64,000 nucleotides of DNA from Gemmatimonadota bacterium (GTDB lineage Bacteria > Gemmatimonadota > Gemmatimonadetes > Gemmatimonadales > GWC2-71-9), in assembly GCA_039586365.1 (NCBI GenBank), contig JBDHKN010000034.1, forward strand, positions 1 to 64,000, read 5' to 3'. The translations under genes were made by a program, and so were the position numbers. This document shows, piece after piece, positions 1-64,000 of this stretch. Positions within the stretch are counted from its first letter, which is position 1; the number at the start of each line of letters is the position of its first letter. Under the pieces are notes generated by a model. It had not been told where the DNA came from. It ran no database searches and saw only the letters and a list, made by a program, of their open reading frames with translations.

Positions 1-687
1 GTCCACCTGTCGCGCATCAGAGGTGGTATCGGCCTGCGGGGTCCGGGAGAGACGCAGCTCGAGACCGACCGCCGCATGATTCGGCGCAGGATCAGTCGGC
101 TGAAGCAGAATCTCAAGAAGGTGGCGGTGCACCGCGGGGTGTTGCGGGGAGGACGGCGCCCAATCCCAACAGTCGCGCTGGTTGGCTATACCAATGCCGG
201 CAAGTCGAGTCTGCTCACCGCGCTCACAGGTGCGGAAACGTTCGTCGAGGACAGGCTCTTCGCCACACTCGATACGAAAACGCGGGAGATGAGCCTGGGT
301 CCCAAGCAGCGGATCCGTTTGGTGGACACCGTCGGCTTCATCAGGAAGTTGCCCCATCACTTGGTGGCGAGTTTCGAGGCGACGCTCGAGGAGGCGGCGA
401 CAGCCGACATCGTGCTGCACGTAATCGACGCTGCGAGAGCCGACTGGCAGGAACAGGTGGCGGTCGTAGACGAGGCGTTGGATGGCTTGAACGTCGATGG
501 CCGGCCCGTCGTGCATGTGTTCAACAAGATGGACCTGGTCGCAGATGCTGAGGCGCTCACAACCAGCGCCGGGCCTGGGTACGAGCACTCAGCTCGTGCC
601 TCGGCAGCCAACAATGAGGTGGCCGACGTCGTAGCCGTGCTCAAGTCACTGGTCCCTGTCACAAGGACAGTCAAGTCTTCTGCGTGA
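1..687 (+). CDS. hflX: GTPase HflX (5' truncated by window edge)
   Basis: Frame open from base 1: HLSRIRGGIGLRGPGETQLETDRR; G1 GYTNAGKS, LFATLD, DTVGF, NKMD. Confidence 0.95.
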   Translation, partial: VHLSRIRGGIGLRGPGETQLETDRRMIRRRISRLKQNLKKVAVHRGVLRGGRRPIPTVALVGYTNAGKSSLLTALTGAETFVEDRLFATLDTKTREMSLGPKQRIRLVDTVGFIRKLPHHLVASFEATLEEAATADIVLHVIDAARADWQEQVAVVDEALDGLNVDGRPVVHVFNKMDLVADAEALTTSAGPGYEHSARASAANNEVADVVAVLKSLVPVTRTVKSSA

Positions 688-834
688 GCGGCCCTGGTGA
701 TCAAACAGAGACCCCGGCGCATCCGGCACGGCCGTACACTGGCCGCGCTGCTGCGACCCTGGACTGCCTCCAGGCATCTCAGTCGCACATGGAAACATCT
801 CCTGCAATGAACAATCAATCGAGGTAGCAACTGT

Positions 835-2022
835 ATGGGCTCGTTACGCAGCGGTATCGCTTTGCCGACTCTTGGGATGCTCGCCGTACTTGGCGTCGCG
901 GCCGCCCAAGCTCAGGTGCCGGAACAACAGCTCACCCAACCCACGGCTTCCTTCCCGTACGAGTTCAGCACGGTGGCCGGACTCCGCGAACTCCCTGACG
1001 GGCGGGTCATGGTTGCCGACGGACTCGGCCAGGTGTTGATGGTCCTGGACATGGCGGTGGGTCGGGCGGACACTATCGGGCGCCCTGGACAGGGGCCGAG
1101 AGAGTACCGACAGCCCGACGGTCTGTTCGCACTGCCCGGTGACTCGACGCTGCTGGTGGACCTCGGCAATGGGCGGTTGACCGTATTGGGGCCCGATTTC
1201 AGCTTCGGCGCCACGACGCCCATTTCTCAGGGGTCGGTGGAGCCGGGTCGCGGCATGGGCACGATGTCAATCAGGATACCGCGCGCGGTGGACTCACGCG
1301 GCCGGTTCTACTACCAGCCGATGGGTGGCATGGGGCGCGGTGGGATGATGCCCGACTCGGCAGCGGTGGTGCGCTGGGATCGAGCAACGGGCGCAGTGGA
1401 CACATTGGCCCAGGTCAAGTTGCAGGATTTCACGAGCAGCACGAGTGGAGGCATCAACAACCAGGCAGTCTCAATAAGCGCAGTGCCGATGAGTCCCCAG
1501 GACGCGTGGGCTGCGGGGCCGGACGGGAGTATCGCCATAGCACGTGCCGGCGACTACAGCGTTGAATGGGTGCGCCCCGATGGCAGCGTGGTGAGAGGAC
1601 CCGCCAACGACTACAATCCGGTTCGGGTGGGCCGGGATGAGAAACAAGCTTGGGTGGAACGATCCGCGAGAAGCGGCCTCAGAGTTCAGATGGCTGTCGA
1701 AAACGGGCGTGTTTCAACCTCCTTTGGTCGTGGCGGCCGCGCTCGGGACGACTGGGAACAGCAATATCCCGAGTGGCCGGAGGTGATGCCCGCTTTCCAG
1801 CCCAACGGCGTGTTCGTAACGCCCGATGGACAGATGTGGGTCGAGCGCTACGTCGCCGCCGCCGAACCGCCGACGTTCGATGTCTTTGATTCGGCAGGGC
1901 GAATGGTGAAGAGAATATCGTTCTCCCCAGGACGACGTCTGGTTGGGTTTGGCCGCACTGCCGTATACCTGGTCAGCGCCGACGAGTTCGATCTGCTACG
2001 CCTGGAGAAATACGAGTTTTGA
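835..2022 (+). CDS. Secreted beta-propeller (NHL/6-bladed-like) protein
   Basis: Signal peptide ending AQA; GRPGQGPREY and repeated PDG blade motifs; GAGG upstream. Confidence 0.65.
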   Translation: MGSLRSGIALPTLGMLAVLGVAAAQAQVPEQQLTQPTASFPYEFSTVAGLRELPDGRVMVADGLGQVLMVLDMAVGRADTIGRPGQGPREYRQPDGLFALPGDSTLLVDLGNGRLTVLGPDFSFGATTPISQGSVEPGRGMGTMSIRIPRAVDSRGRFYYQPMGGMGRGGMMPDSAAVVRWDRATGAVDTLAQVKLQDFTSSTSGGINNQAVSISAVPMSPQDAWAAGPDGSIAIARAGDYSVEWVRPDGSVVRGPANDYNPVRVGRDEKQAWVERSARSGLRVQMAVENGRVSTSFGRGGRARDDWEQQYPEWPEVMPAFQPNGVFVTPDGQMWVERYVAAAEPPTFDVFDSAGRMVKRISFSPGRRLVGFGRTAVYLVSADEFDLLRLEKYEF

Positions 2023-2023
2023 C

Positions 2024-2087
2024 GGGGAGCAGGGAGCAGGGAGCTGGGAGCGGGGTATCGCTCCCAGCTCCCCGCGCCCCGCTCCCC
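2024..2087. terminator. GC-rich hairpin built from GGGAGCN heptamers, probable bidirectional terminator
   Basis: 4x GGGAGCN (2025-2052), loop GGGTAT, 4 near-complementary NGCTCCC units (2059-2086); fills the gap between two convergent stop codons. Confidence 0.65.
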
Positions 2088-2088
2088 C

Positions 2089-3804
2089 TTAGTACCCTAC
2101 AGCCGTCGCGTCACTCCCCCTGGGATCTGCAGCTCCAACCCGCTCCCCAGTAACAGGATCGATCATGATGCAGTTGGTCTGTCCCTGGCCGGAGCTGGTG
2201 CCCACTGGATGTCCCATCTGCTCCAGCCACGCAGTTGCTCGCGGGAGCTTACCACGTTCCTCCAGGCGGACTAGATCCGGTAGCCATTGGTGGTGCAGGC
2301 GCGGAGCGTCGACGGCCTCCCAGATTCCCATGTCGAAGTCGATCACGTTGAGGACGACCTGCAGCACACTGTTTATGATGGTGCGCCCCCCGGGGCTGCC
2401 CACTACTGCGACCAGCTCCCCGTCCTTGGCTATGATCGTGGGCGTCATGCTCGAGAGCATGCGTTGCTGCGGGCGCGCCAAGTTCGGTTCGGTACCGATC
2501 AGGCCCGTCGTGTCAGTGAGCCCCGGGCCTGCGTTGAAGTCGCCCATCTCGTTGTTGAGCAGGAAGCCCGCACCGGGCACGGTAATCTTGGAACCGTACC
2601 CTGCCTCGAGGGTGTAGGTGACGGCCACCGCCATGCCGTCGGCGTCCACCACTGAGTAGTGGGTGGTCTCGGGGCTCTCATCGGCCAGTACTATGTCGCT
2701 GGGGTCCGATGGCGTCGCCCGGACCTCGTTGATCGTCTCACGCAGTCTCCCGGCGTACTCCTTACTGGTCAGCAGATCGACAGGGACTGCTGAGAAGTCA
2801 GCGTCCGCCAAGAAGCGGGCGCGATCCCGATAGGCCAGCCGCATCGCCTCCACCAGATGGTGGATGTACTCCGGCGAGTTGTGGCCCAGCTCGGTGAGGT
2901 CATAGCCCTCGAGGAGATTCAGCATCTCCACCAGTATGGTACCGCCACTGCTGGGTGGCGGCATGCTGACGATGTCGTAGCCACGGTAGCTGCCGCGGAT
3001 CGGCTCTCGCTCGTGAGCCTCATAGAGGGCGAGGTCTTCCTCAGTGATCAATCCGCCGCCACGCACCATCTCGGCTGCGATCAAGCGAGCTGTTTCACCC
3101 TGGTAGAAGCCATCCCGACCCTCGCGCATGACTCTCTCCAGCGTGGTGGCCAAGTCCGGCTGGCGCCATGTCTCGCCAGCCCGGTAGGGTTCTCCGTTGT
3201 TGGAGAACTTCTGTTGCGAGGCCGGATAAGGCTCCATCCTGCCGAGGACGTACTCCATTGACCGTGCCAGAGCAGGCGTCAGGCTAAACCCGTCGCTAGC
3301 CAGACTCACGGCAGGTTGGACCAACTGATCCCAGGGCAGCTTGCCATAGGTGGCGTGGGCCTTGGCAAGGCCGGCCACCGTTCCGGGAACCCCTACAGCC
3401 AGGTGACTATTGTGGTGGCTGTCGCGCGAGTAGTCGCCGTTCTCGTCCAGGAACATCTCGGGGTGAGCCGCCAGAGGAGCTTTCTCCCGGAAGTCGAATG
3501 CGGTGGCTGCGCCATCTGGAAACCGGATTACCATGAACCCACCGCCCCCGATGTTCCCCGCCGTGGGATGTGTCACGGCCAGGGCGAAGCCGGTTGCTAT
3601 TGCTGCGTCGACAGCGTTCCCCCCGGACTGAAGGATATCCGCACCGATCTGACTGGCCAGTTCGGTGGCAGACACAACCATGCCATGCTCGGCACGAACC
3701 GGCCCGGCTCGCCCGCAGGAACTCGCCGCCAGCGCGAGTGCACTCAACAACAGCGATTGTATGGGCCAGCGGCCAAGCACCGACCACTTCAGCGAATCAC
3801 GCAT
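2089..3804 (-). CDS. ggt: Gamma-glutamyltransferase (probable lipoprotein)
   Basis: GGNAVDAA, GNIGGGGF, DFREKAP, nucleophile motif ETTHYS, LSSMTP, GSPGG; start reset to ATG at 3804 with GGAG upstream; LAASSC lipobox-like. Confidence 0.93.
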   Translation of the reverse strand: MRDSLKWSVLGRWPIQSLLLSALALAASSCGRAGPVRAEHGMVVSATELASQIGADILQSGGNAVDAAIATGFALAVTHPTAGNIGGGGFMVIRFPDGAATAFDFREKAPLAAHPEMFLDENGDYSRDSHHNSHLAVGVPGTVAGLAKAHATYGKLPWDQLVQPAVSLASDGFSLTPALARSMEYVLGRMEPYPASQQKFSNNGEPYRAGETWRQPDLATTLERVMREGRDGFYQGETARLIAAEMVRGGGLITEEDLALYEAHEREPIRGSYRGYDIVSMPPPSSGGTILVEMLNLLEGYDLTELGHNSPEYIHHLVEAMRLAYRDRARFLADADFSAVPVDLLTSKEYAGRLRETINEVRATPSDPSDIVLADESPETTHYSVVDADGMAVAVTYTLEAGYGSKITVPGAGFLLNNEMGDFNAGPGLTDTTGLIGTEPNLARPQQRMLSSMTPTIIAKDGELVAVVGSPGGRTIINSVLQVVLNVIDFDMGIWEAVDAPRLHHQWLPDLVRLEERGKLPRATAWLEQMGHPVGTSSGQGQTNCIMIDPVTGERVGAADPRGSDATAVGY

Positions 3805-4040
3805 CGTCTCCACCTGGTAAAGACGTGTCCAGGAAGCTAATCCGAACAATATAGGTGGGTAAGCGGTGTCCAAGGCGGGGGATTCGCCGAGGCGTGCTGG
3901 ACGTGTCGCGGGTAGACTGATATTGTCCTCTGTTCTGGAATCACTCTCGAGGCCGCTACGATTCTTTGGGCCGCGGGCCTTGGAGCGATCGAGCAACACG
4001 TTGAGCAGAGATCACGGGTAAATGCACCACGGAGCTGAGC

Positions 4041-4232
4041 ATGTCTGATAGACCAAAGCGTCGCGGCGAAAGGCGCACCTCAGAGCGCAGGAAGGGCCCA
4101 ATTCGGAGCACCGATCGCCGGCAGAAAGTGGTGCCGGTGGAGCAGGAGCAGAGGAGTGGAACAGACCGCCGTGGGCCAGACCGTCGCAGCGGGCGGGAGC
4201 GTCGCAGCGGGAAGGATAGGAGGAAAGCCTAG
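4041..4232 (+). CDS. Small Arg-rich protein with repeated (D/E)RR motifs
   Basis: 63 aa ORF, GGAG RBS upstream, repeated RSGxDRR/ERR units. Confidence 0.6.
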   Translation: MSDRPKRRGERRTSERRKGPIRSTDRRQKVVPVEQEQRSGTDRRGPDRRSGRERRSGKDRRKA

Positions 4233-4244
4233 TGTGCGGCCCAG

Positions 4245-5627
4245 CTATCTAGGCAACGGCTCCGGCATGTCGGCCACAACGTAGCTCATTACCGCCAGCG
4301 CCGCGACGCAGAGTGCCATCTCAGCGGGATCCAACTTGTCGACGGTGTCGGCGTTAGTGTGGTGATACCAGAAATAGCGACTGCCGTCGACGGTAAGGCC
4401 CATTCCCGGTACCCCTGCACGCATCAATGGGCCGATGTCGGCACCGCCCCCACCAGCAGAGATCCCCACATCAATCGGCTCGAGCAGCTGACCGATCTCC
4501 CGCACGACTTCCAGGGCGGCTTCCGATCCGGTGAAGCCAAACCCGGTGGGCTTGAATACGCCGCCATCGGACTCAATGGCCAAGACGTGGTTATCCACCT
4601 CGTCGGCGTGAGTCTCACGGTAGGCCGTGCCACCACGCAGCCCGTTTTCTTCGTTGGTCCACAGGACGACTCGGATTGTGCGGCGCGGTCTCAAACCCAG
4701 TCGCTGCATGACACGAAGCACTTCCCAGGCGGCTACGCTGCCTCCGGCGTCGTCCATCGCTCCCTGGCCCACATCCCACGAATCGATGTGGCCGCCCAGC
4801 ACTATGACTTCGGAGGGCAGTTCCGTCCCAGTGAGTTCGGCCACAACGTTCCTGGAGGGCGTATCGGGTAGGGTCTGGGCGTTCATCCTGAGCCGCACCA
4901 CGATTCTCTCACCTCGATCCTGCATCCGCTGCAACAAGTCAGCATCCTCCACGGTGATCGCTGCATGGGGAATGCGATCCACGTTGTCAGCATAGCGCAT
5001 CCCTCCGGTGTGAGGGGTACGCATCGAGTACGGGGTAACGGAGCGTATCAGGCTCGCTACCGCGCCAACCCGAGCTGCCTCAATTGCACCGTTGCTGCGG
5101 TATTGCACGGTCTCGCCGTAAGTTGTGAATGGGGCGTTGAACAGGACGATCCTGCCGTGCGCTTCGTCGGCCCGCTCCCGCAACTCGTCGAAACTGCGCA
5201 CCACGAGAACCGGTGCGGTGATACCGCCCGGCGGTGTGTTTGTGCTACCTCCGAGTCCGAGCATCGGAAGAGCCATGCTGCGTGGCTCGAGCAGCTCCGC
5301 CGACTCCGCTCCGCGCACCCAGTGCGGGACCATGACCGGTTCGCCCCGCACGTTGTCGAGTCCGTCTCGTCGCATCCGGTCCAGAATCCAGTCTATAGCC
5401 CGTTCCAGATTGTCGGATCCACTGAGCCGGTTACCGAAGCGATCGACGAGTTCGCTCATGCGTTCGAATGCTGAGCTGTCCTGGAGCGCGGCCCCGATGA
5501 TCTGGTTCGCGACGTTGCCGTACTGATGGGCAATGCCGGACTGCGCGAAGACCGGGCTCGCTGCCAGCAGCATGGCTGCGATTCCGGTCGCTGAGCCCAG
5601 GCACGCTGGGTGAGAGGATCGAGGCAT
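4245..5627 (-). CDS. M28 family metallopeptidase (carboxypeptidase Q-like)
   Basis: Signal peptide; zinc-site motifs GHIDSWD, MDDAGG, NEENGL, ESDGG, YHHT; PA-like insert. Confidence 0.9.
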   Translation of the reverse strand: MPRSSHPACLGSATGIAAMLLAASPVFAQSGIAHQYGNVANQIIGAALQDSSAFERMSELVDRFGNRLSGSDNLERAIDWILDRMRRDGLDNVRGEPVMVPHWVRGAESAELLEPRSMALPMLGLGGSTNTPPGGITAPVLVVRSFDELRERADEAHGRIVLFNAPFTTYGETVQYRSNGAIEAARVGAVASLIRSVTPYSMRTPHTGGMRYADNVDRIPHAAITVEDADLLQRMQDRGERIVVRLRMNAQTLPDTPSRNVVAELTGTELPSEVIVLGGHIDSWDVGQGAMDDAGGSVAAWEVLRVMQRLGLRPRRTIRVVLWTNEENGLRGGTAYRETHADEVDNHVLAIESDGGVFKPTGFGFTGSEAALEVVREIGQLLEPIDVGISAGGGGADIGPLMRAGVPGMGLTVDGSRYFWYHHTNADTVDKLDPAEMALCVAALAVMSYVVADMPEPLPR

Positions 5628-5766
5628 GACAATCCTTCGCTATGTTGGTCAGCTGGAAAGTGAGCCGTGTCGGCGATCTTCACTGTAGAGCACCAGCTGG
5701 GCCAGGGCCGGTGTTGCTGCCGCTACGGTGTTGGGTCGCTGTAGCAGGACGGCCGATGTCGAGAAG

Positions 5767-6174
5767 CTAAGCGGGTGGCGGGCCGGGAGGAATGGCGCCT
5801 CGTTCCCTCGCGCTAGTCAACATCCGTTCCATGAAATCAACGCGCTCGTTCATATCTCCCATCTCTGACCGCAAGCTATCGATCTCATCGAGTAGCAACT
5901 CCAATTTCTCGTTCGAGATCCCCTCCTCCTGAGCGCTCGATTCTGTCTCGGCCCAGTTCGCCACGCGTTTGTCATCTGCGTCGCGGAACCCCCCAGCAGC
6001 CACCAGAATCATGTCGTAGAGCCACCAGACTCCGAGCCCGCCGAAGGTGGCCAGCTGAAGCAATCCCGTCCCGATCTTGCCGACGTAGTAACGGTGTCCT
6101 CCGAACACGCCGGTGACGGTCGCGAGTGCGAGTGCTATACCGCGAGAGCGGTTGGATACGTTGGATCCCGCCAT
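5767..6174 (-). CDS. TM2 domain membrane protein with C-terminal coiled coil
   Basis: GVFGGHRYYVGKIGTGLLQLATFGGLGVWWLYD is a typical TM2 pattern. Confidence 0.85.
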   Translation of the reverse strand: MAGSNVSNRSRGIALALATVTGVFGGHRYYVGKIGTGLLQLATFGGLGVWWLYDMILVAAGGFRDADDKRVANWAETESSAQEEGISNEKLELLLDEIDSLRSEMGDMNERVDFMERMLTSARERGAIPPGPPPA

Positions 6175-6265
6175 GGAACCCTCTTCAGTTAACAGAAAAA
6201 CCTGCTGTTACGACTGTTGAAATGGGCGGTCCCCTGGCTTGCTGCCACAGTCCGCCGTCGCAATC

Positions 6266-7495
6266 TCATCTTCCTCGATCTAATCCTACGGGCTCCGAGA
6301 GCGGTTCGTTTCCTCCCTCAGGCGCGCCTCGGGAGGGGACCAGCTGACCGCCGTGCGCTCGTGCGTATGAGATCAACAGCAGGGCGCTGCGAGAATAACT
6401 GTGTATCCCACCTGCCACGCGATTGGTGCGGAGGAACGCATCGTTCACCCTCGTACCGATTCTAGTGCCGCGACCCCGGAACCGACGCCAATACTCGCGG
6501 GAATCTTCGATGTCTCTCCGCACGCCGGGGAGTCGCCGGGCGGAAAGTGCCAACCACTGTTTGCGGTCCACCCGGGCCAATGCTGCCATGAGCTGCTGTT
6601 GGGCGAACACGAACGCAGAATAGCGGGCATATGCATGCGGCGCATTGACGGCGGAAAGGTAACCCCAAAAGTTCGCCTCGTCTTCCCGTGCCACGCCCCT
6701 TTGATGGGCCTCCTCATGCGCCAGCATCTTGGGCTGATCCACTGCCGGGATACCTGCCCGCAGATTAGCCTCGCCGGTGAAAGGGAAATAGAAGCCGGCA
6801 ACTCCTACCAGCTCATACCAGGGTGTGAACAACGGAGTCTTGGCTCCACCGTACGACGCGGTCAGTGATGGCAGATCGAGCTGCCGGCGTGTCCTGAGCC
6901 AGCCTTCAGTGATTGCCTCCTCGATCTGAGCACGGCTGACCGGGAGCTGGGTTGGCTGGCCCGCATCGTCCGTTCCGTGGATTTCGCGGTACGACTCATT
7001 GGCTGCCGTCACTAGCTGATTTGCCAGGTCGGTCAGCTCCACTTCCTCTATACCGGTCGGAGTTGACCAACCAAGGCGCCGATTCAGCTCGGCGCGGGAG
7101 TAGTTGAAGCCCCAGAGTACATAGAACAACGCCACCAGCACACCGACGTCTTGGCCCAACCGGAGCATCCCTCCCGCTAGCGCGTTGCTCCACTGACGTT
7201 GTGACTTCACTGCATCTGCCAGGGCGATGGTTCCTCCGACTAGCTGTCTGAGTAACAGGGCCAGCACCAGCAACTCGCCGAGCGCAAGCGGGATCCAGCC
7301 AGTCGCACGCGAGAGGAGCCAAGCGATCCACAGACCCAACGTCTCACCGTAGAGCCACTCAGTGAGGGACGGTAACCGGCTGAGCAGCAGCGACACAGCG
7401 TACGCCGCGATGCCGGCAGCTGTCAGAAGCAGCCGTCTCCGAGCGTGGAGATCCTGGTTGCGGGGATAGACTCGATCCGGCGCGGTCGATACCAT
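6266..7495 (-). CDS. DUF3810-like membrane-anchored zinc metalloprotease
   Basis: N-terminal TM helices, WGFNYSR, GFYFPFTGEAN, HEEAHQRG, EDEANF; start taken at ATG 7495. Confidence 0.8.
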   Translation of the reverse strand: MVSTAPDRVYPRNQDLHARRRLLLTAAGIAAYAVSLLLSRLPSLTEWLYGETLGLWIAWLLSRATGWIPLALGELLVLALLLRQLVGGTIALADAVKSQRQWSNALAGGMLRLGQDVGVLVALFYVLWGFNYSRAELNRRLGWSTPTGIEEVELTDLANQLVTAANESYREIHGTDDAGQPTQLPVSRAQIEEAITEGWLRTRRQLDLPSLTASYGGAKTPLFTPWYELVGVAGFYFPFTGEANLRAGIPAVDQPKMLAHEEAHQRGVAREDEANFWGYLSAVNAPHAYARYSAFVFAQQQLMAALARVDRKQWLALSARRLPGVRRDIEDSREYWRRFRGRGTRIGTRVNDAFLRTNRVAGGIHSYSRSALLLISYARAHGGQLVPSRGAPEGGNEPLSEPVGLDRGR

Positions 7496-7690
7496 GCCCA
7501 GTAAGATAAAGGCAAGGTGCTGGGGCTGGATCTCGGTGGGATTCCCCTCATCCGCTGGCGAGCGCAAGCCCCTCTGCCCAAATTCGCAGTATGTGTTACT
7601 TATGGATGAGAGCCGGACCAGGGGCTCTGCCGGACTCATTGCCGATTTGGCTGCGGCCCGGAGCCCGCTGCCGGAAATCGGTTCGCGCCC

Positions 7691-8386
7691 ATGTGCGGTA
7701 GATTCGCACTCCACGAGTCGCCCGAAGAAATCGTGCGTGCGTTTCAGCTCGCCCGGGCGGAAGTGGATAGTGGCTACGGTCCCCGCTACAACATTGCCCC
7801 CACAGACGACGTTCTAGCCGTACGAGTGCGAGACAAGCGCAAGGGCAGGGAATCGGCACTGCTGCGCTGGGGCCTGGTGCCGCACTGGGCCAAGGATGCG
7901 ACCGTGGCTGCGCGCACGATCAACGCGCGGGCCGAAACCGTAGCTGAGAAACCGGCTTATCGCGACTCATTCAGGAGTCGTCGCTGTCTGGTACCGGTCA
8001 ACGGATTTTATGAGTGGCAGAAGCGCTCGAGTGGGAAGCAGCCGTACTACTTCAAGATGAATGACGGCAAGGTGTTCGCCTTCGCCGGTCTGTGGGATGA
8101 GTGGCGGCAGGGCGGGAACAGTTTGGAGTCCTGCACGATCTTGACGACCGAGCCAAATGAACTCACGCGGCCGATCCACAACAGGATGCCGGTGATACTC
8201 CAGCCGATTGACTACGACACGTGGCTCGATCCGGATGTGAATGATCCAGATCGGCTCGGGAGCTTGCTGTGTCCGTTTCCCGAGAGGCAAATGGCAGGAT
8301 ATCCCGTGAGCACCTTTGTGAGTCGTGCCGGGAATGAGGGCCCAACTTGCATCGAGCCTCTGGCTGGGAGGTCACTGTTTGACTGA
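7691..8386 (+). CDS. SOS response-associated peptidase (SRAP/YedK family abasic-site protein)
   Basis: MCGRF N-terminus, RYNIAPT, WGLVP, INARAET, FYEW, HNRMPVIL. Confidence 0.93.
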   Translation: MCGRFALHESPEEIVRAFQLARAEVDSGYGPRYNIAPTDDVLAVRVRDKRKGRESALLRWGLVPHWAKDATVAARTINARAETVAEKPAYRDSFRSRRCLVPVNGFYEWQKRSSGKQPYYFKMNDGKVFAFAGLWDEWRQGGNSLESCTILTTEPNELTRPIHNRMPVILQPIDYDTWLDPDVNDPDRLGSLLCPFPERQMAGYPVSTFVSRAGNEGPTCIEPLAGRSLFD

Positions 8387-8389
8387 GCC

Positions 8390-9841
8390 ATGCTGGCAAC
8401 TGTAGAGCAGTACAGGCCCGTAATCCTTGCCGCACTGTCGGTTCTGCTGGCGGTGATCGCGTCAGTCCATGTCGTGCTCAATAAGCGGGACACGCGTGCT
8501 GCAGTGGCATGGGTGGGCCTTGCATGGTTGGTGCCCATAGTGGGACCGGTGCTCTACGTCTTGCTCGGTGTCAACCGAATACAACGGCGCGGTGAAGCTC
8601 TGAGGAGGTCGGGGCTGACTGTGGGACCGAGCCCCCGAGACACCGGTCCCGACTGGAGGGCGTTCCGCACCGGGCTGGGCGAGGAACATGGGCACCTCGA
8701 TTCGTTGGCTCGCGTGGTGCGCAGGGTCACCGGTCGCACCGTCGTTGCGGGGAACCGGGTCACACCTCTGGTGAATGGTGACGCCGCGTATCCTGCCATG
8801 CTCGAGGCCATCGACAGCGCCGACCGATCCGTCGCACTGGGCACCTACATATTCGACTACGACGAGATTGGCTGCCAGTTTGCCGCAGCGTTGGAGCGAG
8901 CGGTGGCGAGAGGTGTGAAGGTCCGGGTCCTGGTAGATGCTGTGGGTGCACGCTACTCATGGCCTTCTATGATCAGTGAATTGCGGAAGCGGGGTGTTCC
9001 TGTAGCGCGGTTCCTGCAGACGCTGCTTCCCTGGCGCATGCCGTTCATGAACCTGCGCTCGCACCGCAAGATCTTGGTTGTCGATGGTAGGGTGGCTTTC
9101 ACCGGCGGGATGAACATCCGTGCGGGACATGTCTTGGCCGGCAAGCCGCGGCGCCCGGTCCAGGACCTCCAGTTTCGTCTCGAAGGACCAATAGTGGAGC
9201 AGCTGACTCACGTATTCGCTGAGGACTGGGCCTTCACCACCCGGGAGGTCCTGGCCGGCGAAGACTGGTACCCACTGTTGGAGGAAGTGGGTCCCGTTGT
9301 AGCACGCGGGATTCCGGACGGCCCCGGGGAGAACATCGATGCGGTGCGCATGGTCTTCCTGGGTGGCGTGCAGAGCGCCATGTCTCGCATCTGTGTCGTC
9401 ACACCCTACTTCTTGCCGGACAGAGACCTCATCAGCGCCTTGAATATCGCATCGATGCGAGGGGTTGAGGTCAGCATCGTGCTTCCCCGCGTCAACAATC
9501 AGCCCTTGGTGGGTTGGGCCTCCACAGCGCTGCACTGGCAGCTGCTCGAACGCGGCTGCCGAGTCTTCCTGACCCCTCCGCCGTTCGATCATACGAAGTT
9601 GATGGTGGTAGATGGAGTGTGGACCCTGATTGGATCGGCCAACTGGGATCCACGGAGCCTACGGCTCAACTTCGAGTTCAACGTCGAGTGTTACGATACC
9701 CAGTTGGCACTGTCGATGGATCAGCTGGTTGAGTGCAAGCTGCAACAGGCCCACGAAGTGACCCTCAAGGAAGTCGACGGGCGTCCCCTGCCCATTCGGT
9801 TGAGAGACGGTGTGGCGCGACTCTTCAGTCCGTACATTTAA
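8390..9841 (+). CDS. cls: Cardiolipin synthase
   Basis: Two HKD motifs (HRKILVVDG, HTKLMVVDG) and N-terminal TM hairpin. Confidence 0.9.
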   Translation: MLATVEQYRPVILAALSVLLAVIASVHVVLNKRDTRAAVAWVGLAWLVPIVGPVLYVLLGVNRIQRRGEALRRSGLTVGPSPRDTGPDWRAFRTGLGEEHGHLDSLARVVRRVTGRTVVAGNRVTPLVNGDAAYPAMLEAIDSADRSVALGTYIFDYDEIGCQFAAALERAVARGVKVRVLVDAVGARYSWPSMISELRKRGVPVARFLQTLLPWRMPFMNLRSHRKILVVDGRVAFTGGMNIRAGHVLAGKPRRPVQDLQFRLEGPIVEQLTHVFAEDWAFTTREVLAGEDWYPLLEEVGPVVARGIPDGPGENIDAVRMVFLGGVQSAMSRICVVTPYFLPDRDLISALNIASMRGVEVSIVLPRVNNQPLVGWASTALHWQLLERGCRVFLTPPPFDHTKLMVVDGVWTLIGSANWDPRSLRLNFEFNVECYDTQLALSMDQLVECKLQQAHEVTLKEVDGRPLPIRLRDGVARLFSPYI

Positions 9842-9947
9842 GTGGGCAACAAGCATCCCGTCTGAGCGGGTGGTGATAGTACCGCAGGTTCAGGACTGGG
9901 CTGAGCAGTGCATTCTCGCGGTGAGAACCGTTCGACGAGGTGTGGTC

Positions 9948-10454
9948 ATGGATGCAGTGTACACCGTTGGCAGGGCTGCTGTCTCTATCTTCCTACTGGC
10001 AGTAACGTCGAGTGCCTGCAGCCGTGGGTCGCAGGACCGCTACAGCGATCCAGTTGAGGAGCGAGCAGTGCTCGCGGAGCTGGAGCAGTACTACAGTGAC
10101 TTCAGCTCGCGAGACTGGGAAGCCTATGCCGGCCATTTCTGGCCCGGGGCGGACTTGACCACAGTGTGGCAACCCGCGGGAGAAGACGAAGATCGCGTGA
10201 TCGCCACGACGATCGACGATTTCATTTCCCAAGCTCCCCAGGGTCCCGGAAGTCGCGAGATATTTGAGGAGCGGATGATCGAGGCTCACATCCGTATCTT
10301 CAACAACCTGGCTCAAGCCTGGGTCCGCTATGGGATGCGGTTTGGTGACCCGGGAGAGGTAGCTGAGTGGGAAGGCGTCGACGCCTTCGCATTGCTCAAA
10401 CACGGTGGCAGTTGGAGAATAGCGTCGCTGGTTTTCTCGAGCGAGGGCTCCTGA
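9948..10454 (+). CDS. NTF2-like (SnoaL-like) lipoprotein
   Basis: Lipobox-like TSSAC, LAQAW..Y, GVDAFALLKHGGSWRI; GAGG upstream of ATG 9948. Confidence 0.7.
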   Translation: MDAVYTVGRAAVSIFLLAVTSSACSRGSQDRYSDPVEERAVLAELEQYYSDFSSRDWEAYAGHFWPGADLTTVWQPAGEDEDRVIATTIDDFISQAPQGPGSREIFEERMIEAHIRIFNNLAQAWVRYGMRFGDPGEVAEWEGVDAFALLKHGGSWRIASLVFSSEGS

Positions 10455-10470
10455 CCGATCTTGGAGGGGT

Positions 10471-10953
10471 ATGCTGGAAGGAATAAAGTCGTTCTTCGAC
10501 AGGAACATCGCCCAGGCGGCTGGGCCTGAGTGTCTCGAGGACGCGGTTCCCTCGGGTGCGCAGCCCGACCGTGTTCCCCTGGCCGCCTGTGCGCTGTTGC
10601 TGGAATTGGCTCATGCCGACGATGAGTTCACCGCTGACGAGCGGGCCCACATTGAAGAGGCCCTGGTGCGGCACTTCGACCTCGAGCCAGACGCAGTGAC
10701 CGAACTCATTCAACTGGCAGAGCAAGAGCGCACACGTTCGGTGGATTTGTATCAGTTCACCAAACTCATTTCAGAGCAGTACGATCTGGGGCAGAAGATG
10801 GTTCTGGCCGAGATCATGTGGCGTGTGGTCTACGCGGATGGTGAGCTGGCAAAACACGAGAGCTATCTGATGCGCAAGCTGTCAAACCTGCTCGGTATCA
10901 AGCCGGGATACCTGGCCGACGCGCGCAAGAAGGTGAGGGGAGCGGAAGACTAG
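10471..10953 (+). CDS. TerB family protein
   Basis: ALLLELAHADDEF..ER, MWRVVYADGEL..HE, KLSNLLGI. Confidence 0.85.
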   Translation: MLEGIKSFFDRNIAQAAGPECLEDAVPSGAQPDRVPLAACALLLELAHADDEFTADERAHIEEALVRHFDLEPDAVTELIQLAEQERTRSVDLYQFTKLISEQYDLGQKMVLAEIMWRVVYADGELAKHESYLMRKLSNLLGIKPGYLADARKKVRGAED

Positions 10954-10958
10954 CTGCA

Positions 10959-12329
10959 ATGTCAGCCGATCTTCGAACGAGGTTGCTGGACCACCTCAAG
11001 CAAACCGCCCTGTTTGACCGTCCCGGGCTCGCGTTGCTGGCCGTGAGTGGAGGTCCGGACTCAGTTGCCCTCCTGGACTTGATGCATCTGGTCGGGCCGG
11101 AGTTCGAGCTAGAACTGGCAGTAGGCCATGTCGAGCACGGCATCCAGAGCCAGACGCTGCGGGCAGCTGAGCACGTGCGTGAGCTGGCGAACTGCTACTC
11201 CGTTCCCTGTCACATCGAGAGATTGTCGCTTGGCGCAGGTACGTCTGAGACGTCCGCTCGCGAGGCAAGCTATGGTGCCTTACGGCTCATGCAAGAACGG
11301 GTGCATGCGCAATATGTCGTGACAGCTCACCAGCGTGACGACCAGATAGAAACGGTGTTGTACCGTTTCCTGCGCGGGAGCGGCATCGCTGGGCTGGCGG
11401 GCATCCCGGCGCGGGGGCCCCGCGGCATCGTACGTCCGCTGCTGCCGTTCCACCGGCGTGAACTGGCCGATTGGCTGGCAGCGCGCGCGCTGGATCCGGC
11501 AACCCACCCGTTCGTCTTTCAGGACCCGGCAAATGAGGATCAACGTCACGATCGCGTGTGGCTGAGACGAGCGGTGCTACCGATTATTCGGGACCGGTTC
11601 GGGGCAGACTCCGGTGGGCGGATACTCGATTTGGCGGACGACGCGGCTGGCGACAGAGCTGCATGGGCTGCCCTTTTGCAGGCCCTGCCGGATTTGGACT
11701 TCGCGCGGCGTGGGGACTGTGTCGAGGTTGCTGTTGCCCCCCTTCAACGGTATGATAAAACATTGTCAGTGGCGCTCTTGCGTGCCGTCACCAGGGAGGT
11801 GGGATGTCATTTGGGGCAGCGACGTGCAGCTCGGCTACTGGCGTTCGCAATGGGGAGCTCGAGCGGCCGCTCGATCCAGCTGGGGTCGGGTTGGCAAGCG
11901 GAGCTCGTGTTCAGTCGTCTCCGGGTTCGGCGCGACTCCAGGTCGGAGGTGCCCAAATCCCGGATAGTTGTTTGGGGAGTGGGGGTGAACGAAGCAAGTT
12001 CGGCGGGGTGGGGCCGATGGGAATTCAATTGGTGCACAGGGACGGCCGAGACGCCACAGCGCGACACCTTCTTCACGTGGGTCACACCCGGGTCGGGTGA
12101 AATAAGAGGTGTGCATGCTGGTGACCGGATGTTGCCGCTCGGTGGCGTTGGGCGCCGCAAGGTGAGACGGTTGCTCATGGAAGCTGGCATTCCGGCAAGT
12201 GAAAGGGCTGAGTATCCGGTCATCGTACGCGGCAATGTTGTGCTGTGGATCCCAGGCGTGTGCCGGTCGGCGGACGAAGTCCCCCAGGTGGGGACTCCGG
12301 CGGTGAGGTTGGATGCACGCCCGGCCTGA
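10959..12329 (+). CDS. tilS: tRNA(Ile)-lysidine synthetase
   Basis: PP-loop AVSGGPDS, HQRDDQIET, IVRPLL, C-terminal GDRM..RKV domain; tilS-hpt-ftsH synteny. Confidence 0.9.
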   Translation: MSADLRTRLLDHLKQTALFDRPGLALLAVSGGPDSVALLDLMHLVGPEFELELAVGHVEHGIQSQTLRAAEHVRELANCYSVPCHIERLSLGAGTSETSAREASYGALRLMQERVHAQYVVTAHQRDDQIETVLYRFLRGSGIAGLAGIPARGPRGIVRPLLPFHRRELADWLAARALDPATHPFVFQDPANEDQRHDRVWLRRAVLPIIRDRFGADSGGRILDLADDAAGDRAAWAALLQALPDLDFARRGDCVEVAVAPLQRYDKTLSVALLRAVTREVGCHLGQRRAARLLAFAMGSSSGRSIQLGSGWQAELVFSRLRVRRDSRSEVPKSRIVVWGVGVNEASSAGWGRWEFNWCTGTAETPQRDTFFTWVTPGSGEIRGVHAGDRMLPLGGVGRRKVRRLLMEAGIPASERAEYPVIVRGNVVLWIPGVCRSADEVPQVGTPAVRLDARPA

Positions 12330-12867
12330 CATTGCCAGGGTCACCGGAGGCAAGGAGTTAGGCGATATCGTCTACACGGAAGAGGTGATTCAGCGCCGTG
12401 TGCGGGAACTCGGAACGGAGGTTGGGGAGTACTATAAGACGGGGGAGCTGCTGCTGATCGGGTTGCTCAAGGGCAGTATCGTCTTCATGAGCGACTTGGT
12501 CAGGTGGATACCGCGGCCTCACATTTGGGATTTCTTGGTCGCGGCATCGTACGGATCGGGCACCAAATCCAGTGGGCACGTCCGGCTGCTGTACGACCCA
12601 GCGACCGACGTGGCAGGGAAACACGTGCTTTTCGTTGAAGATATTGTCGACTCTGGCGCGACCTTGGACAAGGTCGTCCGGATATGCGAAACGCGTGAGC
12701 CTGCCAGCCTGGAGATTTGTGCGCTGTTGCACAAGAGGATTGGGCAGCCTGCCTTGGAGCCTCGGTTCGTGGGGTTCGACGCGCCGGCGAAGTTCTTGGT
12801 GGGCTACGGCTTGGACTTTGCCGAGGAGTTTCGTCACCTACCGTTCATTGCCAGTTTGAAGGAGTAG
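12313..12867 (+). CDS. hpt: Hypoxanthine phosphoribosyltransferase
   Basis: LLKGS, SYG, PRPP motif VEDIVDSGATL, FLVGYGLD. Confidence 0.93.
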   Translation: MHARPDIARVTGGKELGDIVYTEEVIQRRVRELGTEVGEYYKTGELLLIGLLKGSIVFMSDLVRWIPRPHIWDFLVAASYGSGTKSSGHVRLLYDPATDVAGKHVLFVEDIVDSGATLDKVVRICETREPASLEICALLHKRIGQPALEPRFVGFDAPAKFLVGYGLDFAEEFRHLPFIASLKE

Positions 12868-12868
12868 A

Positions 12869-14854
12869 ATGGCCGATAGACTGCCGCCGAAGAAGTTGGG
12901 CTGGGGCATGATGAGCAAGAACCTGATGTTCTGGCTGTTGATCGTCATGGTTTCCCTCGTCCTCTACCAAACGCTAGGTCCCCGGCGAGATGAAGCTGTG
13001 GAACTACCGTATTCGACGTTCAGCCAGGAGTTGCAGCAGAGCAACGTACTGCGGGTGGAGATCACCAGCGGGAAATTCGTGGAAGGCGACTTCAAGCGCC
13101 CGGTGCCTTACGAACAGCGGGACGTGACGAAGTTCCGGACGGTGCTACCCATTCAGGACTCAGAGCAGCTCATCGAGCGGCTGGAAGAAAAGAGCGTACC
13201 GATCGCCGCAAAAGAGCCCAAGGCTTCGTTCGGCACCGTATTTGTTCAACTACTGCCGTGGGTCATTTTGATCGGTCTGTGGATCTTCTTCTTCCGGCAA
13301 GTGCAGCAAGGTGGAAATCGAGCGTTCTCCTTCGGGAAGTCGAAGGCAAAACTCCTCACCGGGGACACTCCCAAGGTCACCTTTCAAGACGCGGCAGGCG
13401 CCGACGAGGCAAAAGTGGAGCTCGAGGAGGTGATCGAGTTCCTCAAGGACCCACAGAAATTCCAGCGTTTGGGGGGACGGCTGCCTAAAGGCGTGCTGTT
13501 GGTCGGGCCGCCCGGTACTGGGAAGACGCTACTTGCCAGAGCGGTGGCCGGTGAGGCGGGACGTCCCTTCTTCTCGATGTCGGGATCCGATTTCGTCGAG
13601 ATGTTCGTAGGGGTCGGTGCCTCTCGGGTGCGCGATCTGTTCGAGCAGGGGAAGGTCCATGCACCATGCATCATCTTCATTGACGAGATCGACGCCGTCG
13701 GGCGCCACCGTGGCGCAGGCCTGGGTGGCGGACACGACGAGCGGGAACAGACGCTGAACCAATTGCTGGTCGAGATGGATGGGTTCGAGTCCAACGAGGG
13801 CGTGATACTCCTGGCGGCGACCAACCGACCGGACGTCTTGGATCCGGCCTTGCTGAGACCAGGCCGGTTCGATCGACAGATAGTGGTTGATATGCCAGAT
13901 GTGCGCGGCCGCGAGATGATCCTCAAGGTGCATGTGCGCAAGATTCCGCTGGCGAACGACGTCAAGCTGGTGACGATAGCTCGGGCCACACCGGGGTTGG
14001 CCGGTGCTGATCTGGCCAACATCGTGAATGAGTCGGCGCTCCTGGCTGCACGCAGGAACAAGCAGTCGGTGGACATGGAAGATCTGGAAGACGCCAAGGA
14101 CAAGGTGATGCTGGGTGTGGAGCGCAAGAGCATGGTCCTTTCCGACGAGGAGCGCAAGCTGACCGCCTATCACGAGGCGGGCCACGCGCTGGTCAGCCTC
14201 AGGGTGCCCGGCCTCGACCCGGTCCACAAGGTCAGCATTGTCCCGCGCGGACGTGCCCTCGGGCTGACGTTTTCTCTGCCGGAAGAGGATCGTCACAACT
14301 ACACCAAGGAGTACATCCTGGGTCGACTCGCCATGGCCTACGGTGGGCGCGTAGCGGAGGAACTGATATTCGGGCCCGAGAAGGTTACCACTGGCGCCGC
14401 CCAAGATATTCAGCAGGCGACGGAGATGGCGCGGCGCATGGTGACTCAGTTCGGCATGAGTGACGCAGTTGGACCGGTGGCCGTCGGCGATCAGGAACAC
14501 CAGATCTTCCTGGGTCGGGAGTTTGCTCAGCGTAGGGAAGTGTCGGACAGTACCGCTGAGCTGGTGGACGAGGAGGTGAAACGGATACTTGAGGAGGCTT
14601 TCCAGCGGGCTCGAGAGATCTTGCGGGGCGACCTGGACACATTGCATCGGATGGCGGACGTACTACTCGAAAGAGAGACGATCGACCGGGACGAAGTCGA
14701 GCTAATCGCCCAGGGCAAAGAACTGCCACCACCATCTCAGGAAGTACTCGACAGCCCTGCACAACCTCCAGCGCAAGGGTCGAGTGAAAAGTCGCCGGCT
14801 TCCGACCACGGCCCAGTGCTGGGCACTCCGCCCGCGGAACCCGCCGGGGCGTGA
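12869..14854 (+). CDS. ftsH: ATP-dependent zinc metalloprotease FtsH
   Basis: 2 [20 protein letters not shown] region, HEAGH. Confidence 0.98.
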
Positions 14855-16023
14855 CTGTTACCCTGCTCGCGTCGCGCGACCCGAAGGCGCTTCGGGATGC
14901 GTTGGTGCGGCGGGGCATGGACGAATCCCACGCAAGTTCGGCTGCCCTCGGTCTGAGGCCGCTGACCCTGGTGGTCGACTCGCGGGCTCAGGAGACGCGC
15001 GACGCGCTGGCCGCAGCGGCTCGGCGACTGGGGGTCGAGTGCCTTACAGATGACGGTTGGACCCTCCTGGCTGGTTCAGCCAGCCAGCTAGCCGGCCTGA
15101 CCCGTAGCGTCACAGCCACAATCCCACGACCTGTGGTCGATCAGCTGAGCCAGCTGCTCCGGGGGATGCTGCAGTCGAGAGTGAGCTGGACCACCGCGCG
15201 CGGTTCAATTGATCTCGGCCGTCCAGTGGTTGCCGGTATCCTCAACATCACACCAGACTCCTTCAGCGACGGCGGCAGTTATCTCGATCCGGCCGCTGCC
15301 TTGCGTCACGCCGAACACATGATAGAGGCAGGCGCGGGCATGTTGGATTTGGGTGCGCAATCGAGTCGGCCGGGCCGCACCGATCAGGTGTCCGCTGAGG
15401 AGGAATGGCGGCGCTTGGCACCAGTGCTAGGCGAGTTGACAAGGAGTCATCCCAGGACCCCCATCAGTGTGGATACTGTTAGGGCGGAAACGGCGGCGCG
15501 TGCACTCGAGACCGGGGCTTGGGCTATCAACGACGTGTCCGGGCTCAGGTTTGATCCCGCGATTGCCGACGTTTGTGCCAGCCACGGAGCAGGGCTCATT
15601 CTAATGCACTCCCGCGGCTCGTTCGCCGAGATGGCGACGTACGACCACGCGCGGTACAGCGATGTTGTCGCGGAGACGGTGTGGGAGCTGGTGGGCTCGG
15701 TGGAAAGTGCCGAGTCCCGCGGAGTCGAGCGGGACCGCATCGTGATCGATCCGGGCCTTGGTTTCTCCAAGCTGCCAGAGCAGAACTACCGAGTGGTTGC
15801 GGGCCTCCCGGCGCTGGCGTCACTCGGGTTGCCGGTGATGCTCGGCCCATCCCGGAAGCGGTTCCTCGGCACGGTCACGGGCCAGCCTGCCGCCGAGCGA
15901 GATCATGCCACCGCTGCGTTGTGCGTGGCGGCACGTTCTCTTGGGGCGAGTTTGTTTCGCGTCCATGCGGTCCGGCTGGTCAAAGAAGCGCTTGATATAG
16001 CTGCGGAAATCGAGAGCGCGTAA
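14851..16023 (+). CDS. folP: Dihydropteroate synthase with N-terminal extension
   Basis: GILNITPDSFSDGG, SSRPG, INDVSG, DPGLGF, SRKRF, RVHAV. Confidence 0.93.
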   Translation: MTVTLLASRDPKALRDALVRRGMDESHASSAALGLRPLTLVVDSRAQETRDALAAAARRLGVECLTDDGWTLLAGSASQLAGLTRSVTATIPRPVVDQLSQLLRGMLQSRVSWTTARGSIDLGRPVVAGILNITPDSFSDGGSYLDPAAALRHAEHMIEAGAGMLDLGAQSSRPGRTDQVSAEEEWRRLAPVLGELTRSHPRTPISVDTVRAETAARALETGAWAINDVSGLRFDPAIADVCASHGAGLILMHSRGSFAEMATYDHARYSDVVAETVWELVGSVESAESRGVERDRIVIDPGLGFSKLPEQNYRVVAGLPALASLGLPVMLGPSRKRFLGTVTGQPAAERDHATAALCVAARSLGASLFRVHAVRLVKEALDIAAEIESA

Positions 16024-16826
16024 TGCCACTGGAACAATTCCGCTTTCTGTTGCCTGGCTTGCGTGACGTCGTCGAGATCCTCATTGTCGCGTTCGTCATT
16101 TACCGGCTGCTGTTGTTTCTTGCCGGGATGCGGGCGCTACAGATATTGCTGGGGCTGCTCTCGCTCGTGCTGATCTATTTCATATCTGTGATCCTCAAGT
16201 TCAACATGATCTCGACCCTGCTCGGTCTGGGTTTCACCTATGGCGCGTTCGCTGCAGTCGTGGTGTTCCAGCCCGAGCTGAGACAGGCGTTAGCACGGCT
16301 GGGGAGATCAAAGGCTATCCGCCTGCTGACCAGCACCGATCCTAGTGCGGTCGCAGATCAGGTGGCAGAGGCGGTGAGCCGCCTGGCTCGCAACGGGACT
16401 GGGGCGATAATTGCGGTCGAGGGTGAGGCGTCGCTCAACGACTACGCCGAGACCGGAACGGAGATGGAAGCCAACGTCTCGGCCGACTTGCTGGCCACCG
16501 TGTTCACACCCTACTCCCCGCTGCACGATGGAGCAGTCATAGTCAGGGGTAGCCGAATCGTGGCTGCTGGGTGTGTTCTCCCATTGACGCAGTTCCCGGT
16601 AACCGATAGGACGTTGGGCACGCGTCATCGCGCCGCACTCGGTCTTTCAGAAGAAACCGATGCCGTGGTCGTCGTTGTTTCTGAAGAGACGTCCAGGATA
16701 TCCATCGCGATCCGCGGCCTGCTGAAGCGAGGTGTCACGGCGGATCAAGTCCGGCAGGCAGTGGCGGCCAGGAACAGTGGGGTACTTGCGCACTCGGACG
16801 CTCCTGGTGAGGCTTCTCCTGCCTGA
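16023..16826 (+). CDS. cdaA: Membrane-bound diadenylate cyclase (CdaA/DacA)
   Basis: 3 TM, FQPELR, catalytic LHDGA and GTRHRAA motifs, VSEET. Confidence 0.93.
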   Translation: MPLEQFRFLLPGLRDVVEILIVAFVIYRLLLFLAGMRALQILLGLLSLVLIYFISVILKFNMISTLLGLGFTYGAFAAVVVFQPELRQALARLGRSKAIRLLTSTDPSAVADQVAEAVSRLARNGTGAIIAVEGEASLNDYAETGTEMEANVSADLLATVFTPYSPLHDGAVIVRGSRIVAAGCVLPLTQFPVTDRTLGTRHRAALGLSEETDAVVVVVSEETSRISIAIRGLLKRGVTADQVRQAVAARNSGVLAHSDAPGEASPA

Positions 16827-16848
16827 AAATCCCGCGAATAAACACGAT

Positions 16849-19260
16849 ATGACGAACCAATCAGTTTCAGGGGCATCCCCGGATACCCGCCGAGCACCGT
16901 ACCTGGTCGCGTTGGCCGTGTTTGTGACGGTCTTCACGGGTTACGTATATACTCTGGCTCCTACTGTCACGTTTTGGGATGCGGGTGAGTTCATTGCCAC
17001 CGCGAAGATCCTGGGGATACCGCACCCGCCCGGCACACCCCTCTTTACACTCTTGGCCAATGTTTGGGCGAGATTGGTCCCGCTGGGGGAATTCGCGTTT
17101 CGGACCAATCTGATGACGGCCGTGTTCAGCGCTTCCGCAGCGGCCTTCTTCTTCTTGCTGGTCGCACAGGCAATGCGCGGCACCGCTGATGACGACGCAA
17201 GCAGAGATCGCGTTTTCACATTGGGTGGAGGCATCGTCGCCGCCCTGACGTCGGCCTTCGCTTTTACTGTCTGGCAGAACTCCAACGAGACGGAAGTCTA
17301 CATGGTGGCTGCATTGAGCATCGCGGCCACTTCGTGGTTGGCATGGCTGTGGAGGAAGCACCGCGGGGAACCGCGGGGACCTCATATGCTCCTGCTGATC
17401 GTCTACTTCGCGGCGGTGTCGATCGGAAATCACTTGCTGGCACTACTAGTCGGTCCGGCGCTGATTGGGTTCATGGCACACGTGCTCAAGAATCACCCGC
17501 TCGAAAGCGAGTCGGACCGGAAGGTCGAATGGGGACAGTGGGCCGTGCTCACGGGAGCTTGGGCCCTTCTAATCGGCAGCGGATTGGGAAGCACCAACCT
17601 GCTCGTCTTGGGGGGCGTCGCGTTTGCCGCTGCGGCATTCTATGCCACCGCCGTCGGTGGTGGGCGCTTTGCACTGACCGTACTGCTGATCGCTGTCGTT
17701 GGTGCCACCACCTACTTGTTTCTCTACTTCCGTGCCAACGTCGGTCCTTTTATCAATGAGGCCGACCCGTCGACTTGGACCAACCTCTGGGATGTGATTG
17801 CGCGCAAACAGTATCCCCCGCGGTCTCCGTGGGACAATCCCATCTACCCGTCGGGCCCAGGCAACCCCGGGCGTTCCATTTACCTGATGGCCCTCCAGGC
17901 ACAGAACTACCTGCAGTATTTCGACTGGCAATGGGCCAAGGGACTGGCGCCGACCCAGGCTGTGTTTGCGGGTGTGAGACTTCCCTTCACGCTCCTGTTC
18001 ACATCCCTGGGGATCTACGGTGTGGCGGTGCTGTGGGAGCGGGACCGGTCGGTGTTCTGGTTCCTCGTGCTGTTGTTCGTCACCACGGGGCCGGCATTGA
18101 TGGGCTACATGAACTTCAAGCCTGGATCGTCACTCGGGTGGAGCCGGTTCCCCAACCTCGAAATGCATGAGGTTCGCGAGCGGGATTACTTCTTCACGGT
18201 GTCGTTCCAGGTCTGGGGCATGTTTGCAGGAATCGGGCTGGCTGGCATTTATCGGGCACTGCGGACCAGAATGCGGCAGGGTGGGGAGACGGGAGGCCTG
18301 TTTGTCGTGGCACCGGCCCTGGTATTCGGAGCAGCGCTACTGCCCTTCCTGCTCAATTTCAATGCGGCGAGCAGGAGGCACGGGCCCGAAGCAACGCTGG
18401 CACGGGATTTCGCTTATAATGTGCTCCAGTCTTCGGAGCCGTACGGAATCATCTTCACCAATGGCGACAACGACACGTTTCCACTCTGGTACCTCCAAGA
18501 GACCGAGGGTATCCGCCGTGACGTTGCGGTCGTCAATCTCTCGCTGGGCAATACAGATTGGTATCTGAGGCAGCTCAGAGACAATCCGGTGCGACCCTTC
18601 GAGCCTGAACAGGCGCCCTGGTTCGTTCCCCTTGCGCCGGAGACGCCGCCACCGGGGCTGCACTCGATGACGGACGAGCAGATCCTCAGTCTACAACCCC
18701 AGTTGTTGTCCAGTGAGCTGAGATTCACAGCCGGTCGAATAGACAAAGAATATCCGGTTGGCTCACCCCTGTACGTGAAAGACATCCTGATGCTCCGGCT
18801 CATCCAGGAAAACTGGAACCGGCGACCGATTTACTTCTCACTGACTGTGGGTGGCAGCAACTGGCTGCAGTTGGAAGACTACTTCACTCAAGAAGCTTTG
18901 GTCCTCAAGCTCCACGCAGCAGAGGAGCCCGATACCTCACGGCTCGCTCCTGGTATCATGAATCTCCCGGTCGACCTGCCCCGCACGGACTCGCTGGCCT
19001 GGCAGGTGTACCGCTACGGTCGTTTGTTCGAAGCCGATACGTTGGACATGATCCCCACCAACCGGAACATCGCGACGAACTTGAGCTACCCGTTCTACGC
19101 TTTGGGACAGGGTTACACCATCAACGGAGACACTGAGCGGGCTGTCGAGAACTTCCGTCGTGGCATCCATTTGGCCCCCATCTTCCCGCAGCTGGCGCCC
19201 GCGCTGGAGGCGCCGGAACCTCTCATTCCCGATTCGGTGGACAGTTCTTCCGTAAACTAG
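16849..19260 (+). CDS. DUF2723 / TMEM260-like GT-C membrane glycosyltransferase
   Basis: FWDAGEFI, HPPGTP, multiple TMs, VRERDYFF, GDNDTFPLWY. Confidence 0.85.
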   Translation: MTNQSVSGASPDTRRAPYLVALAVFVTVFTGYVYTLAPTVTFWDAGEFIATAKILGIPHPPGTPLFTLLANVWARLVPLGEFAFRTNLMTAVFSASAAAFFFLLVAQAMRGTADDDASRDRVFTLGGGIVAALTSAFAFTVWQNSNETEVYMVAALSIAATSWLAWLWRKHRGEPRGPHMLLLIVYFAAVSIGNHLLALLVGPALIGFMAHVLKNHPLESESDRKVEWGQWAVLTGAWALLIGSGLGSTNLLVLGGVAFAAAAFYATAVGGGRFALTVLLIAVVGATTYLFLYFRANVGPFINEADPSTWTNLWDVIARKQYPPRSPWDNPIYPSGPGNPGRSIYLMALQAQNYLQYFDWQWAKGLAPTQAVFAGVRLPFTLLFTSLGIYGVAVLWERDRSVFWFLVLLFVTTGPALMGYMNFKPGSSLGWSRFPNLEMHEVRERDYFFTVSFQVWGMFAGIGLAGIYRALRTRMRQGGETGGLFVVAPALVFGAALLPFLLNFNAASRRHGPEATLARDFAYNVLQSSEPYGIIFTNGDNDTFPLWYLQETEGIRRDVAVVNLSLGNTDWYLRQLRDNPVRPFEPEQAPWFVPLAPETPPPGLHSMTDEQILSLQPQLLSSELRFTAGRIDKEYPVGSPLYVKDILMLRLIQENWNRRPIYFSLTVGGSNWLQLEDYFTQEALVLKLHAAEEPDTSRLAPGIMNLPVDLPRTDSLAWQVYRYGRLFEADTLDMIPTNRNIATNLSYPFYALGQGYTINGDTERAVENFRRGIHLAPIFPQLAPALEAPEPLIPDSVDSSSVN

Positions 19261-19279
19261 CACGCTGCAGGCTGCTCAC

Positions 19280-19308
19280 TTGTAGCGGAGCATATGCTCG
19301 GCTACTAT
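19280..19308 (+). promoter_or_regulatory. Putative sigma70 promoter for leaderless yggS transcript
   Basis: TTGTAG-N17-TACTAT ending 8 nt before ATG 19317; no SD sequence. Confidence 0.5.
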
Positions 19309-19316
19309 AAACGGTT

Positions 19317-20015
19317 ATGGATTTTGCGGATCTTCCCGCCAACCTGAAGCGGGTGTTAGAGGAAATCGACCGAGTTCAGCGGCGGGAAGGGGTAAGCGGT
19401 GGCATCAGGATTGTCGCGGTGACCAAGGGCCATCCGGCTGCTGCTGTAACGGCTGCGTGCTCGGCCGGAGTTGCGGACGTTGGTGAGAACCGGGTGCAGG
19501 AGGCGCTAGGGAAACAGGACGTGACCCATCATCTTCAACTCCGGTGGCATCTGGTGGGGCACCTCCAGACCAACAAAGCGAAGTACGTGCCGGGGCGGTT
19601 CTCAGTGGTGCACTCAGTTGATTCGGTGCGAGTAGCCGATGCCCTGGCCGCAGCGGCTGGGCGGGCTGAGAGGAGAGAGGACCGAATCGAAGCCCTGGTG
19701 CAGGTCAACGTCGCCCGCGAACCGCAAAAGAGTGGCTGCCAGCCGGTAGAAGCCCTAGAGATAGCGGCGCGCATTGCCGAGCAACCGGCACTGCGACTGG
19801 CCGGGCTCATGACCATTGCACCGTTCACAGACGACGAAAAGATTCAGCGAAATGTGTTCGCGGCCTTGAGACAGTTGCGTGAAGACCTGCAGCAAAACGG
19901 ATTAGCTGCTCCAGAACTGTCCATGGGGATGTCCGCTGACTACAGCGCCGCCGTGGCCGAGGGCGCCACGATCCTCCGTCTCGGTACGGCGCTGTTTGGA
20001 GAACGTCCGACATGA
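19317..20015 (+). CDS. yggS: PLP homeostasis protein (YggS family)
   Basis: VAVTK, GENRVQE, WHLVGHLQTNK, LSMGMS, RLGTALFG. Confidence 0.95.
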   Translation: MDFADLPANLKRVLEEIDRVQRREGVSGGIRIVAVTKGHPAAAVTAACSAGVADVGENRVQEALGKQDVTHHLQLRWHLVGHLQTNKAKYVPGRFSVVHSVDSVRVADALAAAAGRAERREDRIEALVQVNVAREPQKSGCQPVEALEIAARIAEQPALRLAGLMTIAPFTDDEKIQRNVFAALRQLREDLQQNGLAAPELSMGMSADYSAAVAEGATILRLGTALFGERPT

Positions 20016-20506
20016 CGGAAGAACAGTTTCGGTTGACGCCGATCGACGTGCGGGCCCAGGAGTTCGGACGCACGGCGTTCGGGTATAGCATTGCAGGTGT
20101 GGAAGATTTCCGTGAGCGGGTGGCGGAAGAGATGGAACGACTGCTCAAGGAACGCACCACTCTGGAGGATCGCGTAGCCAATCTCCGCGAACAGATGAAG
20201 TCGTTGCGAGAACGCGAAAAGGCGATAAACGACGCAGTGGTGATGGCGCAACAACTTCGCGATGGGGCCCAGAAGAACGCGCAGCAAGAGGCAGAATTGA
20301 TAATCCGTGATGCCAGGGCCACAGCGGATGAGATCATCCGGGAAGCGCGCAATGAGGAGTTGGATGTGAGACGCGACATCGAAGATGCTCAGCATCAGTT
20401 CACCGGTTACCTTGCGGCGTTTCGCCGGCTGTTGGACCGCCAGCTGGCGGAAATCGACGCCCTGGCCGAGCACGAGCGAGACGGCAGCCCTCCGGGGATG
20501 AAGTGA
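20012..20506 (+). CDS. divIVA: DivIVA domain protein
   Basis: LTPIDVRAQEF...FGY...VEDF N-terminal motif followed by a coiled coil; yggS..ileS context. Confidence 0.88.
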   Translation: MTEEQFRLTPIDVRAQEFGRTAFGYSIAGVEDFRERVAEEMERLLKERTTLEDRVANLREQMKSLREREKAINDAVVMAQQLRDGAQKNAQQEAELIIRDARATADEIIREARNEELDVRRDIEDAQHQFTGYLAAFRRLLDRQLAEIDALAEHERDGSPPGMK

Positions 20507-21333
20507 ACAACCTCCACACGAGGGAGAGGATTCAAGCGGCGGTCGATGTCATACGGCAGGAGACCGCTGCCGTACCGTCGGTGGCTCTCATCTTGGGCAC
20601 TGGCCTGGGTGAGTTGGCAACTGAGATCGAGCTTCAATCGGAGATCGAATACGAGCGAATTCCCGGTTTCCCCCTTTCCACGGTCGAGACGCACGCGGGA
20701 CGCCTGCTACTCGGTGAGCTCGGCGGGAAACCAGTCGTGGCGATGCAGGGGAGGTTCCATCGCTACGAAGGGTATTCGATGCAACAGATCACGTTCCCCG
20801 TGCGGGTGATGCGTGCTCTGGGAGCGCAGAGCTTGGTCGTGTCGAACGCGTGCGGTGGCATGCATCCGTTATGGAGCGCGGGTGATCTCGTCCTCATATC
20901 TGATCATATCAATCTGCTTGGTGACAACCCTCTGGTTGGACCCAACGATGATTCATTGGGGCCGCGGTTCCCTGACATGTCGGCACCCTATGATCCCGCA
21001 ATGCGCCGCATCGCGCGGGAAGTGGCACGCGATCTCAAGGTCGCGCTGCGGGAAGGCGTGTATGTCGCGGTGCCGGGGCCCAACCTGGAGACTCCGGCAG
21101 AGTACCGTTTTCTTCGGGCGATTGGTGCGGATGTCGTGGGCATGTCTACGGTGCCTGAGGTGATCGTCGCGGTCCATGGCGGGATGCGAGCGCTGGGGAT
21201 ATCGATCGTGACTGACATGTGCTTACCTGATGCGTTGGGGCCCGCGGACATCGACCAAATCATCGCAACGGCCCAGGCCGCTGAACCCAGCCTCACCGGT
21301 CTAGTGACTGGGGTATTGGAGCGGATGAACTGA
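20503..21333 (+). CDS. punA: Purine-nucleoside phosphorylase (trimeric type)
   Basis: ILGTGLG, QGRFHRYEG, GPNLETPAE, VGMSTVPE. Confidence 0.92.
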   Translation: MNNLHTRERIQAAVDVIRQETAAVPSVALILGTGLGELATEIELQSEIEYERIPGFPLSTVETHAGRLLLGELGGKPVVAMQGRFHRYEGYSMQQITFPVRVMRALGAQSLVVSNACGGMHPLWSAGDLVLISDHINLLGDNPLVGPNDDSLGPRFPDMSAPYDPAMRRIAREVARDLKVALREGVYVAVPGPNLETPAEYRFLRAIGADVVGMSTVPEVIVAVHGGMRALGISIVTDMCLPDALGPADIDQIIATAQAAEPSLTGLVTGVLERMN

Positions 21334-24300
21334 TGGGGTACGCACCAATCGACGTTTCCAATCTGGCCGAGATCGAACGGGATCTGCTGGAACTGTGGCG
21401 CTCGGAACGGCTGTTTCATCGCGCCCTGGAAGCGACCCGCGGTGGTCGGCCCTTCGTGTTCTACGAGGGGCCGCCGACTGCCAACGGACGACCGGGTATC
21501 CACCACGTCTTCGCTCGTACCATCAAAGACCTGATCTGCCGCTACCACACGATGCTTGGCGAGTCAGTGACTCGCATTGCAGGCTGGGATACACACGGCC
21601 TTCCGGTTGAGATCGAGGTTGAGAAGGAGCTGGAGATCAGCGGAAAGGCGGACATTGAGGCTCTCGGAGTCGCGGAATTCAACCGCCGCTGCAAAGAGAG
21701 CGTGTTTCGCTACAAGAGCGAATGGGAGAGTCTCTCAGAGCGTATCGGGTACTGGCTCGACTACGATCGGCCGTACGTCACGTACACGAACGAGTACGTG
21801 GAGAGTGTCTGGTGGCTGCTGCAACAGCTATCCGAGAAGGGATTGCTCTACGAGGGCCGCAAAGTCCTACCCTATTGTATTCGGTGTGGGACGACCCTAT
21901 CGAGCCACGAGCTGGCGATGGGCTATGACACACACAAGAGCCCGTCGATCTACACTCTGTTCCGGGTAGTCGAGCCCAGGGGCCAAGCGGAGCGATACCT
22001 CCTGGTGTGGACGACCACACCGTGGACGCTCCCGTCCAATATTGCGATCGCCGTGAATCCCCATCTGACTTACCAGGAACTGGACGTCGAAGATAGACGA
22101 GTGGTTGTCGAGAAGTCGATTGCCCAGTTTACGGTTGTCCCGGGGGCGACTCATGGGAAGCCACTTGGTGAGTATCCCGTGGTGGCCGAGTACTCTGGTA
22201 TCGATTTGGTAGGCTGGCGCTACGAGCAGCTCCTGGATGCGGTGGTGGTGGATACGACCCGCGCTTTTCGCGTCTTGGCCGGCGACTTCGTTACCAGCGA
22301 GGAGGGCACGGGGCTCGTTCATATCGCACCAGCTTTCGGTGCCGATGACTATGCTGTCGTGCAAAGTCAGGACATGCCGTTCGTCAACCCAGTTGATGCC
22401 GAGGGACGGTTTCAGGGAACACGCTGGGACGGGATCAACAACAAGACGGTGTTTGAAGCCAATCCGATAATTGCACAGCGACTCGAACAAGAGGACAAGT
22501 TGTTCGGACGCTACCAACCGAAGGGGTACGAACACACGTATCCGTTCTGCTGGCGGTGTGATTCGCCGCTGATCTACTACGCTAGAAAATCCTGGTTCGT
22601 GCGAACGACCGCCTTCAGCGATCGGATGATCGAGATCAACCAAGCAGTGAATTGGAATCCGCCGGAAGTCGGGTCGGGCCGGTTTGGTGAATGGCTCGAG
22701 AACAACGTTGATTGGGCCCTGTCACGTGATCGCTATTGGGGTACGCCGCTGCCCGTGTGGATTTGTGAGCAGGATGAAGCGCATCGCGTGGTCATCGGTT
22801 CCTTTGCGCAGTTGGCTGATCTCCGTCGTCACGCGCTGCCGCCGGATTTCGATCCACACAAGCCGTATATCGATGCGGTCACGTTCTCCTGTTCCGAGTG
22901 TGGGGGGACAATGCGGCGCGTGCCTGAGGTCATAGACGCGTGGTTTGACTCGGGCGCGATGCCCTACGCTCAGTGGCACTATCCATTCGAGAACGAAGAG
23001 GAGTTTGGGCGTCACTTCCCTGCCGACTACATATGTGAGGGCCTGGATCAAACCCGGGGTTGGTTCTATTCGCTGTTGGCAATTGCAGCGGGGGTATACG
23101 ATCAGACAGCGTACCGCAACGTGATCGTCAACGGTCTCGTTCTGGATGCCGAAGGACGCAAGATGTCCAAGCGGCTGGGTAACACGGTCAATCCCACTGC
23201 AACCGTGGACGAGTATGGGGCCGACGCCGTGCGCCTCTATTTGCTAGCAGGAAGCCAGGTAGGGCTGCCGAAACGATTCGATCCCAAAGGCATTGCTGAG
23301 TTGGCTCTCGGGTTTCTGAATCAACTCCGAAACACCTATGGTTTCTTTGCCCTCTACGCTGAGGACTGGGTCAGTAGTGGCGCTCCCGCCGTGGGGGAGT
23401 TGCCTGTAGTCGATCGTTGGCTACTCAGTCGGCTCGACCGGCTCGTTACAGCCGTCCGAGCCGCCTGGTCCGCATACGATGTGACTGGCGGGGTGCGTGC
23501 CATCATGGAGTTCTGTGATACCGACTTGTCGAACTGGTATGTCAGGGTCAACCGGGCCAGGTTCTGGGCTCCAGATGCCACGGCGGATCCGGCAGCGCTG
23601 GCGACCCTGCACGAGGCGCTCACTCAGGTAACCCGTTTGTTGGCTCCTGCAGCTCCGTTCCTGAGCGACGCGATCCATCGACGTCTGACGGGCGAGTCGG
23701 TTCATTTGGCGCGTTTCCCGCAGAGTGCTGGCCGTGAGTCTGAACGGCTCGATACTGCGATGGCTGCGATCCGCAGCCTCGCATGGCTGGCGCGCTCTGC
23801 CCGCGAGGCCGCCGGTCTGCGAATCCGACAACCTTTAGCTAGCATGAAAGTGGCGGTACCCGGGACGGTACGGGGCCCCGATTTAGACGAGCTGCTCGCA
23901 ACACTCGCCGCTGAGGTGAACGTGCGAGAGATCGCGGTCGTCGAGTCCGATGAAAGCCTCGTGAAGCTCCGAGCGAAACCGAACTATCGCACGCTCGGCA
24001 AGATCTACGGCAAAGACACACCGCTCGCGGCGAAAGCGGCGGCTTTGTTGACGACAACGCAGTTGAGGGAATTGGAGGATGGCCGCGACCAGACAGTGGA
24101 ACAAGACGGCCGGGCCTTTACGTATCGAGTTGAAGACGTCGTGGTGGAGCGGGAGGTGGCGACGGACTGGATAGTGCAGAGTGACGGGCCTTTTGTCACC
24201 GCTTTGGATCCGAACCTCACGGACGAACTCCAGTCAGAGGGACTGGCGCGAGAAGTGGTGAATCGGGTGCAGAGGTTACGAAAAGAGGCCGGATATAGTT

Positions 24301-24506
24301 ACGATACACGGATCGAAATGGGCATATCGGGTGCGAAAGACACACTGGCCGCGGTGGATTCGCACCGTTCCTTCATAGCTCGTGAGACACTGGCGCGTCG
24401 CGTACAAGTGGGATCTGATTTGCCGGCGGCAGATTTGTCCGAGCGGGTAGATATCGATGGTAGGCAAGTCGTGATCACGCTGATACAGCATGATGGCGGT
24501 CAGTAG
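21333..24506 (+). CDS. ileS: Isoleucine-tRNA ligase, type 2 (IleRS2)
   Basis: EGPPTANG, GIHH, GWDTHGLP, WTTTPWTLP, EGLDQTRGWF, KMSKR; long C-terminus without the IleRS1 zinc finger. Confidence 0.96.
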   Translation: MGYAPIDVSNLAEIERDLLELWRSERLFHRALEATRGGRPFVFYEGPPTANGRPGIHHVFARTIKDLICRYHTMLGESVTRIAGWDTHGLPVEIEVEKELEISGKADIEALGVAEFNRRCKESVFRYKSEWESLSERIGYWLDYDRPYVTYTNEYVESVWWLLQQLSEKGLLYEGRKVLPYCIRCGTTLSSHELAMGYDTHKSPSIYTLFRVVEPRGQAERYLLVWTTTPWTLPSNIAIAVNPHLTYQELDVEDRRVVVEKSIAQFTVVPGATHGKPLGEYPVVAEYSGIDLVGWRYEQLLDAVVVDTTRAFRVLAGDFVTSEEGTGLVHIAPAFGADDYAVVQSQDMPFVNPVDAEGRFQGTRWDGINNKTVFEANPIIAQRLEQEDKLFGRYQPKGYEHTYPFCWRCDSPLIYYARKSWFVRTTAFSDRMIEINQAVNWNPPEVGSGRFGEWLENNVDWALSRDRYWGTPLPVWICEQDEAHRVVIGSFAQLADLRRHALPPDFDPHKPYIDAVTFSCSECGGTMRRVPEVIDAWFDSGAMPYAQWHYPFENEEEFGRHFPADYICEGLDQTRGWFYSLLAIAAGVYDQTAYRNVIVNGLVLDAEGRKMSKRLGNTVNPTATVDEYGADAVRLYLLAGSQVGLPKRFDPKGIAELALGFLNQLRNTYGFFALYAEDWVSSGAPAVGELPVVDRWLLSRLDRLVTAVRAAWSAYDVTGGVRAIMEFCDTDLSNWYVRVNRARFWAPDATADPAALATLHEALTQVTRLLAPAAPFLSDAIHRRLTGESVHLARFPQSAGRESERLDTAMAAIRSLAWLARSAREAAGLRIRQPLASMKVAVPGTVRGPDLDELLATLAAEVNVREIAVVESDESLVKLRAKPNYRTLGKIYGKDTPLAAKAAALLTTTQLRELEDGRDQTVEQDGRAFTYRVEDVVVEREVATDWIVQSDGPFVTALDPNLTDELQSEGLAREVVNRVQRLRKEAGYSYDTRIEMGISGAKDTLAAVDSHRSFIARETLARRVQVGSDLPAADLSERVDIDGRQVVITLIQHDGGQ

Positions 24507-24545
24507 CCTCTTCACAACGGCAACCGTGGTGGAAGACTGCAAGTT

Positions 24546-24926
24546 ATGAACAAAAAGCAGCTAACTCATCTCGAGAAGCGCTTGCTCGAGGAGCGAAACA
24601 GAGTGTTGAAGGAGTTGGGGTACTACGATGAGCAGTTCAGTGGTACCCTGCAGAGTTCCGATGGCGATCTCTCTGCGTACTCCTTCCACATGGCAGATCA
24701 GGGTACGGATGCGATGGAGCGTGAGAAGCAGTTCCTGTTCGCGTCCAAGGAAGGCCGCTATCTGTGGCATGTGAACGAGGCATTGAGACGGCTTTATCGC
24801 GACCCTGATATGTTTGGCAGATGCCATGAATGCGGTGACGAAATCGCGTTCGAGCGACTAGATGCGCTACCGCACGCGCGTTTGTGCATCAAATGCAAGG
24901 CGAAAGAAGAAGATGAGAAACAGTAA
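24546..24926 (+). CDS. TraR/DksA family C4 zinc-finger protein
   Basis: Coiled coil with HMADQGTDAMERE tip; CHEC...ERLDALP...CIKC. Confidence 0.88.
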   Translation: MNKKQLTHLEKRLLEERNRVLKELGYYDEQFSGTLQSSDGDLSAYSFHMADQGTDAMEREKQFLFASKEGRYLWHVNEALRRLYRDPDMFGRCHECGDEIAFERLDALPHARLCIKCKAKEEDEKQ

Positions 24927-25431
24927 CGGCAAACTGCTGTTCTGGTCGGTAGTGTTCAGTGTGGTGGTGGTTGACTTCATTACCAAGCGTCTTGCTGTGG
25001 CATACCTATCATCTGGCGCAATCCCAATCCTGCGCGAGTCGCTTGTCTTGAGGCTGGTCTACAATCCTGGGGCCGCGTTCGGCATTCACGTCGGCGAGTA
25101 CTCGCGTTGGGTCTTCATGGTTCTCGCGTTGGTCGCCTTGGTCGTTCTGGGGGCGATGGTGCGGCAGACTCTCCCGACTCAACGGTTTCGTCTACTGACC
25201 CTGGGCCTGGTATGTGGGGGTGCAGTCGGTAACCTGCTGGACCGGATTCGCAGTTCGCAAGGTGTAGTGGATTTCATCGACGTGTGGATTGGGAAGTTCC
25301 ACTGGCCCACGTTCAACGTGGCGGATATGGCCGTGAGCTGTGGGGCTATAGCCCTGGCTCTGGTCCTTTGGTCGGAGGGAAAACAGATCACGGCCGAGGA
25401 ATCTGTCCACCCGGCCGAAGCCTCTCCATAG
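24913..25431 (+). CDS. lspA: Lipoprotein signal peptidase II
   Basis: NPGAAFG, GNLLDR, VVDFI, FNVAD. Confidence 0.95.
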   Translation: MRNSNGKLLFWSVVFSVVVVDFITKRLAVAYLSSGAIPILRESLVLRLVYNPGAAFGIHVGEYSRWVFMVLALVALVVLGAMVRQTLPTQRFRLLTLGLVCGGAVGNLLDRIRSSQGVVDFIDVWIGKFHWPTFNVADMAVSCGAIALALVLWSEGKQITAEESVHPAEASP

Positions 25432-25448
25432 GCGGTAAGTCCACAGCC

Positions 25449-26453
25449 GTGGAGCGGCAGCTCGAGTTTCAGGTATCAGTACCGTCCACCGAGCGTCTCG
25501 ATCGCTTCCTCGCCGATCAGCTATCCCTCTCTCGCACCCAGGCAGCTCGCCTTGTTGCAAGTGGCGCCGTTCGAGTGAACGCCGAGCCGGTGCGAGCTTC
25601 ACGCAGCCTGGCTCAGGGCGATTTCGTCTCGGTGCTGCTGCCGACCGAAGCGACCGGAGGACCTCGCGAGCTCAAACCGTTCAGCGCGTCGGTGAACGTC
25701 GTGCATGAGGATGAGTCACTCATGGTGCTGGACAAGCCCGCGGGGCTCGTCGTGCATCCAGCTCCGGGACACTGGGAAGACACTCTGCTCAATGCTCTGG
25801 TAGCGCGCGGTACACCCCTGGCCACAGGTGCCGCAGGTAGGCCTGGCCTGGTACACCGACTGGACAAGGACACGTCTGGACTCATGGCGCTAGCCAAGAC
25901 CGATACTGCTCACAGGAGATTAGCACGTGCTATGGCGCAACGCCGCGTCACACGCGTCTACGCGGCGCTGGCCTGGGGGCATCTGGTTGACGTGACGGAA
26001 ATCGACGCCCCTGTTGCCCGTCACCCGCGGGATAGAAAACGGATGACGGTGCTCGCTACCGGTAGGCCAGCTCGCACGCTCGTGGAACCTGTGGCCCGTT
26101 TTGACGTGTGTGATCTGGTAAGGGTGCGGTTGGCAACCGGACGGACGCATCAGATTCGTGTTCACTTGCACTATGTGGGCCATCCTGTAGTGGGTGATCC
26201 GGCATACGGAGGGGGCGGTCCTCGCCGCGTGACTGGTTCCCAGCAGGCTCGGGCCAGTCTACTCGACCGGAACACCCCGCGCCAAGCGTTGCACGCTGCT
26301 CTCTTGGGTTTTCTGCACCCCGACACGGGTGAACCCTGTGAGTTTCGCAGCGAATGGCCGGTGGACTTGAGAGCGGCACTCCATGTGGCGAACGCCGACT
26401 CGGATCAGCTTGCTCGGGACAATTGGCTGGAGTATCTTGGCTTCTTCAAATAG
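25449..26453 (+). CDS. rluD: RluA/RluD family pseudouridine synthase
   Basis: S4 domain RLDRFL, KPAGLVVHP, HRLDKDTSG, TGRTHQIRVH. Confidence 0.9.
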   Translation: MERQLEFQVSVPSTERLDRFLADQLSLSRTQAARLVASGAVRVNAEPVRASRSLAQGDFVSVLLPTEATGGPRELKPFSASVNVVHEDESLMVLDKPAGLVVHPAPGHWEDTLLNALVARGTPLATGAAGRPGLVHRLDKDTSGLMALAKTDTAHRRLARAMAQRRVTRVYAALAWGHLVDVTEIDAPVARHPRDRKRMTVLATGRPARTLVEPVARFDVCDLVRVRLATGRTHQIRVHLHYVGHPVVGDPAYGGGGPRRVTGSQQARASLLDRNTPRQALHAALLGFLHPDTGEPCEFRSEWPVDLRAALHVANADSDQLARDNWLEYLGFFK

Positions 26454-26454
26454 C

Positions 26455-26889
26455 ATGGCCGACAATACGGTTGACCGACTCTTGGTTTTTCGGGTGGCTG
26501 AGCAGAACTATGCGGCTGTTGCTTCGGTTGTCCGTGAGATTCTCCCAGCTCAAAACGCTACGCGAATACCAGGTGCCACGGATTCCGTCAAGGGCTTGAT
26601 CAACGTGCGCGGCCGCCTGATCACCTTGGTCGATGGACGCAAGGCTCTCAGCCACCCACCTGACGGGGGTGATGGGCCAGTCGTTATCTTGGATGTGGGA
26701 GAGATAGCGGTTGGATTCGCGGTCGACACAGTCCTCGACTTTTGCTCCGTTTCCGCCGGTGATCTCACTGAGCGAGGGGAACTGCCCGGTATCGATCCTC
26801 GTCTGGTCCGAGCGGTGGGTCGCCAAGCCGATATATCTTTCGTGCTCCTCGACGTCGAGGCGTTACTGTCACCAATAATGGTTGCCTAG
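26455..26889 (+). CDS. cheW: CheW coupling protein
   Basis: VREI, TRIPGA, GLINVRG, GFAVD. Confidence 0.88.
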   Translation: MADNTVDRLLVFRVAEQNYAAVASVVREILPAQNATRIPGATDSVKGLINVRGRLITLVDGRKALSHPPDGGDGPVVILDVGEIAVGFAVDTVLDFCSVSAGDLTERGELPGIDPRLVRAVGRQADISFVLLDVEALLSPIMVA

Positions 26890-26901
26890 AGGGGGGAACG
26901 C

Positions 26902-27264
26902 GTGAGTCACTCAGTCCTCGTTTGCGACGACGCGATCTTCATGAGAACGATGATCAGCGACATCCTGTCTCAAGCGGGATACGAAGTTGTCGGAGAAGCT
27001 GAGACCGGGCTCCAAGCTGTTGCGAAGTACAAGGAGCTGAAGCCCGATCTCGTGACCATGGACATCGTGATGCCCGACATGGGTGGGATTGATGCGGTGC
27101 GCGAGATCGTTGCTCACGATCCCGATGCCTGTATTCTGATGTGTAGCGCCATGGGTCAACAGGCACTGGTTGTGGAGGCGATTCAGGCTGGTGCCAAGGA
27201 CTTCGTGGTCAAACCGTTTCAACCCTCTCGGGTCCTTGAGGCGGTGCAGCGGGTTCTCGGATAG
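26902..27264 (+). CDS. cheY: CheY response regulator (Bacillus/DifD-like)
   Basis: DDAIFMR, MDIVMP, CSAMGQQ, VKPF; single receiver domain. Confidence 0.93.
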   Translation: MSHSVLVCDDAIFMRTMISDILSQAGYEVVGEAETGLQAVAKYKELKPDLVTMDIVMPDMGGIDAVREIVAHDPDACILMCSAMGQQALVVEAIQAGAKDFVVKPFQPSRVLEAVQRVLG

Positions 27265-27266
27265 GC

Positions 27267-29126
27267 ATGGACCTGTCGCAATATGCGGAGTTATTCCTTG
27301 CCGAGAGTCGGGAACACCTAGGCACCATCAATCAACAGCTCCTTGAGTGGGAGCGCGTCCCGGAATCCGGCGAACCCGTCGGTGGCATATTCCGGGCGGT
27401 CCACACTATCAAAGGCATGGCAGCCACCATGGGCTATGCCGACGTCACCGATCTCGCTCACCGGATGGAGAACCTCCTCGACATCCTCCGCAGCGGTGAA
27501 CACGAGGCCACCGACCAGGTATTCGAGCTCCTGTTTCAGGCTGCGGATGCCCTCGACAAAGTAGTTGAGTCGTCGGTCTCAGGCAGGGAGTTGGATGCGG
27601 ACACGAGCGATGTGCTCGCGCGGCTCGACGCCACATGCCAGGCGTTGGTGCCGACGGCGAAACCCAGGCCGCCACCTGTCCCACGATCAGTGGATCCGCC
27701 ACAAGCCGCCGGAAAGTGGGTGCGCGTGGTAATCGATCCCAGCGCCACCCTCAAAGGTGCGCGGGCAGCAGTCGTTCTGAGGCGCCTGGAGCAGATTGGC
27801 CAGGTCAATACAGTGCAGCCACCGGCCACCGTTTTTGAAACTGAGGATTTCGACGGTGAGTTCGGACTCCGAATCGAAACCTCCGCTGACGATGAAGTCA
27901 TTGAGGAGCAGATCCGCGCGGCGGGAGACATCGCAGAGGTTTACGTCGGTAATGGTGCGGGAGACAGATTGGTCGAGCGGCCGGAGGCGCGGACACGGCA
28001 TATAAGGGTGGACCTCAGGCGCGTGGATGCAATGATGAACTTGGTGGGAGAACTGGTGACCACCAAAGATCGCCTGGCGCAACTCAGCGCCGGTCGGGGT
28101 GACCCGACGCTCGATGATGTCAGCCTCAAGATGTCTCACCTCACTACACAGCTGCAATCGGAGATTCTAGATGCCCGCATGACGCCGGTGTGGCAGGTGT
28201 TCGATCGTTTCCCAAGACTCGTCAGGGATCTATCCAAGCAGCTCGGTAAGGTGATCGAGTTCAAGGTCGAAGGGAAGGAGATAGAGCTCGATCGGGCGAT
28301 CTTGGATGAGATCGCTGATCCCTTGGTTCATCTACTGCGAAACGCGGTCGATCACGGGATTGAACCGGCGGCCGAGCGGGTGGCTGCAGGGAAGCCGCCG
28401 AGCGGCCACATCGTTCTGTCGGCCGTGCGCGAGCGAGCGACCGTCGCGATTCAGGTGAGCGACGATGGGCGGGGAATCGATCGAGCGAAGTTGCTGGCGG
28501 ATGCCAAGCGGACTGGTATGCTCGATGAAGACGTCGATGTGCTCAGCGACGAGTTGTTGTTACGGGTGCTGTCACGGCCTGGCTTCAGCACTGCTGCTGC
28601 AGTGTCAAATGTGTCGGGTCGTGGGGTCGGGATCGATGCCGTGGCCAGCAGTCTGCGAACTCTGGGTGGCGGACTCGAGGTGCTCAGTGTGCCGGGACAG
28701 GGGACGGTGTTCAGCTTGCGGCTACCCATAACACTGGCTATTGTGCGCGCGCTCACGGCTGAAGTTGGGGAGGAACGCTACCTTCTTCCCGTGACGCACG
28801 TTGCCGAGACAGTCGATCTGAGTGAAGAGACGACCACCAGCTTGGAGGGTGAAGATGCGATGCTCTTCAGGGGGGAGATGATCCCGCTGCTGGATCTTCG
28901 CAAGGTAGTGCAGCTGCCGGGAGAGGGGCATGGTCGACGACCGGTTGTGGTACTCCAAATTGGCGAGCGGAGGTCCGGTTTGGTGGTCGATGCTCTCACC
29001 GGTCAGCAGGAGATCGTGGTCAAGACCTTCGATGCACCGCGCGGCACATTACCCATCTTCAGTGGGGCGACAGTCTTGGGTGATGGATCGCCGGCCCTCA
29101 TTCTGGACACCGGCGGACTAGTGTAG
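27267..29126 (+). CDS. cheA: Chemotaxis histidine kinase CheA
   Basis: Hpt FRAVHTIKG, P2-like region, HLLRNAVDHG, SGRGVG, C-terminal CheW-like domain. Confidence 0.96.
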   Translation: MDLSQYAELFLAESREHLGTINQQLLEWERVPESGEPVGGIFRAVHTIKGMAATMGYADVTDLAHRMENLLDILRSGEHEATDQVFELLFQAADALDKVVESSVSGRELDADTSDVLARLDATCQALVPTAKPRPPPVPRSVDPPQAAGKWVRVVIDPSATLKGARAAVVLRRLEQIGQVNTVQPPATVFETEDFDGEFGLRIETSADDEVIEEQIRAAGDIAEVYVGNGAGDRLVERPEARTRHIRVDLRRVDAMMNLVGELVTTKDRLAQLSAGRGDPTLDDVSLKMSHLTTQLQSEILDARMTPVWQVFDRFPRLVRDLSKQLGKVIEFKVEGKEIELDRAILDEIADPLVHLLRNAVDHGIEPAAERVAAGKPPSGHIVLSAVRERATVAIQVSDDGRGIDRAKLLADAKRTGMLDEDVDVLSDELLLRVLSRPGFSTAAAVSNVSGRGVGIDAVASSLRTLGGGLEVLSVPGQGTVFSLRLPITLAIVRALTAEVGEERYLLPVTHVAETVDLSEETTTSLEGEDAMLFRGEMIPLLDLRKVVQLPGEGHGRRPVVVLQIGERRSGLVVDALTGQQEIVVKTFDAPRGTLPIFSGATVLGDGSPALILDTGGLV

Positions 29127-29136
29127 GAGAGACCGA

Positions 29137-29760
29137 ATGGAAGACTTGCGTCATCTCGAGTCGCTGCAACTCGATGCATTAAAGGAAGTGGCCAACATAG
29201 GGGCGGGTCATGCCGCCACAGCGCTGTCGCAGCTTACCGACCGTCGCATCATGATTGACGTGCCTGAGATCATGGTAACGGATCTGGACGGCCTCGCTGA
29301 CCTGTTGGTGGCCACTGACAGGGTCGTTGCAGCGGTGCTAATGCACATGCTCGGGGATCTCACCGGGCGCACCCTCCTCATGATCCCGGAGGAGAACGCG
29401 AAGCTCCTGTGCGATCTCCTGCTCAAGCGGGATCCAGGAACAACACAGTCATTCGACGAACTGGAGCGATCCGGCCTGAAAGAGGCGGGCAACATCCTTG
29501 GCGGGGCCTACATGAATGCCCTGTCCGACTTCATGGGAATGATGTTGCTGCCGTCGGTCCCCAGCCTAGCCATAGACCTCGCGTCAGCAGTCGTGACCAC
29601 AGCACATCTGAGCTTTGGGCGTGATCGCGACTACGTGTTCTGCGTCGAGACCGATTTCCACTTCGAGGAAGCTGACCGAAAGCTCAAGGGCCACTTCTTG
29701 TTGTTGCCCGACCTCGCCTCACTGAAGGAGATCCTCAAGGCCATCAGGTTGATGGGATAG
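29137..29760 (+). CDS. cheC: CheC phosphatase
   Basis: Two ExxN motifs: LKEVANIGAGHAATALS and LKEAGNIL. Confidence 0.93.
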   Translation: MEDLRHLESLQLDALKEVANIGAGHAATALSQLTDRRIMIDVPEIMVTDLDGLADLLVATDRVVAAVLMHMLGDLTGRTLLMIPEENAKLLCDLLLKRDPGTTQSFDELERSGLKEAGNILGGAYMNALSDFMGMMLLPSVPSLAIDLASAVVTTAHLSFGRDRDYVFCVETDFHFEEADRKLKGHFLLLPDLASLKEILKAIRLMG

Positions 29761-29764
29761 GGAG

Positions 29765-32437
29765 ATGTCATTAACCGAGAGAGATCATGATATTCTCCGG
29801 TCGCTAGCACGTTGCATCGATCCGTCCGATGCAGGTGCTCACAACAACCTCGGTGTACTCTACTACATGAAGGACCTGACGGCGGAAGCGGTGGAGCAGT
29901 TCGCTCGAGCGTTGGAGCTGGATCCCAGGATGCAGGTGGCCGAGCGCAACCTCGAGTTGGCTTACCGACGCTCAGGCCACTACAACGAGCAGGTGCGGGA
30001 ACTACGGAGGCAACTTCGGTCGGACCCGGAGAACCGTGATGCTCGTTGGGAACTGGGACGCGCTTACGCATCGCTGGCCCAATACGATGCTGCTGCGAGT
30101 GAGTTCCAGACGATTCTGTCTCGTGACCCCACCGACGTCGCTGCGATCGTGCAACTGGCGTTGGCCGAGAAGAAACTGGGGCAGTTGGAAACGGCGTCGG
30201 AATGGCTGGAGCGGGCGGCGGATCTTGATCCAGCGAGCAGTGTGGTGCGGTTCTATCTCGGTGAGGTGATGTATAACCGGGGGCTCAACGCAGAGGCGCT
30301 CGAGGCTCTGGAGCAAGCCGTAAAAGTCAGTCCCGATTACGCCGATGCCCATTACCTGTTGGCCTTTGTGCTGGGCGATATGGGGCGGCATGACGAGGCG
30401 CGCAAAGCGACCAAGCGGGCGATACAACTCAACCCTACCTATGGAAGGGCTCAGACGAACCTGTCAATTGAGCGGGTGACCGGTGAGAGTGTGGGCGCTA
30501 CTTCAGAGACACCGCAATCCGCGGGCGCCGACACCCACCAGGGCACTCTCGCTCACTACAATCTCGGCCGTGCCTTCCGACGGCAGGGTTACTACCAGGA
30601 GGCGCTGCACGAGTATCAATTGGCTTTGGACCGTGGCGAGGACCACTTCTTGGTTGAGCACGGCGTGGCTGAGGTCCACTTGCTGCGACGGGACTATGCC
30701 GGTGCCATTGAATTGTATGAAGTGCTGGTTGAGGCGTCTCCTGACTCCGCCAAACTGTGGAATGAACGTGGCGTCGTGCTGCATCAACTGGGCAGGTTCG
30801 AGGACGCAGTCGCATCTTATCGTCGCGCTGTCGAACTCACTCCGGCCTATACACTAGCCCACAACAACCTGGGGATAGCGCTGGCTCAGCAGGGGAGCCA
30901 CGACGACGCGTTGGCTGCCCTCTCTCAGGCTGCCGGCAGTGATCCCAAGCTGCCGGTTGCGCGACTCAATCTTGGTCTCCTGTTGCTCAAGCTCGGTAGG
31001 TTGGAGCTGGCGTTGGCGACGTTTCGGAAGCTGCTGGAGCAACATCCCGACACAGCTGGGGCGTGGAATGGGATAGGTCTCGTACTCAACGAACTGGGAC
31101 GACCTGAGGATGCCAGAAACGCCTTCGGTCGAGCTGTCGAAGCCGACTCGAATTCAGCTGAGGCGCACTACAATCTGAGCTTTGCTCTCTCGAAACTCGG
31201 TGACTATGACGGTGCTCTGCGGACTGTGACGCGTGCTCAGACGCTGGATCCTTACTACGTTCCTCAAAAGTTCAGACTGTCTATCGACCTGCAGTATGAG
31301 GATCCCGATCTATCTGTCGTACCAGAAATATCGGCCGACGTGATGGCCGAGACGACCAGCGCAATCAAGTTTGATCAGGGCCTGATTGACAATCTGTTCG
31401 CGGAACTCGACAGTGCGGCAAGACAGGAAATACCTGTCTCGACGTCCGATCCGCTGACGTTGGCACGGGATTATCTGGACAAGGGTCTGCTGGACTTGGC
31501 TGCTGCTGAAACGGACCGCGCGGCAAACCGGGGAGCGGATCCGGTAGATATGCAGATCCTGTCGGGACACATTTACGCGCGTCAAGGCCTGCACGGCGAG
31601 GCTTTGGAGCGCTACCGAGGGGCGAAGAGTGCGGACCCTGATAGTGCGGTTGCGCGGTTGGGCGAGATTCGTCAGCTGGTCGCACTCGGTAGAGGAGCCG
31701 AGGCAGTCGCCGACGCCGCTGCCCTGGCAAGTGAGCACCCCGACAACGTTGACGTACTGGTGGCACTGGCCGAAACACAACTCGCCGCTGGCGATCCCGC
31801 CAATGCGCTCGAGTACCTCAAGGAGGCCCGCGGACGAGCCCCGCAGCGAGCTGACATACTCAAGCTGGAAGGCGATATCGCTGTGGACATGGGCGATCTG
31901 GAGACTGCACAGCAAGCCTACGAGGGAGCCCTGGACCTGGAACCACGATTCGCGCAGGTCCGGCTGGACCTGGGGAAGCTGCACGAGGCCAGGAACGACC
32001 TGGTCGCCGCCGAGCGGTCCTACAGAGCGGCACTGGAGACTCTGCCTACCCTTTCTGAAGCCGCAATCGCACTGGCTCAGGTGTACCGGCGTGCGGGCCG
32101 CTCGCGGCTGGCCGTGAACCTACTGATCGAAGTGCTCCAGAATGATCCATCGGATCTGGAGACGCTGATCGGCCTGGGGCAGTCTCTGCTGGATGATGGC
32201 CGGGTAGAGCGGGCGCTTGAGGCGTTCGGGCGCGTACTGGCATACCAGAGCAACCACGCTGGTGCCCATTTCTATCTGGGTATGGCACTGGGCCGACAAC
32301 GCTGCTACACCGAGGCTATCGCGAGATGGCAGTCCGTGATTGCTCTGGAGCCGAACGGCCCATTTGCGCATGAGGCACGCAAACACATTCGCACAGCAAA
32401 CGACCTGCAGCACGTCTTCCCGACCACGGTGGCATAG
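29765..32437 (+). CDS. Large multi-TPR protein (890 aa)
   Basis: Many TPR repeats (AHNNLG, AHYNLG, AWNGIG); no signal peptide. Confidence 0.9.
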   Translation: MSLTERDHDILRSLARCIDPSDAGAHNNLGVLYYMKDLTAEAVEQFARALELDPRMQVAERNLELAYRRSGHYNEQVRELRRQLRSDPENRDARWELGRAYASLAQYDAAASEFQTILSRDPTDVAAIVQLALAEKKLGQLETASEWLERAADLDPASSVVRFYLGEVMYNRGLNAEALEALEQAVKVSPDYADAHYLLAFVLGDMGRHDEARKATKRAIQLNPTYGRAQTNLSIERVTGESVGATSETPQSAGADTHQGTLAHYNLGRAFRRQGYYQEALHEYQLALDRGEDHFLVEHGVAEVHLLRRDYAGAIELYEVLVEASPDSAKLWNERGVVLHQLGRFEDAVASYRRAVELTPAYTLAHNNLGIALAQQGSHDDALAALSQAAGSDPKLPVARLNLGLLLLKLGRLELALATFRKLLEQHPDTAGAWNGIGLVLNELGRPEDARNAFGRAVEADSNSAEAHYNLSFALSKLGDYDGALRTVTRAQTLDPYYVPQKFRLSIDLQYEDPDLSVVPEISADVMAETTSAIKFDQGLIDNLFAELDSAARQEIPVSTSDPLTLARDYLDKGLLDLAAAETDRAANRGADPVDMQILSGHIYARQGLHGEALERYRGAKSADPDSAVARLGEIRQLVALGRGAEAVADAAALASEHPDNVDVLVALAETQLAAGDPANALEYLKEARGRAPQRADILKLEGDIAVDMGDLETAQQAYEGALDLEPRFAQVRLDLGKLHEARNDLVAAERSYRAALETLPTLSEAAIALAQVYRRAGRSRLAVNLLIEVLQNDPSDLETLIGLGQSLLDDGRVERALEAFGRVLAYQSNHAGAHFYLGMALGRQRCYTEAIARWQSVIALEPNGPFAHEARKHIRTANDLQHVFPTTVA

Positions 32438-32439
32438 CT

Positions 32440-33594
32440 ATGGCGATCGAGGGCCCACTCAGAGAACTGGGCATTCACGACGTCTTTCAGTTACTCGATT
32501 TGAGTCGGAAGACCGGCAAGCTGACCGTGACGTCCAGACTGCGGCAAAACGGTGGCAGCGTGTTTTTCGAGCGAGGATCGGTCGTCTACGCTGAGATCGA
32601 AAGCAACCCGCATCTGCTGGGACGGCTGTTGGTGCAGTCGGGCAAGATCAACGAGGCTGATTTGAACAGAGCCCGCGATATGCAGCTGGAAGGAGACGAG
32701 CGGCGTTTGGGTGAAATCTTGGTGGACATCGGGGCGTTGACGGAGAAGGACCTAGAGAGACAGATGAGGTCCCAGATCGAAGAGGTTGTTTTTGAGCTCG
32801 TCGGCTGGCAGGAGGGCTACTTCTCCTTTGTTGAGGGTGAGCTGGCCGGCCTGGGTGCGGAAGCCAAGGTGCGGATCTCGACGGAGTCACTCTTGATGGA
32901 GGGCGCGCGCCGGATCGACGAGTGGTCGCGGATCGAGCGGAAGATCCCGCACCTGGGCGTCGTGCCGAGGTTCGCAGCGCGTAACCCGGAGCAGCCGGAA
33001 GGCTACCTCGATCTGCTGCCCTTTGAGTGGCAAGTCCTTGCGGCCGTCGACCATGAGCGGGACATCCGTGCGGTGGCTGTGAGTTTGGGCAGGTCCGAGT
33101 TCGAGGTGGCCAAGGCGGTGTTTGGTCTTGAGAGTGCCGGCCTTCTGGAGCTGGAGGAGCAGCCTGGGACTGCTGCTGTGGGGGGAGGGGCAGAGGAAGT
33201 GCGGGATGCCCTCCGGCGCGCAGAGGCTGCCATGGATGCTGGGGATCTGGCACAGTCCCGACGTTGCGCGGAGCTGGCCCGGACGGGGGCACCCCACGAT
33301 CCACTGGTCCACCTTATACTGGGTAAACTGGATCTGTCGGAACATCGTGCCGAGGCAGCTGAACAACACCTGCGCCGAGCGTTGCGGATCGATCCGATGC
33401 TCGTGGCCGCGCATCGACTGCTGGGCAACACGTTGGCGTTGCAGGGACGTTATTCCGAAGCGATCGAATGGTGGCAGCGGTGGATGACTCTCGGTGAGCG
33501 CACCGAGAAGGATGCCGCCGATGTTGAGCAAGTTGAAGAAGCGCTCAAGGCCGTAGAGCGTCTTGACACCATACTCGGAGGTGCACGTGGCTGA
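32440..33594 (+). CDS. DUF4388 (PATAN-like) + MshEN-like + TPR protein
   Basis: G.L.E....DVFQLL...RKTG.L; tandem (R/L)LG..LV..G motifs; LLMEGARRIDEW; C-terminal TPRs. Confidence 0.82.
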   Translation: MAIEGPLRELGIHDVFQLLDLSRKTGKLTVTSRLRQNGGSVFFERGSVVYAEIESNPHLLGRLLVQSGKINEADLNRARDMQLEGDERRLGEILVDIGALTEKDLERQMRSQIEEVVFELVGWQEGYFSFVEGELAGLGAEAKVRISTESLLMEGARRIDEWSRIERKIPHLGVVPRFAARNPEQPEGYLDLLPFEWQVLAAVDHERDIRAVAVSLGRSEFEVAKAVFGLESAGLLELEEQPGTAAVGGGAEEVRDALRRAEAAMDAGDLAQSRRCAELARTGAPHDPLVHLILGKLDLSEHRAEAAEQHLRRALRIDPMLVAAHRLLGNTLALQGRYSEAIEWWQRWMTLGERTEKDAADVEQVEEALKAVERLDTILGGARG

Positions 33595-34381
33595 TGATAT
33601 CCGGACGTTGAGCTCCGAGCTGGCTCGGGATCCTGACAGCCTGGTGTTTCTCGAGTTGGGTGAGGTGCTGAGGTCAAGGGGGCAGCTATACCTCGCAGCC
33701 AAAGTCGCCGTGACAGGTTTGGAGCGCCATCCACGACTGGCCGATGCCCACGACCTTTACGCTCGGATCCTAGCTGACATGGGACATCCTGAGCAGGCGC
33801 AGGAGGAGTGGTCACTCGCGCTTGGTATCGACCCAAGACACTGCGGGGCTCACAAAGGACTGGGTTTCCTGGCCTACCGGTGGGGCGACCTCGACAAAGC
33901 ACTAGAGCATCTGGAGTGGGCGCTCGCCACGGATCCGTTGGATTCGAGCGTGGTAGAGGCGCTCAGGATGGTCCGACGCACTGCCGAGGAATCAGCGGCT
34001 ACGGTTTCTGGAGCCGAGCTTCCGCCGGTCTTCGCGGGATTGGAGGGGGCAGAGCACGGCCTCTTGTTGTTGGACACCAGGGGACGCGTCTTGGCCGGAG
34101 GGATGAAGAGCGTGACTGGTGCCGACGTGTCAAACGACGTGGCAGCCTACGTAGCGGGAGGCGCTCAGGAGGCTGAGCGCACCTCGCGGATACTCGAGCT
34201 GGGGGATTGGCAGTGGATGGTGATAGAAGGATCCGCGGGAAACCTCCATATCAGCCGTCCCGAGACCGAGGCAGCGCTGTTGGTAGCTCGTGACCGCAGC
34301 GTTCCGTCCGGCAGGCTATCGATCTTGGCCGACCGGGCTACCAGAGTTGCCAAAGCGTGGATCGAGGCACAGGAGCCGTGA
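33587..34381 (+). CDS. TPR + Roadblock/LC7-like fusion protein
   Basis: N-terminal TPRs; C-terminal GLLLLDTRGRVLAG...LGDWQWMVIEG roadblock pattern; GGAGG before GTG 33587. Confidence 0.7.
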   Translation: MADDIRTLSSELARDPDSLVFLELGEVLRSRGQLYLAAKVAVTGLERHPRLADAHDLYARILADMGHPEQAQEEWSLALGIDPRHCGAHKGLGFLAYRWGDLDKALEHLEWALATDPLDSSVVEALRMVRRTAEESAATVSGAELPPVFAGLEGAEHGLLLLDTRGRVLAGGMKSVTGADVSNDVAAYVAGGAQEAERTSRILELGDWQWMVIEGSAGNLHISRPETEAALLVARDRSVPSGRLSILADRATRVAKAWIEAQEP

Positions 34382-34728
34382 CCGAGCGATTGCGGCAGTC
34401 ACTGGACAAGATCACGCGGGTTCGCGGTGTGCGGGGAGCGCTCTTGGTGACCGGGGACGATGGTCTGATCGTGGCAGACGCCGTAATGGACAGTGTGCGT
34501 GGTGACGCGGTAGCGGCTCTCGGGGCAAACTTGGCCACGCGCATGGCGAAGACGTGCGAATGCTCCGGAGTTGGCAGCCTGCAGTTTGTCCATCTCCAGT
34601 CGGTCCAGGGGACCCTCTTGGTCATGCCTTTGGCCGAGGAAGTGGTCCTGGTGGTCATCGGCGACAAGGACATCAACGTCGGCTTGGTCAGGCTGGAGAT
34701 GCAAGGCATGTCGGAGGCGGTGCCGTGA
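34378..34728 (+). CDS. Roadblock/LC7 domain protein
   Basis: GVRGALLVTGDDGLIV, AVAALGA, NVGLVRLEM. Confidence 0.85.
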   Translation: MTERLRQSLDKITRVRGVRGALLVTGDDGLIVADAVMDSVRGDAVAALGANLATRMAKTCECSGVGSLQFVHLQSVQGTLLVMPLAEEVVLVVIGDKDINVGLVRLEMQGMSEAVP

Positions 34729-35195
34729 TCCCGACCCGGTCGATCGAGCCGTGGATCAAAGAGCCGCTGGAGCGGTTCGTCGCCGAGGCTGGAGCCAGGC
34801 TGACGTTGATCATGACTACTGCTGGTCAAGTGCTTGCCCAACATGGGTTTACGCGTGCGGTTGACGTCATGGCAGCGGCTGCGCTGGGCGCGGCGATCCA
34901 CTCGTCAACGAGGGAGATCGCGCGGGCTGTTGGGGAGAGCGAGTTCAAGGCGCTCAATCATCAAGGGATCAGACACGGTATCTACCTAGCGGAGATGCAG
35001 ACCCCACGGGGAAGGCTCTTGGCCCTGGTCGTGTACGGTACCGAATCCTCGGTGGGACTGGTGCAACTCTTTTACGAGGATCTGGTCCGCGATCTCAGTA
35101 AGGCGTGTCCGCGAGAAGAGAGGAAGAAACCTGTCATCGCATCTAACTTCGAACGGGAGCTGGATGAGAGTCTCGCTTCACTTTTTCGGCGGTGA
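34725..35195 (+). CDS. mglB: MglB-like Roadblock protein (putative MglA GAP)
   Basis: AGQVLAQHG, AAALGAA...EIARAVGESEF..LNHQG, SVGLVQL; immediately upstream of mglA. Confidence 0.75.
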   Translation: MIPTRSIEPWIKEPLERFVAEAGARLTLIMTTAGQVLAQHGFTRAVDVMAAAALGAAIHSSTREIARAVGESEFKALNHQGIRHGIYLAEMQTPRGRLLALVVYGTESSVGLVQLFYEDLVRDLSKACPREERKKPVIASNFERELDESLASLFRR

Positions 35196-35198
35196 GTT

Positions 35199-35798
35199 GT
35201 GTCACTAGTCAACTTCACCACACGCGAAATCACCTGTAAGATCGTGTACTATGGACCGGGACGATCGGGTAAGACGAGCAACCTCCAGTATATCTATGGC
35301 CGCGTGCCGGAGAATCGGCGCGGCAGGATGGTATCGTTGGCGACTCAGACCGACCGTACTCTCTTCTTCGATTTCTTGCCCCTGGAACTGGGCTCGATTT
35401 CCGGCTTCGCGACGCGGTTCCAGCTGTACACTGTCCCGGGTCAGGTTTATTACAACGCCACTCGCAAGTTGGTACTGCAGGGTGCGGATGGGGTCGTATT
35501 CGTGGCTGACAGCCAGGCTCGCCAGCTCGATGAAAACGTGGAGAGCCTGCAGAACCTCCAGGCAAACCTACTTGACCAAGCCGTAGACATCCGTGAACTG
35601 CCCATGGTCCTGCAGTACAACAAGCAGGATCTCCCGTCGGATCTCATTCTGACCCCTCAGGAGCTGGACGACGCCATCAACTTCCGAGGCGTGCCTAGTT
35701 TTCCTGCTGACGCCTTGAGGGGTGGTGGAGTGTTCGAGACTCTCAAGGGAATATCTGAGCAGTTGTTGCGCAAACTGAGTGAGGAATCTCCGACGTGA
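35199..35798 (+). CDS. mglA: MglA small Ras-like GTPase
   Basis: KIVYYGPGRSGKT, DRTLFFDFLP, LYTVPGQ, VFVADS, NKQD. Confidence 0.95.
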   Translation: MSLVNFTTREITCKIVYYGPGRSGKTSNLQYIYGRVPENRRGRMVSLATQTDRTLFFDFLPLELGSISGFATRFQLYTVPGQVYYNATRKLVLQGADGVVFVADSQARQLDENVESLQNLQANLLDQAVDIRELPMVLQYNKQDLPSDLILTPQELDDAINFRGVPSFPADALRGGGVFETLKGISEQLLRKLSEESPT

Positions 35799-37753
35799 CG
35801 ACCGAGCTCAACCCCGGAATGACCTTCGAGAGCTTTGCGGTAGGGCCAGGTAATCAGTTAGCGGTGACTGCGGCTCGAGCTGTGGCGGAACGGCTCGACG
35901 GAGCTTACAGCCCACTCTACATCCATGGGGGAGGAGGGCTCGGCAAGACACACCTACTCATAGCGATCGGACATGTGGCGGCCGAGGCGTTTCCCCCCCG
36001 GGTGGTGGAGTACTTCACGCCGAGTCGCCTAGCCGAGGCCTTCAATGCGGCGGCTTCAGCGGGCCAGAGTGAAACGTTCCGCAATCTGCTGGCCGACGTC
36101 GACGTATTGTTGATCGACGATGCGCATCTTTTCGAGCGAAGGCAGGGCGCAAACACTGAGCTCCAGAGATTGACGCAGGACATCTTGGTTGAGGGGAGGA
36201 ACCTCGTTCTTGCTGGCCATGTTCCACCCGGCGAAATCGACGGCCTGCGCAGGGAACTCGTAACGGCCTTGTCACAGGGACTAGTTGTTGAGATCGAACC
36301 GCTTGATTACGAAACGCGGTTGGCCATTTTGCAGCGCCGGGCGGAGAGCCGCGCTTCAGGCCTGGATCAGACTGTGCTGGCAGCGGTCGCCGAGTTCAAT
36401 ATCACCACTGCCAGAGAGTTGATCGCATTGCTCAATCGGCTGATCGCACTGGATGCGGTAAGTGAGACTCGGTTGATGCCTGATGCAGCAAGAGCGCTGT
36501 TAGAGGGAGAAGCACTTGCACTGGACGGGCGGCGTCCGGTACCATCGGTGGGTGGGGCAGAGACCCAGCGAGACGAGTTCGCGGACTTCCTGTCCGAAGT
36601 GAGTGTCGCGGTCCAACAGCAGATCGAGGGGTGGGAGACGGACGTTCGGGATGCGATTGAGCGGTGGGGCCGTGAAGGTTTCGACACGAAGAGGCTGGAA
36701 GGGCTTCTCACGCAGAGTAATCCGATGCCGGTTGAGGCAACCATAGTGGAGTTCGAGCGAGACGTCCAGCAACTCCGAACCCTCCGTGAATCTGTTGCGG
36801 CAACCGATCCCACCCAGGCGGATGATCCGGTATTCTGTGATCCCGACCGGGTATCGGAGGCACACATATTGGCCGAGAGTATCGTGCCGGCTGTGGAGCT
36901 ACCTCCCGGTCCCTCGTCTGCCTGGACCTTCGACAGTTACATCGAGACAGAAGGCAACAGAGCGGCCAACCAGGCCGTGCACGAGGTAGTGGATTCGCCA
37001 GTATCGGCGCACAATCCGCTCGTAATCGTGGGAGCGACCGGAGTGGGGAAGACACACCTCCTGCATGCACTGGGGAGCGGTCTGAGCGAGCATCTCGCCA
37101 TGCCGGTAGCCTGTCTTTCCGGGCAGGAGTTCCACACCCTGGCCAGGAGCGCGGTCGAAGAGAATGCGCTTGAGGCCTTCGGGTCGCTGTTTGATCGGGC
37201 GGGTGCGCTGCTGATTGACGATATACACATGCTGGTGGGGCATGAGCGATCTCAAGAAGAACTGTACAGGATTGTCTCAGTGCTCATAGGGACATCCCGG
37301 CAAGTCGCATTCACCGTCAGTTCTGACCCTGCCGAGATCGACGGTCTCACCGCACAGCTGAGGCAGTGCATTGACGGTGGCAGGCAGGTGGTGTTGACGT
37401 CACCCGACCGTGAATTGCGACGCCGCTTGGTGCAGCGGGTGCTGCGGGATCGGGTGGGAGAAGCCGATCCTGAACTGCTGGATTACTTGGCGGATCGACC
37501 GGCTGAATCAGTGCGGGTGGTGACGGGCCTAGCCCAGCGGATAGTCGACTCCGCGGACGGCCAAGGCTTGCCGCCTAGTGCGGCTCTCGCCCGTCAGCTG
37601 ATCGAAGGGGCCCTCCCCAAGGTGGAGCGAGTGTCTCGAGGGATGCGAACCAGTGGGGTCATGGTTTCGCTGGCGAGCGGCGTCAAGAGTCGCGAGAAGA
37701 TGATCTGGAACTGGCCCGATCCGGGAGAGCGGCTGATAGAGGAACTTTCGTAG
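35795..37753 (+). CDS. Tandem DnaA/Hda-type AAA+ domain protein without DNA-binding domain
   Basis: Two copies of TF..F/Y...N..A, PL.I.G..G.GKTHLL, LLIDD; no DnaA domain I or IV. Confidence 0.85.
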   Translation: MTTELNPGMTFESFAVGPGNQLAVTAARAVAERLDGAYSPLYIHGGGGLGKTHLLIAIGHVAAEAFPPRVVEYFTPSRLAEAFNAAASAGQSETFRNLLADVDVLLIDDAHLFERRQGANTELQRLTQDILVEGRNLVLAGHVPPGEIDGLRRELVTALSQGLVVEIEPLDYETRLAILQRRAESRASGLDQTVLAAVAEFNITTARELIALLNRLIALDAVSETRLMPDAARALLEGEALALDGRRPVPSVGGAETQRDEFADFLSEVSVAVQQQIEGWETDVRDAIERWGREGFDTKRLEGLLTQSNPMPVEATIVEFERDVQQLRTLRESVAATDPTQADDPVFCDPDRVSEAHILAESIVPAVELPPGPSSAWTFDSYIETEGNRAANQAVHEVVDSPVSAHNPLVIVGATGVGKTHLLHALGSGLSEHLAMPVACLSGQEFHTLARSAVEENALEAFGSLFDRAGALLIDDIHMLVGHERSQEELYRIVSVLIGTSRQVAFTVSSDPAEIDGLTAQLRQCIDGGRQVVLTSPDRELRRRLVQRVLRDRVGEADPELLDYLADRPAESVRVVTGLAQRIVDSADGQGLPPSAALARQLIEGALPKVERVSRGMRTSGVMVSLASGVKSREKMIWNWPDPGERLIEELS

Positions 37754-39372
37754 TGGCTATCAAAGGCAGTCTCAAGGAAGCGTCCCTCCCAGACGTGCTC
37801 CAACTGCTATCGCTCGGGCGCAAGACGGGCTGTCTGTCCGTTTCAGACCGTTCAAGCCTGGGGTACGTCTTCTTCGATGCAGGCCGAATCATATACGCCA
37901 CCGTTGTCAACAGGCGCGACAGGCTCGGGGACATACTCCACAAGAGCGGCAGGATCACGCAGAAACAGCTGGACGAAGCCGTACGACTGCAGGACGCGGG
38001 TCGCGACAAGAAGTTGGGAGAGATCCTGGTTGAAACCGGGGCTATCTCGCAATCTGAGTTGGAGCATTGCGTGCGGCTGCAGATAGAGGAAGCTGTCTTC
38101 TTTCTGTTCACATGGCGGCGCGGGAGCTTCACTTTTGAGAGCGACGTCCGACCGCACCGTCAGGATTACCTGGTCTCCATCGATCCTGAGGCTCTCCTCT
38201 TGGAGGGAGCACGGCGGATTGACGAGTGGAGCCTCATCGAGAAGAAAGTCCCCTCTTTTGACCTGGTGTTCCAAACTGACGAGGAGCGCCTGATGTCCTC
38301 CGACGCTTCCCTGTCGGAAGCGCAGCAGCGCATTGCACCCCTACTGAACGGCAGCCGCGACCTATTCGCAGTGATCGAAGAGACCGGGCTCGTAGAGTTC
38401 GAGGTCGGCAAGGCGCTTTACGGACTTCTGACCGCTGGCTTCGTTCACCAGGTAGGCCGCAAAGCAGCGGAGCGGCGGCGCGAGGTCTCTGGGGTCCGTA
38501 TCGATGAGCACAGGAACCTCGGCATCGCGTTCTATCGCACCGGGATGCTAGATGAGTCGTTGCGTGAGTTCCGTCGAGTGGTTGAGCTGGGGCCGTCGGA
38601 CGGGGGTGCCTACTTTTACCTCGGCCTCATCTACTTCAAGCAGGCGCAGTGGCAGCAGGCGATCGAAGCGTTCAAGCAGGCAGTGGAGAAAGGTGGATCA
38701 CAGCCGTCAATACTCTATAACTTGGCGCTCAGCTACGAGAAAGCCGGGATGCTCGCCGAAGCGGAGGAGGCCTATGCCGACTCGGCGACTCGAGCACGTC
38801 GGGATTCACGCGTCCTGACAGGTTGGGGGCTGGTGGCCTTGCACCGCAGTGACTTCGAAGTGGCAGAGGGCCGGCTCGACCGGGCACGTGAGGTGACCGG
38901 TGGCGAGGGCATGAGTGCCATCTGGTACTGGGCTCGCTCACTGGCAGCTGGGGCTCAGGAGGACTACGATTCGGCGGAACGCATCTTGAGAGAAGGTGTA
39001 GAGCTGTTTCCCGAACATGCTGTGCTGCGAAACAACCTGGGAGCCCTACTTGAATTGCTGGGCCGAGTCGACGAAGCCGAGGAGCTTTTGAAGACGGCGC
39101 TGGCAGACGAACCGAGCGTCCCGCAACTGTCGAAGAATCTCGGTGATCTCCACTACCGGAGCGGCCGCTACGACGAAGCGTGGGATGCCTATCAACGCGC
39201 AGTCAAGCTCCAGCCCGAGTTGGGCGACGATGTGTATTTCAAGCTGGGCAACATCGCGTACAAGCGGCAAGATCGCGAGCTCGCAACCACCTGCTGGCAC
39301 AAGGCTCTTGAGCTGAACCCGATTCACGAGTTGGCTCGCACGAACCTAGAGACTGTGAGCGCCCTTAAGTGA
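37753..39372 (+). CDS. DUF4388 (PATAN-like) + MshEN-like + TPR protein
   Basis: Paralogue of 32440-33594 (MAIKGSLKE, RKTG, LLLEGARRIDEW); RLGDIL and KLGEIL motifs; multiple TPRs. Confidence 0.85.
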   Translation: MAIKGSLKEASLPDVLQLLSLGRKTGCLSVSDRSSLGYVFFDAGRIIYATVVNRRDRLGDILHKSGRITQKQLDEAVRLQDAGRDKKLGEILVETGAISQSELEHCVRLQIEEAVFFLFTWRRGSFTFESDVRPHRQDYLVSIDPEALLLEGARRIDEWSLIEKKVPSFDLVFQTDEERLMSSDASLSEAQQRIAPLLNGSRDLFAVIEETGLVEFEVGKALYGLLTAGFVHQVGRKAAERRREVSGVRIDEHRNLGIAFYRTGMLDESLREFRRVVELGPSDGGAYFYLGLIYFKQAQWQQAIEAFKQAVEKGGSQPSILYNLALSYEKAGMLAEAEEAYADSATRARRDSRVLTGWGLVALHRSDFEVAEGRLDRAREVTGGEGMSAIWYWARSLAAGAQEDYDSAERILREGVELFPEHAVLRNNLGALLELLGRVDEAEELLKTALADEPSVPQLSKNLGDLHYRSGRYDEAWDAYQRAVKLQPELGDDVYFKLGNIAYKRQDRELATTCWHKALELNPIHELARTNLETVSALK

Positions 39373-40181
39373 ACAAGAGGCGGCGCGATCCCGACCTCGC
39401 CGCTCTGGTTGAAAAGATTGCTCGGGAACGCCACTTCGGCTTCGACGCATACAAAGAGGGTTGTCTCAGGCGACGTGTGGCAGTTCGCATGAGAGTAAGA
39501 GGCGTGACGACCTATGAGGAGTACGCTGAACTACTGGATCGCGATACGAACGAATACGAGAGTCTCCTGGACACCCTCACTATCAATGTCACCAAGTTCT
39601 ACCGTAACAGAGAGACCTGGGAAGCGTTGGCTCGGAACCAGCTTCGGGCCCTGCTACGATCGCGGGGAGGCCAGGTCCGGTGCTGGTCGGCAGGGTGTGC
39701 GTCCGGTGAGGAACCGTTCACACTGGCGATATTACTGTTCGAGACGGCAGCACATGAGCGACTCACAGCGACGGCGATTCAAATCGACGCTACCGATTTC
39801 GACTCAAACAGCCTTAACCGTGCTCGCCGTGGCGAGTACAGCAAGGCCGCGTTCGACGAAATGCCAGCGGACTTGGCTCGGCGGTACTTCAGTGATGGTA
39901 GCGTTAGGGTGGTCGACCAACGAATCAGCGGAACCGTACGGTTCCGTCGCCACGACATCACCAGAGAGCCACCACCGGAGCCGCCATACGACTTGATTAT
40001 GTGCCGGAATGTGCTGATCTATTTTGATCGCGCTACTCAGGATCGCTTAGTATCCCAGTTCATAGGGGCTCTGCGGCCCGGAGGCTACTTGGTATTGGGA
40101 AGGGCAGAGACGATACTTGGTGACCTCCGTGAGTGCGTGAAATTGGAGGATCCGCGTGAGCGCATCTATCGGCGGCCATGA
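39369..40181 (+). CDS. cheR: Protein-glutamate methyltransferase CheR
   Basis: TINVTKFYR, WSAGCASGEEP, CRNVLIYFD, GGYLVLG. Confidence 0.93.
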   Translation: MNKRRRDPDLAALVEKIARERHFGFDAYKEGCLRRRVAVRMRVRGVTTYEEYAELLDRDTNEYESLLDTLTINVTKFYRNRETWEALARNQLRALLRSRGGQVRCWSAGCASGEEPFTLAILLFETAAHERLTATAIQIDATDFDSNSLNRARRGEYSKAAFDEMPADLARRYFSDGSVRVVDQRISGTVRFRRHDITREPPPEPPYDLIMCRNVLIYFDRATQDRLVSQFIGALRPGGYLVLGRAETILGDLRECVKLEDPRERIYRRP

Positions 40182-40672
40182 GTGAGGGTCCGGCAGAGAC
40201 CCTGGTGCGTCTCGGTGCCCTTGAGGTGACTGATCAAGCAGACACCCTCATGGCGTTGGGGTTGGGCAGCTGTGTGGCCGTGATCCTTCATGATCCCAAG
40301 GCGAAGGTAGGCGGTCTCGCCCATATCCTCCTGCCATCTCAGTCGTTGTCGCGTGACAGTACGAATTTCGCACGGTCCGCCGATACGGCTGTGCCGCGTC
40401 TCCTTCAATTGATGCACGAGCGCGGTGCGACCCGCAGTCAGGTTGTGGCGCGACTAGTTGGCGGAGCGAGCATGTTTGCCGATTTGCTGGCTGCCGGCAC
40501 GGTCCATATTGGTGAGCGAAACGTCAATGCATGTAGGCTGAGCCTACGTCGGGCGGGGGTGCCCATAGTAGGAGAAGCGGTCGGTGGCCAGAAGAGCCGC
40601 TCAGTCTGGCTCGACGTGGGACGGGGTACAGTCACCGTACGCACGGTGGGTGGTGAGCCGACAACTATCTAG
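40178..40672 (+). CDS. cheD: Chemoreceptor glutamine deamidase CheD
   Basis: LGLGSCVAV, GGLAHILLP, GGASMF, IGERN. Confidence 0.92.
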   Translation: MSEGPAETLVRLGALEVTDQADTLMALGLGSCVAVILHDPKAKVGGLAHILLPSQSLSRDSTNFARSADTAVPRLLQLMHERGATRSQVVARLVGGASMFADLLAAGTVHIGERNVNACRLSLRRAGVPIVGEAVGGQKSRSVWLDVGRGTVTVRTVGGEPTTI

Positions 40673-41732
40673 TTCACAAGCCACTGTCCTCGTAGTGGAC
40701 GACAGCGCCTTCATGCGACGCATATTGGCGGATGCCATCTCCGAGTCCGATAGCTTCAGGCTGGCTGGTACGGCCCGGGACGGTGTCGACGCCATTGAGA
40801 AGGTGAACAGGCTCGAGCCAGATCTCGTAACGATGGACATCGAAATGCCGAGGCTCGGTGGGTTGGATACGATAGAGAGAATCATGCAGGAGAGTCCTCG
40901 ACCCATTGTTGTAGTAAGTGCTCATGCAGGGTTGGGTACGGCCGCGGCCATCAAAGCTCTTGAGGTGGGAGCGGTTGAGGTCGTTGCCAAACCGAGCGGG
41001 CGAGATCCCGCAGGTCTCGCCGTGATGGTTTCGTCCATGATGGCCGCTCTCACCGCGGCCGCAATGGCAGTCGTAGAGCGGACACCGCCAATATCCGTCG
41101 ACCGAGAGATCTTGTATGCCCAGGCGCATTCTGGTCGCAAGCCGCGCCATGCACGAGCTGCGGTGGCTATTGCGGCCAGCACAGGAGGTCCCCGTGCGCT
41201 CACGCAGCTGGTGCCCGCGATACCCTCGGGTCTGGGTCTTGGTACCCTCGTGGTCCAACACATGCCCGCAGGGTTTACCAAGAGCTTGGCGCAACGGCTG
41301 CATGAGTTGAGCTGCTTGACCGTCGTGGAAGCTGAGGATGGTATGGAGGTTCTGGCCGACACGGTGTACGTAGCACCCGGCGACCATCATATGCGGGTGG
41401 CCGGCCCAGACGGCCTGCTGATACGGTTGGATCGCGACACTCCCGTGTGGGGTGTGCGACCGGCGGCCGATCCACTGTTCTACTCAGTGGCGGCGCACTT
41501 TGGCCCGCGGGCGGTGGGTGTGGTGCTGACAGGCATGGGGCGAGACGGTGCTGCCGGTCTCAAGGCGATAAGAGATGCTGGGGGGAGGGGAGTCGTGCAA
41601 GACCAGGCCACCTCGGTGGTGTTCGGTATGCCAAAGGCCGCTATTGATGCAGGTGGTGCTAACGCGATTGAGCCTTTGTCGGGACTCGCGTCCGCGGTCA
41701 CTAGGTTTGTTACAAGCGAGGGAGGTCATTGA
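40653..41732 (+). CDS. cheB: Chemotaxis methylesterase CheB
   Basis: Receiver domain (VDDSAFMR, MDIEMP) plus ASTGGP, QHMP, GMGRDG; start approximate. Confidence 0.93.
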   Translation: MSRQLSSSQATVLVVDDSAFMRRILADAISESDSFRLAGTARDGVDAIEKVNRLEPDLVTMDIEMPRLGGLDTIERIMQESPRPIVVVSAHAGLGTAAAIKALEVGAVEVVAKPSGRDPAGLAVMVSSMMAALTAAAMAVVERTPPISVDREILYAQAHSGRKPRHARAAVAIAASTGGPRALTQLVPAIPSGLGLGTLVVQHMPAGFTKSLAQRLHELSCLTVVEAEDGMEVLADTVYVAPGDHHMRVAGPDGLLIRLDRDTPVWGVRPAADPLFYSVAAHFGPRAVGVVLTGMGRDGAAGLKAIRDAGGRGVVQDQATSVVFGMPKAAIDAGGANAIEPLSGLASAVTRFVTSEGGH

Positions 41733-42157
41733 AGGGTTATCTCCGCGTTCGCGCAGAGGGCACACACTACGGCCTACGGGTGGATCAGGTGCTCGAAGTA
41801 GTAGACGGGTTCGAGCTGCGTCGGGTACCGGCCACACACGAATCAGTGCGCGGTGTCACTCCGTTGCGAGGACGGCTAGTACCGCTGATTCAACTAGCCG
41901 CGCTCCTGGGTGATCGGCCACCACCGCCCACTCTTGGTGGAACCGCTGTGCTGGTGCGGTGTTCCGGATTGGTGGTGGCCTTCGAGGTGGACGATGCGGA
42001 GGAGCTCGTTGCGGAGAATCCCCTCCCTGTCCCGGACGTCTGGCGGCTTCCCTGGGCGTCAGGTGTGGGGCGCTATCGCGGGGACCTCATACCAATCATC
42101 GATCTCGAGATTCTGGCAGGGCGATTGATGCCTGGACGCGAGGGTACTGGGGAATGA
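41729..42157 (+). CDS. cheW: CheW-like protein
   Basis: YGLRVDQVLEV, RGVTPLRGRLVPLI, AFEVD. Confidence 0.8.
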   Translation: MKGYLRVRAEGTHYGLRVDQVLEVVDGFELRRVPATHESVRGVTPLRGRLVPLIQLAALLGDRPPPPTLGGTAVLVRCSGLVVAFEVDDAEELVAENPLPVPDVWRLPWASGVGRYRGDLIPIIDLEILAGRLMPGREGTGE

Positions 42158-42630
42158 GCGTGGGTGACGAGATCCAGTTGGTGACCTTTCGCCTCGGCGG
42201 GCATGAGCTTGCGTTCAACGTTTTCGAGGTAGAGCGAGTGTTGCGGTACGAGGGACCCACTCCACTGCCGGATTCCCCAGATTATCTCCTGGGGACTCTC
42301 CGCTACGGTAGCGAGGTGGTGCCGGTAGTCGATCTGCGAAAGCGGCTCCGAGTGCCCGCTACCGTGGAGGATGTTACCAGGATCATTGTGGTTCAGTGGG
42401 AACATGGAAGACTCGGAGTAGTGGTTGATGCGGTGCTCGAAGTCACCAAAGTGTCCGCCGACGAAATCGTACCACCACCGCAATTCGTGAAGGGACTTGC
42501 GGCTGAGTGCGTTGGGGGTATCGTGTCGGCGGGCGACCGGACAATAGTCGTACTCGCGGTGGCAAGGCTGCTCGCGTCCAACGAGCAGCTGAAATTGGAC
42601 ACTCTGATGGCGGAGATACCCCATGGGTGA
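42154..42630 (+). CDS. cheW: CheW coupling protein
   Basis: QLVTFRLG, VVPVVDLRKRL, GVVVDAV.EV. Confidence 0.88.
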   Translation: MSVGDEIQLVTFRLGGHELAFNVFEVERVLRYEGPTPLPDSPDYLLGTLRYGSEVVPVVDLRKRLRVPATVEDVTRIIVVQWEHGRLGVVVDAVLEVTKVSADEIVPPPQFVKGLAAECVGGIVSAGDRTIVVLAVARLLASNEQLKLDTLMAEIPHG

Positions 42631-43486
42631 ACCGATTGTTGCCCAAATGCGGGCCCTTTACAACGAGATCGTTCAGAACCTAGAGGCGGTGCGGTCCGGT
42701 GGTGATAGAGAGGCGGTCAAGCACGACATCATCGCTCTGTTCAAGACAGTCGATCAGGGCATAACAGACCTCACCGAGCTGAAGGAAGACATTAGGGTCC
42801 TGGTCGAGAAATACAAACAGCTAGCCCAGAGCACGAGCGGAGACCGGGCGCCAGAGTTCACGGGGGCTGTTCCCGCCGTCAGGGTCGACCACATCGGTGC
42901 TTCGACTTTCATCGAGAAGGGGTGGAGCCTCATCTCACTGGGGGATTATCCCGGTGCGCTACTGGCCCTGAACAAGGCGCTGTCGCTGTCACCCGGCGAT
43001 GTGCAGGCTGAGTCGTTGCTCGGCTGGGCACAGATGCTCAACGAAGACTACGATGATGCGCTGGCGACCTTTCAGCAGGTTCTCATGAAAGAGCCGGCCA
43101 ATTCCTTGGCTCGTATCAACGTTGGCTACATCTGCCTGAAGAAGGGCATTTTCGGGGAAGCGATCGAGCACCTTTCCAAGGCCATTAGGTTGGACAATGA
43201 CAAGAAGGCGACGTTGTATGCGCACTTCTACTTGGGCTTGGTGTACCTCGAGCGGGACATGTACGAGGATGCGCAGACGTTCTTTGAGAAGACACTCAGG
43301 CTCGGGCCGAATTTAGTCGAAGCGTACTACGAGCTCGGGCGCGCGCAGTGGTTCGCCGGGGACCGGGAAGGAGCGAAGGGTACCTGGGCCAGCGGATACA
43401 AGACCAACAAGTTCAACTCTTGGGGCAAACGTTGTAAGGAGACCCTCAATTTGGTAGAGCGAGGACAGGAGCCACCACGTTCGTAG
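42623..43486 (+). CDS. Coiled-coil + TPR protein
   Basis: N-terminal helical/coiled-coil segment, then about 5 TPRs. Confidence 0.85.
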   Translation: MGEPIVAQMRALYNEIVQNLEAVRSGGDREAVKHDIIALFKTVDQGITDLTELKEDIRVLVEKYKQLAQSTSGDRAPEFTGAVPAVRVDHIGASTFIEKGWSLISLGDYPGALLALNKALSLSPGDVQAESLLGWAQMLNEDYDDALATFQQVLMKEPANSLARINVGYICLKKGIFGEAIEHLSKAIRLDNDKKATLYAHFYLGLVYLERDMYEDAQTFFEKTLRLGPNLVEAYYELGRAQWFAGDREGAKGTWASGYKTNKFNSWGKRCKETLNLVERGQEPPRS

Positions 43487-44340
43487 CAGCGCTTCTCGTA
43501 GCCCTGCTGTCGCAGGACCCATCACTTGTCAGTGTCGGGCGAGCGAGTGCGGTTTTTTGGCCAGGTGATGAGTCGGGTGCGACGATCCTGGCTGAAATGG
43601 CTGACAAAGCCGGTCCTTGGCCGGGAATACCCAGTGTTTCAGAGCGGCGGGTCCGTCTGATCATCGCTCCAGACGACCAACGGTTTGACTCGCTCACCAG
43701 CAGTCGTCTGCCAGAGTGGGGTGGCGGAGCGGCGTTCCCGGGTTCGAACACGATCGTGCTGAAGCTCACCGGTGACGTGCGCAGGGTGCTGCGGCACGAG
43801 CTGGCCCATCTCGCGCTGCACAGTGTCGTCAAGCGAGTTCCCTTGTGGTTTGATGAGGGGTACGCGGCGTGGGCGTCTGGTGAGTGGGACCGTGTGAGGG
43901 CATTACGGGTAAACTGGGCGCTCCTGACTGGTGCCTCTCCTACCTTGCGGCAAGTCGAAGCAGACTTGAGGGGCAGCGTGGCCGGCGCTGAAACGGCCTA
44001 TGCGCTGGCGATGACCGCGGTGCTGCTATTGGAGCATTTGGGTGGTGACCGCGGGCTAGAGCCGTTGATCGCCAACCTGGCCGACACCCCCGATTTCGAT
44101 CGGGCGCTGCGGATCACCAATCAGATGACTCTGGGACAATTCGAGGAACTGTGGCGTCGCGAGTTGCGCACTCGCTACGGGTGGGTACTGTTTTTCGGAT
44201 CTGTGACAGTGTTCTGGGCCGTGTTGGCGCTTGTGCTCACGAGTTTATGGTGGTGGCGCCGCCAGCGGGACCGGGATCGGCGGGCGGCTCTTGACGAAGG
44301 GTGGGTCGTTCCGCTAGATGAATGGGACGCAAGTGCTTGA
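43477..44340 (+). CDS. Membrane-anchored HExxH zinc peptidase-like protein (clan MA); start uncertain
   Basis: RHELAH + PLWFDEG, C-terminal TM; frame open upstream of ATG 43597 through a signal-like hydrophobic stretch. Confidence 0.7.
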   Translation, partial: TFVAALLVALLSQDPSLVSVGRASAVFWPGDESGATILAEMADKAGPWPGIPSVSERRVRLIIAPDDQRFDSLTSSRLPEWGGGAAFPGSNTIVLKLTGDVRRVLRHELAHLALHSVVKRVPLWFDEGYAAWASGEWDRVRALRVNWALLTGASPTLRQVEADLRGSVAGAETAYALAMTAVLLLEHLGGDRGLEPLIANLADTPDFDRALRITNQMTLGQFEELWRRELRTRYGWVLFFGSVTVFWAVLALVLTSLWWWRRQRDRDRRAALDEGWVVPLDEWDASA

Positions 44341-44365
44341 CGCATATGGAACTTCCGATTAGCGT
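44337..44365 (+). promoter_or_regulatory. Putative sigma70 promoter
   Basis: TTGACG-N17-TAGCGT ending 8 nt before ATG 44374. Confidence 0.5.
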
Positions 44366-44373
44366 GAGTGTCT

Positions 44374-44556
44374 ATGTCTAAGGGTAGTTCCCCTGCTCGC
44401 CTCCACTTCCGCAGCAGGAACTTCGCTCTGCTGGGCGGTGCGCTAGTGGCGGTGGGCATCGGATACCTGCTATTGGCAGGTGGCGATACCACCTTGGCCC
44501 CGATCCTGCTTGTGCTAGGCTACTGCGTGTTGTTTCCGTTAGGCCTGGCTTTGTGA
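44374..44556 (+). CDS. Small two-TM membrane protein (DUF3098-like)
   Basis: F..RNFALL...GYLLL....TLAPILLVLGY pattern. Confidence 0.65.
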   Translation: MSKGSSPARLHFRSRNFALLGGALVAVGIGYLLLAGGDTTLAPILLVLGYCVLFPLGLAL

Positions 44557-44568
44557 AAGGGAGTGCGC

Positions 44569-44643
44569 GGGCGAATAGCTCAGTTGGTCCAGAGCGCCTG
44601 CCTTACAAGCAGGAAGTCGGGGGTTCGAATCCCTCTTCGCCCA
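44569..44643 (+). tRNA. tRNA-Val(TAC)
   Basis: Cloverleaf: GGGCGAA/TTCGCCC acceptor, CCTGC-CTTACAA-GCAGG anticodon arm, GTTCGAATC; CCA not encoded. Confidence 0.97.
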
Positions 44644-44706
44644 TAGATTCGCGGGCTGATGATGGGGTACCTGGTCACTGAAGTCATCAACGGGAGGACT
44701 GTAGTG

Positions 44707-46396
44707 GTGCAGCGCCAAACATCCCACCTGTGCTCCGTGCTCGTTTCGCTTGGTGTGCTGGCCGCTGTTGGTCTGGCGCCGGCCACCGTGGCGGGGCAAG
44801 AGCGCACACACGACCGGATTCTCATTCTGACACCGATGCCGGTGCAGCCGGGGGATTCGGGATTCGTCCATGAGATGACCCACTTCCTGCGTACTAGAGC
44901 CCAGAACAAGTTCCGGCACAAGTGGCAGGTGATATCCACGGAGAAAGTGCACGAACTCTTTGTAAGATCAGGTGGCCAGGTCCCTGCAGGCTCACGGCTA
45001 CATGTACGGGACGTTCGACCGCAGCAATGGCCAGGCCATCGCGCGGTACCGCATGGTCGATGTGAGTCGGTCCGGCCTGTCAGGCTGGCTGACAGTCGTG
45101 GGACAACTTGGTGACCCGCCCAAGGATTTCGCCGACCAGGTGGCCGATTCACTCGACAATCAAGTCAGGGCCGCCGACTACGCTAAGGACTGTACTGCCC
45201 GCCGAGACCGTTCGGATTTCAAAGGCGCCAGGGATCGCGCTGATCGGGCCTTCGCCATCTACGAGGACCACCCGTCCGCTGCCATCTGTCTTTCCTATGT
45301 TTTCGAGGCCGAGCGGGCACCGGCCGACAGCATGGTCTGGGCATACCGCAAAGCGGCCCAAGGTGATTCACTCTATATGAGGGCATGGGAGGAACTGGCT
45401 CGGCAGTACCAGCGCTTGGGTGATACGGCTGGGGCAGTTGAGGCCTACGCGCGGCAGCTCGACGCCAATCCTGGCGACATGGACATGCGTTACAACACCG
45501 CCGCGGGTTACGTAGCCACACAGCAACTGGACAGGGCCCGGGTTGTGCTGGACGAAGGCTTGGAAAGGGAGCCGGAGAATCTTCGCTTCCTAAGGCTGAA
45601 GAACCAAGTCTGTCTGGACAGTGAGGATTGGCAGTGTGCGCTCCAGACCAGCTCTCGCCTATACGATATCGACTCGACTCTGGTCGGGAGTATCGAGTTC
45701 TACGGTGCCGTCATCGGTCTGGCCACGCAGGTCGCTGATACCGCAGCCATGCTCAGGTGGTCCGGCGAGGCACTGCAACACGACCCCAACTCAGTCCGGT
45801 TCTGGCAGCTGCATACTCTATTACTCGATGCAAACGGTATGGCTGACTCGGCCTTCGTCGGGTACCAGAAGCTCGTGGAGCTCAATCCCGGGGACATCCG
45901 CAGCAAGCTGCAGGTCGCTACCAAGCTCGGGGAGCGGTTCACCGTGGATACGTTGCAGCCCCTCGACACCGCCATGGTAGAGCGCATCGACGGTCTGCTG
46001 CAGGACATACTGACCGCCACGCAGGACAGCAATATCGCAACGGCCATCGGCGTCGAATACCTGAAGGGCGCACAGAAGCTGGTGCCAGTCCAACCGGACC
46101 TGGGGGTCCAATGGGCGGACAAGGCTCTGACCAACGATCCCAGGGGTTTGCTTACAACGCAGGCCAATTTTTGGTTGGGCTATGGCATGTTCTTGCTTGC
46201 GACGCCACTGGATCAGCAGATAGTCGAGTCGCAGTCCTGCAGGCTGCTGCCCGATTACCAGAACTACTTGAGGCGGGCGACCCAAGCACTCACGATTGGC
46301 CGTAGCGTGTCGGAAGAGACTGCAAGCCAGTTGCTGGGGTACCTGCAGCAGCTAGCTGGGAGGCCGGAGCAGTTCAGGCAGAGTTTCTGCCCATAG
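44707..46396 (+). pseudogene. Secreted TPR protein split by an apparent frameshift near 44966-44972
   Basis: RBS and signal peptide in one frame (44707 to about 44970); TPR-rich body in the +1 frame (44966-46396). Confidence 0.6.
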
Positions 46397-46406
46397 CACA
46401 AAGCGC

Positions 46407-46435
46407 TTGAATAAGGGAGAGGCCCCGTCTACATT
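46407..46435 (+). promoter_or_regulatory. Putative sigma70 promoter of tRNA-Asp
   Basis: TTGAAT-N17-TACATT ending 18 nt before the tRNA. Confidence 0.6.
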
Positions 46436-46453
46436 GAAGGTCTGTGGATTTCA

Positions 46454-46527
46454 GGGGCTGTAGCTCAGTTGGTTAGAGTGCCGGTCTGTCACACCGGAGG
46501 CCGCGGGTTCAAGTCCCGTCAGCCCCG
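46454..46527 (+). tRNA. tRNA-Asp(GTC)
   Basis: GGGGCTG/CAGCCCC acceptor, CCGGT-CTGTCAC-ACCGG anticodon arm, GTTCAAGTC; CCA not encoded. Confidence 0.97.
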
Positions 46528-46552
46528 TGGAAAAACCTAGAGGTATGGATTC

Positions 46553-46590
46553 CGGCCCCGCTTGCCTAGCTTGCGGGGCCGTTGTGTTTT
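46553..46590 (+). terminator. Rho-independent terminator after tRNA-Asp
   Basis: CGGCCCCGC / GCGGGGCCG stem followed by TTGTGTTTT. Confidence 0.7.
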
Positions 46591-46596
46591 CCTAGC

Positions 46597-47520
46597 GTGA
46601 GCGTGGTATCCTATCACACCCCCGTACTCGTCGAGGAGGTCTGCCGGTTGGCAGCCGGTCGGGTGAGGATCGTCGACTGCACGCTGGGGGGTGGAGGACA
46701 TGCTGCCCGACTGGTCGGCGCGGGCGTGGAGTTACTCGGCATCGATCGAGATCCACAGGCGGTTGCTCTAGCGAGCCGCCGGATAATCGGAGCAGGAGTT
46801 CGTTGCGTCACCGCCAATTTCGCCGATCCCCGCACAATCGCAGAAGTGGCCCGTTTCAGACCCGATTTCGTACTGTTCGACTTGGGAGTCTCGAGTTATC
46901 AATTGGACGCCGATGAACGTGGTTTCTCTTTCCGACAGGCCGTCCCGCTAGATATGAGGATGAGCGTAGGGCAGGGGACGACCGCTGCCGAGTTGCTCAG
47001 TAACCTCGGCCAGAGGGAGCTGACCTCCATTTTTCGAGGCTACGGCGATGAGCCTCGAGCCTCGCGCTTGGCAGCCGCCATTGTGCGCAGACGGGAGCGG
47101 AGTGGCTTCAAGACCAGCACCGATCTGGTCAACGCCATCCGCGAGGCAGTCGGTCCGCGAGCTGGTCCCAGCGATTTTGCGCGGCTGTTTCAAGCGCTGC
47201 GGATAGCTGTGAACGACGAGATCGGTGCTCTCCAGTCTGCATTGCCGGCTTTCCTAGAGGCGTTGGAGCCCGGTGGGTCAATCGCCGTCATTAGCTATCA
47301 CTCCGGTGAAGATCGAGTGGTCAAGCGAGAGTTTCGTGAATGGGCCCGCGAATGCATCTGTCCCAGCAGTTCTCCAATCTGCACCTGTCGCGGTATAGCC
47401 TTGGGGGTGCTTGATCCCAAGAAACCTGTGCGACCCAGTGCCGCTGAGGTGGCAGCCAATCCTCGAGCGCGCAGTGCGAAGCTCAGGTCATTCCGGAAAG
47501 CGAATGCGGATCAAGGGTAG
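46597..47520 (+). CDS. rsmH: 16S rRNA m4C1402 methyltransferase
   Basis: HTPVL, DCTLGGGGH, DLGVSS, RGFSF, FQALRIAVN, SYHSGEDR, NPRARSAKLR; start approximate. Confidence 0.95.
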   Translation: MSVVSYHTPVLVEEVCRLAAGRVRIVDCTLGGGGHAARLVGAGVELLGIDRDPQAVALASRRIIGAGVRCVTANFADPRTIAEVARFRPDFVLFDLGVSSYQLDADERGFSFRQAVPLDMRMSVGQGTTAAELLSNLGQRELTSIFRGYGDEPRASRLAAAIVRRRERSGFKTSTDLVNAIREAVGPRAGPSDFARLFQALRIAVNDEIGALQSALPAFLEALEPGGSIAVISYHSGEDRVVKREFREWARECICPSSSPICTCRGIALGVLDPKKPVRPSAAEVAANPRARSAKLRSFRKANADQG

Positions 47521-47791
47521 GGTCTGGGCCGGCATCTGGCTGCTATTCGCAATTGCGGTGGCGGGGTGGGTAATTGCTCGGAACACATCGGGCTATGTAA
47601 GCGCACGGGAATCGTCCGGATTGGCGGACAGCATCGGATACCTGAAATCGCGCAAGACGGAATTGACTCAGAGAATCCGCAGGGCAGAGAGCCGTGCCGT
47701 GCTGGTTCCTAGGGCCGAATCGCTCGGACTACGCTTGCCTGCCGACAGTGAAATCGTCATCCTGCAGACACCCGGCTATGAGAGACGCTAG
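47504..47791 (+). CDS. ftsL: FtsL-like cell division protein
   Basis: Single TM + coiled coil + AESLGL; lies between rsmH and the PBP gene. Confidence 0.7.
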   Translation: MRIKGRVWAGIWLLFAIAVAGWVIARNTSGYVSARESSGLADSIGYLKSRKTELTQRIRRAESRAVLVPRAESLGLRLPADSEIVILQTPGYERR

Positions 47792-47794
47792 CTA

Positions 47795-49705
47795 GTGGCA
47801 AAACCTGTGGTCAGGCTCGGTGCTGTCCGGCTCGCATTTGCGCTTGGGGTGGCCGCCGTGCTGGTGCGTTCGGCTCAAGTCCAGTTGGTGAGTGGTCAAC
47901 GCTATGCCGACACGGCGGTAGCGCAGCGGACAGAGACTCTGGTCCTTCCAGCACGTCGTGGGACCATCTATGACCGAAACGGTGCGGTCCTGGCCCAGAC
48001 CGTCGACGCATACCGCGTGGGGGTGGCACCCAACGAGCTACGGGACTTGGAGCGCGATGCGGAGATCATTGCTGCGCGGCTGAAGATCCCGCAGAGCACA
48101 GTCCGCCGTCAGCTCAGACAGCGCTACGCTTGGTTTGGAGGTCCTTTCACCTCGGCCCAGGTCCAGCAGCTGCGGTCGATGCGGGGCGTTCACCTGACAG
48201 GCGACCTGATTCGCCTCCACCCCAATCCTGGCCTGGCCCGAGCAGTGCTGGGGCGACCCGCAGCGGAAGGCCGTCGAGCCAGTGGCATTGAGCGTGTCGT
48301 TGACACGCTACTCACGGGTACCGACGGCAGCGGCGTCGTCCTCCGAGACCGCCAAGGACGCAGGTTGGAATCACCTTCCCGGCTGGGCGAATTCCCGATT
48401 CCGGGGCACGATGTGTACCTGACGATCGACGCTGCATTGCAGGAGATCGTCGAGAAGGCGCTGGACGATGCGTTGTACGAATTCGAAGCCACAGCCGGCG
48501 ATGTTGTCGTGCTCAATCCCACCACGGGTGAGATTCTCGCTCTGGCATCGCGCACGGCAGACGGGCGCAATACCACCAGCGCCTTCACTTCGGTGTTCGA
48601 ACCTGGCTCTACAGCTAAGGTGTTTGCTGCCGCCGCACTCCTCACGGAAGGATTGGCACAGCCGACAGACTCAGTATGGACGGAGAACGGAACCTACGTC
48701 ACAGAGCATCGCAGGATCCAAGATGATCACCCCAATGGCTGGCTTACGCTGCAAGGTGTCATAGAACAATCCAGCAACATCGGCATCGTGAAGTTCGCCA
48801 GCCGAATCTCACCCGAATCACAGTACCGCATGTTGCGGAGCTTTGGCCTAGGCAGCCCGACCGCGGTGGAATACCCCAGTGAGTCAGCGGGTAGACTCTC
48901 ACGTCCAGATGCATGGAGCGGAATCACCGGGCAGAGTATGGCGATGGGATACGAGATTGCGGTGACCCCTTTGCAGCTCGCCCAGGCCTACGCGGCCATA
49001 GCCAATGGTGGCGTGCTCTTGAGGCCGACTCTGCTGAGCAAGGTGTCAGCGCCGGACGGTGCAATTGTCTACCGACATATTCCGGAACCGGTTCGTCGGG
49101 TGCTATCGGCGGAAGTGGCTGAGCAACTACGCACGGCGCTGCGCGGGGTCGTGTATCGCGGAGGCACGGGAGAATCGGCCGCGCTGCGCGGCTACGAAGT
49201 CGCTGGCAAGACAGGTACGGCGTGGCGCTCAGGACCCCAGGGATACGTGAGTGGCTCCTACACAGCGAGTTTCATCTCGTTGTTCCCGGCAGATCGTCCG
49301 CAACTAGTCACGGTGGTGAAACTGGATGAGCCCAAAGGGACTTACGCGCGGGTCACCGCGGTGCCGCTCACCAGGGCGGTGCTGGAGCAGGTGCTCGCCG
49401 CCGAGACCCAGGCCCTCGACCGGGGAAAGCTAGCAGGAACCGCCGCTCGAGCCGAATCAAATCAGGCCGTCGGGCAGGCCGAGGTTCGGCACGTGTTTCC
49501 TTGGCCAGACTCTCTCTCTGCCGATCGTGCGCCGGACCGGCCGGTCCCGAACGTCGTGGGTATCCCCCTGCGGGATGCGGTTCGCCGCATGCACGAGGCA
49601 GGATTGCGGGTACAGCTATCCCGCATCGGAGCCGTCACGGACACTGACCCGAGACCGGGCACCATGGTGGCACCAGGTACGCTGGTGAAATTGGTCGTAC
49701 GGTGA
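47795..49705 (+). CDS. ftsI: Division transpeptidase PBP3 with C-terminal PASTA domain
   Basis: RGTIYDRNG, EPGSTAK (SxxK), SSN, KTGT. Confidence 0.92.
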   Translation: MAKPVVRLGAVRLAFALGVAAVLVRSAQVQLVSGQRYADTAVAQRTETLVLPARRGTIYDRNGAVLAQTVDAYRVGVAPNELRDLERDAEIIAARLKIPQSTVRRQLRQRYAWFGGPFTSAQVQQLRSMRGVHLTGDLIRLHPNPGLARAVLGRPAAEGRRASGIERVVDTLLTGTDGSGVVLRDRQGRRLESPSRLGEFPIPGHDVYLTIDAALQEIVEKALDDALYEFEATAGDVVVLNPTTGEILALASRTADGRNTTSAFTSVFEPGSTAKVFAAAALLTEGLAQPTDSVWTENGTYVTEHRRIQDDHPNGWLTLQGVIEQSSNIGIVKFASRISPESQYRMLRSFGLGSPTAVEYPSESAGRLSRPDAWSGITGQSMAMGYEIAVTPLQLAQAYAAIANGGVLLRPTLLSKVSAPDGAIVYRHIPEPVRRVLSAEVAEQLRTALRGVVYRGGTGESAALRGYEVAGKTGTAWRSGPQGYVSGSYTASFISLFPADRPQLVTVVKLDEPKGTYARVTAVPLTRAVLEQVLAAETQALDRGKLAGTAARAESNQAVGQAEVRHVFPWPDSLSADRAPDRPVPNVVGIPLRDAVRRMHEAGLRVQLSRIGAVTDTDPRPGTMVAPGTLVKLVVR

Positions 49706-51180
49706 GAAGACAGGCGATGGAGCTGCCGGTCATCGTAGATGCTCTGAGATCTGCGGGTGTGTTGGCAGACTCAGACGCTGAGTCGGTGAGTGTGACCGTC
49801 AGCGGTGTGATGGAGGACTCGCGGGAAATACAGCCGGGTTCCTTGTTCTGCGCCGTCGAGGGCACAATGCAGGACGGACATCGGTTCCTCGCTGATGCGG
49901 CGAGTCGCGGAGCTGCGGCGGCACTCGTGGTGCGCCGTGTCAACGTGGAACTGCCGCAGGTCATTGTGAGCGACAGCCGGGTTGCCGCCGGTGTCGCGGC
50001 CCGGGAATGGTACGGTCATCCCGCGGACGATCTGCGTCTGATCGGGGTTACGGGCACCAATGGCAAATCCACTACTGTCTCCCTCATACGTCATATCCTC
50101 AATTCCGCGGGAGTAGCGGCCTCCCTGGGAACCTTGGGTGTGTTCGACGGGCTTGGGCACCGATTGTCCGGAGTCGGGTCGCTGACCACGCCTGGCCCGG
50201 TTGAACTTCAAGCTGTGCTCGCCGAACTGCGGCAGCGTGGTGTGCGCACCGTTGCGCTCGAGGCATCTTCACACGGACTTGACCAACGGCGGCTGGAGGC
50301 TGTCAGGTTCAGTGCGGCTGTCTATACCAACATCAGTCATGAACACCTCGACTACCATGCCGATCTCGAGTCATACGCTGCCGCAAAGATGAGACTGTCG
50401 CAACTGGTCGATCGTTCCGGAGTCGAGGTTGTCAACGCAGACGATCCCATTTGGGAGGGGCTTCCCGAGCGCGCTGGAATCCGTCGCATTCTCTACGGAC
50501 GAGGGGTCGGAGCTGAGGTTCGTGGGACGGATGAGCGGCTTGATGCTGCGGGATCCGATGCAGTGTTTAGCTTCGCTGGCGCACCACACCGGTTGAGGTT
50601 GCCGCTACTGGGTGAATACAACGTGACCAATGCGCTGGCGGCAGCGGCAACTGCGTGGGGATTGGGGCTCGATCCCGCGCTGATCATCGAGCGACTCCAT
50701 GCTCCACCCCAGGTTCCAGGGAGGATGGAGCGACTCGTTTCAGGGCCGTTCAATGTGTTGCGGGACTACGCCCACACACCTGACGGATTCGAGCGGGCGA
50801 TTAGGACTATCCGAGACATAACGCGGGGGCGGTTGTTCGTGTTGTTCGGTGCGGGTGGAGACCGCGACAGAGACAAGCGACCGGTGATGGGGCAGATCGC
50901 TGCGCAGAACTGCGATTTGGTCATAATCGCCATGGACAATCCGCGAACTGAGGACCCTGAGCGGATCCTGGATGACATCGAGGAGGGGATCGGGCAGAGA
51001 CCGCATCTCCGAATACTCGATCGGGCAGAGGCCATCCGGAGGGCGGTGTCGATGTTGGAGCCTGGTGACTGTCTTCTGCTGTTAGGCAAGGGACACGAGA
51101 CCTATCAGATCATTGGGACCGAGAAAATCCCGTTCGACGAGCCTGCTATCGTACAGGCCGCGCTGGGGCACCGAGCATGA
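49702..51180 (+). CDS. murE: UDP-MurNAc-tripeptide synthetase (meso-DAP type)
   Basis: GVTGTNGKST, LTTP, EASSH, DYAHTPD, DNPR, GKGHE. Confidence 0.95.
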   Translation: MRRQAMELPVIVDALRSAGVLADSDAESVSVTVSGVMEDSREIQPGSLFCAVEGTMQDGHRFLADAASRGAAAALVVRRVNVELPQVIVSDSRVAAGVAAREWYGHPADDLRLIGVTGTNGKSTTVSLIRHILNSAGVAASLGTLGVFDGLGHRLSGVGSLTTPGPVELQAVLAELRQRGVRTVALEASSHGLDQRRLEAVRFSAAVYTNISHEHLDYHADLESYAAAKMRLSQLVDRSGVEVVNADDPIWEGLPERAGIRRILYGRGVGAEVRGTDERLDAAGSDAVFSFAGAPHRLRLPLLGEYNVTNALAAAATAWGLGLDPALIIERLHAPPQVPGRMERLVSGPFNVLRDYAHTPDGFERAIRTIRDITRGRLFVLFGAGGDRDRDKRPVMGQIAAQNCDLVIIAMDNPRTEDPERILDDIEEGIGQRPHLRILDRAEAIRRAVSMLEPGDCLLLLGKGHETYQIIGTEKIPFDEPAIVQAALGHRA

Positions 51181-52541
51181 GTATGTGGACGGGCGAGCGG
51201 GTGGCTAGAGTGCTGGGCACCGTCACGCAGTCTACAGTATCGTTTCGGTCCATCACCACCGACACTCGTTGCCTCCAGCCCGGATCGCTGTTCGTCGCTC
51301 TCGTCGGTGAGCGGTTCGATGGGCACGAGTTCCTGCGTGATGCAAGAAGGCGGGGTGCTCTTGGTGCAGTGGTGCAGCACGGAACACCGCCGGTCGATGG
51401 CATGGTGCACTTGGAGGTGGATGACACTCTCACGGCGCTGGGTTTGCTTGCCCGTGAGCGGAGAAGGATGGTTACCGGCCCTGTGGTCGCGATCACCGGA
51501 ACGAACGGGAAGACATCCGTCAAGGAGATGGTCAGGTGCGCGTTGGGCACTCGCTGGAAGGTGCAAGCGACGCGGGAGAACTTGAACAACTTGGTCGGTG
51601 TCCCCCTCACCATTCTCGCTGCTCCCGATGACTGTGAAGCACTCGTGGTCGAGGCCGGTGCCAATCTCCCAGGCGAGATCGCACGGTTACGTGATGTGAT
51701 AGAGCCGTCACTCGGTGTTGTCACCAACGTCGGGGCGGGGCATCTGGCAGGATTTGGATCGCTCGATGGTGTGCTGGTAGAGAAAGCCGCACTGCTCGAA
51801 GGCGTCCCTAAGGCGGTAGTCGGTACCGAACCACCGGAACTGGGCAAGCGTGCTCGGAGCTTGGCGGGTGCCGTGGTAACTGCGGGACTTGCTGACTCCG
51901 CCGCCGTCCGTCCGGATGAATGGGGGCTCGGGGCTTCGGGACACGGCTGGCTGGTGTTTGAGGGGATCAGGATCGATTTGCCGGTCCTCGGGAAGCATCA
52001 GTTGGATAATGCGATGCTCATGTTGGCGACTGCTCTGGAACTGGGATTGGAGGTCAGCTCAGTCAGATCCGCCTTGCAGAATCTCGAGTTGCCGTCGGGG
52101 CGATGCGAGATGATATCCTGCAACGATCGTATCATACTGCAAGATACATACAACGCGAATCCAGGATCTCTATTGGCTTTGCTCGACACTGCCCGTAATA
52201 TCCGAGATGACCGACCTCTCGTGGTGGTGCTCGGAACCATGTTGGAGCTGGGAACGGAGAGTCTGGCGCTCCATGCTCAGATGGCGGATGCCGTGATGCA
52301 GGAGCAACCACAGCTGCTTGCCGTGCTGGGAGAGTTCATCCCGGCTGTTGCACGCTACGCGCACAGGCTGGGAGATCGCTTGATAACTGCGGAGGATTCC
52401 GATAGCCTGGGTCGCCTTGTGGCCACGCATCTAACGGGGAATGAAATCGTGCTGGTCAAGGGATCGCACGGTGTACATATGGAGCACGCAATCCCCCATT
52501 TGACCAGAAGCGACAATACGCCGTGCTCTACCATCTCCTGA
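51177..52541 (+). CDS. murF: UDP-MurNAc-pentapeptide synthetase
   Basis: ITGTNGKTSVKE, NNLVGVP, DTYNANP, MLELG, VKGS. Confidence 0.95.
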   Translation: MSMWTGERVARVLGTVTQSTVSFRSITTDTRCLQPGSLFVALVGERFDGHEFLRDARRRGALGAVVQHGTPPVDGMVHLEVDDTLTALGLLARERRRMVTGPVVAITGTNGKTSVKEMVRCALGTRWKVQATRENLNNLVGVPLTILAAPDDCEALVVEAGANLPGEIARLRDVIEPSLGVVTNVGAGHLAGFGSLDGVLVEKAALLEGVPKAVVGTEPPELGKRARSLAGAVVTAGLADSAAVRPDEWGLGASGHGWLVFEGIRIDLPVLGKHQLDNAMLMLATALELGLEVSSVRSALQNLELPSGRCEMISCNDRIILQDTYNANPGSLLALLDTARNIRDDRPLVVVLGTMLELGTESLALHAQMADAVMQEQPQLLAVLGEFIPAVARYAHRLGDRLITAEDSDSLGRLVATHLTGNEIVLVKGSHGVHMEHAIPHLTRSDNTPCSTIS

Positions 52542-53644
52542 CTCCGCTGAGCTCGCAGTTCTTCGGGTTCAACGTCTTCAACTACATCTCGTTTCGCGCT
52601 GCGGGCGCCGCCTTCACTGCTATCCTACTCGCCTTCGTAGTGGGGCCACTGATTATCAAACAGCTGAAGCTAAAGGGAGTCGGACAGGTAATCAGAACAG
52701 ATGGTCCGGCAAGCCATCACTCCAAACGCGGCACGCCTACGATGGGCGGGCTCATCCTGCTTGTCTGTACCATCATTCCGACGCTGCTCTGGGCTCGACT
52801 CGATTCCCAGTATGTGCTGGTCATTGCGGTGGCGACGCTGTGGATGGGAGCGATCGGTTTCATCGACGATTATCTCAAGGTTGTCCAGGGCAAGGCACGA
52901 GGGCTGGTGGCTCGTTACAAGTTGGTGGGACAGATAGTGTTTGGAGTGGCACTGGGAGCCTACCTCTTGCTTTGGCCTGTTGCCGCCAACCTACCACCCA
53001 ACGCGACAACGCTGCCGTTTTTCAAGTACGTGCTTGTTCAACTCCATCCCATTCTATACTTGGGATTCGTCACGTTCGTGGTGACTGCAAGCAGTAACGC
53101 GGTGAATCTGACCGACGGTCTTGACGGCTTGGCGGCTGGGCTGACAGTCATTGCGGCCGCGGCATTCGCGTTCTGTGCGTATGTCTTCGGCCGGATCGAT
53201 TACTCCGACTACCTGCTGGTCTACTACCTGCGTGGCGCGGGGGAGTTAGCGGTCTTCTGTGCTGCGTTGATGGGTGCAGCATTGGGGTTCCTGTGGTACA
53301 ACGCCCATCCGTCTGAAGTCTTCCTGGGAGATACGGGCAGCCTTGCAATAGGTGGTGCGTTCGGAACCGTGGCCATCCTACTGAAATCCGAATTCCTGTT
53401 GCTTCTGATTGGTGCCGTTTTCGCAGCGGAGACGCTCTCGGTGATCATTCAGACCCTGGTGTTTCGCTGGCGCCTGATCAGACATGGCCGCGAGTATGCA
53501 CGGCAGCATCGTGTCTTTCGGATGGCTCCGCTACATCACCACTTCGAGCAGTTGGGCTGGTCAGAGTCCAAGATAGTGACGCGGTTCTACATAATAGCCA
53601 TCATGTGCGCGCTGTTCGCACTTGCGACAATGAAGATCAGATGA
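52523..53644 (+). CDS. mraY: Phospho-MurNAc-pentapeptide transferase
   Basis: GTPTMGG, DDYLK, NAVNLTDGLDG, FLGDTGS, MAPLHHHFE. Confidence 0.97.
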   Translation: MLYHLLTPLSSQFFGFNVFNYISFRAAGAAFTAILLAFVVGPLIIKQLKLKGVGQVIRTDGPASHHSKRGTPTMGGLILLVCTIIPTLLWARLDSQYVLVIAVATLWMGAIGFIDDYLKVVQGKARGLVARYKLVGQIVFGVALGAYLLLWPVAANLPPNATTLPFFKYVLVQLHPILYLGFVTFVVTASSNAVNLTDGLDGLAAGLTVIAAAAFAFCAYVFGRIDYSDYLLVYYLRGAGELAVFCAALMGAALGFLWYNAHPSEVFLGDTGSLAIGGAFGTVAILLKSEFLLLLIGAVFAAETLSVIIQTLVFRWRLIRHGREYARQHRVFRMAPLHHHFEQLGWSESKIVTRFYIIAIMCALFALATMKIR

Positions 53645-54987
53645 TTCCCGATGAGTGGCGGGACGGGGAGGTTGCGGTTGTGGGGTTGGGCCGCAGCGGC
53701 GCGGCGGCCACCAGGTTTCTTGCGGCCAACGGCCTTCAGGTCTACGTCTCTGACAACGCTGCTACGGAGGCGGTGCGAACAAACGCTGCGGATTTGGCCG
53801 GTCCTGGTGTGACCGTGGATGTCGGGCGACACGACCTCGATCGGATCAGTCGCTCGAGCTTGGTCGTTACTTCGCCGGGTGTAGCCCCACAGGCGCCACC
53901 CTTGAGAGCAGCTCGCAGCGCTGGCCGCGACATCCTCGCAGAGCTCGATCTGGCGGCAATGCAACTCGACGATGCTAGACTGATAGTGGTGACGGGGACC
54001 AACGGGAAGACGACGACCACCAAGTTGATAGCACATCTGCTTCGTGAGGCGGGTGAGTCTGCCGAGGCCGCAGGCAACATCGGAGTACCGCTGATCGAAG
54101 TGACAAGCCGACCAGTGAGACCCAGTTGGATCGCCGTAGAGGCGTCCTCGTTCCAACTCCACGACTCACCCCACCTCACTCCGACTATCGGTGTGATGAC
54201 CAACCTGGCACCTGATCACTTGGACCGGTACGAAAGCGTAGAGGCCTACTACGCTGATAAGCGCAACCTGTTCCGCAACGCCAATACCGAAGCGGTCTGG
54301 GTCTTGAACGGTGACGATCCCGCTCTGCTGCGCCTAGCGGATGGGGTGGCTGGGGAACACCTGCATTGGAGCCTGCAGGACCACGCAGACGGATGGTACG
54401 ATCGCTCGGCAGGGCGGCTAGTGCTGGCTGGTCAGGCATTGCTACCACGAGCGGAGATCCCGCTGCTGGGCGACCACAACGTGGCCAACGCTTTGGCTGC
54501 AGCAATTGCCGTCAGGGCAGCAGGTGTCGGAGTCTCAGCCATTTCGCGAGGCTTACAGTGCTTCAGGCCGCTGCCACACCGGTTGGAGCCAGTACGTGAG
54601 GTGGAGGGGACGGTTTGGATCAACGATTCGAAGGCAACCAATGTCTCATCTACCTTGGTCGCCGTCGCCGCAATGGACCGTCCTTACGTGTTGATTGCAG
54701 GAGGGCGCGCCAAAGGTGGGGGATTCGCTCAGCTGGTCGACCCGCTCGCGACCAATTGCCGAGCCGTCATCGCATACGGGGAAGCCCGTGGTGCCATCGA
54801 GCAAGATCTCAATCGGGTGGTTCGGGTGCACGGTGTGGCTAGTTTCTGCAAGGCGGTGAGCCTGGCACAAGAGTCTGCACTCGAAGGTGACGTGGTGCTG
54901 CTGTCTCCAGCCTGCGCGAGTTTCGATCAGTTCTCCAACTACGAAGAACGTGGCGACGTTTTCCGGCGGATCGTGGAGTCGCTGTGA
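53641..54987 (+). CDS. murD: UDP-MurNAc-L-Ala-D-Glu ligase
   Basis: GLGRSG, GTNGKTTT, EASSFQL, DHLDRY, NDSKATN, LSPACASFDQF. Confidence 0.96.
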   Translation: MIPDEWRDGEVAVVGLGRSGAAATRFLAANGLQVYVSDNAATEAVRTNAADLAGPGVTVDVGRHDLDRISRSSLVVTSPGVAPQAPPLRAARSAGRDILAELDLAAMQLDDARLIVVTGTNGKTTTTKLIAHLLREAGESAEAAGNIGVPLIEVTSRPVRPSWIAVEASSFQLHDSPHLTPTIGVMTNLAPDHLDRYESVEAYYADKRNLFRNANTEAVWVLNGDDPALLRLADGVAGEHLHWSLQDHADGWYDRSAGRLVLAGQALLPRAEIPLLGDHNVANALAAAIAVRAAGVGVSAISRGLQCFRPLPHRLEPVREVEGTVWINDSKATNVSSTLVAVAAMDRPYVLIAGGRAKGGGFAQLVDPLATNCRAVIAYGEARGAIEQDLNRVVRVHGVASFCKAVSLAQESALEGDVVLLSPACASFDQFSNYEERGDVFRRIVESL

Positions 54988-56126
54988 GGAAGGCGACTGC
55001 TTCATCAGCTGTCCCTGACTGGGAGCTCAGGCTAGTCGGCCTCATCGTCGTTACGCTGGTTGCTTTCGGAATCGTTGCGGTCTACGGAGCCTCGAGTATT
55101 TGGGCCGTTCAGAGTGATGAGCCAGGCACTCTCTTCGCGCGGCGGCAGATCGGCGGAGCCCTGGTGGGGATCGTGGTGTTGTTGGTGGCGACACGGATCG
55201 ACTATCACGTATGGCAGCGCAATGCTTGGTTGATCCTGGGGTCCGTGGTGTTGGTCCTGATCATCCCTCTACTCCCGTTCACCGAATCAATCTCGGCAGA
55301 AAGAAACGGGGCGCGGCGTTGGGTCGGAGTGGCACCGCTAGTACTACAACCTTCCGAGTTTGCCAAATTCGCCGTTGTCGTATGGACCGCGATGTTGGCG
55401 GCCAAGAAGGGTACTGGCATCCGGAGTTTCAAGCGGGGAGTGCTTCCGTTCATAGTAATACTAGTGCCGGTAAGTCTGCTCATCCTGCTGGAACCGGATC
55501 TTTCCACTGCCAGCCTCACGATCTTGCTGGCTGCCATCGTTCTATTCACCGCCGGCGCTCGGATCGGACACTTCCTGGTTGTCGCGTTGGTGGCGTTGCC
55601 ATTCGCGTGGCAGTGGGTGGCGAGTGAGCATTACAGGTTGCAGCGAATGATGAGCTTCTTGAGCCCCGGTGAGGACCTGGCTGAGGCGAGTTGGCAAATC
55701 AATCAATCGCTGATCGGCTTTGGCTCTGGGCGTCTCTTTGGCCTGGGATTCGGCCAAGGCCTGCAGAAGCTGGGGTACCTGCCCTACGCCTACTCCGACT
55801 TCATCTTCAGCACCATTGGGGAGGAGTGGGGATTCGTGGGTGTGACACTCATCGTACTGCTATATGCCGTCTTCATCATTGTTGGACTGCGAATAGCTCG
55901 GGCCGCCCGAGATAGCTTTGGGATGTTGCTTGCAACTGGGCTCACGGCGTTGATCGGTCTGACTGCACTGCTGCACATGGCAGTCACAATATCTCTTGTT
56001 CCCGCCACCGGGTTGTCACTTCCGTTTGTTTCCTATGGTCGCTCCAATCTGTTGGTGTCACTCTTTGCCGTAGGTGTCCTCATCAACATCGGCAGCCACT
56101 CCGCCCGTCGGAGGGCACGATCGTGA
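54984..56126 (+). CDS. ftsW: SEDS peptidoglycan polymerase FtsW
   Basis: GARRW, QPSEFAK, EPD, SDFIF, LPFVSYG. Confidence 0.94.
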   Translation: MRKATASSAVPDWELRLVGLIVVTLVAFGIVAVYGASSIWAVQSDEPGTLFARRQIGGALVGIVVLLVATRIDYHVWQRNAWLILGSVVLVLIIPLLPFTESISAERNGARRWVGVAPLVLQPSEFAKFAVVVWTAMLAAKKGTGIRSFKRGVLPFIVILVPVSLLILLEPDLSTASLTILLAAIVLFTAGARIGHFLVVALVALPFAWQWVASEHYRLQRMMSFLSPGEDLAEASWQINQSLIGFGSGRLFGLGFGQGLQKLGYLPYAYSDFIFSTIGEEWGFVGVTLIVLLYAVFIIVGLRIARAARDSFGMLLATGLTALIGLTALLHMAVTISLVPATGLSLPFVSYGRSNLLVSLFAVGVLINIGSHSARRRARS

Positions 56127-57214
56127 GAATAGTGATTGCGGGAGGCGGCACCGGCGGGCATCTGATGCCGGCGCTCGCGCTCGCAGATGCGCTGATCGAG
56201 TTGCGGGACGACGTCGAACCCATCCTGGTGGGGGCGCAGCGGGGTGTAGAAGCGAGCATTCTTCCCCACAGGCCGTACCGATTCCATTTGCTGCCGGTGG
56301 AGCCGATACATCGGCACGCCTGGTGGCGGAACCTGCGCTGGCCGTTCCTCGTCTGGAAGGTTGCCGCTGCGTGCAATCGGGTGCTCGATGTCGAGAGTCC
56401 GGTCTGCGTGGTGGGAACTGGAGGGTATGTGTCAGGACCTGTGCTGTTCCAGGCAGCCAGGCGCGGCATCCCGGTGGCCCTGCAGGAACAGAATGCTTAT
56501 CCGGGTGTTGCCACGCGTCTCATGGCCCGTCGTGCCAGTCAGATCTATCTTGGCTTCCCTGAAGCCGAGCGGTATCTGAAGTTGGGGCGGGAGACAACTG
56601 TACACACGTTCGGTAACCCCATTACCCCACCTCCCGAACCACGCCCCGATCCTGCCGCCGCGCGTTGGGCATTCGGCATTGTGCCGGACCAGCCGGTTCT
56701 GCTCGTCATGGGCGGTAGCCAGGGTTCTCGCAGCGTGAATACGGCAGTGCGCGATCTGCTCGACACGGGGGGACTGAGCGACATTGCTCTGTTGTGGGGT
56801 ACGGGGAGAGCCATGTGGGACGCGTTCTCGCAGTATCACGATCCTCCGGCCAGACATGTGCGCGCCTTCTGGGATCCGATCGCGGATGCCTACGCCGTGG
56901 CTGACCTGGTGGTCGCGCGTTCCGGTGCCATGACAACTGCCGAGCTGTGCGCTTGGGGCCTACCTGCCATCTACATCCCGTTGCCTACCTCGGCAGCCGA
57001 TCACCAGATGAAGAATGCAGCAGCGTTGGCCCATGTGGGTGCTGCGGAGCTAATCCCAGAGCGGCAACTCAGCCCGCAGCGGCTCCGTGCGGTGATCGAG
57101 AGGCTCCTAGGTGGAGGCGACGAGCTACGCCGTATGAGCCGTGCCGCCCGGGGCCGGGGGCGACCCGAAGCGGCCCGAAAATCGATCTCTCAGTTACTGA
57201 CGATAGTGAGCTAA
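56123..57214 (+). CDS. murG: Lipid II GlcNAc transferase
   Basis: GGGTGGH, GGYVS, EQN, GGSQGS, RSGAMT, HQ..NA. Confidence 0.96.
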   Translation: MRIVIAGGGTGGHLMPALALADALIELRDDVEPILVGAQRGVEASILPHRPYRFHLLPVEPIHRHAWWRNLRWPFLVWKVAAACNRVLDVESPVCVVGTGGYVSGPVLFQAARRGIPVALQEQNAYPGVATRLMARRASQIYLGFPEAERYLKLGRETTVHTFGNPITPPPEPRPDPAAARWAFGIVPDQPVLLVMGGSQGSRSVNTAVRDLLDTGGLSDIALLWGTGRAMWDAFSQYHDPPARHVRAFWDPIADAYAVADLVVARSGAMTTAELCAWGLPAIYIPLPTSAADHQMKNAAALAHVGAAELIPERQLSPQRLRAVIERLLGGGDELRRMSRAARGRGRPEAARKSISQLLTIVS

Positions 57215-57264
57215 GTCCAAGTCTTTCGGAACTTTCCCGTTCTTCTTATATTAGCAGCCCGCCA

Positions 57265-58644
57265 ATGTCTCTTTTCATCCTGGACGATCCCCGACCCGTC
57301 CATTTCATGGGGATAGCCGGCGCGGGGATGAGTGCTCTGGCACTCATAGCCAAAAGCCGGGGGGTAGTAGTTACCGGATGCGATCTCAACTCACATGGAG
57401 CGAGTGACGTTGCCGAGCGGGGCGTGTTGGTGTTTGAGGGGCACGATGTCAGCCACGTTCACGATGCCAGAGCCGTAGTCTACTCGGCGGCTGTTCCTCC
57501 CGACCACCCGGAATTGGCTGCGGCGCGGGCGGCGGGTCTGCCAGTTGTGAAGCGTGCGGCGGCGCTGGGCGAGGCGGTGCAGGAGGGTCTCACGGTTGGT
57601 ATCGCGGGGACACATGGGAAGACGACCACCACAGCGATGACTACCACGGCGCTCAAGGCGGTCGGGAGAGATCCCACAGGTATCGTCGGTGGGCGGGTGG
57701 CATCGTGGAAAGGGAATGCACTGATTGGAGGGTCCGATCTCTACGTGGTGGAGGCAGACGAATACGATCGCTCGTTCCTCGAGTTGTACCCCAAGGTGGC
57801 AGTGATCAACAACGTCGAAATTGACCACCTCGAATGCTATGGGTCCGTCGCAGCGCTAGAAGGGGCGTTTGGCGAGTTCGCGGGCCGGGCGGAACGGGTT
57901 TTGTTGAATGCGGACGACCGAGGCGCATCTCGTGTCGCCCGCTTGTTGGAAGTGCCGACTTGGAGTGTCGGGCAGGGTTCCCATGCCGATTTCCGCCTGA
58001 GCGATGTGAGTCACACGGCAAGAAGAACCGTGGCTCGGTTATCTGTGCCGAATGGTGAGTCCGTTGCGGTGGATCTGCTCGTGCCAGGCCTGCACAACGT
58101 CAGGAACGCCGCGATGGCTGTTGGCGTCGCATTCGCTCTCGACGAGGACGTTGCAGCCGCGGCGGCTGGGCTCAGACAGTTCACCGGAGTATCGCGGCGT
58201 TTTGAAGTACTGGGTACAGCAGCAGGTATTACCGTGGTGGACGACTATGCACACCATGCCACCGAAGTTGCGGCCACCCTCGGCGCTGCCAGGCAACGGT
58301 TCCCGGGACGGCGCTTGGTCGCGGTGTTCCAGCCACATCTATACTCGAGAACGCAAGCTCAGGGGCAGGCGCTGGGCATCGTGCTGTCGGTAGCAGACCT
58401 TGCCGTGGTCACTGCAATCTATGCTGCCAGAGAGGCTCCGATACCCGGGGTCTCCGGCAAGATGGTAGCAGAGGCCGTACACTGTGCCGGTGGTGTGGTG
58501 GAGTGGGTGGAGCAACGGGCCGGTCTCACCGATGTATTGATTCCCTTGGTACGTGAGGGGGACGTTGTCCTCACGCTTGGTGCAGGGGACATCACTGAAA
58601 TTGGTCCCGAGTTGCTGCAACGACTTGATGGAGTGATCGCGTGA
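57265..58644 (+). CDS. murC: UDP-MurNAc-L-Ala ligase
   Basis: HFMGIAGAGMS, GTHGKTTT, EADEYD, DDYAHH, FQPHLYSRT. Confidence 0.96.
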   Translation: MSLFILDDPRPVHFMGIAGAGMSALALIAKSRGVVVTGCDLNSHGASDVAERGVLVFEGHDVSHVHDARAVVYSAAVPPDHPELAAARAAGLPVVKRAAALGEAVQEGLTVGIAGTHGKTTTTAMTTTALKAVGRDPTGIVGGRVASWKGNALIGGSDLYVVEADEYDRSFLELYPKVAVINNVEIDHLECYGSVAALEGAFGEFAGRAERVLLNADDRGASRVARLLEVPTWSVGQGSHADFRLSDVSHTARRTVARLSVPNGESVAVDLLVPGLHNVRNAAMAVGVAFALDEDVAAAAAGLRQFTGVSRRFEVLGTAAGITVVDDYAHHATEVAATLGAARQRFPGRRLVAVFQPHLYSRTQAQGQALGIVLSVADLAVVTAIYAAREAPIPGVSGKMVAEAVHCAGGVVEWVEQRAGLTDVLIPLVREGDVVLTLGAGDITEIGPELLQRLDGVIA

Positions 58645-59321
58645 GCGGCCGCTACGCACTTGTGGGCGGACTAGTGGGGTTCGTTATCATTATGCTCGTG
58701 GCGGCACCGGCTGCTATCAGGCATGTCAGTTTCTTTCGGGTGCGACAGGTGGAGCTCGTTGGGGTGCGGTATCACGCGCCGCGGGAGATCATGGCCGAAT
58801 TGGGTTTGCTTCCCGAGCGTAGTCTGTTTGCACCGGCCGGTGAAATCGAGCAACGCGCGATGCAGATTCCGGGGATTACCGGCGCGCGGATCGAGCGCAG
58901 GATTCCAGGTACGCTGAGGGTCGTGCTGCAGGAGCGAATGCCGATAGCTTTCGCTCCCGGGCCTTCCGGACTCGTTGTGCTAGATGCCGACGCCCGTCCG
59001 CTGGCCTACGATCCTGCGGCAACTGGTCTCGATCTACCCCTGGTTGAGCAAGTTGACTCGCTGTTGGTGCGCACTCTGGATGTATTGCGTACGACGGATT
59101 CGGCCTTCTACTGGGACGTGGATGTTGCCAGGCGGGGTGGCGGAAACTCAGTAGTTCTCGAACTTGGACAGGAGTTGGTGATACTGAAGGATGTACCGAC
59201 TGCACGCGAGATTGCGGCCATAGGAGCTGTCCGGCAGCACTTGTCGTCGCAACAGCGCGGGTTCGAACAACTCGATGCCCGCTTTGATCACAAGGTCTTT
59301 GTGCGGCTGAGTGGAGCATGA
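58641..59321 (+). CDS. ftsQ: Cell division protein FtsQ/DivIB
   Basis: TM + POTRA-like domain (RRIPGTLRVVLQER.P), C-terminal LDARF; upstream of ftsA. Confidence 0.85.
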   Translation: MSGRYALVGGLVGFVIIMLVAAPAAIRHVSFFRVRQVELVGVRYHAPREIMAELGLLPERSLFAPAGEIEQRAMQIPGITGARIERRIPGTLRVVLQERMPIAFAPGPSGLVVLDADARPLAYDPAATGLDLPLVEQVDSLLVRTLDVLRTTDSAFYWDVDVARRGGGNSVVLELGQELVILKDVPTAREIAAIGAVRQHLSSQQRGFEQLDARFDHKVFVRLSGA

Positions 59322-60550
59322 AGGTCGACCAACTCGTAGCCGGACTCGATATCGGTAGCTCAAAGACCTGCGCCCTCATTGCTGAGGCAACCGGTGACGT
59401 TCTGAAGCCGGGTGCAAAGATTCTCGGTGTTGGCATCGCCAGGACCACAGGAGTGAAGAGGGGCGTGGTTCGCGACATCGAAGAGACCACGCGTTCGATT
59501 GCGCAGGCCATGCGCGATGCAGAGAGGATGGCGGGCGTTGAGGTGCCAGGCGTCTTCTGCGGCATCGCGGGGGATCACGTGCAGACACAAGTCTCCACCG
59601 GATTGGCGTCTGTTGCGAGCGAGGAGATCACCAGGGCTGACGTGGACCGGGTTGACGATGTGGCAAAGGCCATTAGTCTGGGGGACGACTACGAGCTCTT
59701 GCACTTCATCCCTCAGGAATACAAGGTTGACAGTCAAGGGGGAATTAGCGACCCGATAGGTATGGCCGGCCTGCGTCTCGAGGTGGAGATGCGTCTGGTG
59801 GCGGTCCAGAACAAAGCCGCCCAGAACCTCCGGAAGTCGGTTGAGAAGGCCGGATATCGTGTGATCGAATTGGTGCTGGAGCCGTTGGCGGCAGCGCTGG
59901 CCACCATTAGCATAGACGAGAAGGAGATTGGGTGCGCCTTGGTTGAGCTCGGCGGCGGCTCGACAACGGTTGCTATCTTCCACGATGGCAAGTTGCGGGA
60001 TCTGGCGTCGCTTCCCTATGCTGGGGTTCACGTCACCAGCGACATCGTCCAGGGATTGGGCGTGACGCAGAGTGATGCGGAACGACTCAAAGAACGGTGG
60101 GGTGTTGCTTACACTCCGTTGGTGAGTCCCGATGAAGAGGTGGATCTGCCGAGCACACCAGGGCAGGGCAGTCGCCGCGTCAAGCGCGAGCTGCTGGCGC
60201 ATATAATCCACCAGCGTTTGGATGAGATTCTGGGATTGGTGTTGGACCGCATCGAAGGAGCTGGCTACAGCGGTCGTCTTCCGGCCGGTGCCGTGCTCAC
60301 TGGTGGCGGGGCTCACCTCTCGGGGGTGGTAGAACTGACTCGAGACGTCTTCGCGATGCCGGTACGAAAGGGCGTTCCGGAGCAGAGCATCTCAGGGTTG
60401 GTGGACAGCGTACAGGCGCCACGCTACGCTGTACCCGTAGGACTGGCACTTTACGGTACGCGGCAGCTACTCAAGGGGAGGATCGATGCCGGGCCGCGGG
60501 TGGAGAAATTGCTGGGGCCCGTGAAGCGCTGGCTACAGGATTTCTTCTAA
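59318..60550 (+). CDS. ftsA: Cell division protein FtsA
   Basis: GLDIGSSK, ELGGGST, AERLK, VLTGGGA, amphipathic C-terminus WLQDFF. Confidence 0.96.
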   Translation: MKVDQLVAGLDIGSSKTCALIAEATGDVLKPGAKILGVGIARTTGVKRGVVRDIEETTRSIAQAMRDAERMAGVEVPGVFCGIAGDHVQTQVSTGLASVASEEITRADVDRVDDVAKAISLGDDYELLHFIPQEYKVDSQGGISDPIGMAGLRLEVEMRLVAVQNKAAQNLRKSVEKAGYRVIELVLEPLAAALATISIDEKEIGCALVELGGGSTTVAIFHDGKLRDLASLPYAGVHVTSDIVQGLGVTQSDAERLKERWGVAYTPLVSPDEEVDLPSTPGQGSRRVKRELLAHIIHQRLDEILGLVLDRIEGAGYSGRLPAGAVLTGGGAHLSGVVELTRDVFAMPVRKGVPEQSISGLVDSVQAPRYAVPVGLALYGTRQLLKGRIDAGPRVEKLLGPVKRWLQDFF

Positions 60551-60573
60551 CAACTAGGGCTGACGAGGGATTC

Positions 60574-61725
60574 ATGGTTTTTGAACTCGAGGAAACGGTT
60601 GCGCAGAACGCCCGGATGAAGGTGGTGGGAGTCGGGGGCGGTGGCGGGAATGCGGTCAATCGCATGATTGACGAACACCTCATGGGGGTTGAGTTCATAT
60701 CAGTCAACACCGATTCTCAGGCCCTGATGCACAACAAGGCTGACATCAAGGTACAGGTTGGCAAGAAACTGACACGTGGCTTGGGTGCGGGGGCAAGGCC
60801 GGAGATCGGGCGCCAGGCAATCGAGGAAAACCGTGATGACGTTCTCAAGGTCCTTGAGGGGGCCGACCTTGTCTTCGTCACTTGTGGGATGGGAGGTGGG
60901 ACGGGCACTGGTGCATCGCCCATCATAGCGCAGCTGGCCCGCGATGTTGGCTCGTTGACAGTGGGAATAATCACCAAGCCCTTCCTGTTCGAAGGCCGTA
61001 AGCGGATGCGGCAAGCCGAAATTGGGATTTCGGAGATGGCCAAGCACGTCGATACCATGATTGTCGTTCCCAACGAACGGTTGCTCGCTGTGGTCGGCAA
61101 GAACGTGCCGTTCCAGGAAGCGCTGAAAAAGGCAGACGAAGTTCTGTTGCACGCCACCCAGGGTATCTCAACGCTGATCAGTGTCACTGGTCTAGTTAAC
61201 GTGGATTTCGCGGACGTCAGGACCGTCATGCAGAACGGCGGTTCGGCGCTGATGGGAATGGGTTCGGCGCGTAGCGAGGATCGGGCCCTGGAGGCTGCAC
61301 AGCAGGCAATCGCAAGTCCATTGCTCGATGAGGTCTCAATCAACGGTTCCACGGGTGTGTTGGTGAACATAACCGGTGGTGAAGATCTGACCCTGGGTGA
61401 AGTTAATCAAATCAGCGAAGTCATACACGACGCCGCTGGCGACCAGGCAGAGATCATCTTCGGAGCGGTGACCGAGCCGGCAATGGAGGGTGAAGTAAGG
61501 GTGACCGTCATAGCCACAGGCTTTGACCAGACCTTGGGACAGCTAGAAGGACCCTTTGGTAAGGTCACAGCGCCGGGAGTGCTTCCCTTTCCTCAAAGGC
61601 AACCTAGGGCGGTAACTCCAGTTGGTGGACCGGCAGTCGCCAAGGCACGGGCACCTCAGCCCGAAGCAGAACAAGAAGTCGCAGAGATGGAGATTCCGAC
61701 CTTCATCCGGAGGCAAATGGACTGA
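60574..61725 (+). CDS. ftsZ: Cell division protein FtsZ
   Basis: GVGGGGGNAVN, GMGGGTGTG, NVDFAD, C-terminal EIPTFIR. Confidence 0.98.
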   Translation: MVFELEETVAQNARMKVVGVGGGGGNAVNRMIDEHLMGVEFISVNTDSQALMHNKADIKVQVGKKLTRGLGAGARPEIGRQAIEENRDDVLKVLEGADLVFVTCGMGGGTGTGASPIIAQLARDVGSLTVGIITKPFLFEGRKRMRQAEIGISEMAKHVDTMIVVPNERLLAVVGKNVPFQEALKKADEVLLHATQGISTLISVTGLVNVDFADVRTVMQNGGSALMGMGSARSEDRALEAAQQAIASPLLDEVSINGSTGVLVNITGGEDLTLGEVNQISEVIHDAAGDQAEIIFGAVTEPAMEGEVRVTVIATGFDQTLGQLEGPFGKVTAPGVLPFPQRQPRAVTPVGGPAVAKARAPQPEAEQEVAEMEIPTFIRRQMD

Positions 61726-62990
61726 TGCGGCCCAGGCCTGGGCGGATTGCTCTGGTAGGTGCCGCGCTCGTGCTGGGCGTGTTGTTCACCGCCAGCGTGG
61801 CGTCGTCTTCGCACCGCCTGCCAGTAGCACCTCCGATTATCGTTACCAACGCCTACGTCCAGGTTGCCGATACCGTGCGCCGCAACGAAACACTGTCCCA
61901 TCTCTTTGGGCGCCACAACATCTACGGGGCCGAACTTGCCACAGTACTCGGTGAGGCCGACGGGCTGAATCCACGGCGCATACGCTCGGGACAGGTCTTC
62001 GATTTCCGCTACTTATACGGGGCTGACAAGCCTGATCGGGTGACGTTTCGCTTGGGTGACGAGCGTACGGTCAGGCTCGCTCGTGACACATGGGGGGGCT
62101 GGAACGGATGGTCCGACGAGATCCTGTGGCATGTTCACGTCGAGCGGGCTCAAGGCGTGATCAGCTCGTCCTTGTACGAAGCTGTAGATGAGGTCATCGC
62201 GGACTCGCTCCTCCCGGCAGGGCAACGCCATTACATGGTCGAGGATTTGGCCGACGGCGTCTTTGGTTGGGTGATCGATTTCTATCGAGACTTCTATCCA
62301 GGTGACAAGTTTGCGTTTGCCTACGAGCGGCTCACGTCGCAGTACGGCGACATCCGCTACGGTCGTGTGCTGGCCGCCAAGGTCGAAACGCGGGGCAAAG
62401 AGAACTATGCATACGTGATGACGGACGAACGGGGCCGTAACGTCTACTACGACGGCAACGGTCGTTCGCTGAAGCGAACACTGAAGATCCGGCCTATCGC
62501 CTTCGGACAGCTCATCTCGCGTTATTCAAAGAGTCGGTTCCATCCGATTCTCAAGACATACAGACCTCACTACGGCATCGATTACGCGGCGCCTGCGGGC
62601 GCGCGAATCGAGGCAACGGGCGACGGAACGGTGACTCGGGCAGGGCGCTGGGGAACGTATGGGATCATGGTTGCCATCAGGCACACCAATGGAATCGAGA
62701 CCCGGTATGCTCACATGAGAGGCCTGGGACCAGGCATCGAGACGGGTGTACGGGTCGAGCAAGGCCAGACTGTAGGTTACGTGGGTATGACGGGCTTGGC
62801 CACTGGGCACCACGTGCACTACGAACTACTCAGGAATGGCAAGCACATCGATCCGCGAACGTTGGGGACCGAGCCCGGACCTCCCGTGAGTGCAGACCGC
62901 CGTGCCGAGTTCGAAGCGATTAGAGCCCACTACGCTCGCATGCTCGACTTCCACCAGGCCGCAACGGTGGCGGTTGCCCCTGACCGCTGA
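61725..62990 (+). CDS. M23 family peptidoglycan endopeptidase (MepM-like)
   Basis: HYGID (HxxxD), YAHM, HVHYE; N-terminal anchor and LysM/OapA-like region. Confidence 0.9.
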   Translation: MRPRPGRIALVGAALVLGVLFTASVASSSHRLPVAPPIIVTNAYVQVADTVRRNETLSHLFGRHNIYGAELATVLGEADGLNPRRIRSGQVFDFRYLYGADKPDRVTFRLGDERTVRLARDTWGGWNGWSDEILWHVHVERAQGVISSSLYEAVDEVIADSLLPAGQRHYMVEDLADGVFGWVIDFYRDFYPGDKFAFAYERLTSQYGDIRYGRVLAAKVETRGKENYAYVMTDERGRNVYYDGNGRSLKRTLKIRPIAFGQLISRYSKSRFHPILKTYRPHYGIDYAAPAGARIEATGDGTVTRAGRWGTYGIMVAIRHTNGIETRYAHMRGLGPGIETGVRVEQGQTVGYVGMTGLATGHHVHYELLRNGKHIDPRTLGTEPGPPVSADRRAEFEAIRAHYARMLDFHQAATVAVAPDR

Positions 62991-63010
62991 CTTCTCAGGA
63001 ATTACAATCC

Positions 63011-63724
63011 ATGCGGGTCTATCCGGCCATTGACATCAAGGGCGGGCGTGTGGTGCGCTGGCTTGAGGGTGAGTCGTTTCACGAGACTGTCTATGGCGAC
63101 GACCCGCTCGCGCAGGCGCTGATCTTCGCACAACAAGGAGCCAACTGGATCCACGTGGTCGACATGGACCGGGCTTTTGCCACTGGTGCCGACAATCTGG
63201 ACTGTGTTCGACGGATAGCGGGTGTTGAGCACGTCAAGGTTCAGATTGGCGGCAGCATCGACACGCTCGAAATGGTGAGAGATGCCATGCACACCGGCGC
63301 GGCGCGTATCGTATTGGGTACGGCGGCGGCTTTGTCACCAGATTTGTTTGCACGGCTGATAAGTGAGGTCGGCGCCTCCGGTTGTGCTCTCGCGATCGAC
63401 ACGCGTGGCGGCGAGGTGGCGCTGCGCGGCAAGAGCGACCGGATCGAGCAATCGGTTTCCGACCTTGTCCGGTTGGCTGTCTACTCAGGAGTCACGACGA
63501 TCGTGTATCGTGATCTGATGCGCGATGGCATGACCGTCGGAGCCGATGTCGAAGCCGCCAAGGCAATCCGCTCGCTGGGAGCCGACGTTATCCTGGCAGG
63601 CGGTGTCGCCAGCCTCGAGGACGTTCGCAACGCATCGCGAGCAGGCCTGGCTGGGGTGATCATAGGCCGGGCGCTATATGAGGGCAGATTCTCGTTACAG
63701 GACGCGATCGCATGCTCGTTGTAG
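63011..63724 (+). CDS. hisA: HisA-like TIM-barrel isomerase (divergent)
   Basis: PAIDIKGGRVVR, HVVDMD, GTAA, RDG, AGGV, IIGRALYEG. Confidence 0.75.
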   Translation: MRVYPAIDIKGGRVVRWLEGESFHETVYGDDPLAQALIFAQQGANWIHVVDMDRAFATGADNLDCVRRIAGVEHVKVQIGGSIDTLEMVRDAMHTGAARIVLGTAAALSPDLFARLISEVGASGCALAIDTRGGEVALRGKSDRIEQSVSDLVRLAVYSGVTTIVYRDLMRDGMTVGADVEAAKAIRSLGADVILAGGVASLEDVRNASRAGLAGVIIGRALYEGRFSLQDAIACSL

Positions 63725-64000
63725 CCGCCGGAGCTGCGGCAATAGCGACCTGGGCGGCGTATACCTACGTGAGGCGAGAGGGCTTTGGTCTGGAGGGTCT
63801 GGGGCTGGCTTTCCTGCGCACGGTTGGATTGACGGCACTCCTCATCCTGCTGGTCAATCCAGTTCGAGCGACCAGGGTACCAGGCGGCAGTCCCGTGGTA
63901 CTGCTCGATGAGTCTCTTAGCATGAGTGTTGGAGGCCGCTGGAAGCAGGCACTCGACACTGCCACAGCCCTGTCCGGTACCGAGGGAACGGTCCTGCGGT
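63712..64000 (+). CDS. Membrane-anchored protein with VWA-like MIDAS motif (3' truncated)
   Basis: Hand translation MLVVAAG...FLRTVGLTALLILLVNP...VVLLDESLSM (DxSxS); open to the window end. Confidence 0.6.
   Translation, partial: MLVVAAGAAAIATWAAYTYVRREGFGLEGLGLAFLRTVGLTALLILLVNPVRATRVPGGSPVVLLDESLSMSVGGRWKQALDTATALSGTEGTVLR

Follow-up and report, generated by a model that had tools for sequence, protein, structure and literature searches.

To our knowledge, Myxococcus is the only case in which the control exerted by a chemosensory system on a Ras-like polarity switch is understood; its genes are dispersed, and finding how the kinase is connected to the GTPase took years. A fusion of CheA to a receiver is the mark of Frz (ACF class), and the F1 class is defined by CheC and CheD, a P2-bearing CheA and a Thermotoga-like CheY. 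Gemmatimonadota are an abundant, little-studied phylum. Passages of published work assign Frz to the ACF class (PMC3441718), describe how MglA drives pili via the TPR protein SgmX (PMC11580455), and report binding of PilB1 and PilC by a Synechocystis PATAN protein (10.1101/2021.06.11.447907). Our literature searches found no description of the system analyzed here apart from a single supplementary row (PATAN-mglA-PATAN): row 89 of supplement file 3 in Wuichet and Sogaard-Andersen 2014 (PMC4316618) gives Gemmatimonas aurantiaca GAU_1409 as PATAN>MglA>-PATAN>. The local order is identical to that of our locus; che genes, the ATPase and a function of the locus go unmentioned in the passages of that paper available to us.

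Chemosensory genes and receptors

The window, i.e. the whole stretch of 64,000 nucleotides that was analyzed, carries 19 genes within 26455..44340, all on the + strand (ORF list and Pfam). They occur exactly in the order, from cheW to a HExxH peptidase gene, that the sequence-only reading had given, and the tight coupling it described was confirmed: with first-possible starts, genes overlap or are separated by at most 12 nt at the junctions, the last spacing being measured to the open frame of the peptidase, in which the first ATG comes 110 nt further on. A promoter scan yielded 0 sigma-70-like sites versus 4.9 expected, and a terminator scan no more than chance level.

The first cheW (26455..26889; PF01584, E 3.5e-26) begins with an ATG one base past the rluD stop. 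It is followed by cheY (26902..27264), encoding a single receiver of the Thermotoga type (PF00072; best PDB match 1tmy, E 1.9e-50), by cheA (27267..29126; best NCBIfam match CheA_Halo), in which Pfam recognizes Hpt, P2, dimer, HATPase and CheW domains only and no receiver fusion, and by the cheC phosphatase gene (29137..29760; PF04509, best NCBIfam match CheC_Thtogales). The remaining che genes are cheR (39369..40181; PF01739, PF03705), cheD (40178..40672; PF03975, best NCBIfam match CheD_Thtga), a receiver-bearing cheB (40584..41732; PF01339, PF00072, NF001965 over cut-off), whose coordinates are those of the longest ORF and whose true start is probably later, and a second (41729..42157; PF01584) and third cheW (42154..42630; PF01584), the latter from a presumed ATG at 42154 in an ORF that is longest from 41959. 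The catalytic motifs said to be intact in the che proteins and MglA are indeed present in the window and conserved across orthologs: CheA H46 in 47/47, CheY D54 and K104 in 48/48, CheC E17, E116 and N119 in 47/47 and N20 in 41/47, CheD C32 and H49 in 35/35, and CheB D85, S199, H226 and D321 in 37/37.

CheC, CheD, a P2-bearing CheA and a Thermotoga-like CheY, all marks of the F1 class, were found together. Judged by these features the che genes are F1-type, Thermotoga/Dif-like, rather than Frz-like, and the parallel with Frz drawn earlier does not extend to the che part, whose CheA has no receiver fusion. Two candidate partners were rejected. A PilB-like ATPase that ends in a receiver, considered as a CheA substrate, shares just 1/5 specificity residues, and a short acidic helix in the linker of the TPR890 protein, considered as a CheY-binding site, is retained in the che-less loci L047, L068 and L070.

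The block's cheA is the sole CheA detected in this genome (one match; genome 86% complete). No chemoreceptor gene was found inside the block, a point on which the sequence-only reading was silent; the module is not self-contained as had been supposed, its chemoreceptors being encoded elsewhere in the genome. Chemoreceptors are absent from genomes G035, G040, G066, G105 and G108, in which the che block or the CheW domain of CheA has been lost, and G095 and G110 retain one each, beside another cheA. Because receptors vanish from the gene profiles when the che block is lost, the scattered orphan chemoreceptors belong to the block's CheA.

GTPase, ATPase and adaptor genes of the core

Between cheC and cheR, the core begins with TPR890 (29765..32437), an 890-aa TPR scaffold matching TPR families and present in 38/40 loci, and DUF4388a (32440..33594; PF14332, E 6.8e-32), a PATAN protein with a weaker MshEN-like insert and TPRs. 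Three Roadblock genes follow: a TPR-Roadblock fusion (33563..34381; TPR and PF03259, E 1.4e-3), in whose ortholog alignment conservation begins near residue 9 and whose true start is likely the GTG at 33587; a Roadblock protein that is MglC-like by fold only (34357..34728; PF03259, E 5e-11); and an mglB-like Roadblock with a conserved C-terminal helix (34725..35195; PF03259; NF052242, E 3e-8, below cut-off), placed at a presumed GTG start in an ORF that is longest from 34554.

The product of mglA (35199..35798) is a small GTPase with the marks of group 1, namely the P-loop Lys, intrinsic Arg53, catalytic Gln82 and the G4 motif; K25 is found in 51/51 orthologs, R53 in 46/51, Q82 in 49/51 and D144 in 51/51. 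Against PDB MglA 6hjh it scores 247.3 bits versus 284.6 bits for a second copy on contig C97, which combines the higher score with dnaX-recR-mglB-mglA synteny; by score and synteny, the counterpart of the Myxococcus gene is this recR-mglBA copy, of which the block's mglA is a paralog. In loci L018-L021 mglA is kept and mglB is undetectable in the block.

The next gene (35795..37753) matches PF00308 twice, in agreement with the double DnaA-like ATPase proposed earlier; DnaA domains I and IV are absent according to Pfam. Compared with the true DnaA of this genome, which carries PF11638 and PF08299 and is encoded on contig C125, its two domain III copies show 33% and 28% identity. TIGR00362 reaches 334 bits on the ATPase (cut-off 344), and the structural model (pLDDT 85.7) matches 8bv3 in Foldseek with a TMt of 0.92. 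The earlier reading had missed that the box VII arginines, the arginine fingers that mark active AAA+ oligomers of the DnaA/Hda type, are gone in the window's ATPase (A158, C525). They are kept in 41/48 (158) and 44/48 (525) orthologs; Arg at 158 occurs in 0/30 of the closest homologs and in most other orthologs. Single-domain and degenerate variants exist, and no described counterpart of a DnaA-derived double ATPase was found in the literature searches.

DUF4388b (37753..39372; PF14332, E 5.5e-38) comprises a PATAN domain, a tandem MshEN-like insert, a helical subdomain and a TPR superhelix. MshEN had been assigned to both DUF4388 proteins. MshEN is defined by 24-residue motifs in tandem that carry Arg, Gly and Gln (PMC5013675), and DUF4388b conforms to this definition: R57 is invariant, both Gln are at least 90% conserved, residues 54-113 match MshE (5htl, E 6.7e-4) and PilF (6f8l, E 1.1e-6), and divergent orthologs pass NF053729. 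In DUF4388a, however, the match is weaker, falling just below the NF053729 cut-off (36.7 bits versus 38) with the first Arg missing. The insert of DUF4388b (residues 57-110; 37921..38082) is a predicted c-di-GMP site. A Foldseek search with the DUF4388b model (pLDDT 88) returned generic TPR proteins only. The Atlas contains one cluster of 526-aa DUF4388b look-alikes, commonest in WOR-3. Myxococcus SopA, considered as a possible DUF4388 carrier, was discarded, as its paper gives it no known domain.

At its C terminus the ATPase has a tail (residues 626-652; 37670..37750) with a motif conserved in every complete version of the protein, single-domain ones included; exceptions to the count are L034, which ends in another frame, and L071, cut by the contig end. 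Modeled alone, the tail has low pLDDT. Its complex model with DUF4388b yielded an ipSAE of 0.88 (0.88, 0.89, 0.81) versus 0.01 for the best of three controls, the mark used being attained by 116/157 solved and 2/215 mismatched pairs; the runs share at least 49% of contacts, with partner pLDDT of at least 53. The model predicts that the conserved tail binds the TPR groove of DUF4388b (residues 285-494; 38605..39234; interface list), so that of the cross-interactions anticipated within the module one is predicted, inside the core. Peptides docked on TPRs are frequent among solved structures, and the model's pass may partly reflect likeness to them. The final TPRs of DUF4388b are missing in 5/5 ATPase-less loci and present in 47/47 others; the five fall into two separate lineages of a quick tree of DUF4388b minus the insert, with SH-aLRT support only. 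Two further putative signs of binding were set aside. Relaxation of the conserved groove interface residues in ATPase-less loci was mixed (4/11 residues kept in L018 and 10/11 in L066/L067, versus 5/11 kept in ATPase-bearing L029), and co-loss of MshEN insert and ATPase concerns four loci of one clade and event, L018 having lost the ATPase but kept the insert.

Downstream of the third cheW lie a gene for a coiled-coil and TPR protein (42623..43486; in 36/40 loci) and that for the HExxH peptidase (MA family, PF13485; 43597..44340). The peptidase gene is present as stated and occurs in 34/40 loci, but it was undetected in the 19 divergent loci L080-L098, which makes its membership of the block doubtful; it is a conserved neighbor in Gemmatimonadetes.

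Conservation and reciprocal loss

Linkage of the che and mgl blocks in relatives was confirmed: cheA, mglA and DUF4388b occur together in 36/40 mglA-anchored loci, and nine core genes in 32/40. Across the class Gemmatimonadetes the block holds one site, between rluD and rsmH-ftsI, with conserved order. Linkage extends to divergent low-GC contigs carrying a shorter mglA-ATPase-DUF4388-cheRDB core, the mglA-ATPase-DUF4388-cheR-cheD-cheB-TPR junction surviving at GC 0.31-0.51 and with 55-66% identity to the divergent sequence used as query. The block is not a fixed unit, as either half can be lost: L047, L068, L069 and L070 are che-less and L045 is decaying, L066 and L067 are mgl-less, and L018 is minimal. 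DUF4388b is kept in all reduced loci in which the contig extends over its position, and because it is always retained in these reciprocal losses it is likely the hub of the module. Four genomes from the order of the analyzed genome, 98-100% complete (G039, G081, G085, G087), yielded no DUF4388b. In che-only versions DUF4388b stays between cheC and cheR, and together with the coiled-coil TPR protein, which is also kept in core-only and in most divergent versions, it makes up the sole non-che genes left.

Flagellin and FliM were not found in this genome (86% complete), and flagellin is missing in 64/86 DUF4388b carriers; in most carriers, then, the locus does not serve ordinary flagellar chemotaxis, which would have contradicted the sequence-only reading. 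PilM is present in 84/86 carriers and PilT in the remaining two, but PilM likewise occurs in 31/35 genomes without DUF4388b; because pili are near-universal in the phylum, this co-occurrence does not single them out. In L096 a PilT gene (over cut-off) overlaps mglA, ~3 kb after pilN-pilO-secretin (pilNOQ); L097 is identical in sequence, so that this adjacency counts once. The likely output of the block is surface pili, not flagella.

Proposed mechanism, alternatives and known systems

We favor, at a probability of roughly 0.55, a single module in which an F1-type CheA-CheY pair with its scattered receptors, MglA/MglB and the double ATPase likely converge on DUF4388b, likely setting the place and time of type IVa pilus assembly. 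From family knowledge, CheA would phosphorylate CheY and CheB, and the signal would be reset by CheC/CheD and CheR/CheB. The target of CheY-P in the block is, as a best guess, DUF4388b or the coiled-coil TPR protein, since these are the only non-che genes in che-only versions. MglA-GTP, under MglB and two further Roadblocks, would bind one of the block's four TPR proteins, in the way that Myxococcus MglA binds SgmX. c-di-GMP would bind the MshEN-like insert, a prediction from its motif, and the PATAN domain may contact PilB/PilC on the model of the cyanobacterial PatA proteins. The ATPase tail would dock in the TPR groove of DUF4388b; since it has lost its arginine fingers, the ATPase of this lineage may be no motor but a nucleotide-binding switch or scaffold.

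Control of exopolysaccharide, adhesion or biofilm in the manner of Dif, with MglA and c-di-GMP as co-inputs, appears unlikely. The CheW-CheY-CheA-CheC plus CheD/CheR set is as in Dif-like clusters (passages of PMC2577667), the genome has ten GGDEF matches, the two receptors compared, out of five, have the 44H receptor 2ch7 as best match (in one of the two, an arm carries a 7-residue insertion), and CheY carries all five DifD primary specificity residues listed in PMC4671073 (F13, M14, M17, D20, I21). Flagellar 1tmy, however, shows the identical five, so that they mark the F1 type and not Dif. Moreover, the Dif mark of an in-cluster 44H receptor with a tiny periplasmic loop is missing from the block, an alignment of 39 receiver domains shows no EpsW-like second CheA substrate (CheB alone has more than one of the five residues in common), and polysaccharide genes were not seen next to the scanned loci. 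We regard it as still less probable that the che genes are or were a flagellar chemotaxis set, steering flagella where present, with the mgl core a separate passenger. In five flagellin-bearing genomes (G021, G026, G027, G091, G103) the block has the sole CheA found and its CheY is very near 1tmy, two points that also weigh against a pilus output, and flagellated G068 and G070 carry che-only versions; yet catalytic residues remain intact in most of the carriers without flagellin, and at least 11 flagellated carriers, G068 and G070 included, possess another cheA within 80 kb on the contig that carries flagellin, in four cases within 15 kb.

Gemmatimonas divides by budding, and the block might mark a pole for asymmetric division or couple cell cycle to polarity, its ATPase sensing or contacting the replication machinery. 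The two DnaA domain III copies, the position immediately upstream of rsmH-ftsI in Gemmatimonadetes and survival of the core after loss of all che genes and receptors fit such a role, which we nevertheless consider improbable: unlike the genome's true DnaA, the ATPase is without domain I or IV, four near-complete genomes of the order do without a detectable DUF4388b, and neighbors differ at divergent loci. If the che and mgl blocks were separate systems that history had left in one operon, this would explain why each has been lost without the other several times, but the core divides the che genes into two halves, the mglA-to-TPR junction persists in divergent loci, and DUF4388b keeps its place between cheC and cheR even in che-only versions, and we give this explanation little credence. 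Least probable of all, with only a slim chance of being right, is a polar contact or secretion function like that of MglA and the TPR protein Bd2492 in Bdellovibrio prey invasion. There, MglA, its TPR partner and a c-di-GMP receptor meet at one pole (passages of PMC3983030), and L018-L021 have mglA with no detectable mglB; against it, secretion or TamAB genes were not seen next to the scanned loci, and the Bdellovibrio-syntenic mglA is the other, recR-linked copy.

We tentatively entertain a broader picture, doubtful when taken as a whole: a DnaA ATPase core doubled, lost the domain that reads DNA and became a second nucleotide switch that plugs into a c-di-GMP-sensing PATAN-TPR hub, and this hub, a dedicated MglA and a free CheY form a polarity machine, ancient across Gemmatimonadota and sister candidate lineages, that may link the identity of a pole to ATP state or cell cycle. 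Candidates for chemosensory-GTPase control are here gathered in one block, which a cultured member of the phylum appears to carry (GAU_1409); natural deletions already part input from core, and the predicted ATPase docking site offers a direct experimental entry point.

With Myxococcus xanthus Frz-MglA/MglB/MglC/RomR-SgmX the block shares chemosensory input, the group-1 MglA Arg and Gln, Roadblocks and TPR proteins, and the two likely share their logic. Unlike in Frz, its CheA has P2 and no receiver, and CheC and CheD are present; unlike in Myxococcus polarity, the genes are clustered, the MglA involved is the paralog and not the recR-linked copy itself, and the set also includes PATAN-MshEN adaptors and a DnaA-derived ATPase. 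CheW, CheY, CheA, CheC, CheD and CheR, and perhaps 44H-like receptors, are common to the block, to Dif and Dif-like systems (M. xanthus, Geobacter) and to the F1 systems of Thermotoga and archaea, its che proteins finding their best library matches in Thermotoga and haloarchaeal models; in contrast to Dif, it has neither an in-cluster receptor nor an EpsW-like receiver and embeds a GTPase/ATPase core. Cyanobacterial PatA-type proteins (PATAN-REC: PixE, PixG, LsiR) likewise combine DUF4388/PATAN and a helical insert with chemosensory operons, whereas the PATAN domains of the block carry a TPR superhelix in place of a fused receiver, a free CheY being encoded separately. Finally, the ATPase shares with DnaA domain III and Hda the fold, Walker A/B and, in most orthologs, the sensor and box VII arginines, but differs from them in its tandem domains without domain I/IV, its helical linker and its conserved tail, predicted to dock.

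Organization and conservation of the block

Open reading frame calls and Pfam bear out the order proposed in the sequence-only reading for the 19 genes at 26455..44340, all of which lie on the plus strand. The tight coupling it described was likewise observed, neighbouring genes overlapping or lying at most 12 nt apart, and the catalytic residues of CheA, CheY, CheB, CheC, CheD and MglA are present in the window and kept across 35–51 orthologs. GC content is flat throughout the window (∼0.60) and so gives no hint that the block was recently transferred.

The sample comprised 121 genomes from this phylum: the window's genome, 86% complete, and 120 that are ≥90% complete. Regions of 20 kb round the best mglA match were fetched in 40 genomes, picked for long contigs and family spread and not at random; 12 further loci were fetched for looking reduced or divergent. 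As anticipated, the che and mgl blocks are linked in relatives: cheA, mglA and DUF4388b (the second of two PATAN proteins with an MshEN-like insert and TPRs) occur together at 36 of the 40 loci, the set being incomplete at L018, L032, L045 and L047, and nine core genes occur together at 32. The block is flanked by ileS-dksA-lspA-rluD on one side and rsmH-ftsI on the other. A 474-aa TPR protein without other domains (window:44972-46396) lies 3′ of the block, before rsmH-ftsI, in many relatives.

DUF4388b orthologs are present in 86 of the 121 genomes (54/55 in the same family, 25/28 in the sister family, 5/5 in four small families, 1/11 in another family, and the window's genome); five weaker matches, all from other classes, are confined to the TPR part. 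A quick tree of DUF4388b mirrors the family labels, which fits a presumably vertical descent. Of at least 536 confirmed metagenome loci, found with an alignment of divergent homologs, 80 were fetched; 61 are Gemmatimonadetes-like and 19 (L080–L098) are divergent, with GC contents of 0.31–0.65. Most of the latter retain, in order, mglB and/or mglA, the ATPase, DUF4388b, cheR, cheD, cheB and the coiled-coil TPR gene. In one divergent copy (L095:13165-18760), cheD and cheB are separated by genes for two large proteins of secreted type, with FG-GAP and FlgD/sorting-tail domains.

The window's genome contains a second mglBA on contig C97, after dnaX and recR, a synteny reported in Myxococcus and Bdellovibrio (PMC3983030). 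This recR-linked copy scores higher against solved MglA (284.6 versus 247.3 bits); by synteny and score together, the block mglA is a dedicated paralog. Relative to solved MglA, the recR-linked protein (L073:8837-10025, C97) has an insertion of ∼35 residues before the last motif.

Group-1 MglA has been noted near PATAN genes, and the supplement of the same study lists Gemmatimonas aurantiaca GAU_1409 as PATAN>MglA>-PATAN> (PMC4316618). The full-text literature searched, whose scope left aside the DnaA plus MglA pairing and most subscription journals, holds no description of a che-mgl-ATPase system. Collectively, the module is real, conserved, undescribed and built mostly of known parts.

The DnaA-derived ATPase and its predicted docking

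The ATPase consists of two DnaA domains III, which share 33% and 28% identity with the true DnaA of the window's genome. It lacks domains I and IV, and single-domain versions exist. Four of its seven named relatives, the full-length ones, are from Gemmatimonadota, where the six closest Atlas clusters are also commonest. Each half has conserved Walker A and Walker B motifs. Of 48 orthologs, 41 and 44 retain the first and second box VII arginine, respectively, and the window's copy has neither; an arginine at position 158 is absent in all 30 of its closest homologs.

Every complete version ends in a common short C-terminal motif, and the last TPRs of DUF4388b are absent at 5/5 ATPase-less loci (two lineages) and present at 47/47 others. 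From these two observations we predicted binding between the ATPase tail and the TPRs, which was then modelled. The tail, of low confidence when modelled alone, runs along groove residues 285–494 of DUF4388b in the complex, which reached an ipSAE of 0.88 (best control 0.01; the calibrated mark is reached by 116/157 solved and 2/215 mismatched pairs, and is rough for our own alignments), with contact agreement of at least 49% and partner pLDDT of at least 53 across runs. The model supports binding of the tail in the DUF4388b TPR groove; a follow-up sequence test of the modelled groove gave a mixed result. No counterpart of a tail-docking, DnaA-derived ATPase is described in the literature searched.

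Natural deletions and DUF4388b

No che genes are left at L047, L068 and L070 or in the genome behind L069, and they are in fragments at L045; at all five loci, which occupy three separate places in the tree, the TPR-PATAN-Roadblock-MglA-ATPase core is whole. L066 and L067 have che genes, DUF4388b and the coiled-coil TPR gene, with mgl genes and ATPase absent, and L018 retains mglA, DUF4388b, cheR and the coiled-coil TPR gene. At L025 and L037, CheA has no CheW domain, and cheW, cheR, cheD and cheB are lost. DUF4388b is the one gene common to all these reduced loci, and is therefore likely to be the hub of the module.

Several variants were also seen. At L025 and L037 (two families), CheY and CheC still accompany the CheA that has no CheW domain although the orphan receptors are gone, as a receptor-free phosphoswitch. 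In one genus (L060–L064), MglA identity falls to 38–49%, the scaffold protein TPR890 is reduced to one third, and the insert of DUF4388a, the first PATAN protein, is largely lost, beside an intact ATPase and DUF4388b. L018–L021 have mglA and no detectable Roadblock genes in the block.

Input, output and relation to known systems

No chemoreceptor gene was found within the block; five lie elsewhere in the window's genome, and their sensor regions are dCache, GAF or of no recognised type. Genomes without the che block or without the CheW domain of CheA (G035, G040, G066, G105 and G108) have no receptors, G095 and G110 have one each, adjoining a different cheA, and G089 has two, one of them adjoining a different cheA. 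Receptors vanish with the che block or the CheW domain, so the scattered receptors feed the block's CheA. One of the five lies ∼5 kb from the true dnaA (L078:834-8605, contig C125). In G. phototrophica, one CheA and one receptor are reported to rise with calcium (PMC9862903).

As to output, we place the probability that the block controls pili slightly above one half (about 0.55). The window's genome encodes PilM, a PilB that carries an MshEN domain and four PilT-family ATPases above cut-off, and GGDEF is matched ten times. The block holds every DUF4388 gene of this genome, two in number; flagellin and FliM were not found in this 86% complete assembly. Among the 86 DUF4388b carriers, flagellin occurs in 22 and PilM in 84, the other two having PilT. 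In Synechocystis, the binding partners of PATAN domains include PilB1 and PilC (preprint 10.1101/2021.06.11.447907), and Myxococcus MglA acts on pili via a TPR protein (PMC11580455). At the divergent locus L096, PilT above cut-off overlaps mglA, with pilN, pilO and a secretin ∼3 kb before it; L097 is identical, so this adjacency counts as one case. Against a pilus output, however, PilM is also found in 31/35 genomes without DUF4388b, and five flagellated carriers have no CheA other than that of the block.

Elsewhere in the window's genome, a 772-aa PilB/GspE-like ATPase carries a C-terminal receiver (L058:886-3201, contig C12), possibly a phosphorylation-controlled pilus or secretion motor; the receiver has 1/5 specificity residues in common with the block CheY. 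A Receiver-GGDEF gene (L160:487-2346, contig C48) adjoins an MJ0042-type zinc-ribbon protein, a domain type known from an MglA partner in Myxococcus.

The best matches of the block's che proteins are Thermotoga and haloarchaeal models. Two of the five receptors were tested, and both align best to 2ch7, a receptor of class 44H (PMC2577667). Compared with Dif, the block falls outside membership, being without an in-cluster receptor and without an EpsW-like substrate; its che set is, on sequence comparison, F1-type and Dif-like, and is not of the kind of Frz, which belongs to the ACF class (PMC3441718).

Follow-up and report, generated by a model that had tools for sequence, protein, structure and literature searches.

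The window analysed here, a 64,000-nucleotide stretch of a Gemmatimonadota contig, holds 18 closely packed genes with gaps of 12 nt or less, the eleventh of which (35795..37753) encodes a 652-aa protein that Pfam, alignment of its two halves and a structural model identify as a tandem paralogue of DnaA domain III. All genes and features placed by coordinates in this operon lie on the + strand. The run opens with cheW, cheY, cheA and cheC (26383..29760), the cheA being the only one found in the assembly, and continues with genes for a long, 890-aa TPR protein and a DUF4388-TPR protein other than the one downstream of the target (29765..33594, from Pfam), then with TPR-Roadblock, Roadblock and mglB-like Roadblock genes (33587..35195) and an mglA-type small GTPase gene (35199..35798), these last assigned by family models. 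The GTG start of the target and the stop of mglA share an overlap of 4 nt, and the target's stop overlaps by 1 nt the start of a second DUF4388-TPR gene (37753..39372), which encodes a 539-aa DUF4388(PATAN)-MshEN-like-TPR protein. The remaining genes are cheR, cheD, cheB, two cheW genes and a gene for a 287-aa TPR protein (39369..43486, from Pfam).

Beyond the operon, positions 43597-49705 carry a peptidase MA gene, tRNA-Val (44569-44643), a TPR gene, tRNA-Asp (46454-46527) and then rsmH- and ftsI-like genes named from their sequence; in many relatives the operon lies a short way upstream of the division/cell-wall cluster. A second mglA paralogue, 50% identical, is encoded outside the operon (G000:C97:137350-138021), and many relatives retain one. 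In-frame TGA flags in such second copies proved to be ordinary stops in the five that we read.

A doubled DnaA motor distinct from DnaA and Hda

Pfam places two Bac_DnaA (PF00308) stretches in the target protein and, at E<=0.01, no match to DnaA_N (PF11638) or Bac_DnaA_C (PF08299), both of which are found in the genome's own DnaA. The two halves are 32% identical (E 9e-21). Walker A reads GGGGLGKT in the N copy (aa 5-243; 35807..36523) and GATGVGKT in the C copy (aa 375-604; 36917..37606), Walker B is LLIDD in both, and sensor II is R207 and R574, respectively, so that an earlier sequence-only reading, which described two domain-III copies with these elements and no domain I or IV, is borne out. 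The sensor I Asp is replaced in both copies (H142 and S509). At box VII, where enterobacterial DnaA has RLKSRF, alignment puts E154 and A158 of the N copy (36254..36268) on R260 and R264 of B. subtilis DnaA, and Q521 and C525 at the equivalent positions of the C copy (37355..37369), whose arginine-finger face is eroded.

An AlphaFold2 model built from a 94-sequence alignment (mean pLDDT 87, pTM 0.48) predicts two AAA+ domains, a helical domain at residues 261-363 (36575..36883) and a low-confidence tail at 607-652; at this pTM the orientation of the two ATPase copies to each other is not fixed. By fold, the model comes closest to DnaA domain III (PDB 8BV3, E 2e-18, rmsd 1.9, 34% identity). The stretch between the copies, first described as an acidic helical linker, is indeed acidic (27 D/E versus 12 K/R over residues 241-370), but most of it is predicted to be a folded domain, with a pLDDT of about 90. 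For this helical domain, no single Pfam family was matched by more than 3 of 70 members; a search of PDB sequences gave nothing below E 0.05, Foldseek nothing at E<=0.001 and the Atlas no hit. Its best structural match (Z 6.4) was to generic helical bundles. None of this in itself shows a new fold.

The target shares with the DnaA initiator (PDB 8BV3, 8BTG and 2Z4R) the AAA+ fold, Walker A/B and sensor II, and most of its orthologues also retain box VII. It differs in its doubled domain III, its additional helical domain and tail, the absence of domain I (domain III begins at residue 5) and the absence of the domain IV helix-turn-helix; no paralogue matched the genome's own DnaA domain IV. The finger and sensor I residues missing from the target (A158/C525 and H142/S509) are present in 21/21 DnaA controls, and the eight residues that PMC6669920 gives as essential for the B. 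subtilis DnaA filament are reduced to three in the N copy and two in the C copy. The DnaA family model TIGR00362 reached 334 bits from the two copies, under its cut-off of 343.9, and in a quick tree the target falls apart from DnaA. Nor does it lie beside dnaN: a canonical dnaA, which the sequence-only reading had said should be sought elsewhere, is found with dnaN on another contig (G000:C125:19833-22555), and this dnaA and the target's two copies account for the only three PF00308 matches in the 86%-complete genome.

Like Hda/HdaA, the regulators acting in RIDA, the target is a DnaA-clade AAA+ protein without a DNA-binding domain. Hda is described (PMC5397184) as having an N-terminal clamp-binding motif (QLSLF / QLSLPL) and an essential box VII arginine finger, whereas the target has two AAA+ copies, no N-terminal clamp motif and no finger, the latter being present in most orthologues. 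The clamp motif pattern occurred in 2/107 genome paralogues and 1/120 homologues, in each case internal and unconserved. The Hda model TIGR03420 scored 138.4 bits against a cut-off of 194.8, and in a PDB profile search the target was nearer DnaA than Hda (287 versus 56 bits). With no DNA-binding domain, no clamp motif and dnaA-dnaN elsewhere, the earlier view that the protein is neither initiator nor Hda holds. We also considered the IstB, DnaC and DnaI loaders and set them aside: their family models scored far below cut-off, and the context is che-mgl without a transposase or primosome.

Arginine fingers and the two copies across the family

The N and C copies of 95 two-domain orthologues, taken from genomes, were aligned with 21 DnaA controls; 54 of the orthologues come from the target's own family, 33 from the rest of its order and 8 from two more families, with the target genome included. 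L008 (broken 5' end), L116 (an N run and, close to the tail, a frameshift) and L140 (N copy shortened) were left out, and nine forms that have a single domain or are partly degenerate make up a separate count. An arginine occupies the finger position in 79/95 N and 91/95 C copies, in 8/9 of the single forms and in all DnaA sequences (21/21), and the Walker A K is present in 95/95 N and 89/95 C copies. Among the 34 nearest homologues (those of 52.5% identity or more, query included, among the best 120 database homologues), the finger is found in 0/34 N copies and 9/34 C copies; both fingers are lost in 25 of these 34, compared to 7 of the other 86. Both are present in 79 and lost in 3 of the 94 other genome proteins. 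In the quick tree, N copies and single forms make up one supported group and C copies another, both apart from DnaA, and the target's genus is placed with a single neighbouring genus, in which the fingers are lost as well. Arginine loss is thus confined to the target's lineage, and we rejected it as a family trait. The sequence-only reading was right that both copies of the target lack the box VII arginines, but its argument from the missing fingers fails for the family. It had named two observations that would tell against it: orthologues that retain the fingers and act like Hda, the first half of which is what we find in most of them, and a sporadic, decaying gene, which is not what we find, as the gene is conserved. 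Its broader suggestion of a repurposed nucleotide switch or scaffold stands, given this conservation and the lack of a DNA-binding domain or clamp motif. Separately, seven loci (L128, L129, L131-L134 and L136) form a group of their own within the target's family, with a fast-evolving N copy whose finger is displaced or lost and a C copy that retains it.

The two copies have kept different parts of DnaA. We divided the eight filament-essential residues into two faces, following their order in the figure legend of PMC6669920. Sensor I is found in 82/95 N copies versus 27/95 C copies and the F218 equivalent in 74/95 versus 10/95, whereas the R206 equivalent is found in 5/95 N copies versus 77/95 C copies and the H231 equivalent in 1/95 versus 45/95. 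The R202 equivalent is present in 88/95 C copies, and the C-copy equivalents of R202, R206, R264 and L269 are each present in 77-91 of the 95 orthologues; the C copy of six f7 proteins lacks canonical Walker A and B, yet both arginines are present. Family-wide, then, the N copy retains the ATP-site face and the C copy the arginine-finger face. The simplest inference from these residue patterns is a single composite site in which the C finger would act on ATP held by the N copy. In most relatives the finger face of the C copy would complete the ATP site of the N copy, either within its own chain or on the next one, and such a site could provide an ATP-dependent clustering switch. Both DnaA-like contact faces are eroded in the target's clade (F218 in 0/34 and G317 in 2/34 N copies; R206 in 1/34 and L269 in 0/34 C copies), where the catalytic pairing would have been lost and the protein may act as a nucleotide-bound scaffold.

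Two motifs, mini-proteins and the downstream neighbour

We compared 127 loci, one per genome and chosen for holding the gene or its partner, and found a DUF4388-TPR gene or a TPR-only homologue directly downstream of the target family in 127/127, the TPR-only homologue accounting for six loci from genomes of other classes. The sequence-only reading had coupled the protein to mglA, which is directly upstream in 102 of the 126 loci that can be judged; that linkage is conserved, but it is weaker than the downstream one and separable, with cheA and mglA lying away from the target-partner pair in 12 f7 loci and the operon split between mglA and the target in G290. The downstream protein, our inferred partner, carries an MshEN-like c-di-GMP motif (NF053729, 45.7 bits versus a cut-off of 38). 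Its PATAN domain recalls the cyanobacterial PATAN regulators PixE and PixG, but is combined with an MshEN-like insert and TPRs where the cyanobacterial proteins have a receiver domain. Among the PDB matches listed, an SgmX-like identity for the partner found generic TPRs only and was dropped, and a supposed link between SopA and DUF4388 was discarded as wrong on checking.

Several loci vary in their surroundings. In family f7 (L081-L085), a gene for peptidase MA and one for a sigma-54 response regulator come after the pair in place of cheR-cheD-cheB; in two other classes (L095-L098) a single-domain form sits after a dapF-like gene, named from its sequence, and before the TPR-only gene; and in G045 a GGDEF response regulator, a cheR-TPR gene and two cheW genes lie just downstream.

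Two short motifs about 350 residues apart in the full-length protein outlast the ATPase. Motif 1 is a helix, E-F-x-x-F-L (aa 260-277; 36572..36625), and motif 2, E-K-x-x-W-x-W-P-x4-R (aa 634-652; 37694..37750), ends the low-confidence tail of the model. In eight genomes the target's slot is occupied by an ORF of 60-73 aa that consists of motif 1 and motif 2, with both ATPase domains deleted; profile comparison matched the two motif pieces to the family at E 9e-9 and 3e-9 (probability 96% each), and two further genomes outside the mini profile's training set match most of the profile. Of 100 matches in a library clustered at 50% identity, 35 were proteins of 62-94 aa with both motifs; these were identified from their sequences alone, and one of them is the mini-protein of G133. 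Single-domain forms keep motif 2; six forms from other classes have no clear motif 1, and two partners aligned from these have no DUF4388. In the partner tree the mini-proteins nest among two-domain carriers, indicating that the mini form is derived; the tree gives two changes, although one origin is also possible, and the genome minis, coming from one or two events, amount to few independent observations.

The partner changes along with the ATPase. Its last TPR (501-535) is present in 54/54 and 2/2 partners of ATPase-bearing forms and in 0/8 partners of minis, and its c-di-GMP insert (residues 57-106) is cleanly deleted in seven of the eight mini genomes, the insert-less partners (L148-L154) forming one branch. 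Three mini genomes (L148, L149 and L151) retain the whole che-mgl operon; two have no operon mglA and mglB, and two have no cheA. Of the genomes in our panel (below), 34 lack the partner, and these yielded no second DnaA-like match and no clear mini match with a profile that misses divergent tails.

The nearest homologues agree without exception (34/34) at eleven motif positions, whereas their fingers, sensor I and interface residues have eroded. Conservation of the tail must be read with care, as its final EE codons contain GAGGA (37739..37743), which codon counts mark as the likely Shine-Dalgarno site of the next gene: the first E is GAG in 91/92 compared to a background of 77% elsewhere. 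Conservation of the final EE is therefore confounded, at least partly, by the ribosome-binding site, and a short ORF could persist partly for translational coupling. However, motif 2 is also conserved upstream of the EE (E 96/99, W 79/99, P 84/99 and R 89/99), its codons varying wherever synonymous ones exist, and motif 1 is retained about 40 residues before the stop in the 35 divergent minis; both observations indicate that selection acts on the peptide. The reduction to two motifs, rather than the missing arginines, is the striking feature of this family, and deletion of the ATPase while the motifs persist suggests docking as the core job.

Two further observations concern these short forms. 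Three library proteins (P0295, P0296 and P0323) resemble the TPR-Roadblock protein of the operon at their start and carry motif 1 and the tail at their end, apparently as natural fusions that deleted the intervening genes and again retained both motifs. In G133, five or six tandem 15-bp repeats (L155:8985-9092) lie between the mini ORF and the start of the DUF4388-TPR gene.

Candidate roles

The 86%-complete assembly contains one cheA, five MCPs and PilB; a flagellin match was found neither there nor in a single-contig genome of the same genus. Across a panel of 80 hand-picked genomes, which include related and so not independent ones, PilB scored over the cut-off in 44 of 46 carriers versus 12 of 34 non-carriers, and flagellin in 12/46 versus 5/34. 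In Synechocystis, both PilB1 and PilC are binding partners of a PATAN domain (10.1101/2021.06.11.447907). From this binding and the PilB distribution, type IV pili are the likely output of the operon. The operon shares chemosensory genes, MglA, Roadblock proteins and TPR scaffolds with the Frz-MglA/MglB-SgmX system of Myxococcus xanthus, and PATAN genes near some mglA genes are described in PMC4316618. It differs in gathering everything in one operon; no DnaA-like component was found in the passages and abstracts consulted, and there was no SgmX-specific match among the PDB matches listed.

Taking the domain content, residue patterns, gene order and deletion series described above as observed, we infer binding, for which the support is genomic, motif-domain pairing, ATP use and pilus output as follows. 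With a probability of roughly one half, the protein is a DnaA-derived adaptor that docks by its two motifs on the PATAN-TPR scaffold of a chemosensory-MglA, probably pilus-steering, system. The linker helix and the W-P-x4-R tail would likely dock on the neighbouring scaffold, the tail perhaps on its TPRs and the helix on its PATAN domain; against this, the motifs could bind another conserved protein. Residues that contact ssDNA in DnaA are retained in the C copies of many orthologues (I/V190 in 76/95, K222 in 60/95); docking does not explain them, and they count against the adaptor. If the adaptor proposal is correct, motility signalling has taken over a DnaA motor domain, and a deletion analysis has been carried out by evolution itself, from two copies to one copy, dead copies and a form of 60-73 residues, pinpointing residues worth testing and offering a tiny natural tool for the function of a PATAN-TPR scaffold from a widespread, little-studied phylum.

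It is unlikely that the protein instead regulates DnaA from its TPR tether, the C finger being offered to DnaA-ATP in the manner of Hda or the N copy capping the DnaA filament, so that replication would be tied to polarity. The genome has no separate Hda-like gene among its three PF00308 matches, and the retained finger-face residues of the C copy, including those of the f7 proteins that have no canonical Walker A and B, are what such a regulator would need; the same residues, however, are accounted for by pairing of the C copy with the N copy. The clamp-binding motif is missing, both faces are eroded in the target's clade, eight genomes have deleted the ATPase and the 34 panel genomes without the partner show no second DnaA-like match. 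A DnaA-capping factor, as the sequence-only reading had proposed, is accordingly unsupported for the target, whose clade has eroded the contact faces and whose relatives discard the ATPase; for orthologues that keep the arginines it may still apply.

An active AAA+ remodeller, whose hydrolysis would build or dismantle the PATAN-TPR-MglA or a chemoreceptor complex while the motifs only recruit it, seems rather improbable. It would fit the near-invariant Walker A K, the mostly retained fingers and the partner's last TPR, which tracks the ATPase, but fingers and sensor I are lost across the target's clade, and relatives with a full che-mgl operon (L148, L149 and L151) have lost whole ATPase domains. 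DnaA-clade ATPases are not known to act as protein remodellers.

A broader and decidedly doubtful scenario has the initiator motor taken over ahead of the split between the Gemmatimonadota classes and used as a switch that is tethered to a pole and pairs with DnaA. Controlled by MglA, c-di-GMP and chemosensory input, the scaffold would hold at one pole an Hda-like finger that needs no clamp, or a filament cap, and lineages that lost the link would retain a docking peptide of 60-70 residues; if true, replication initiation would be linked to motility polarity. Finally, it is very improbable that the gene is a decaying relic kept mainly for translational coupling from mglA to the DUF4388-TPR gene, as the overlapping stops and starts, the Shine-Dalgarno site in its last codons and the repeated domain losses might suggest, since the frame is open in all 150 matches listed, Walker A/B are invariant in the 34 nearest homologues wherever covered, the tail E, W, P and R are retained with mixed codons and motif 1 persists in 35 divergent minis.

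A literature search, with most subscription papers outside it, found no description of the protein or the cluster, which apparently are undescribed; a gene-neighbourhood table in PMC4316618 may list the locus. In a scan of the genome collection beyond the phylum, matches were confined to domain III and the strong ones fell with DnaA; the source labels listed for family members are Gemmatimonadota groups and Ca. Glassbacteria. Databases label proteins of the target family 'DnaA' or 'DnaA/Hda', names to be read with caution, and the mini form is readily overlooked.
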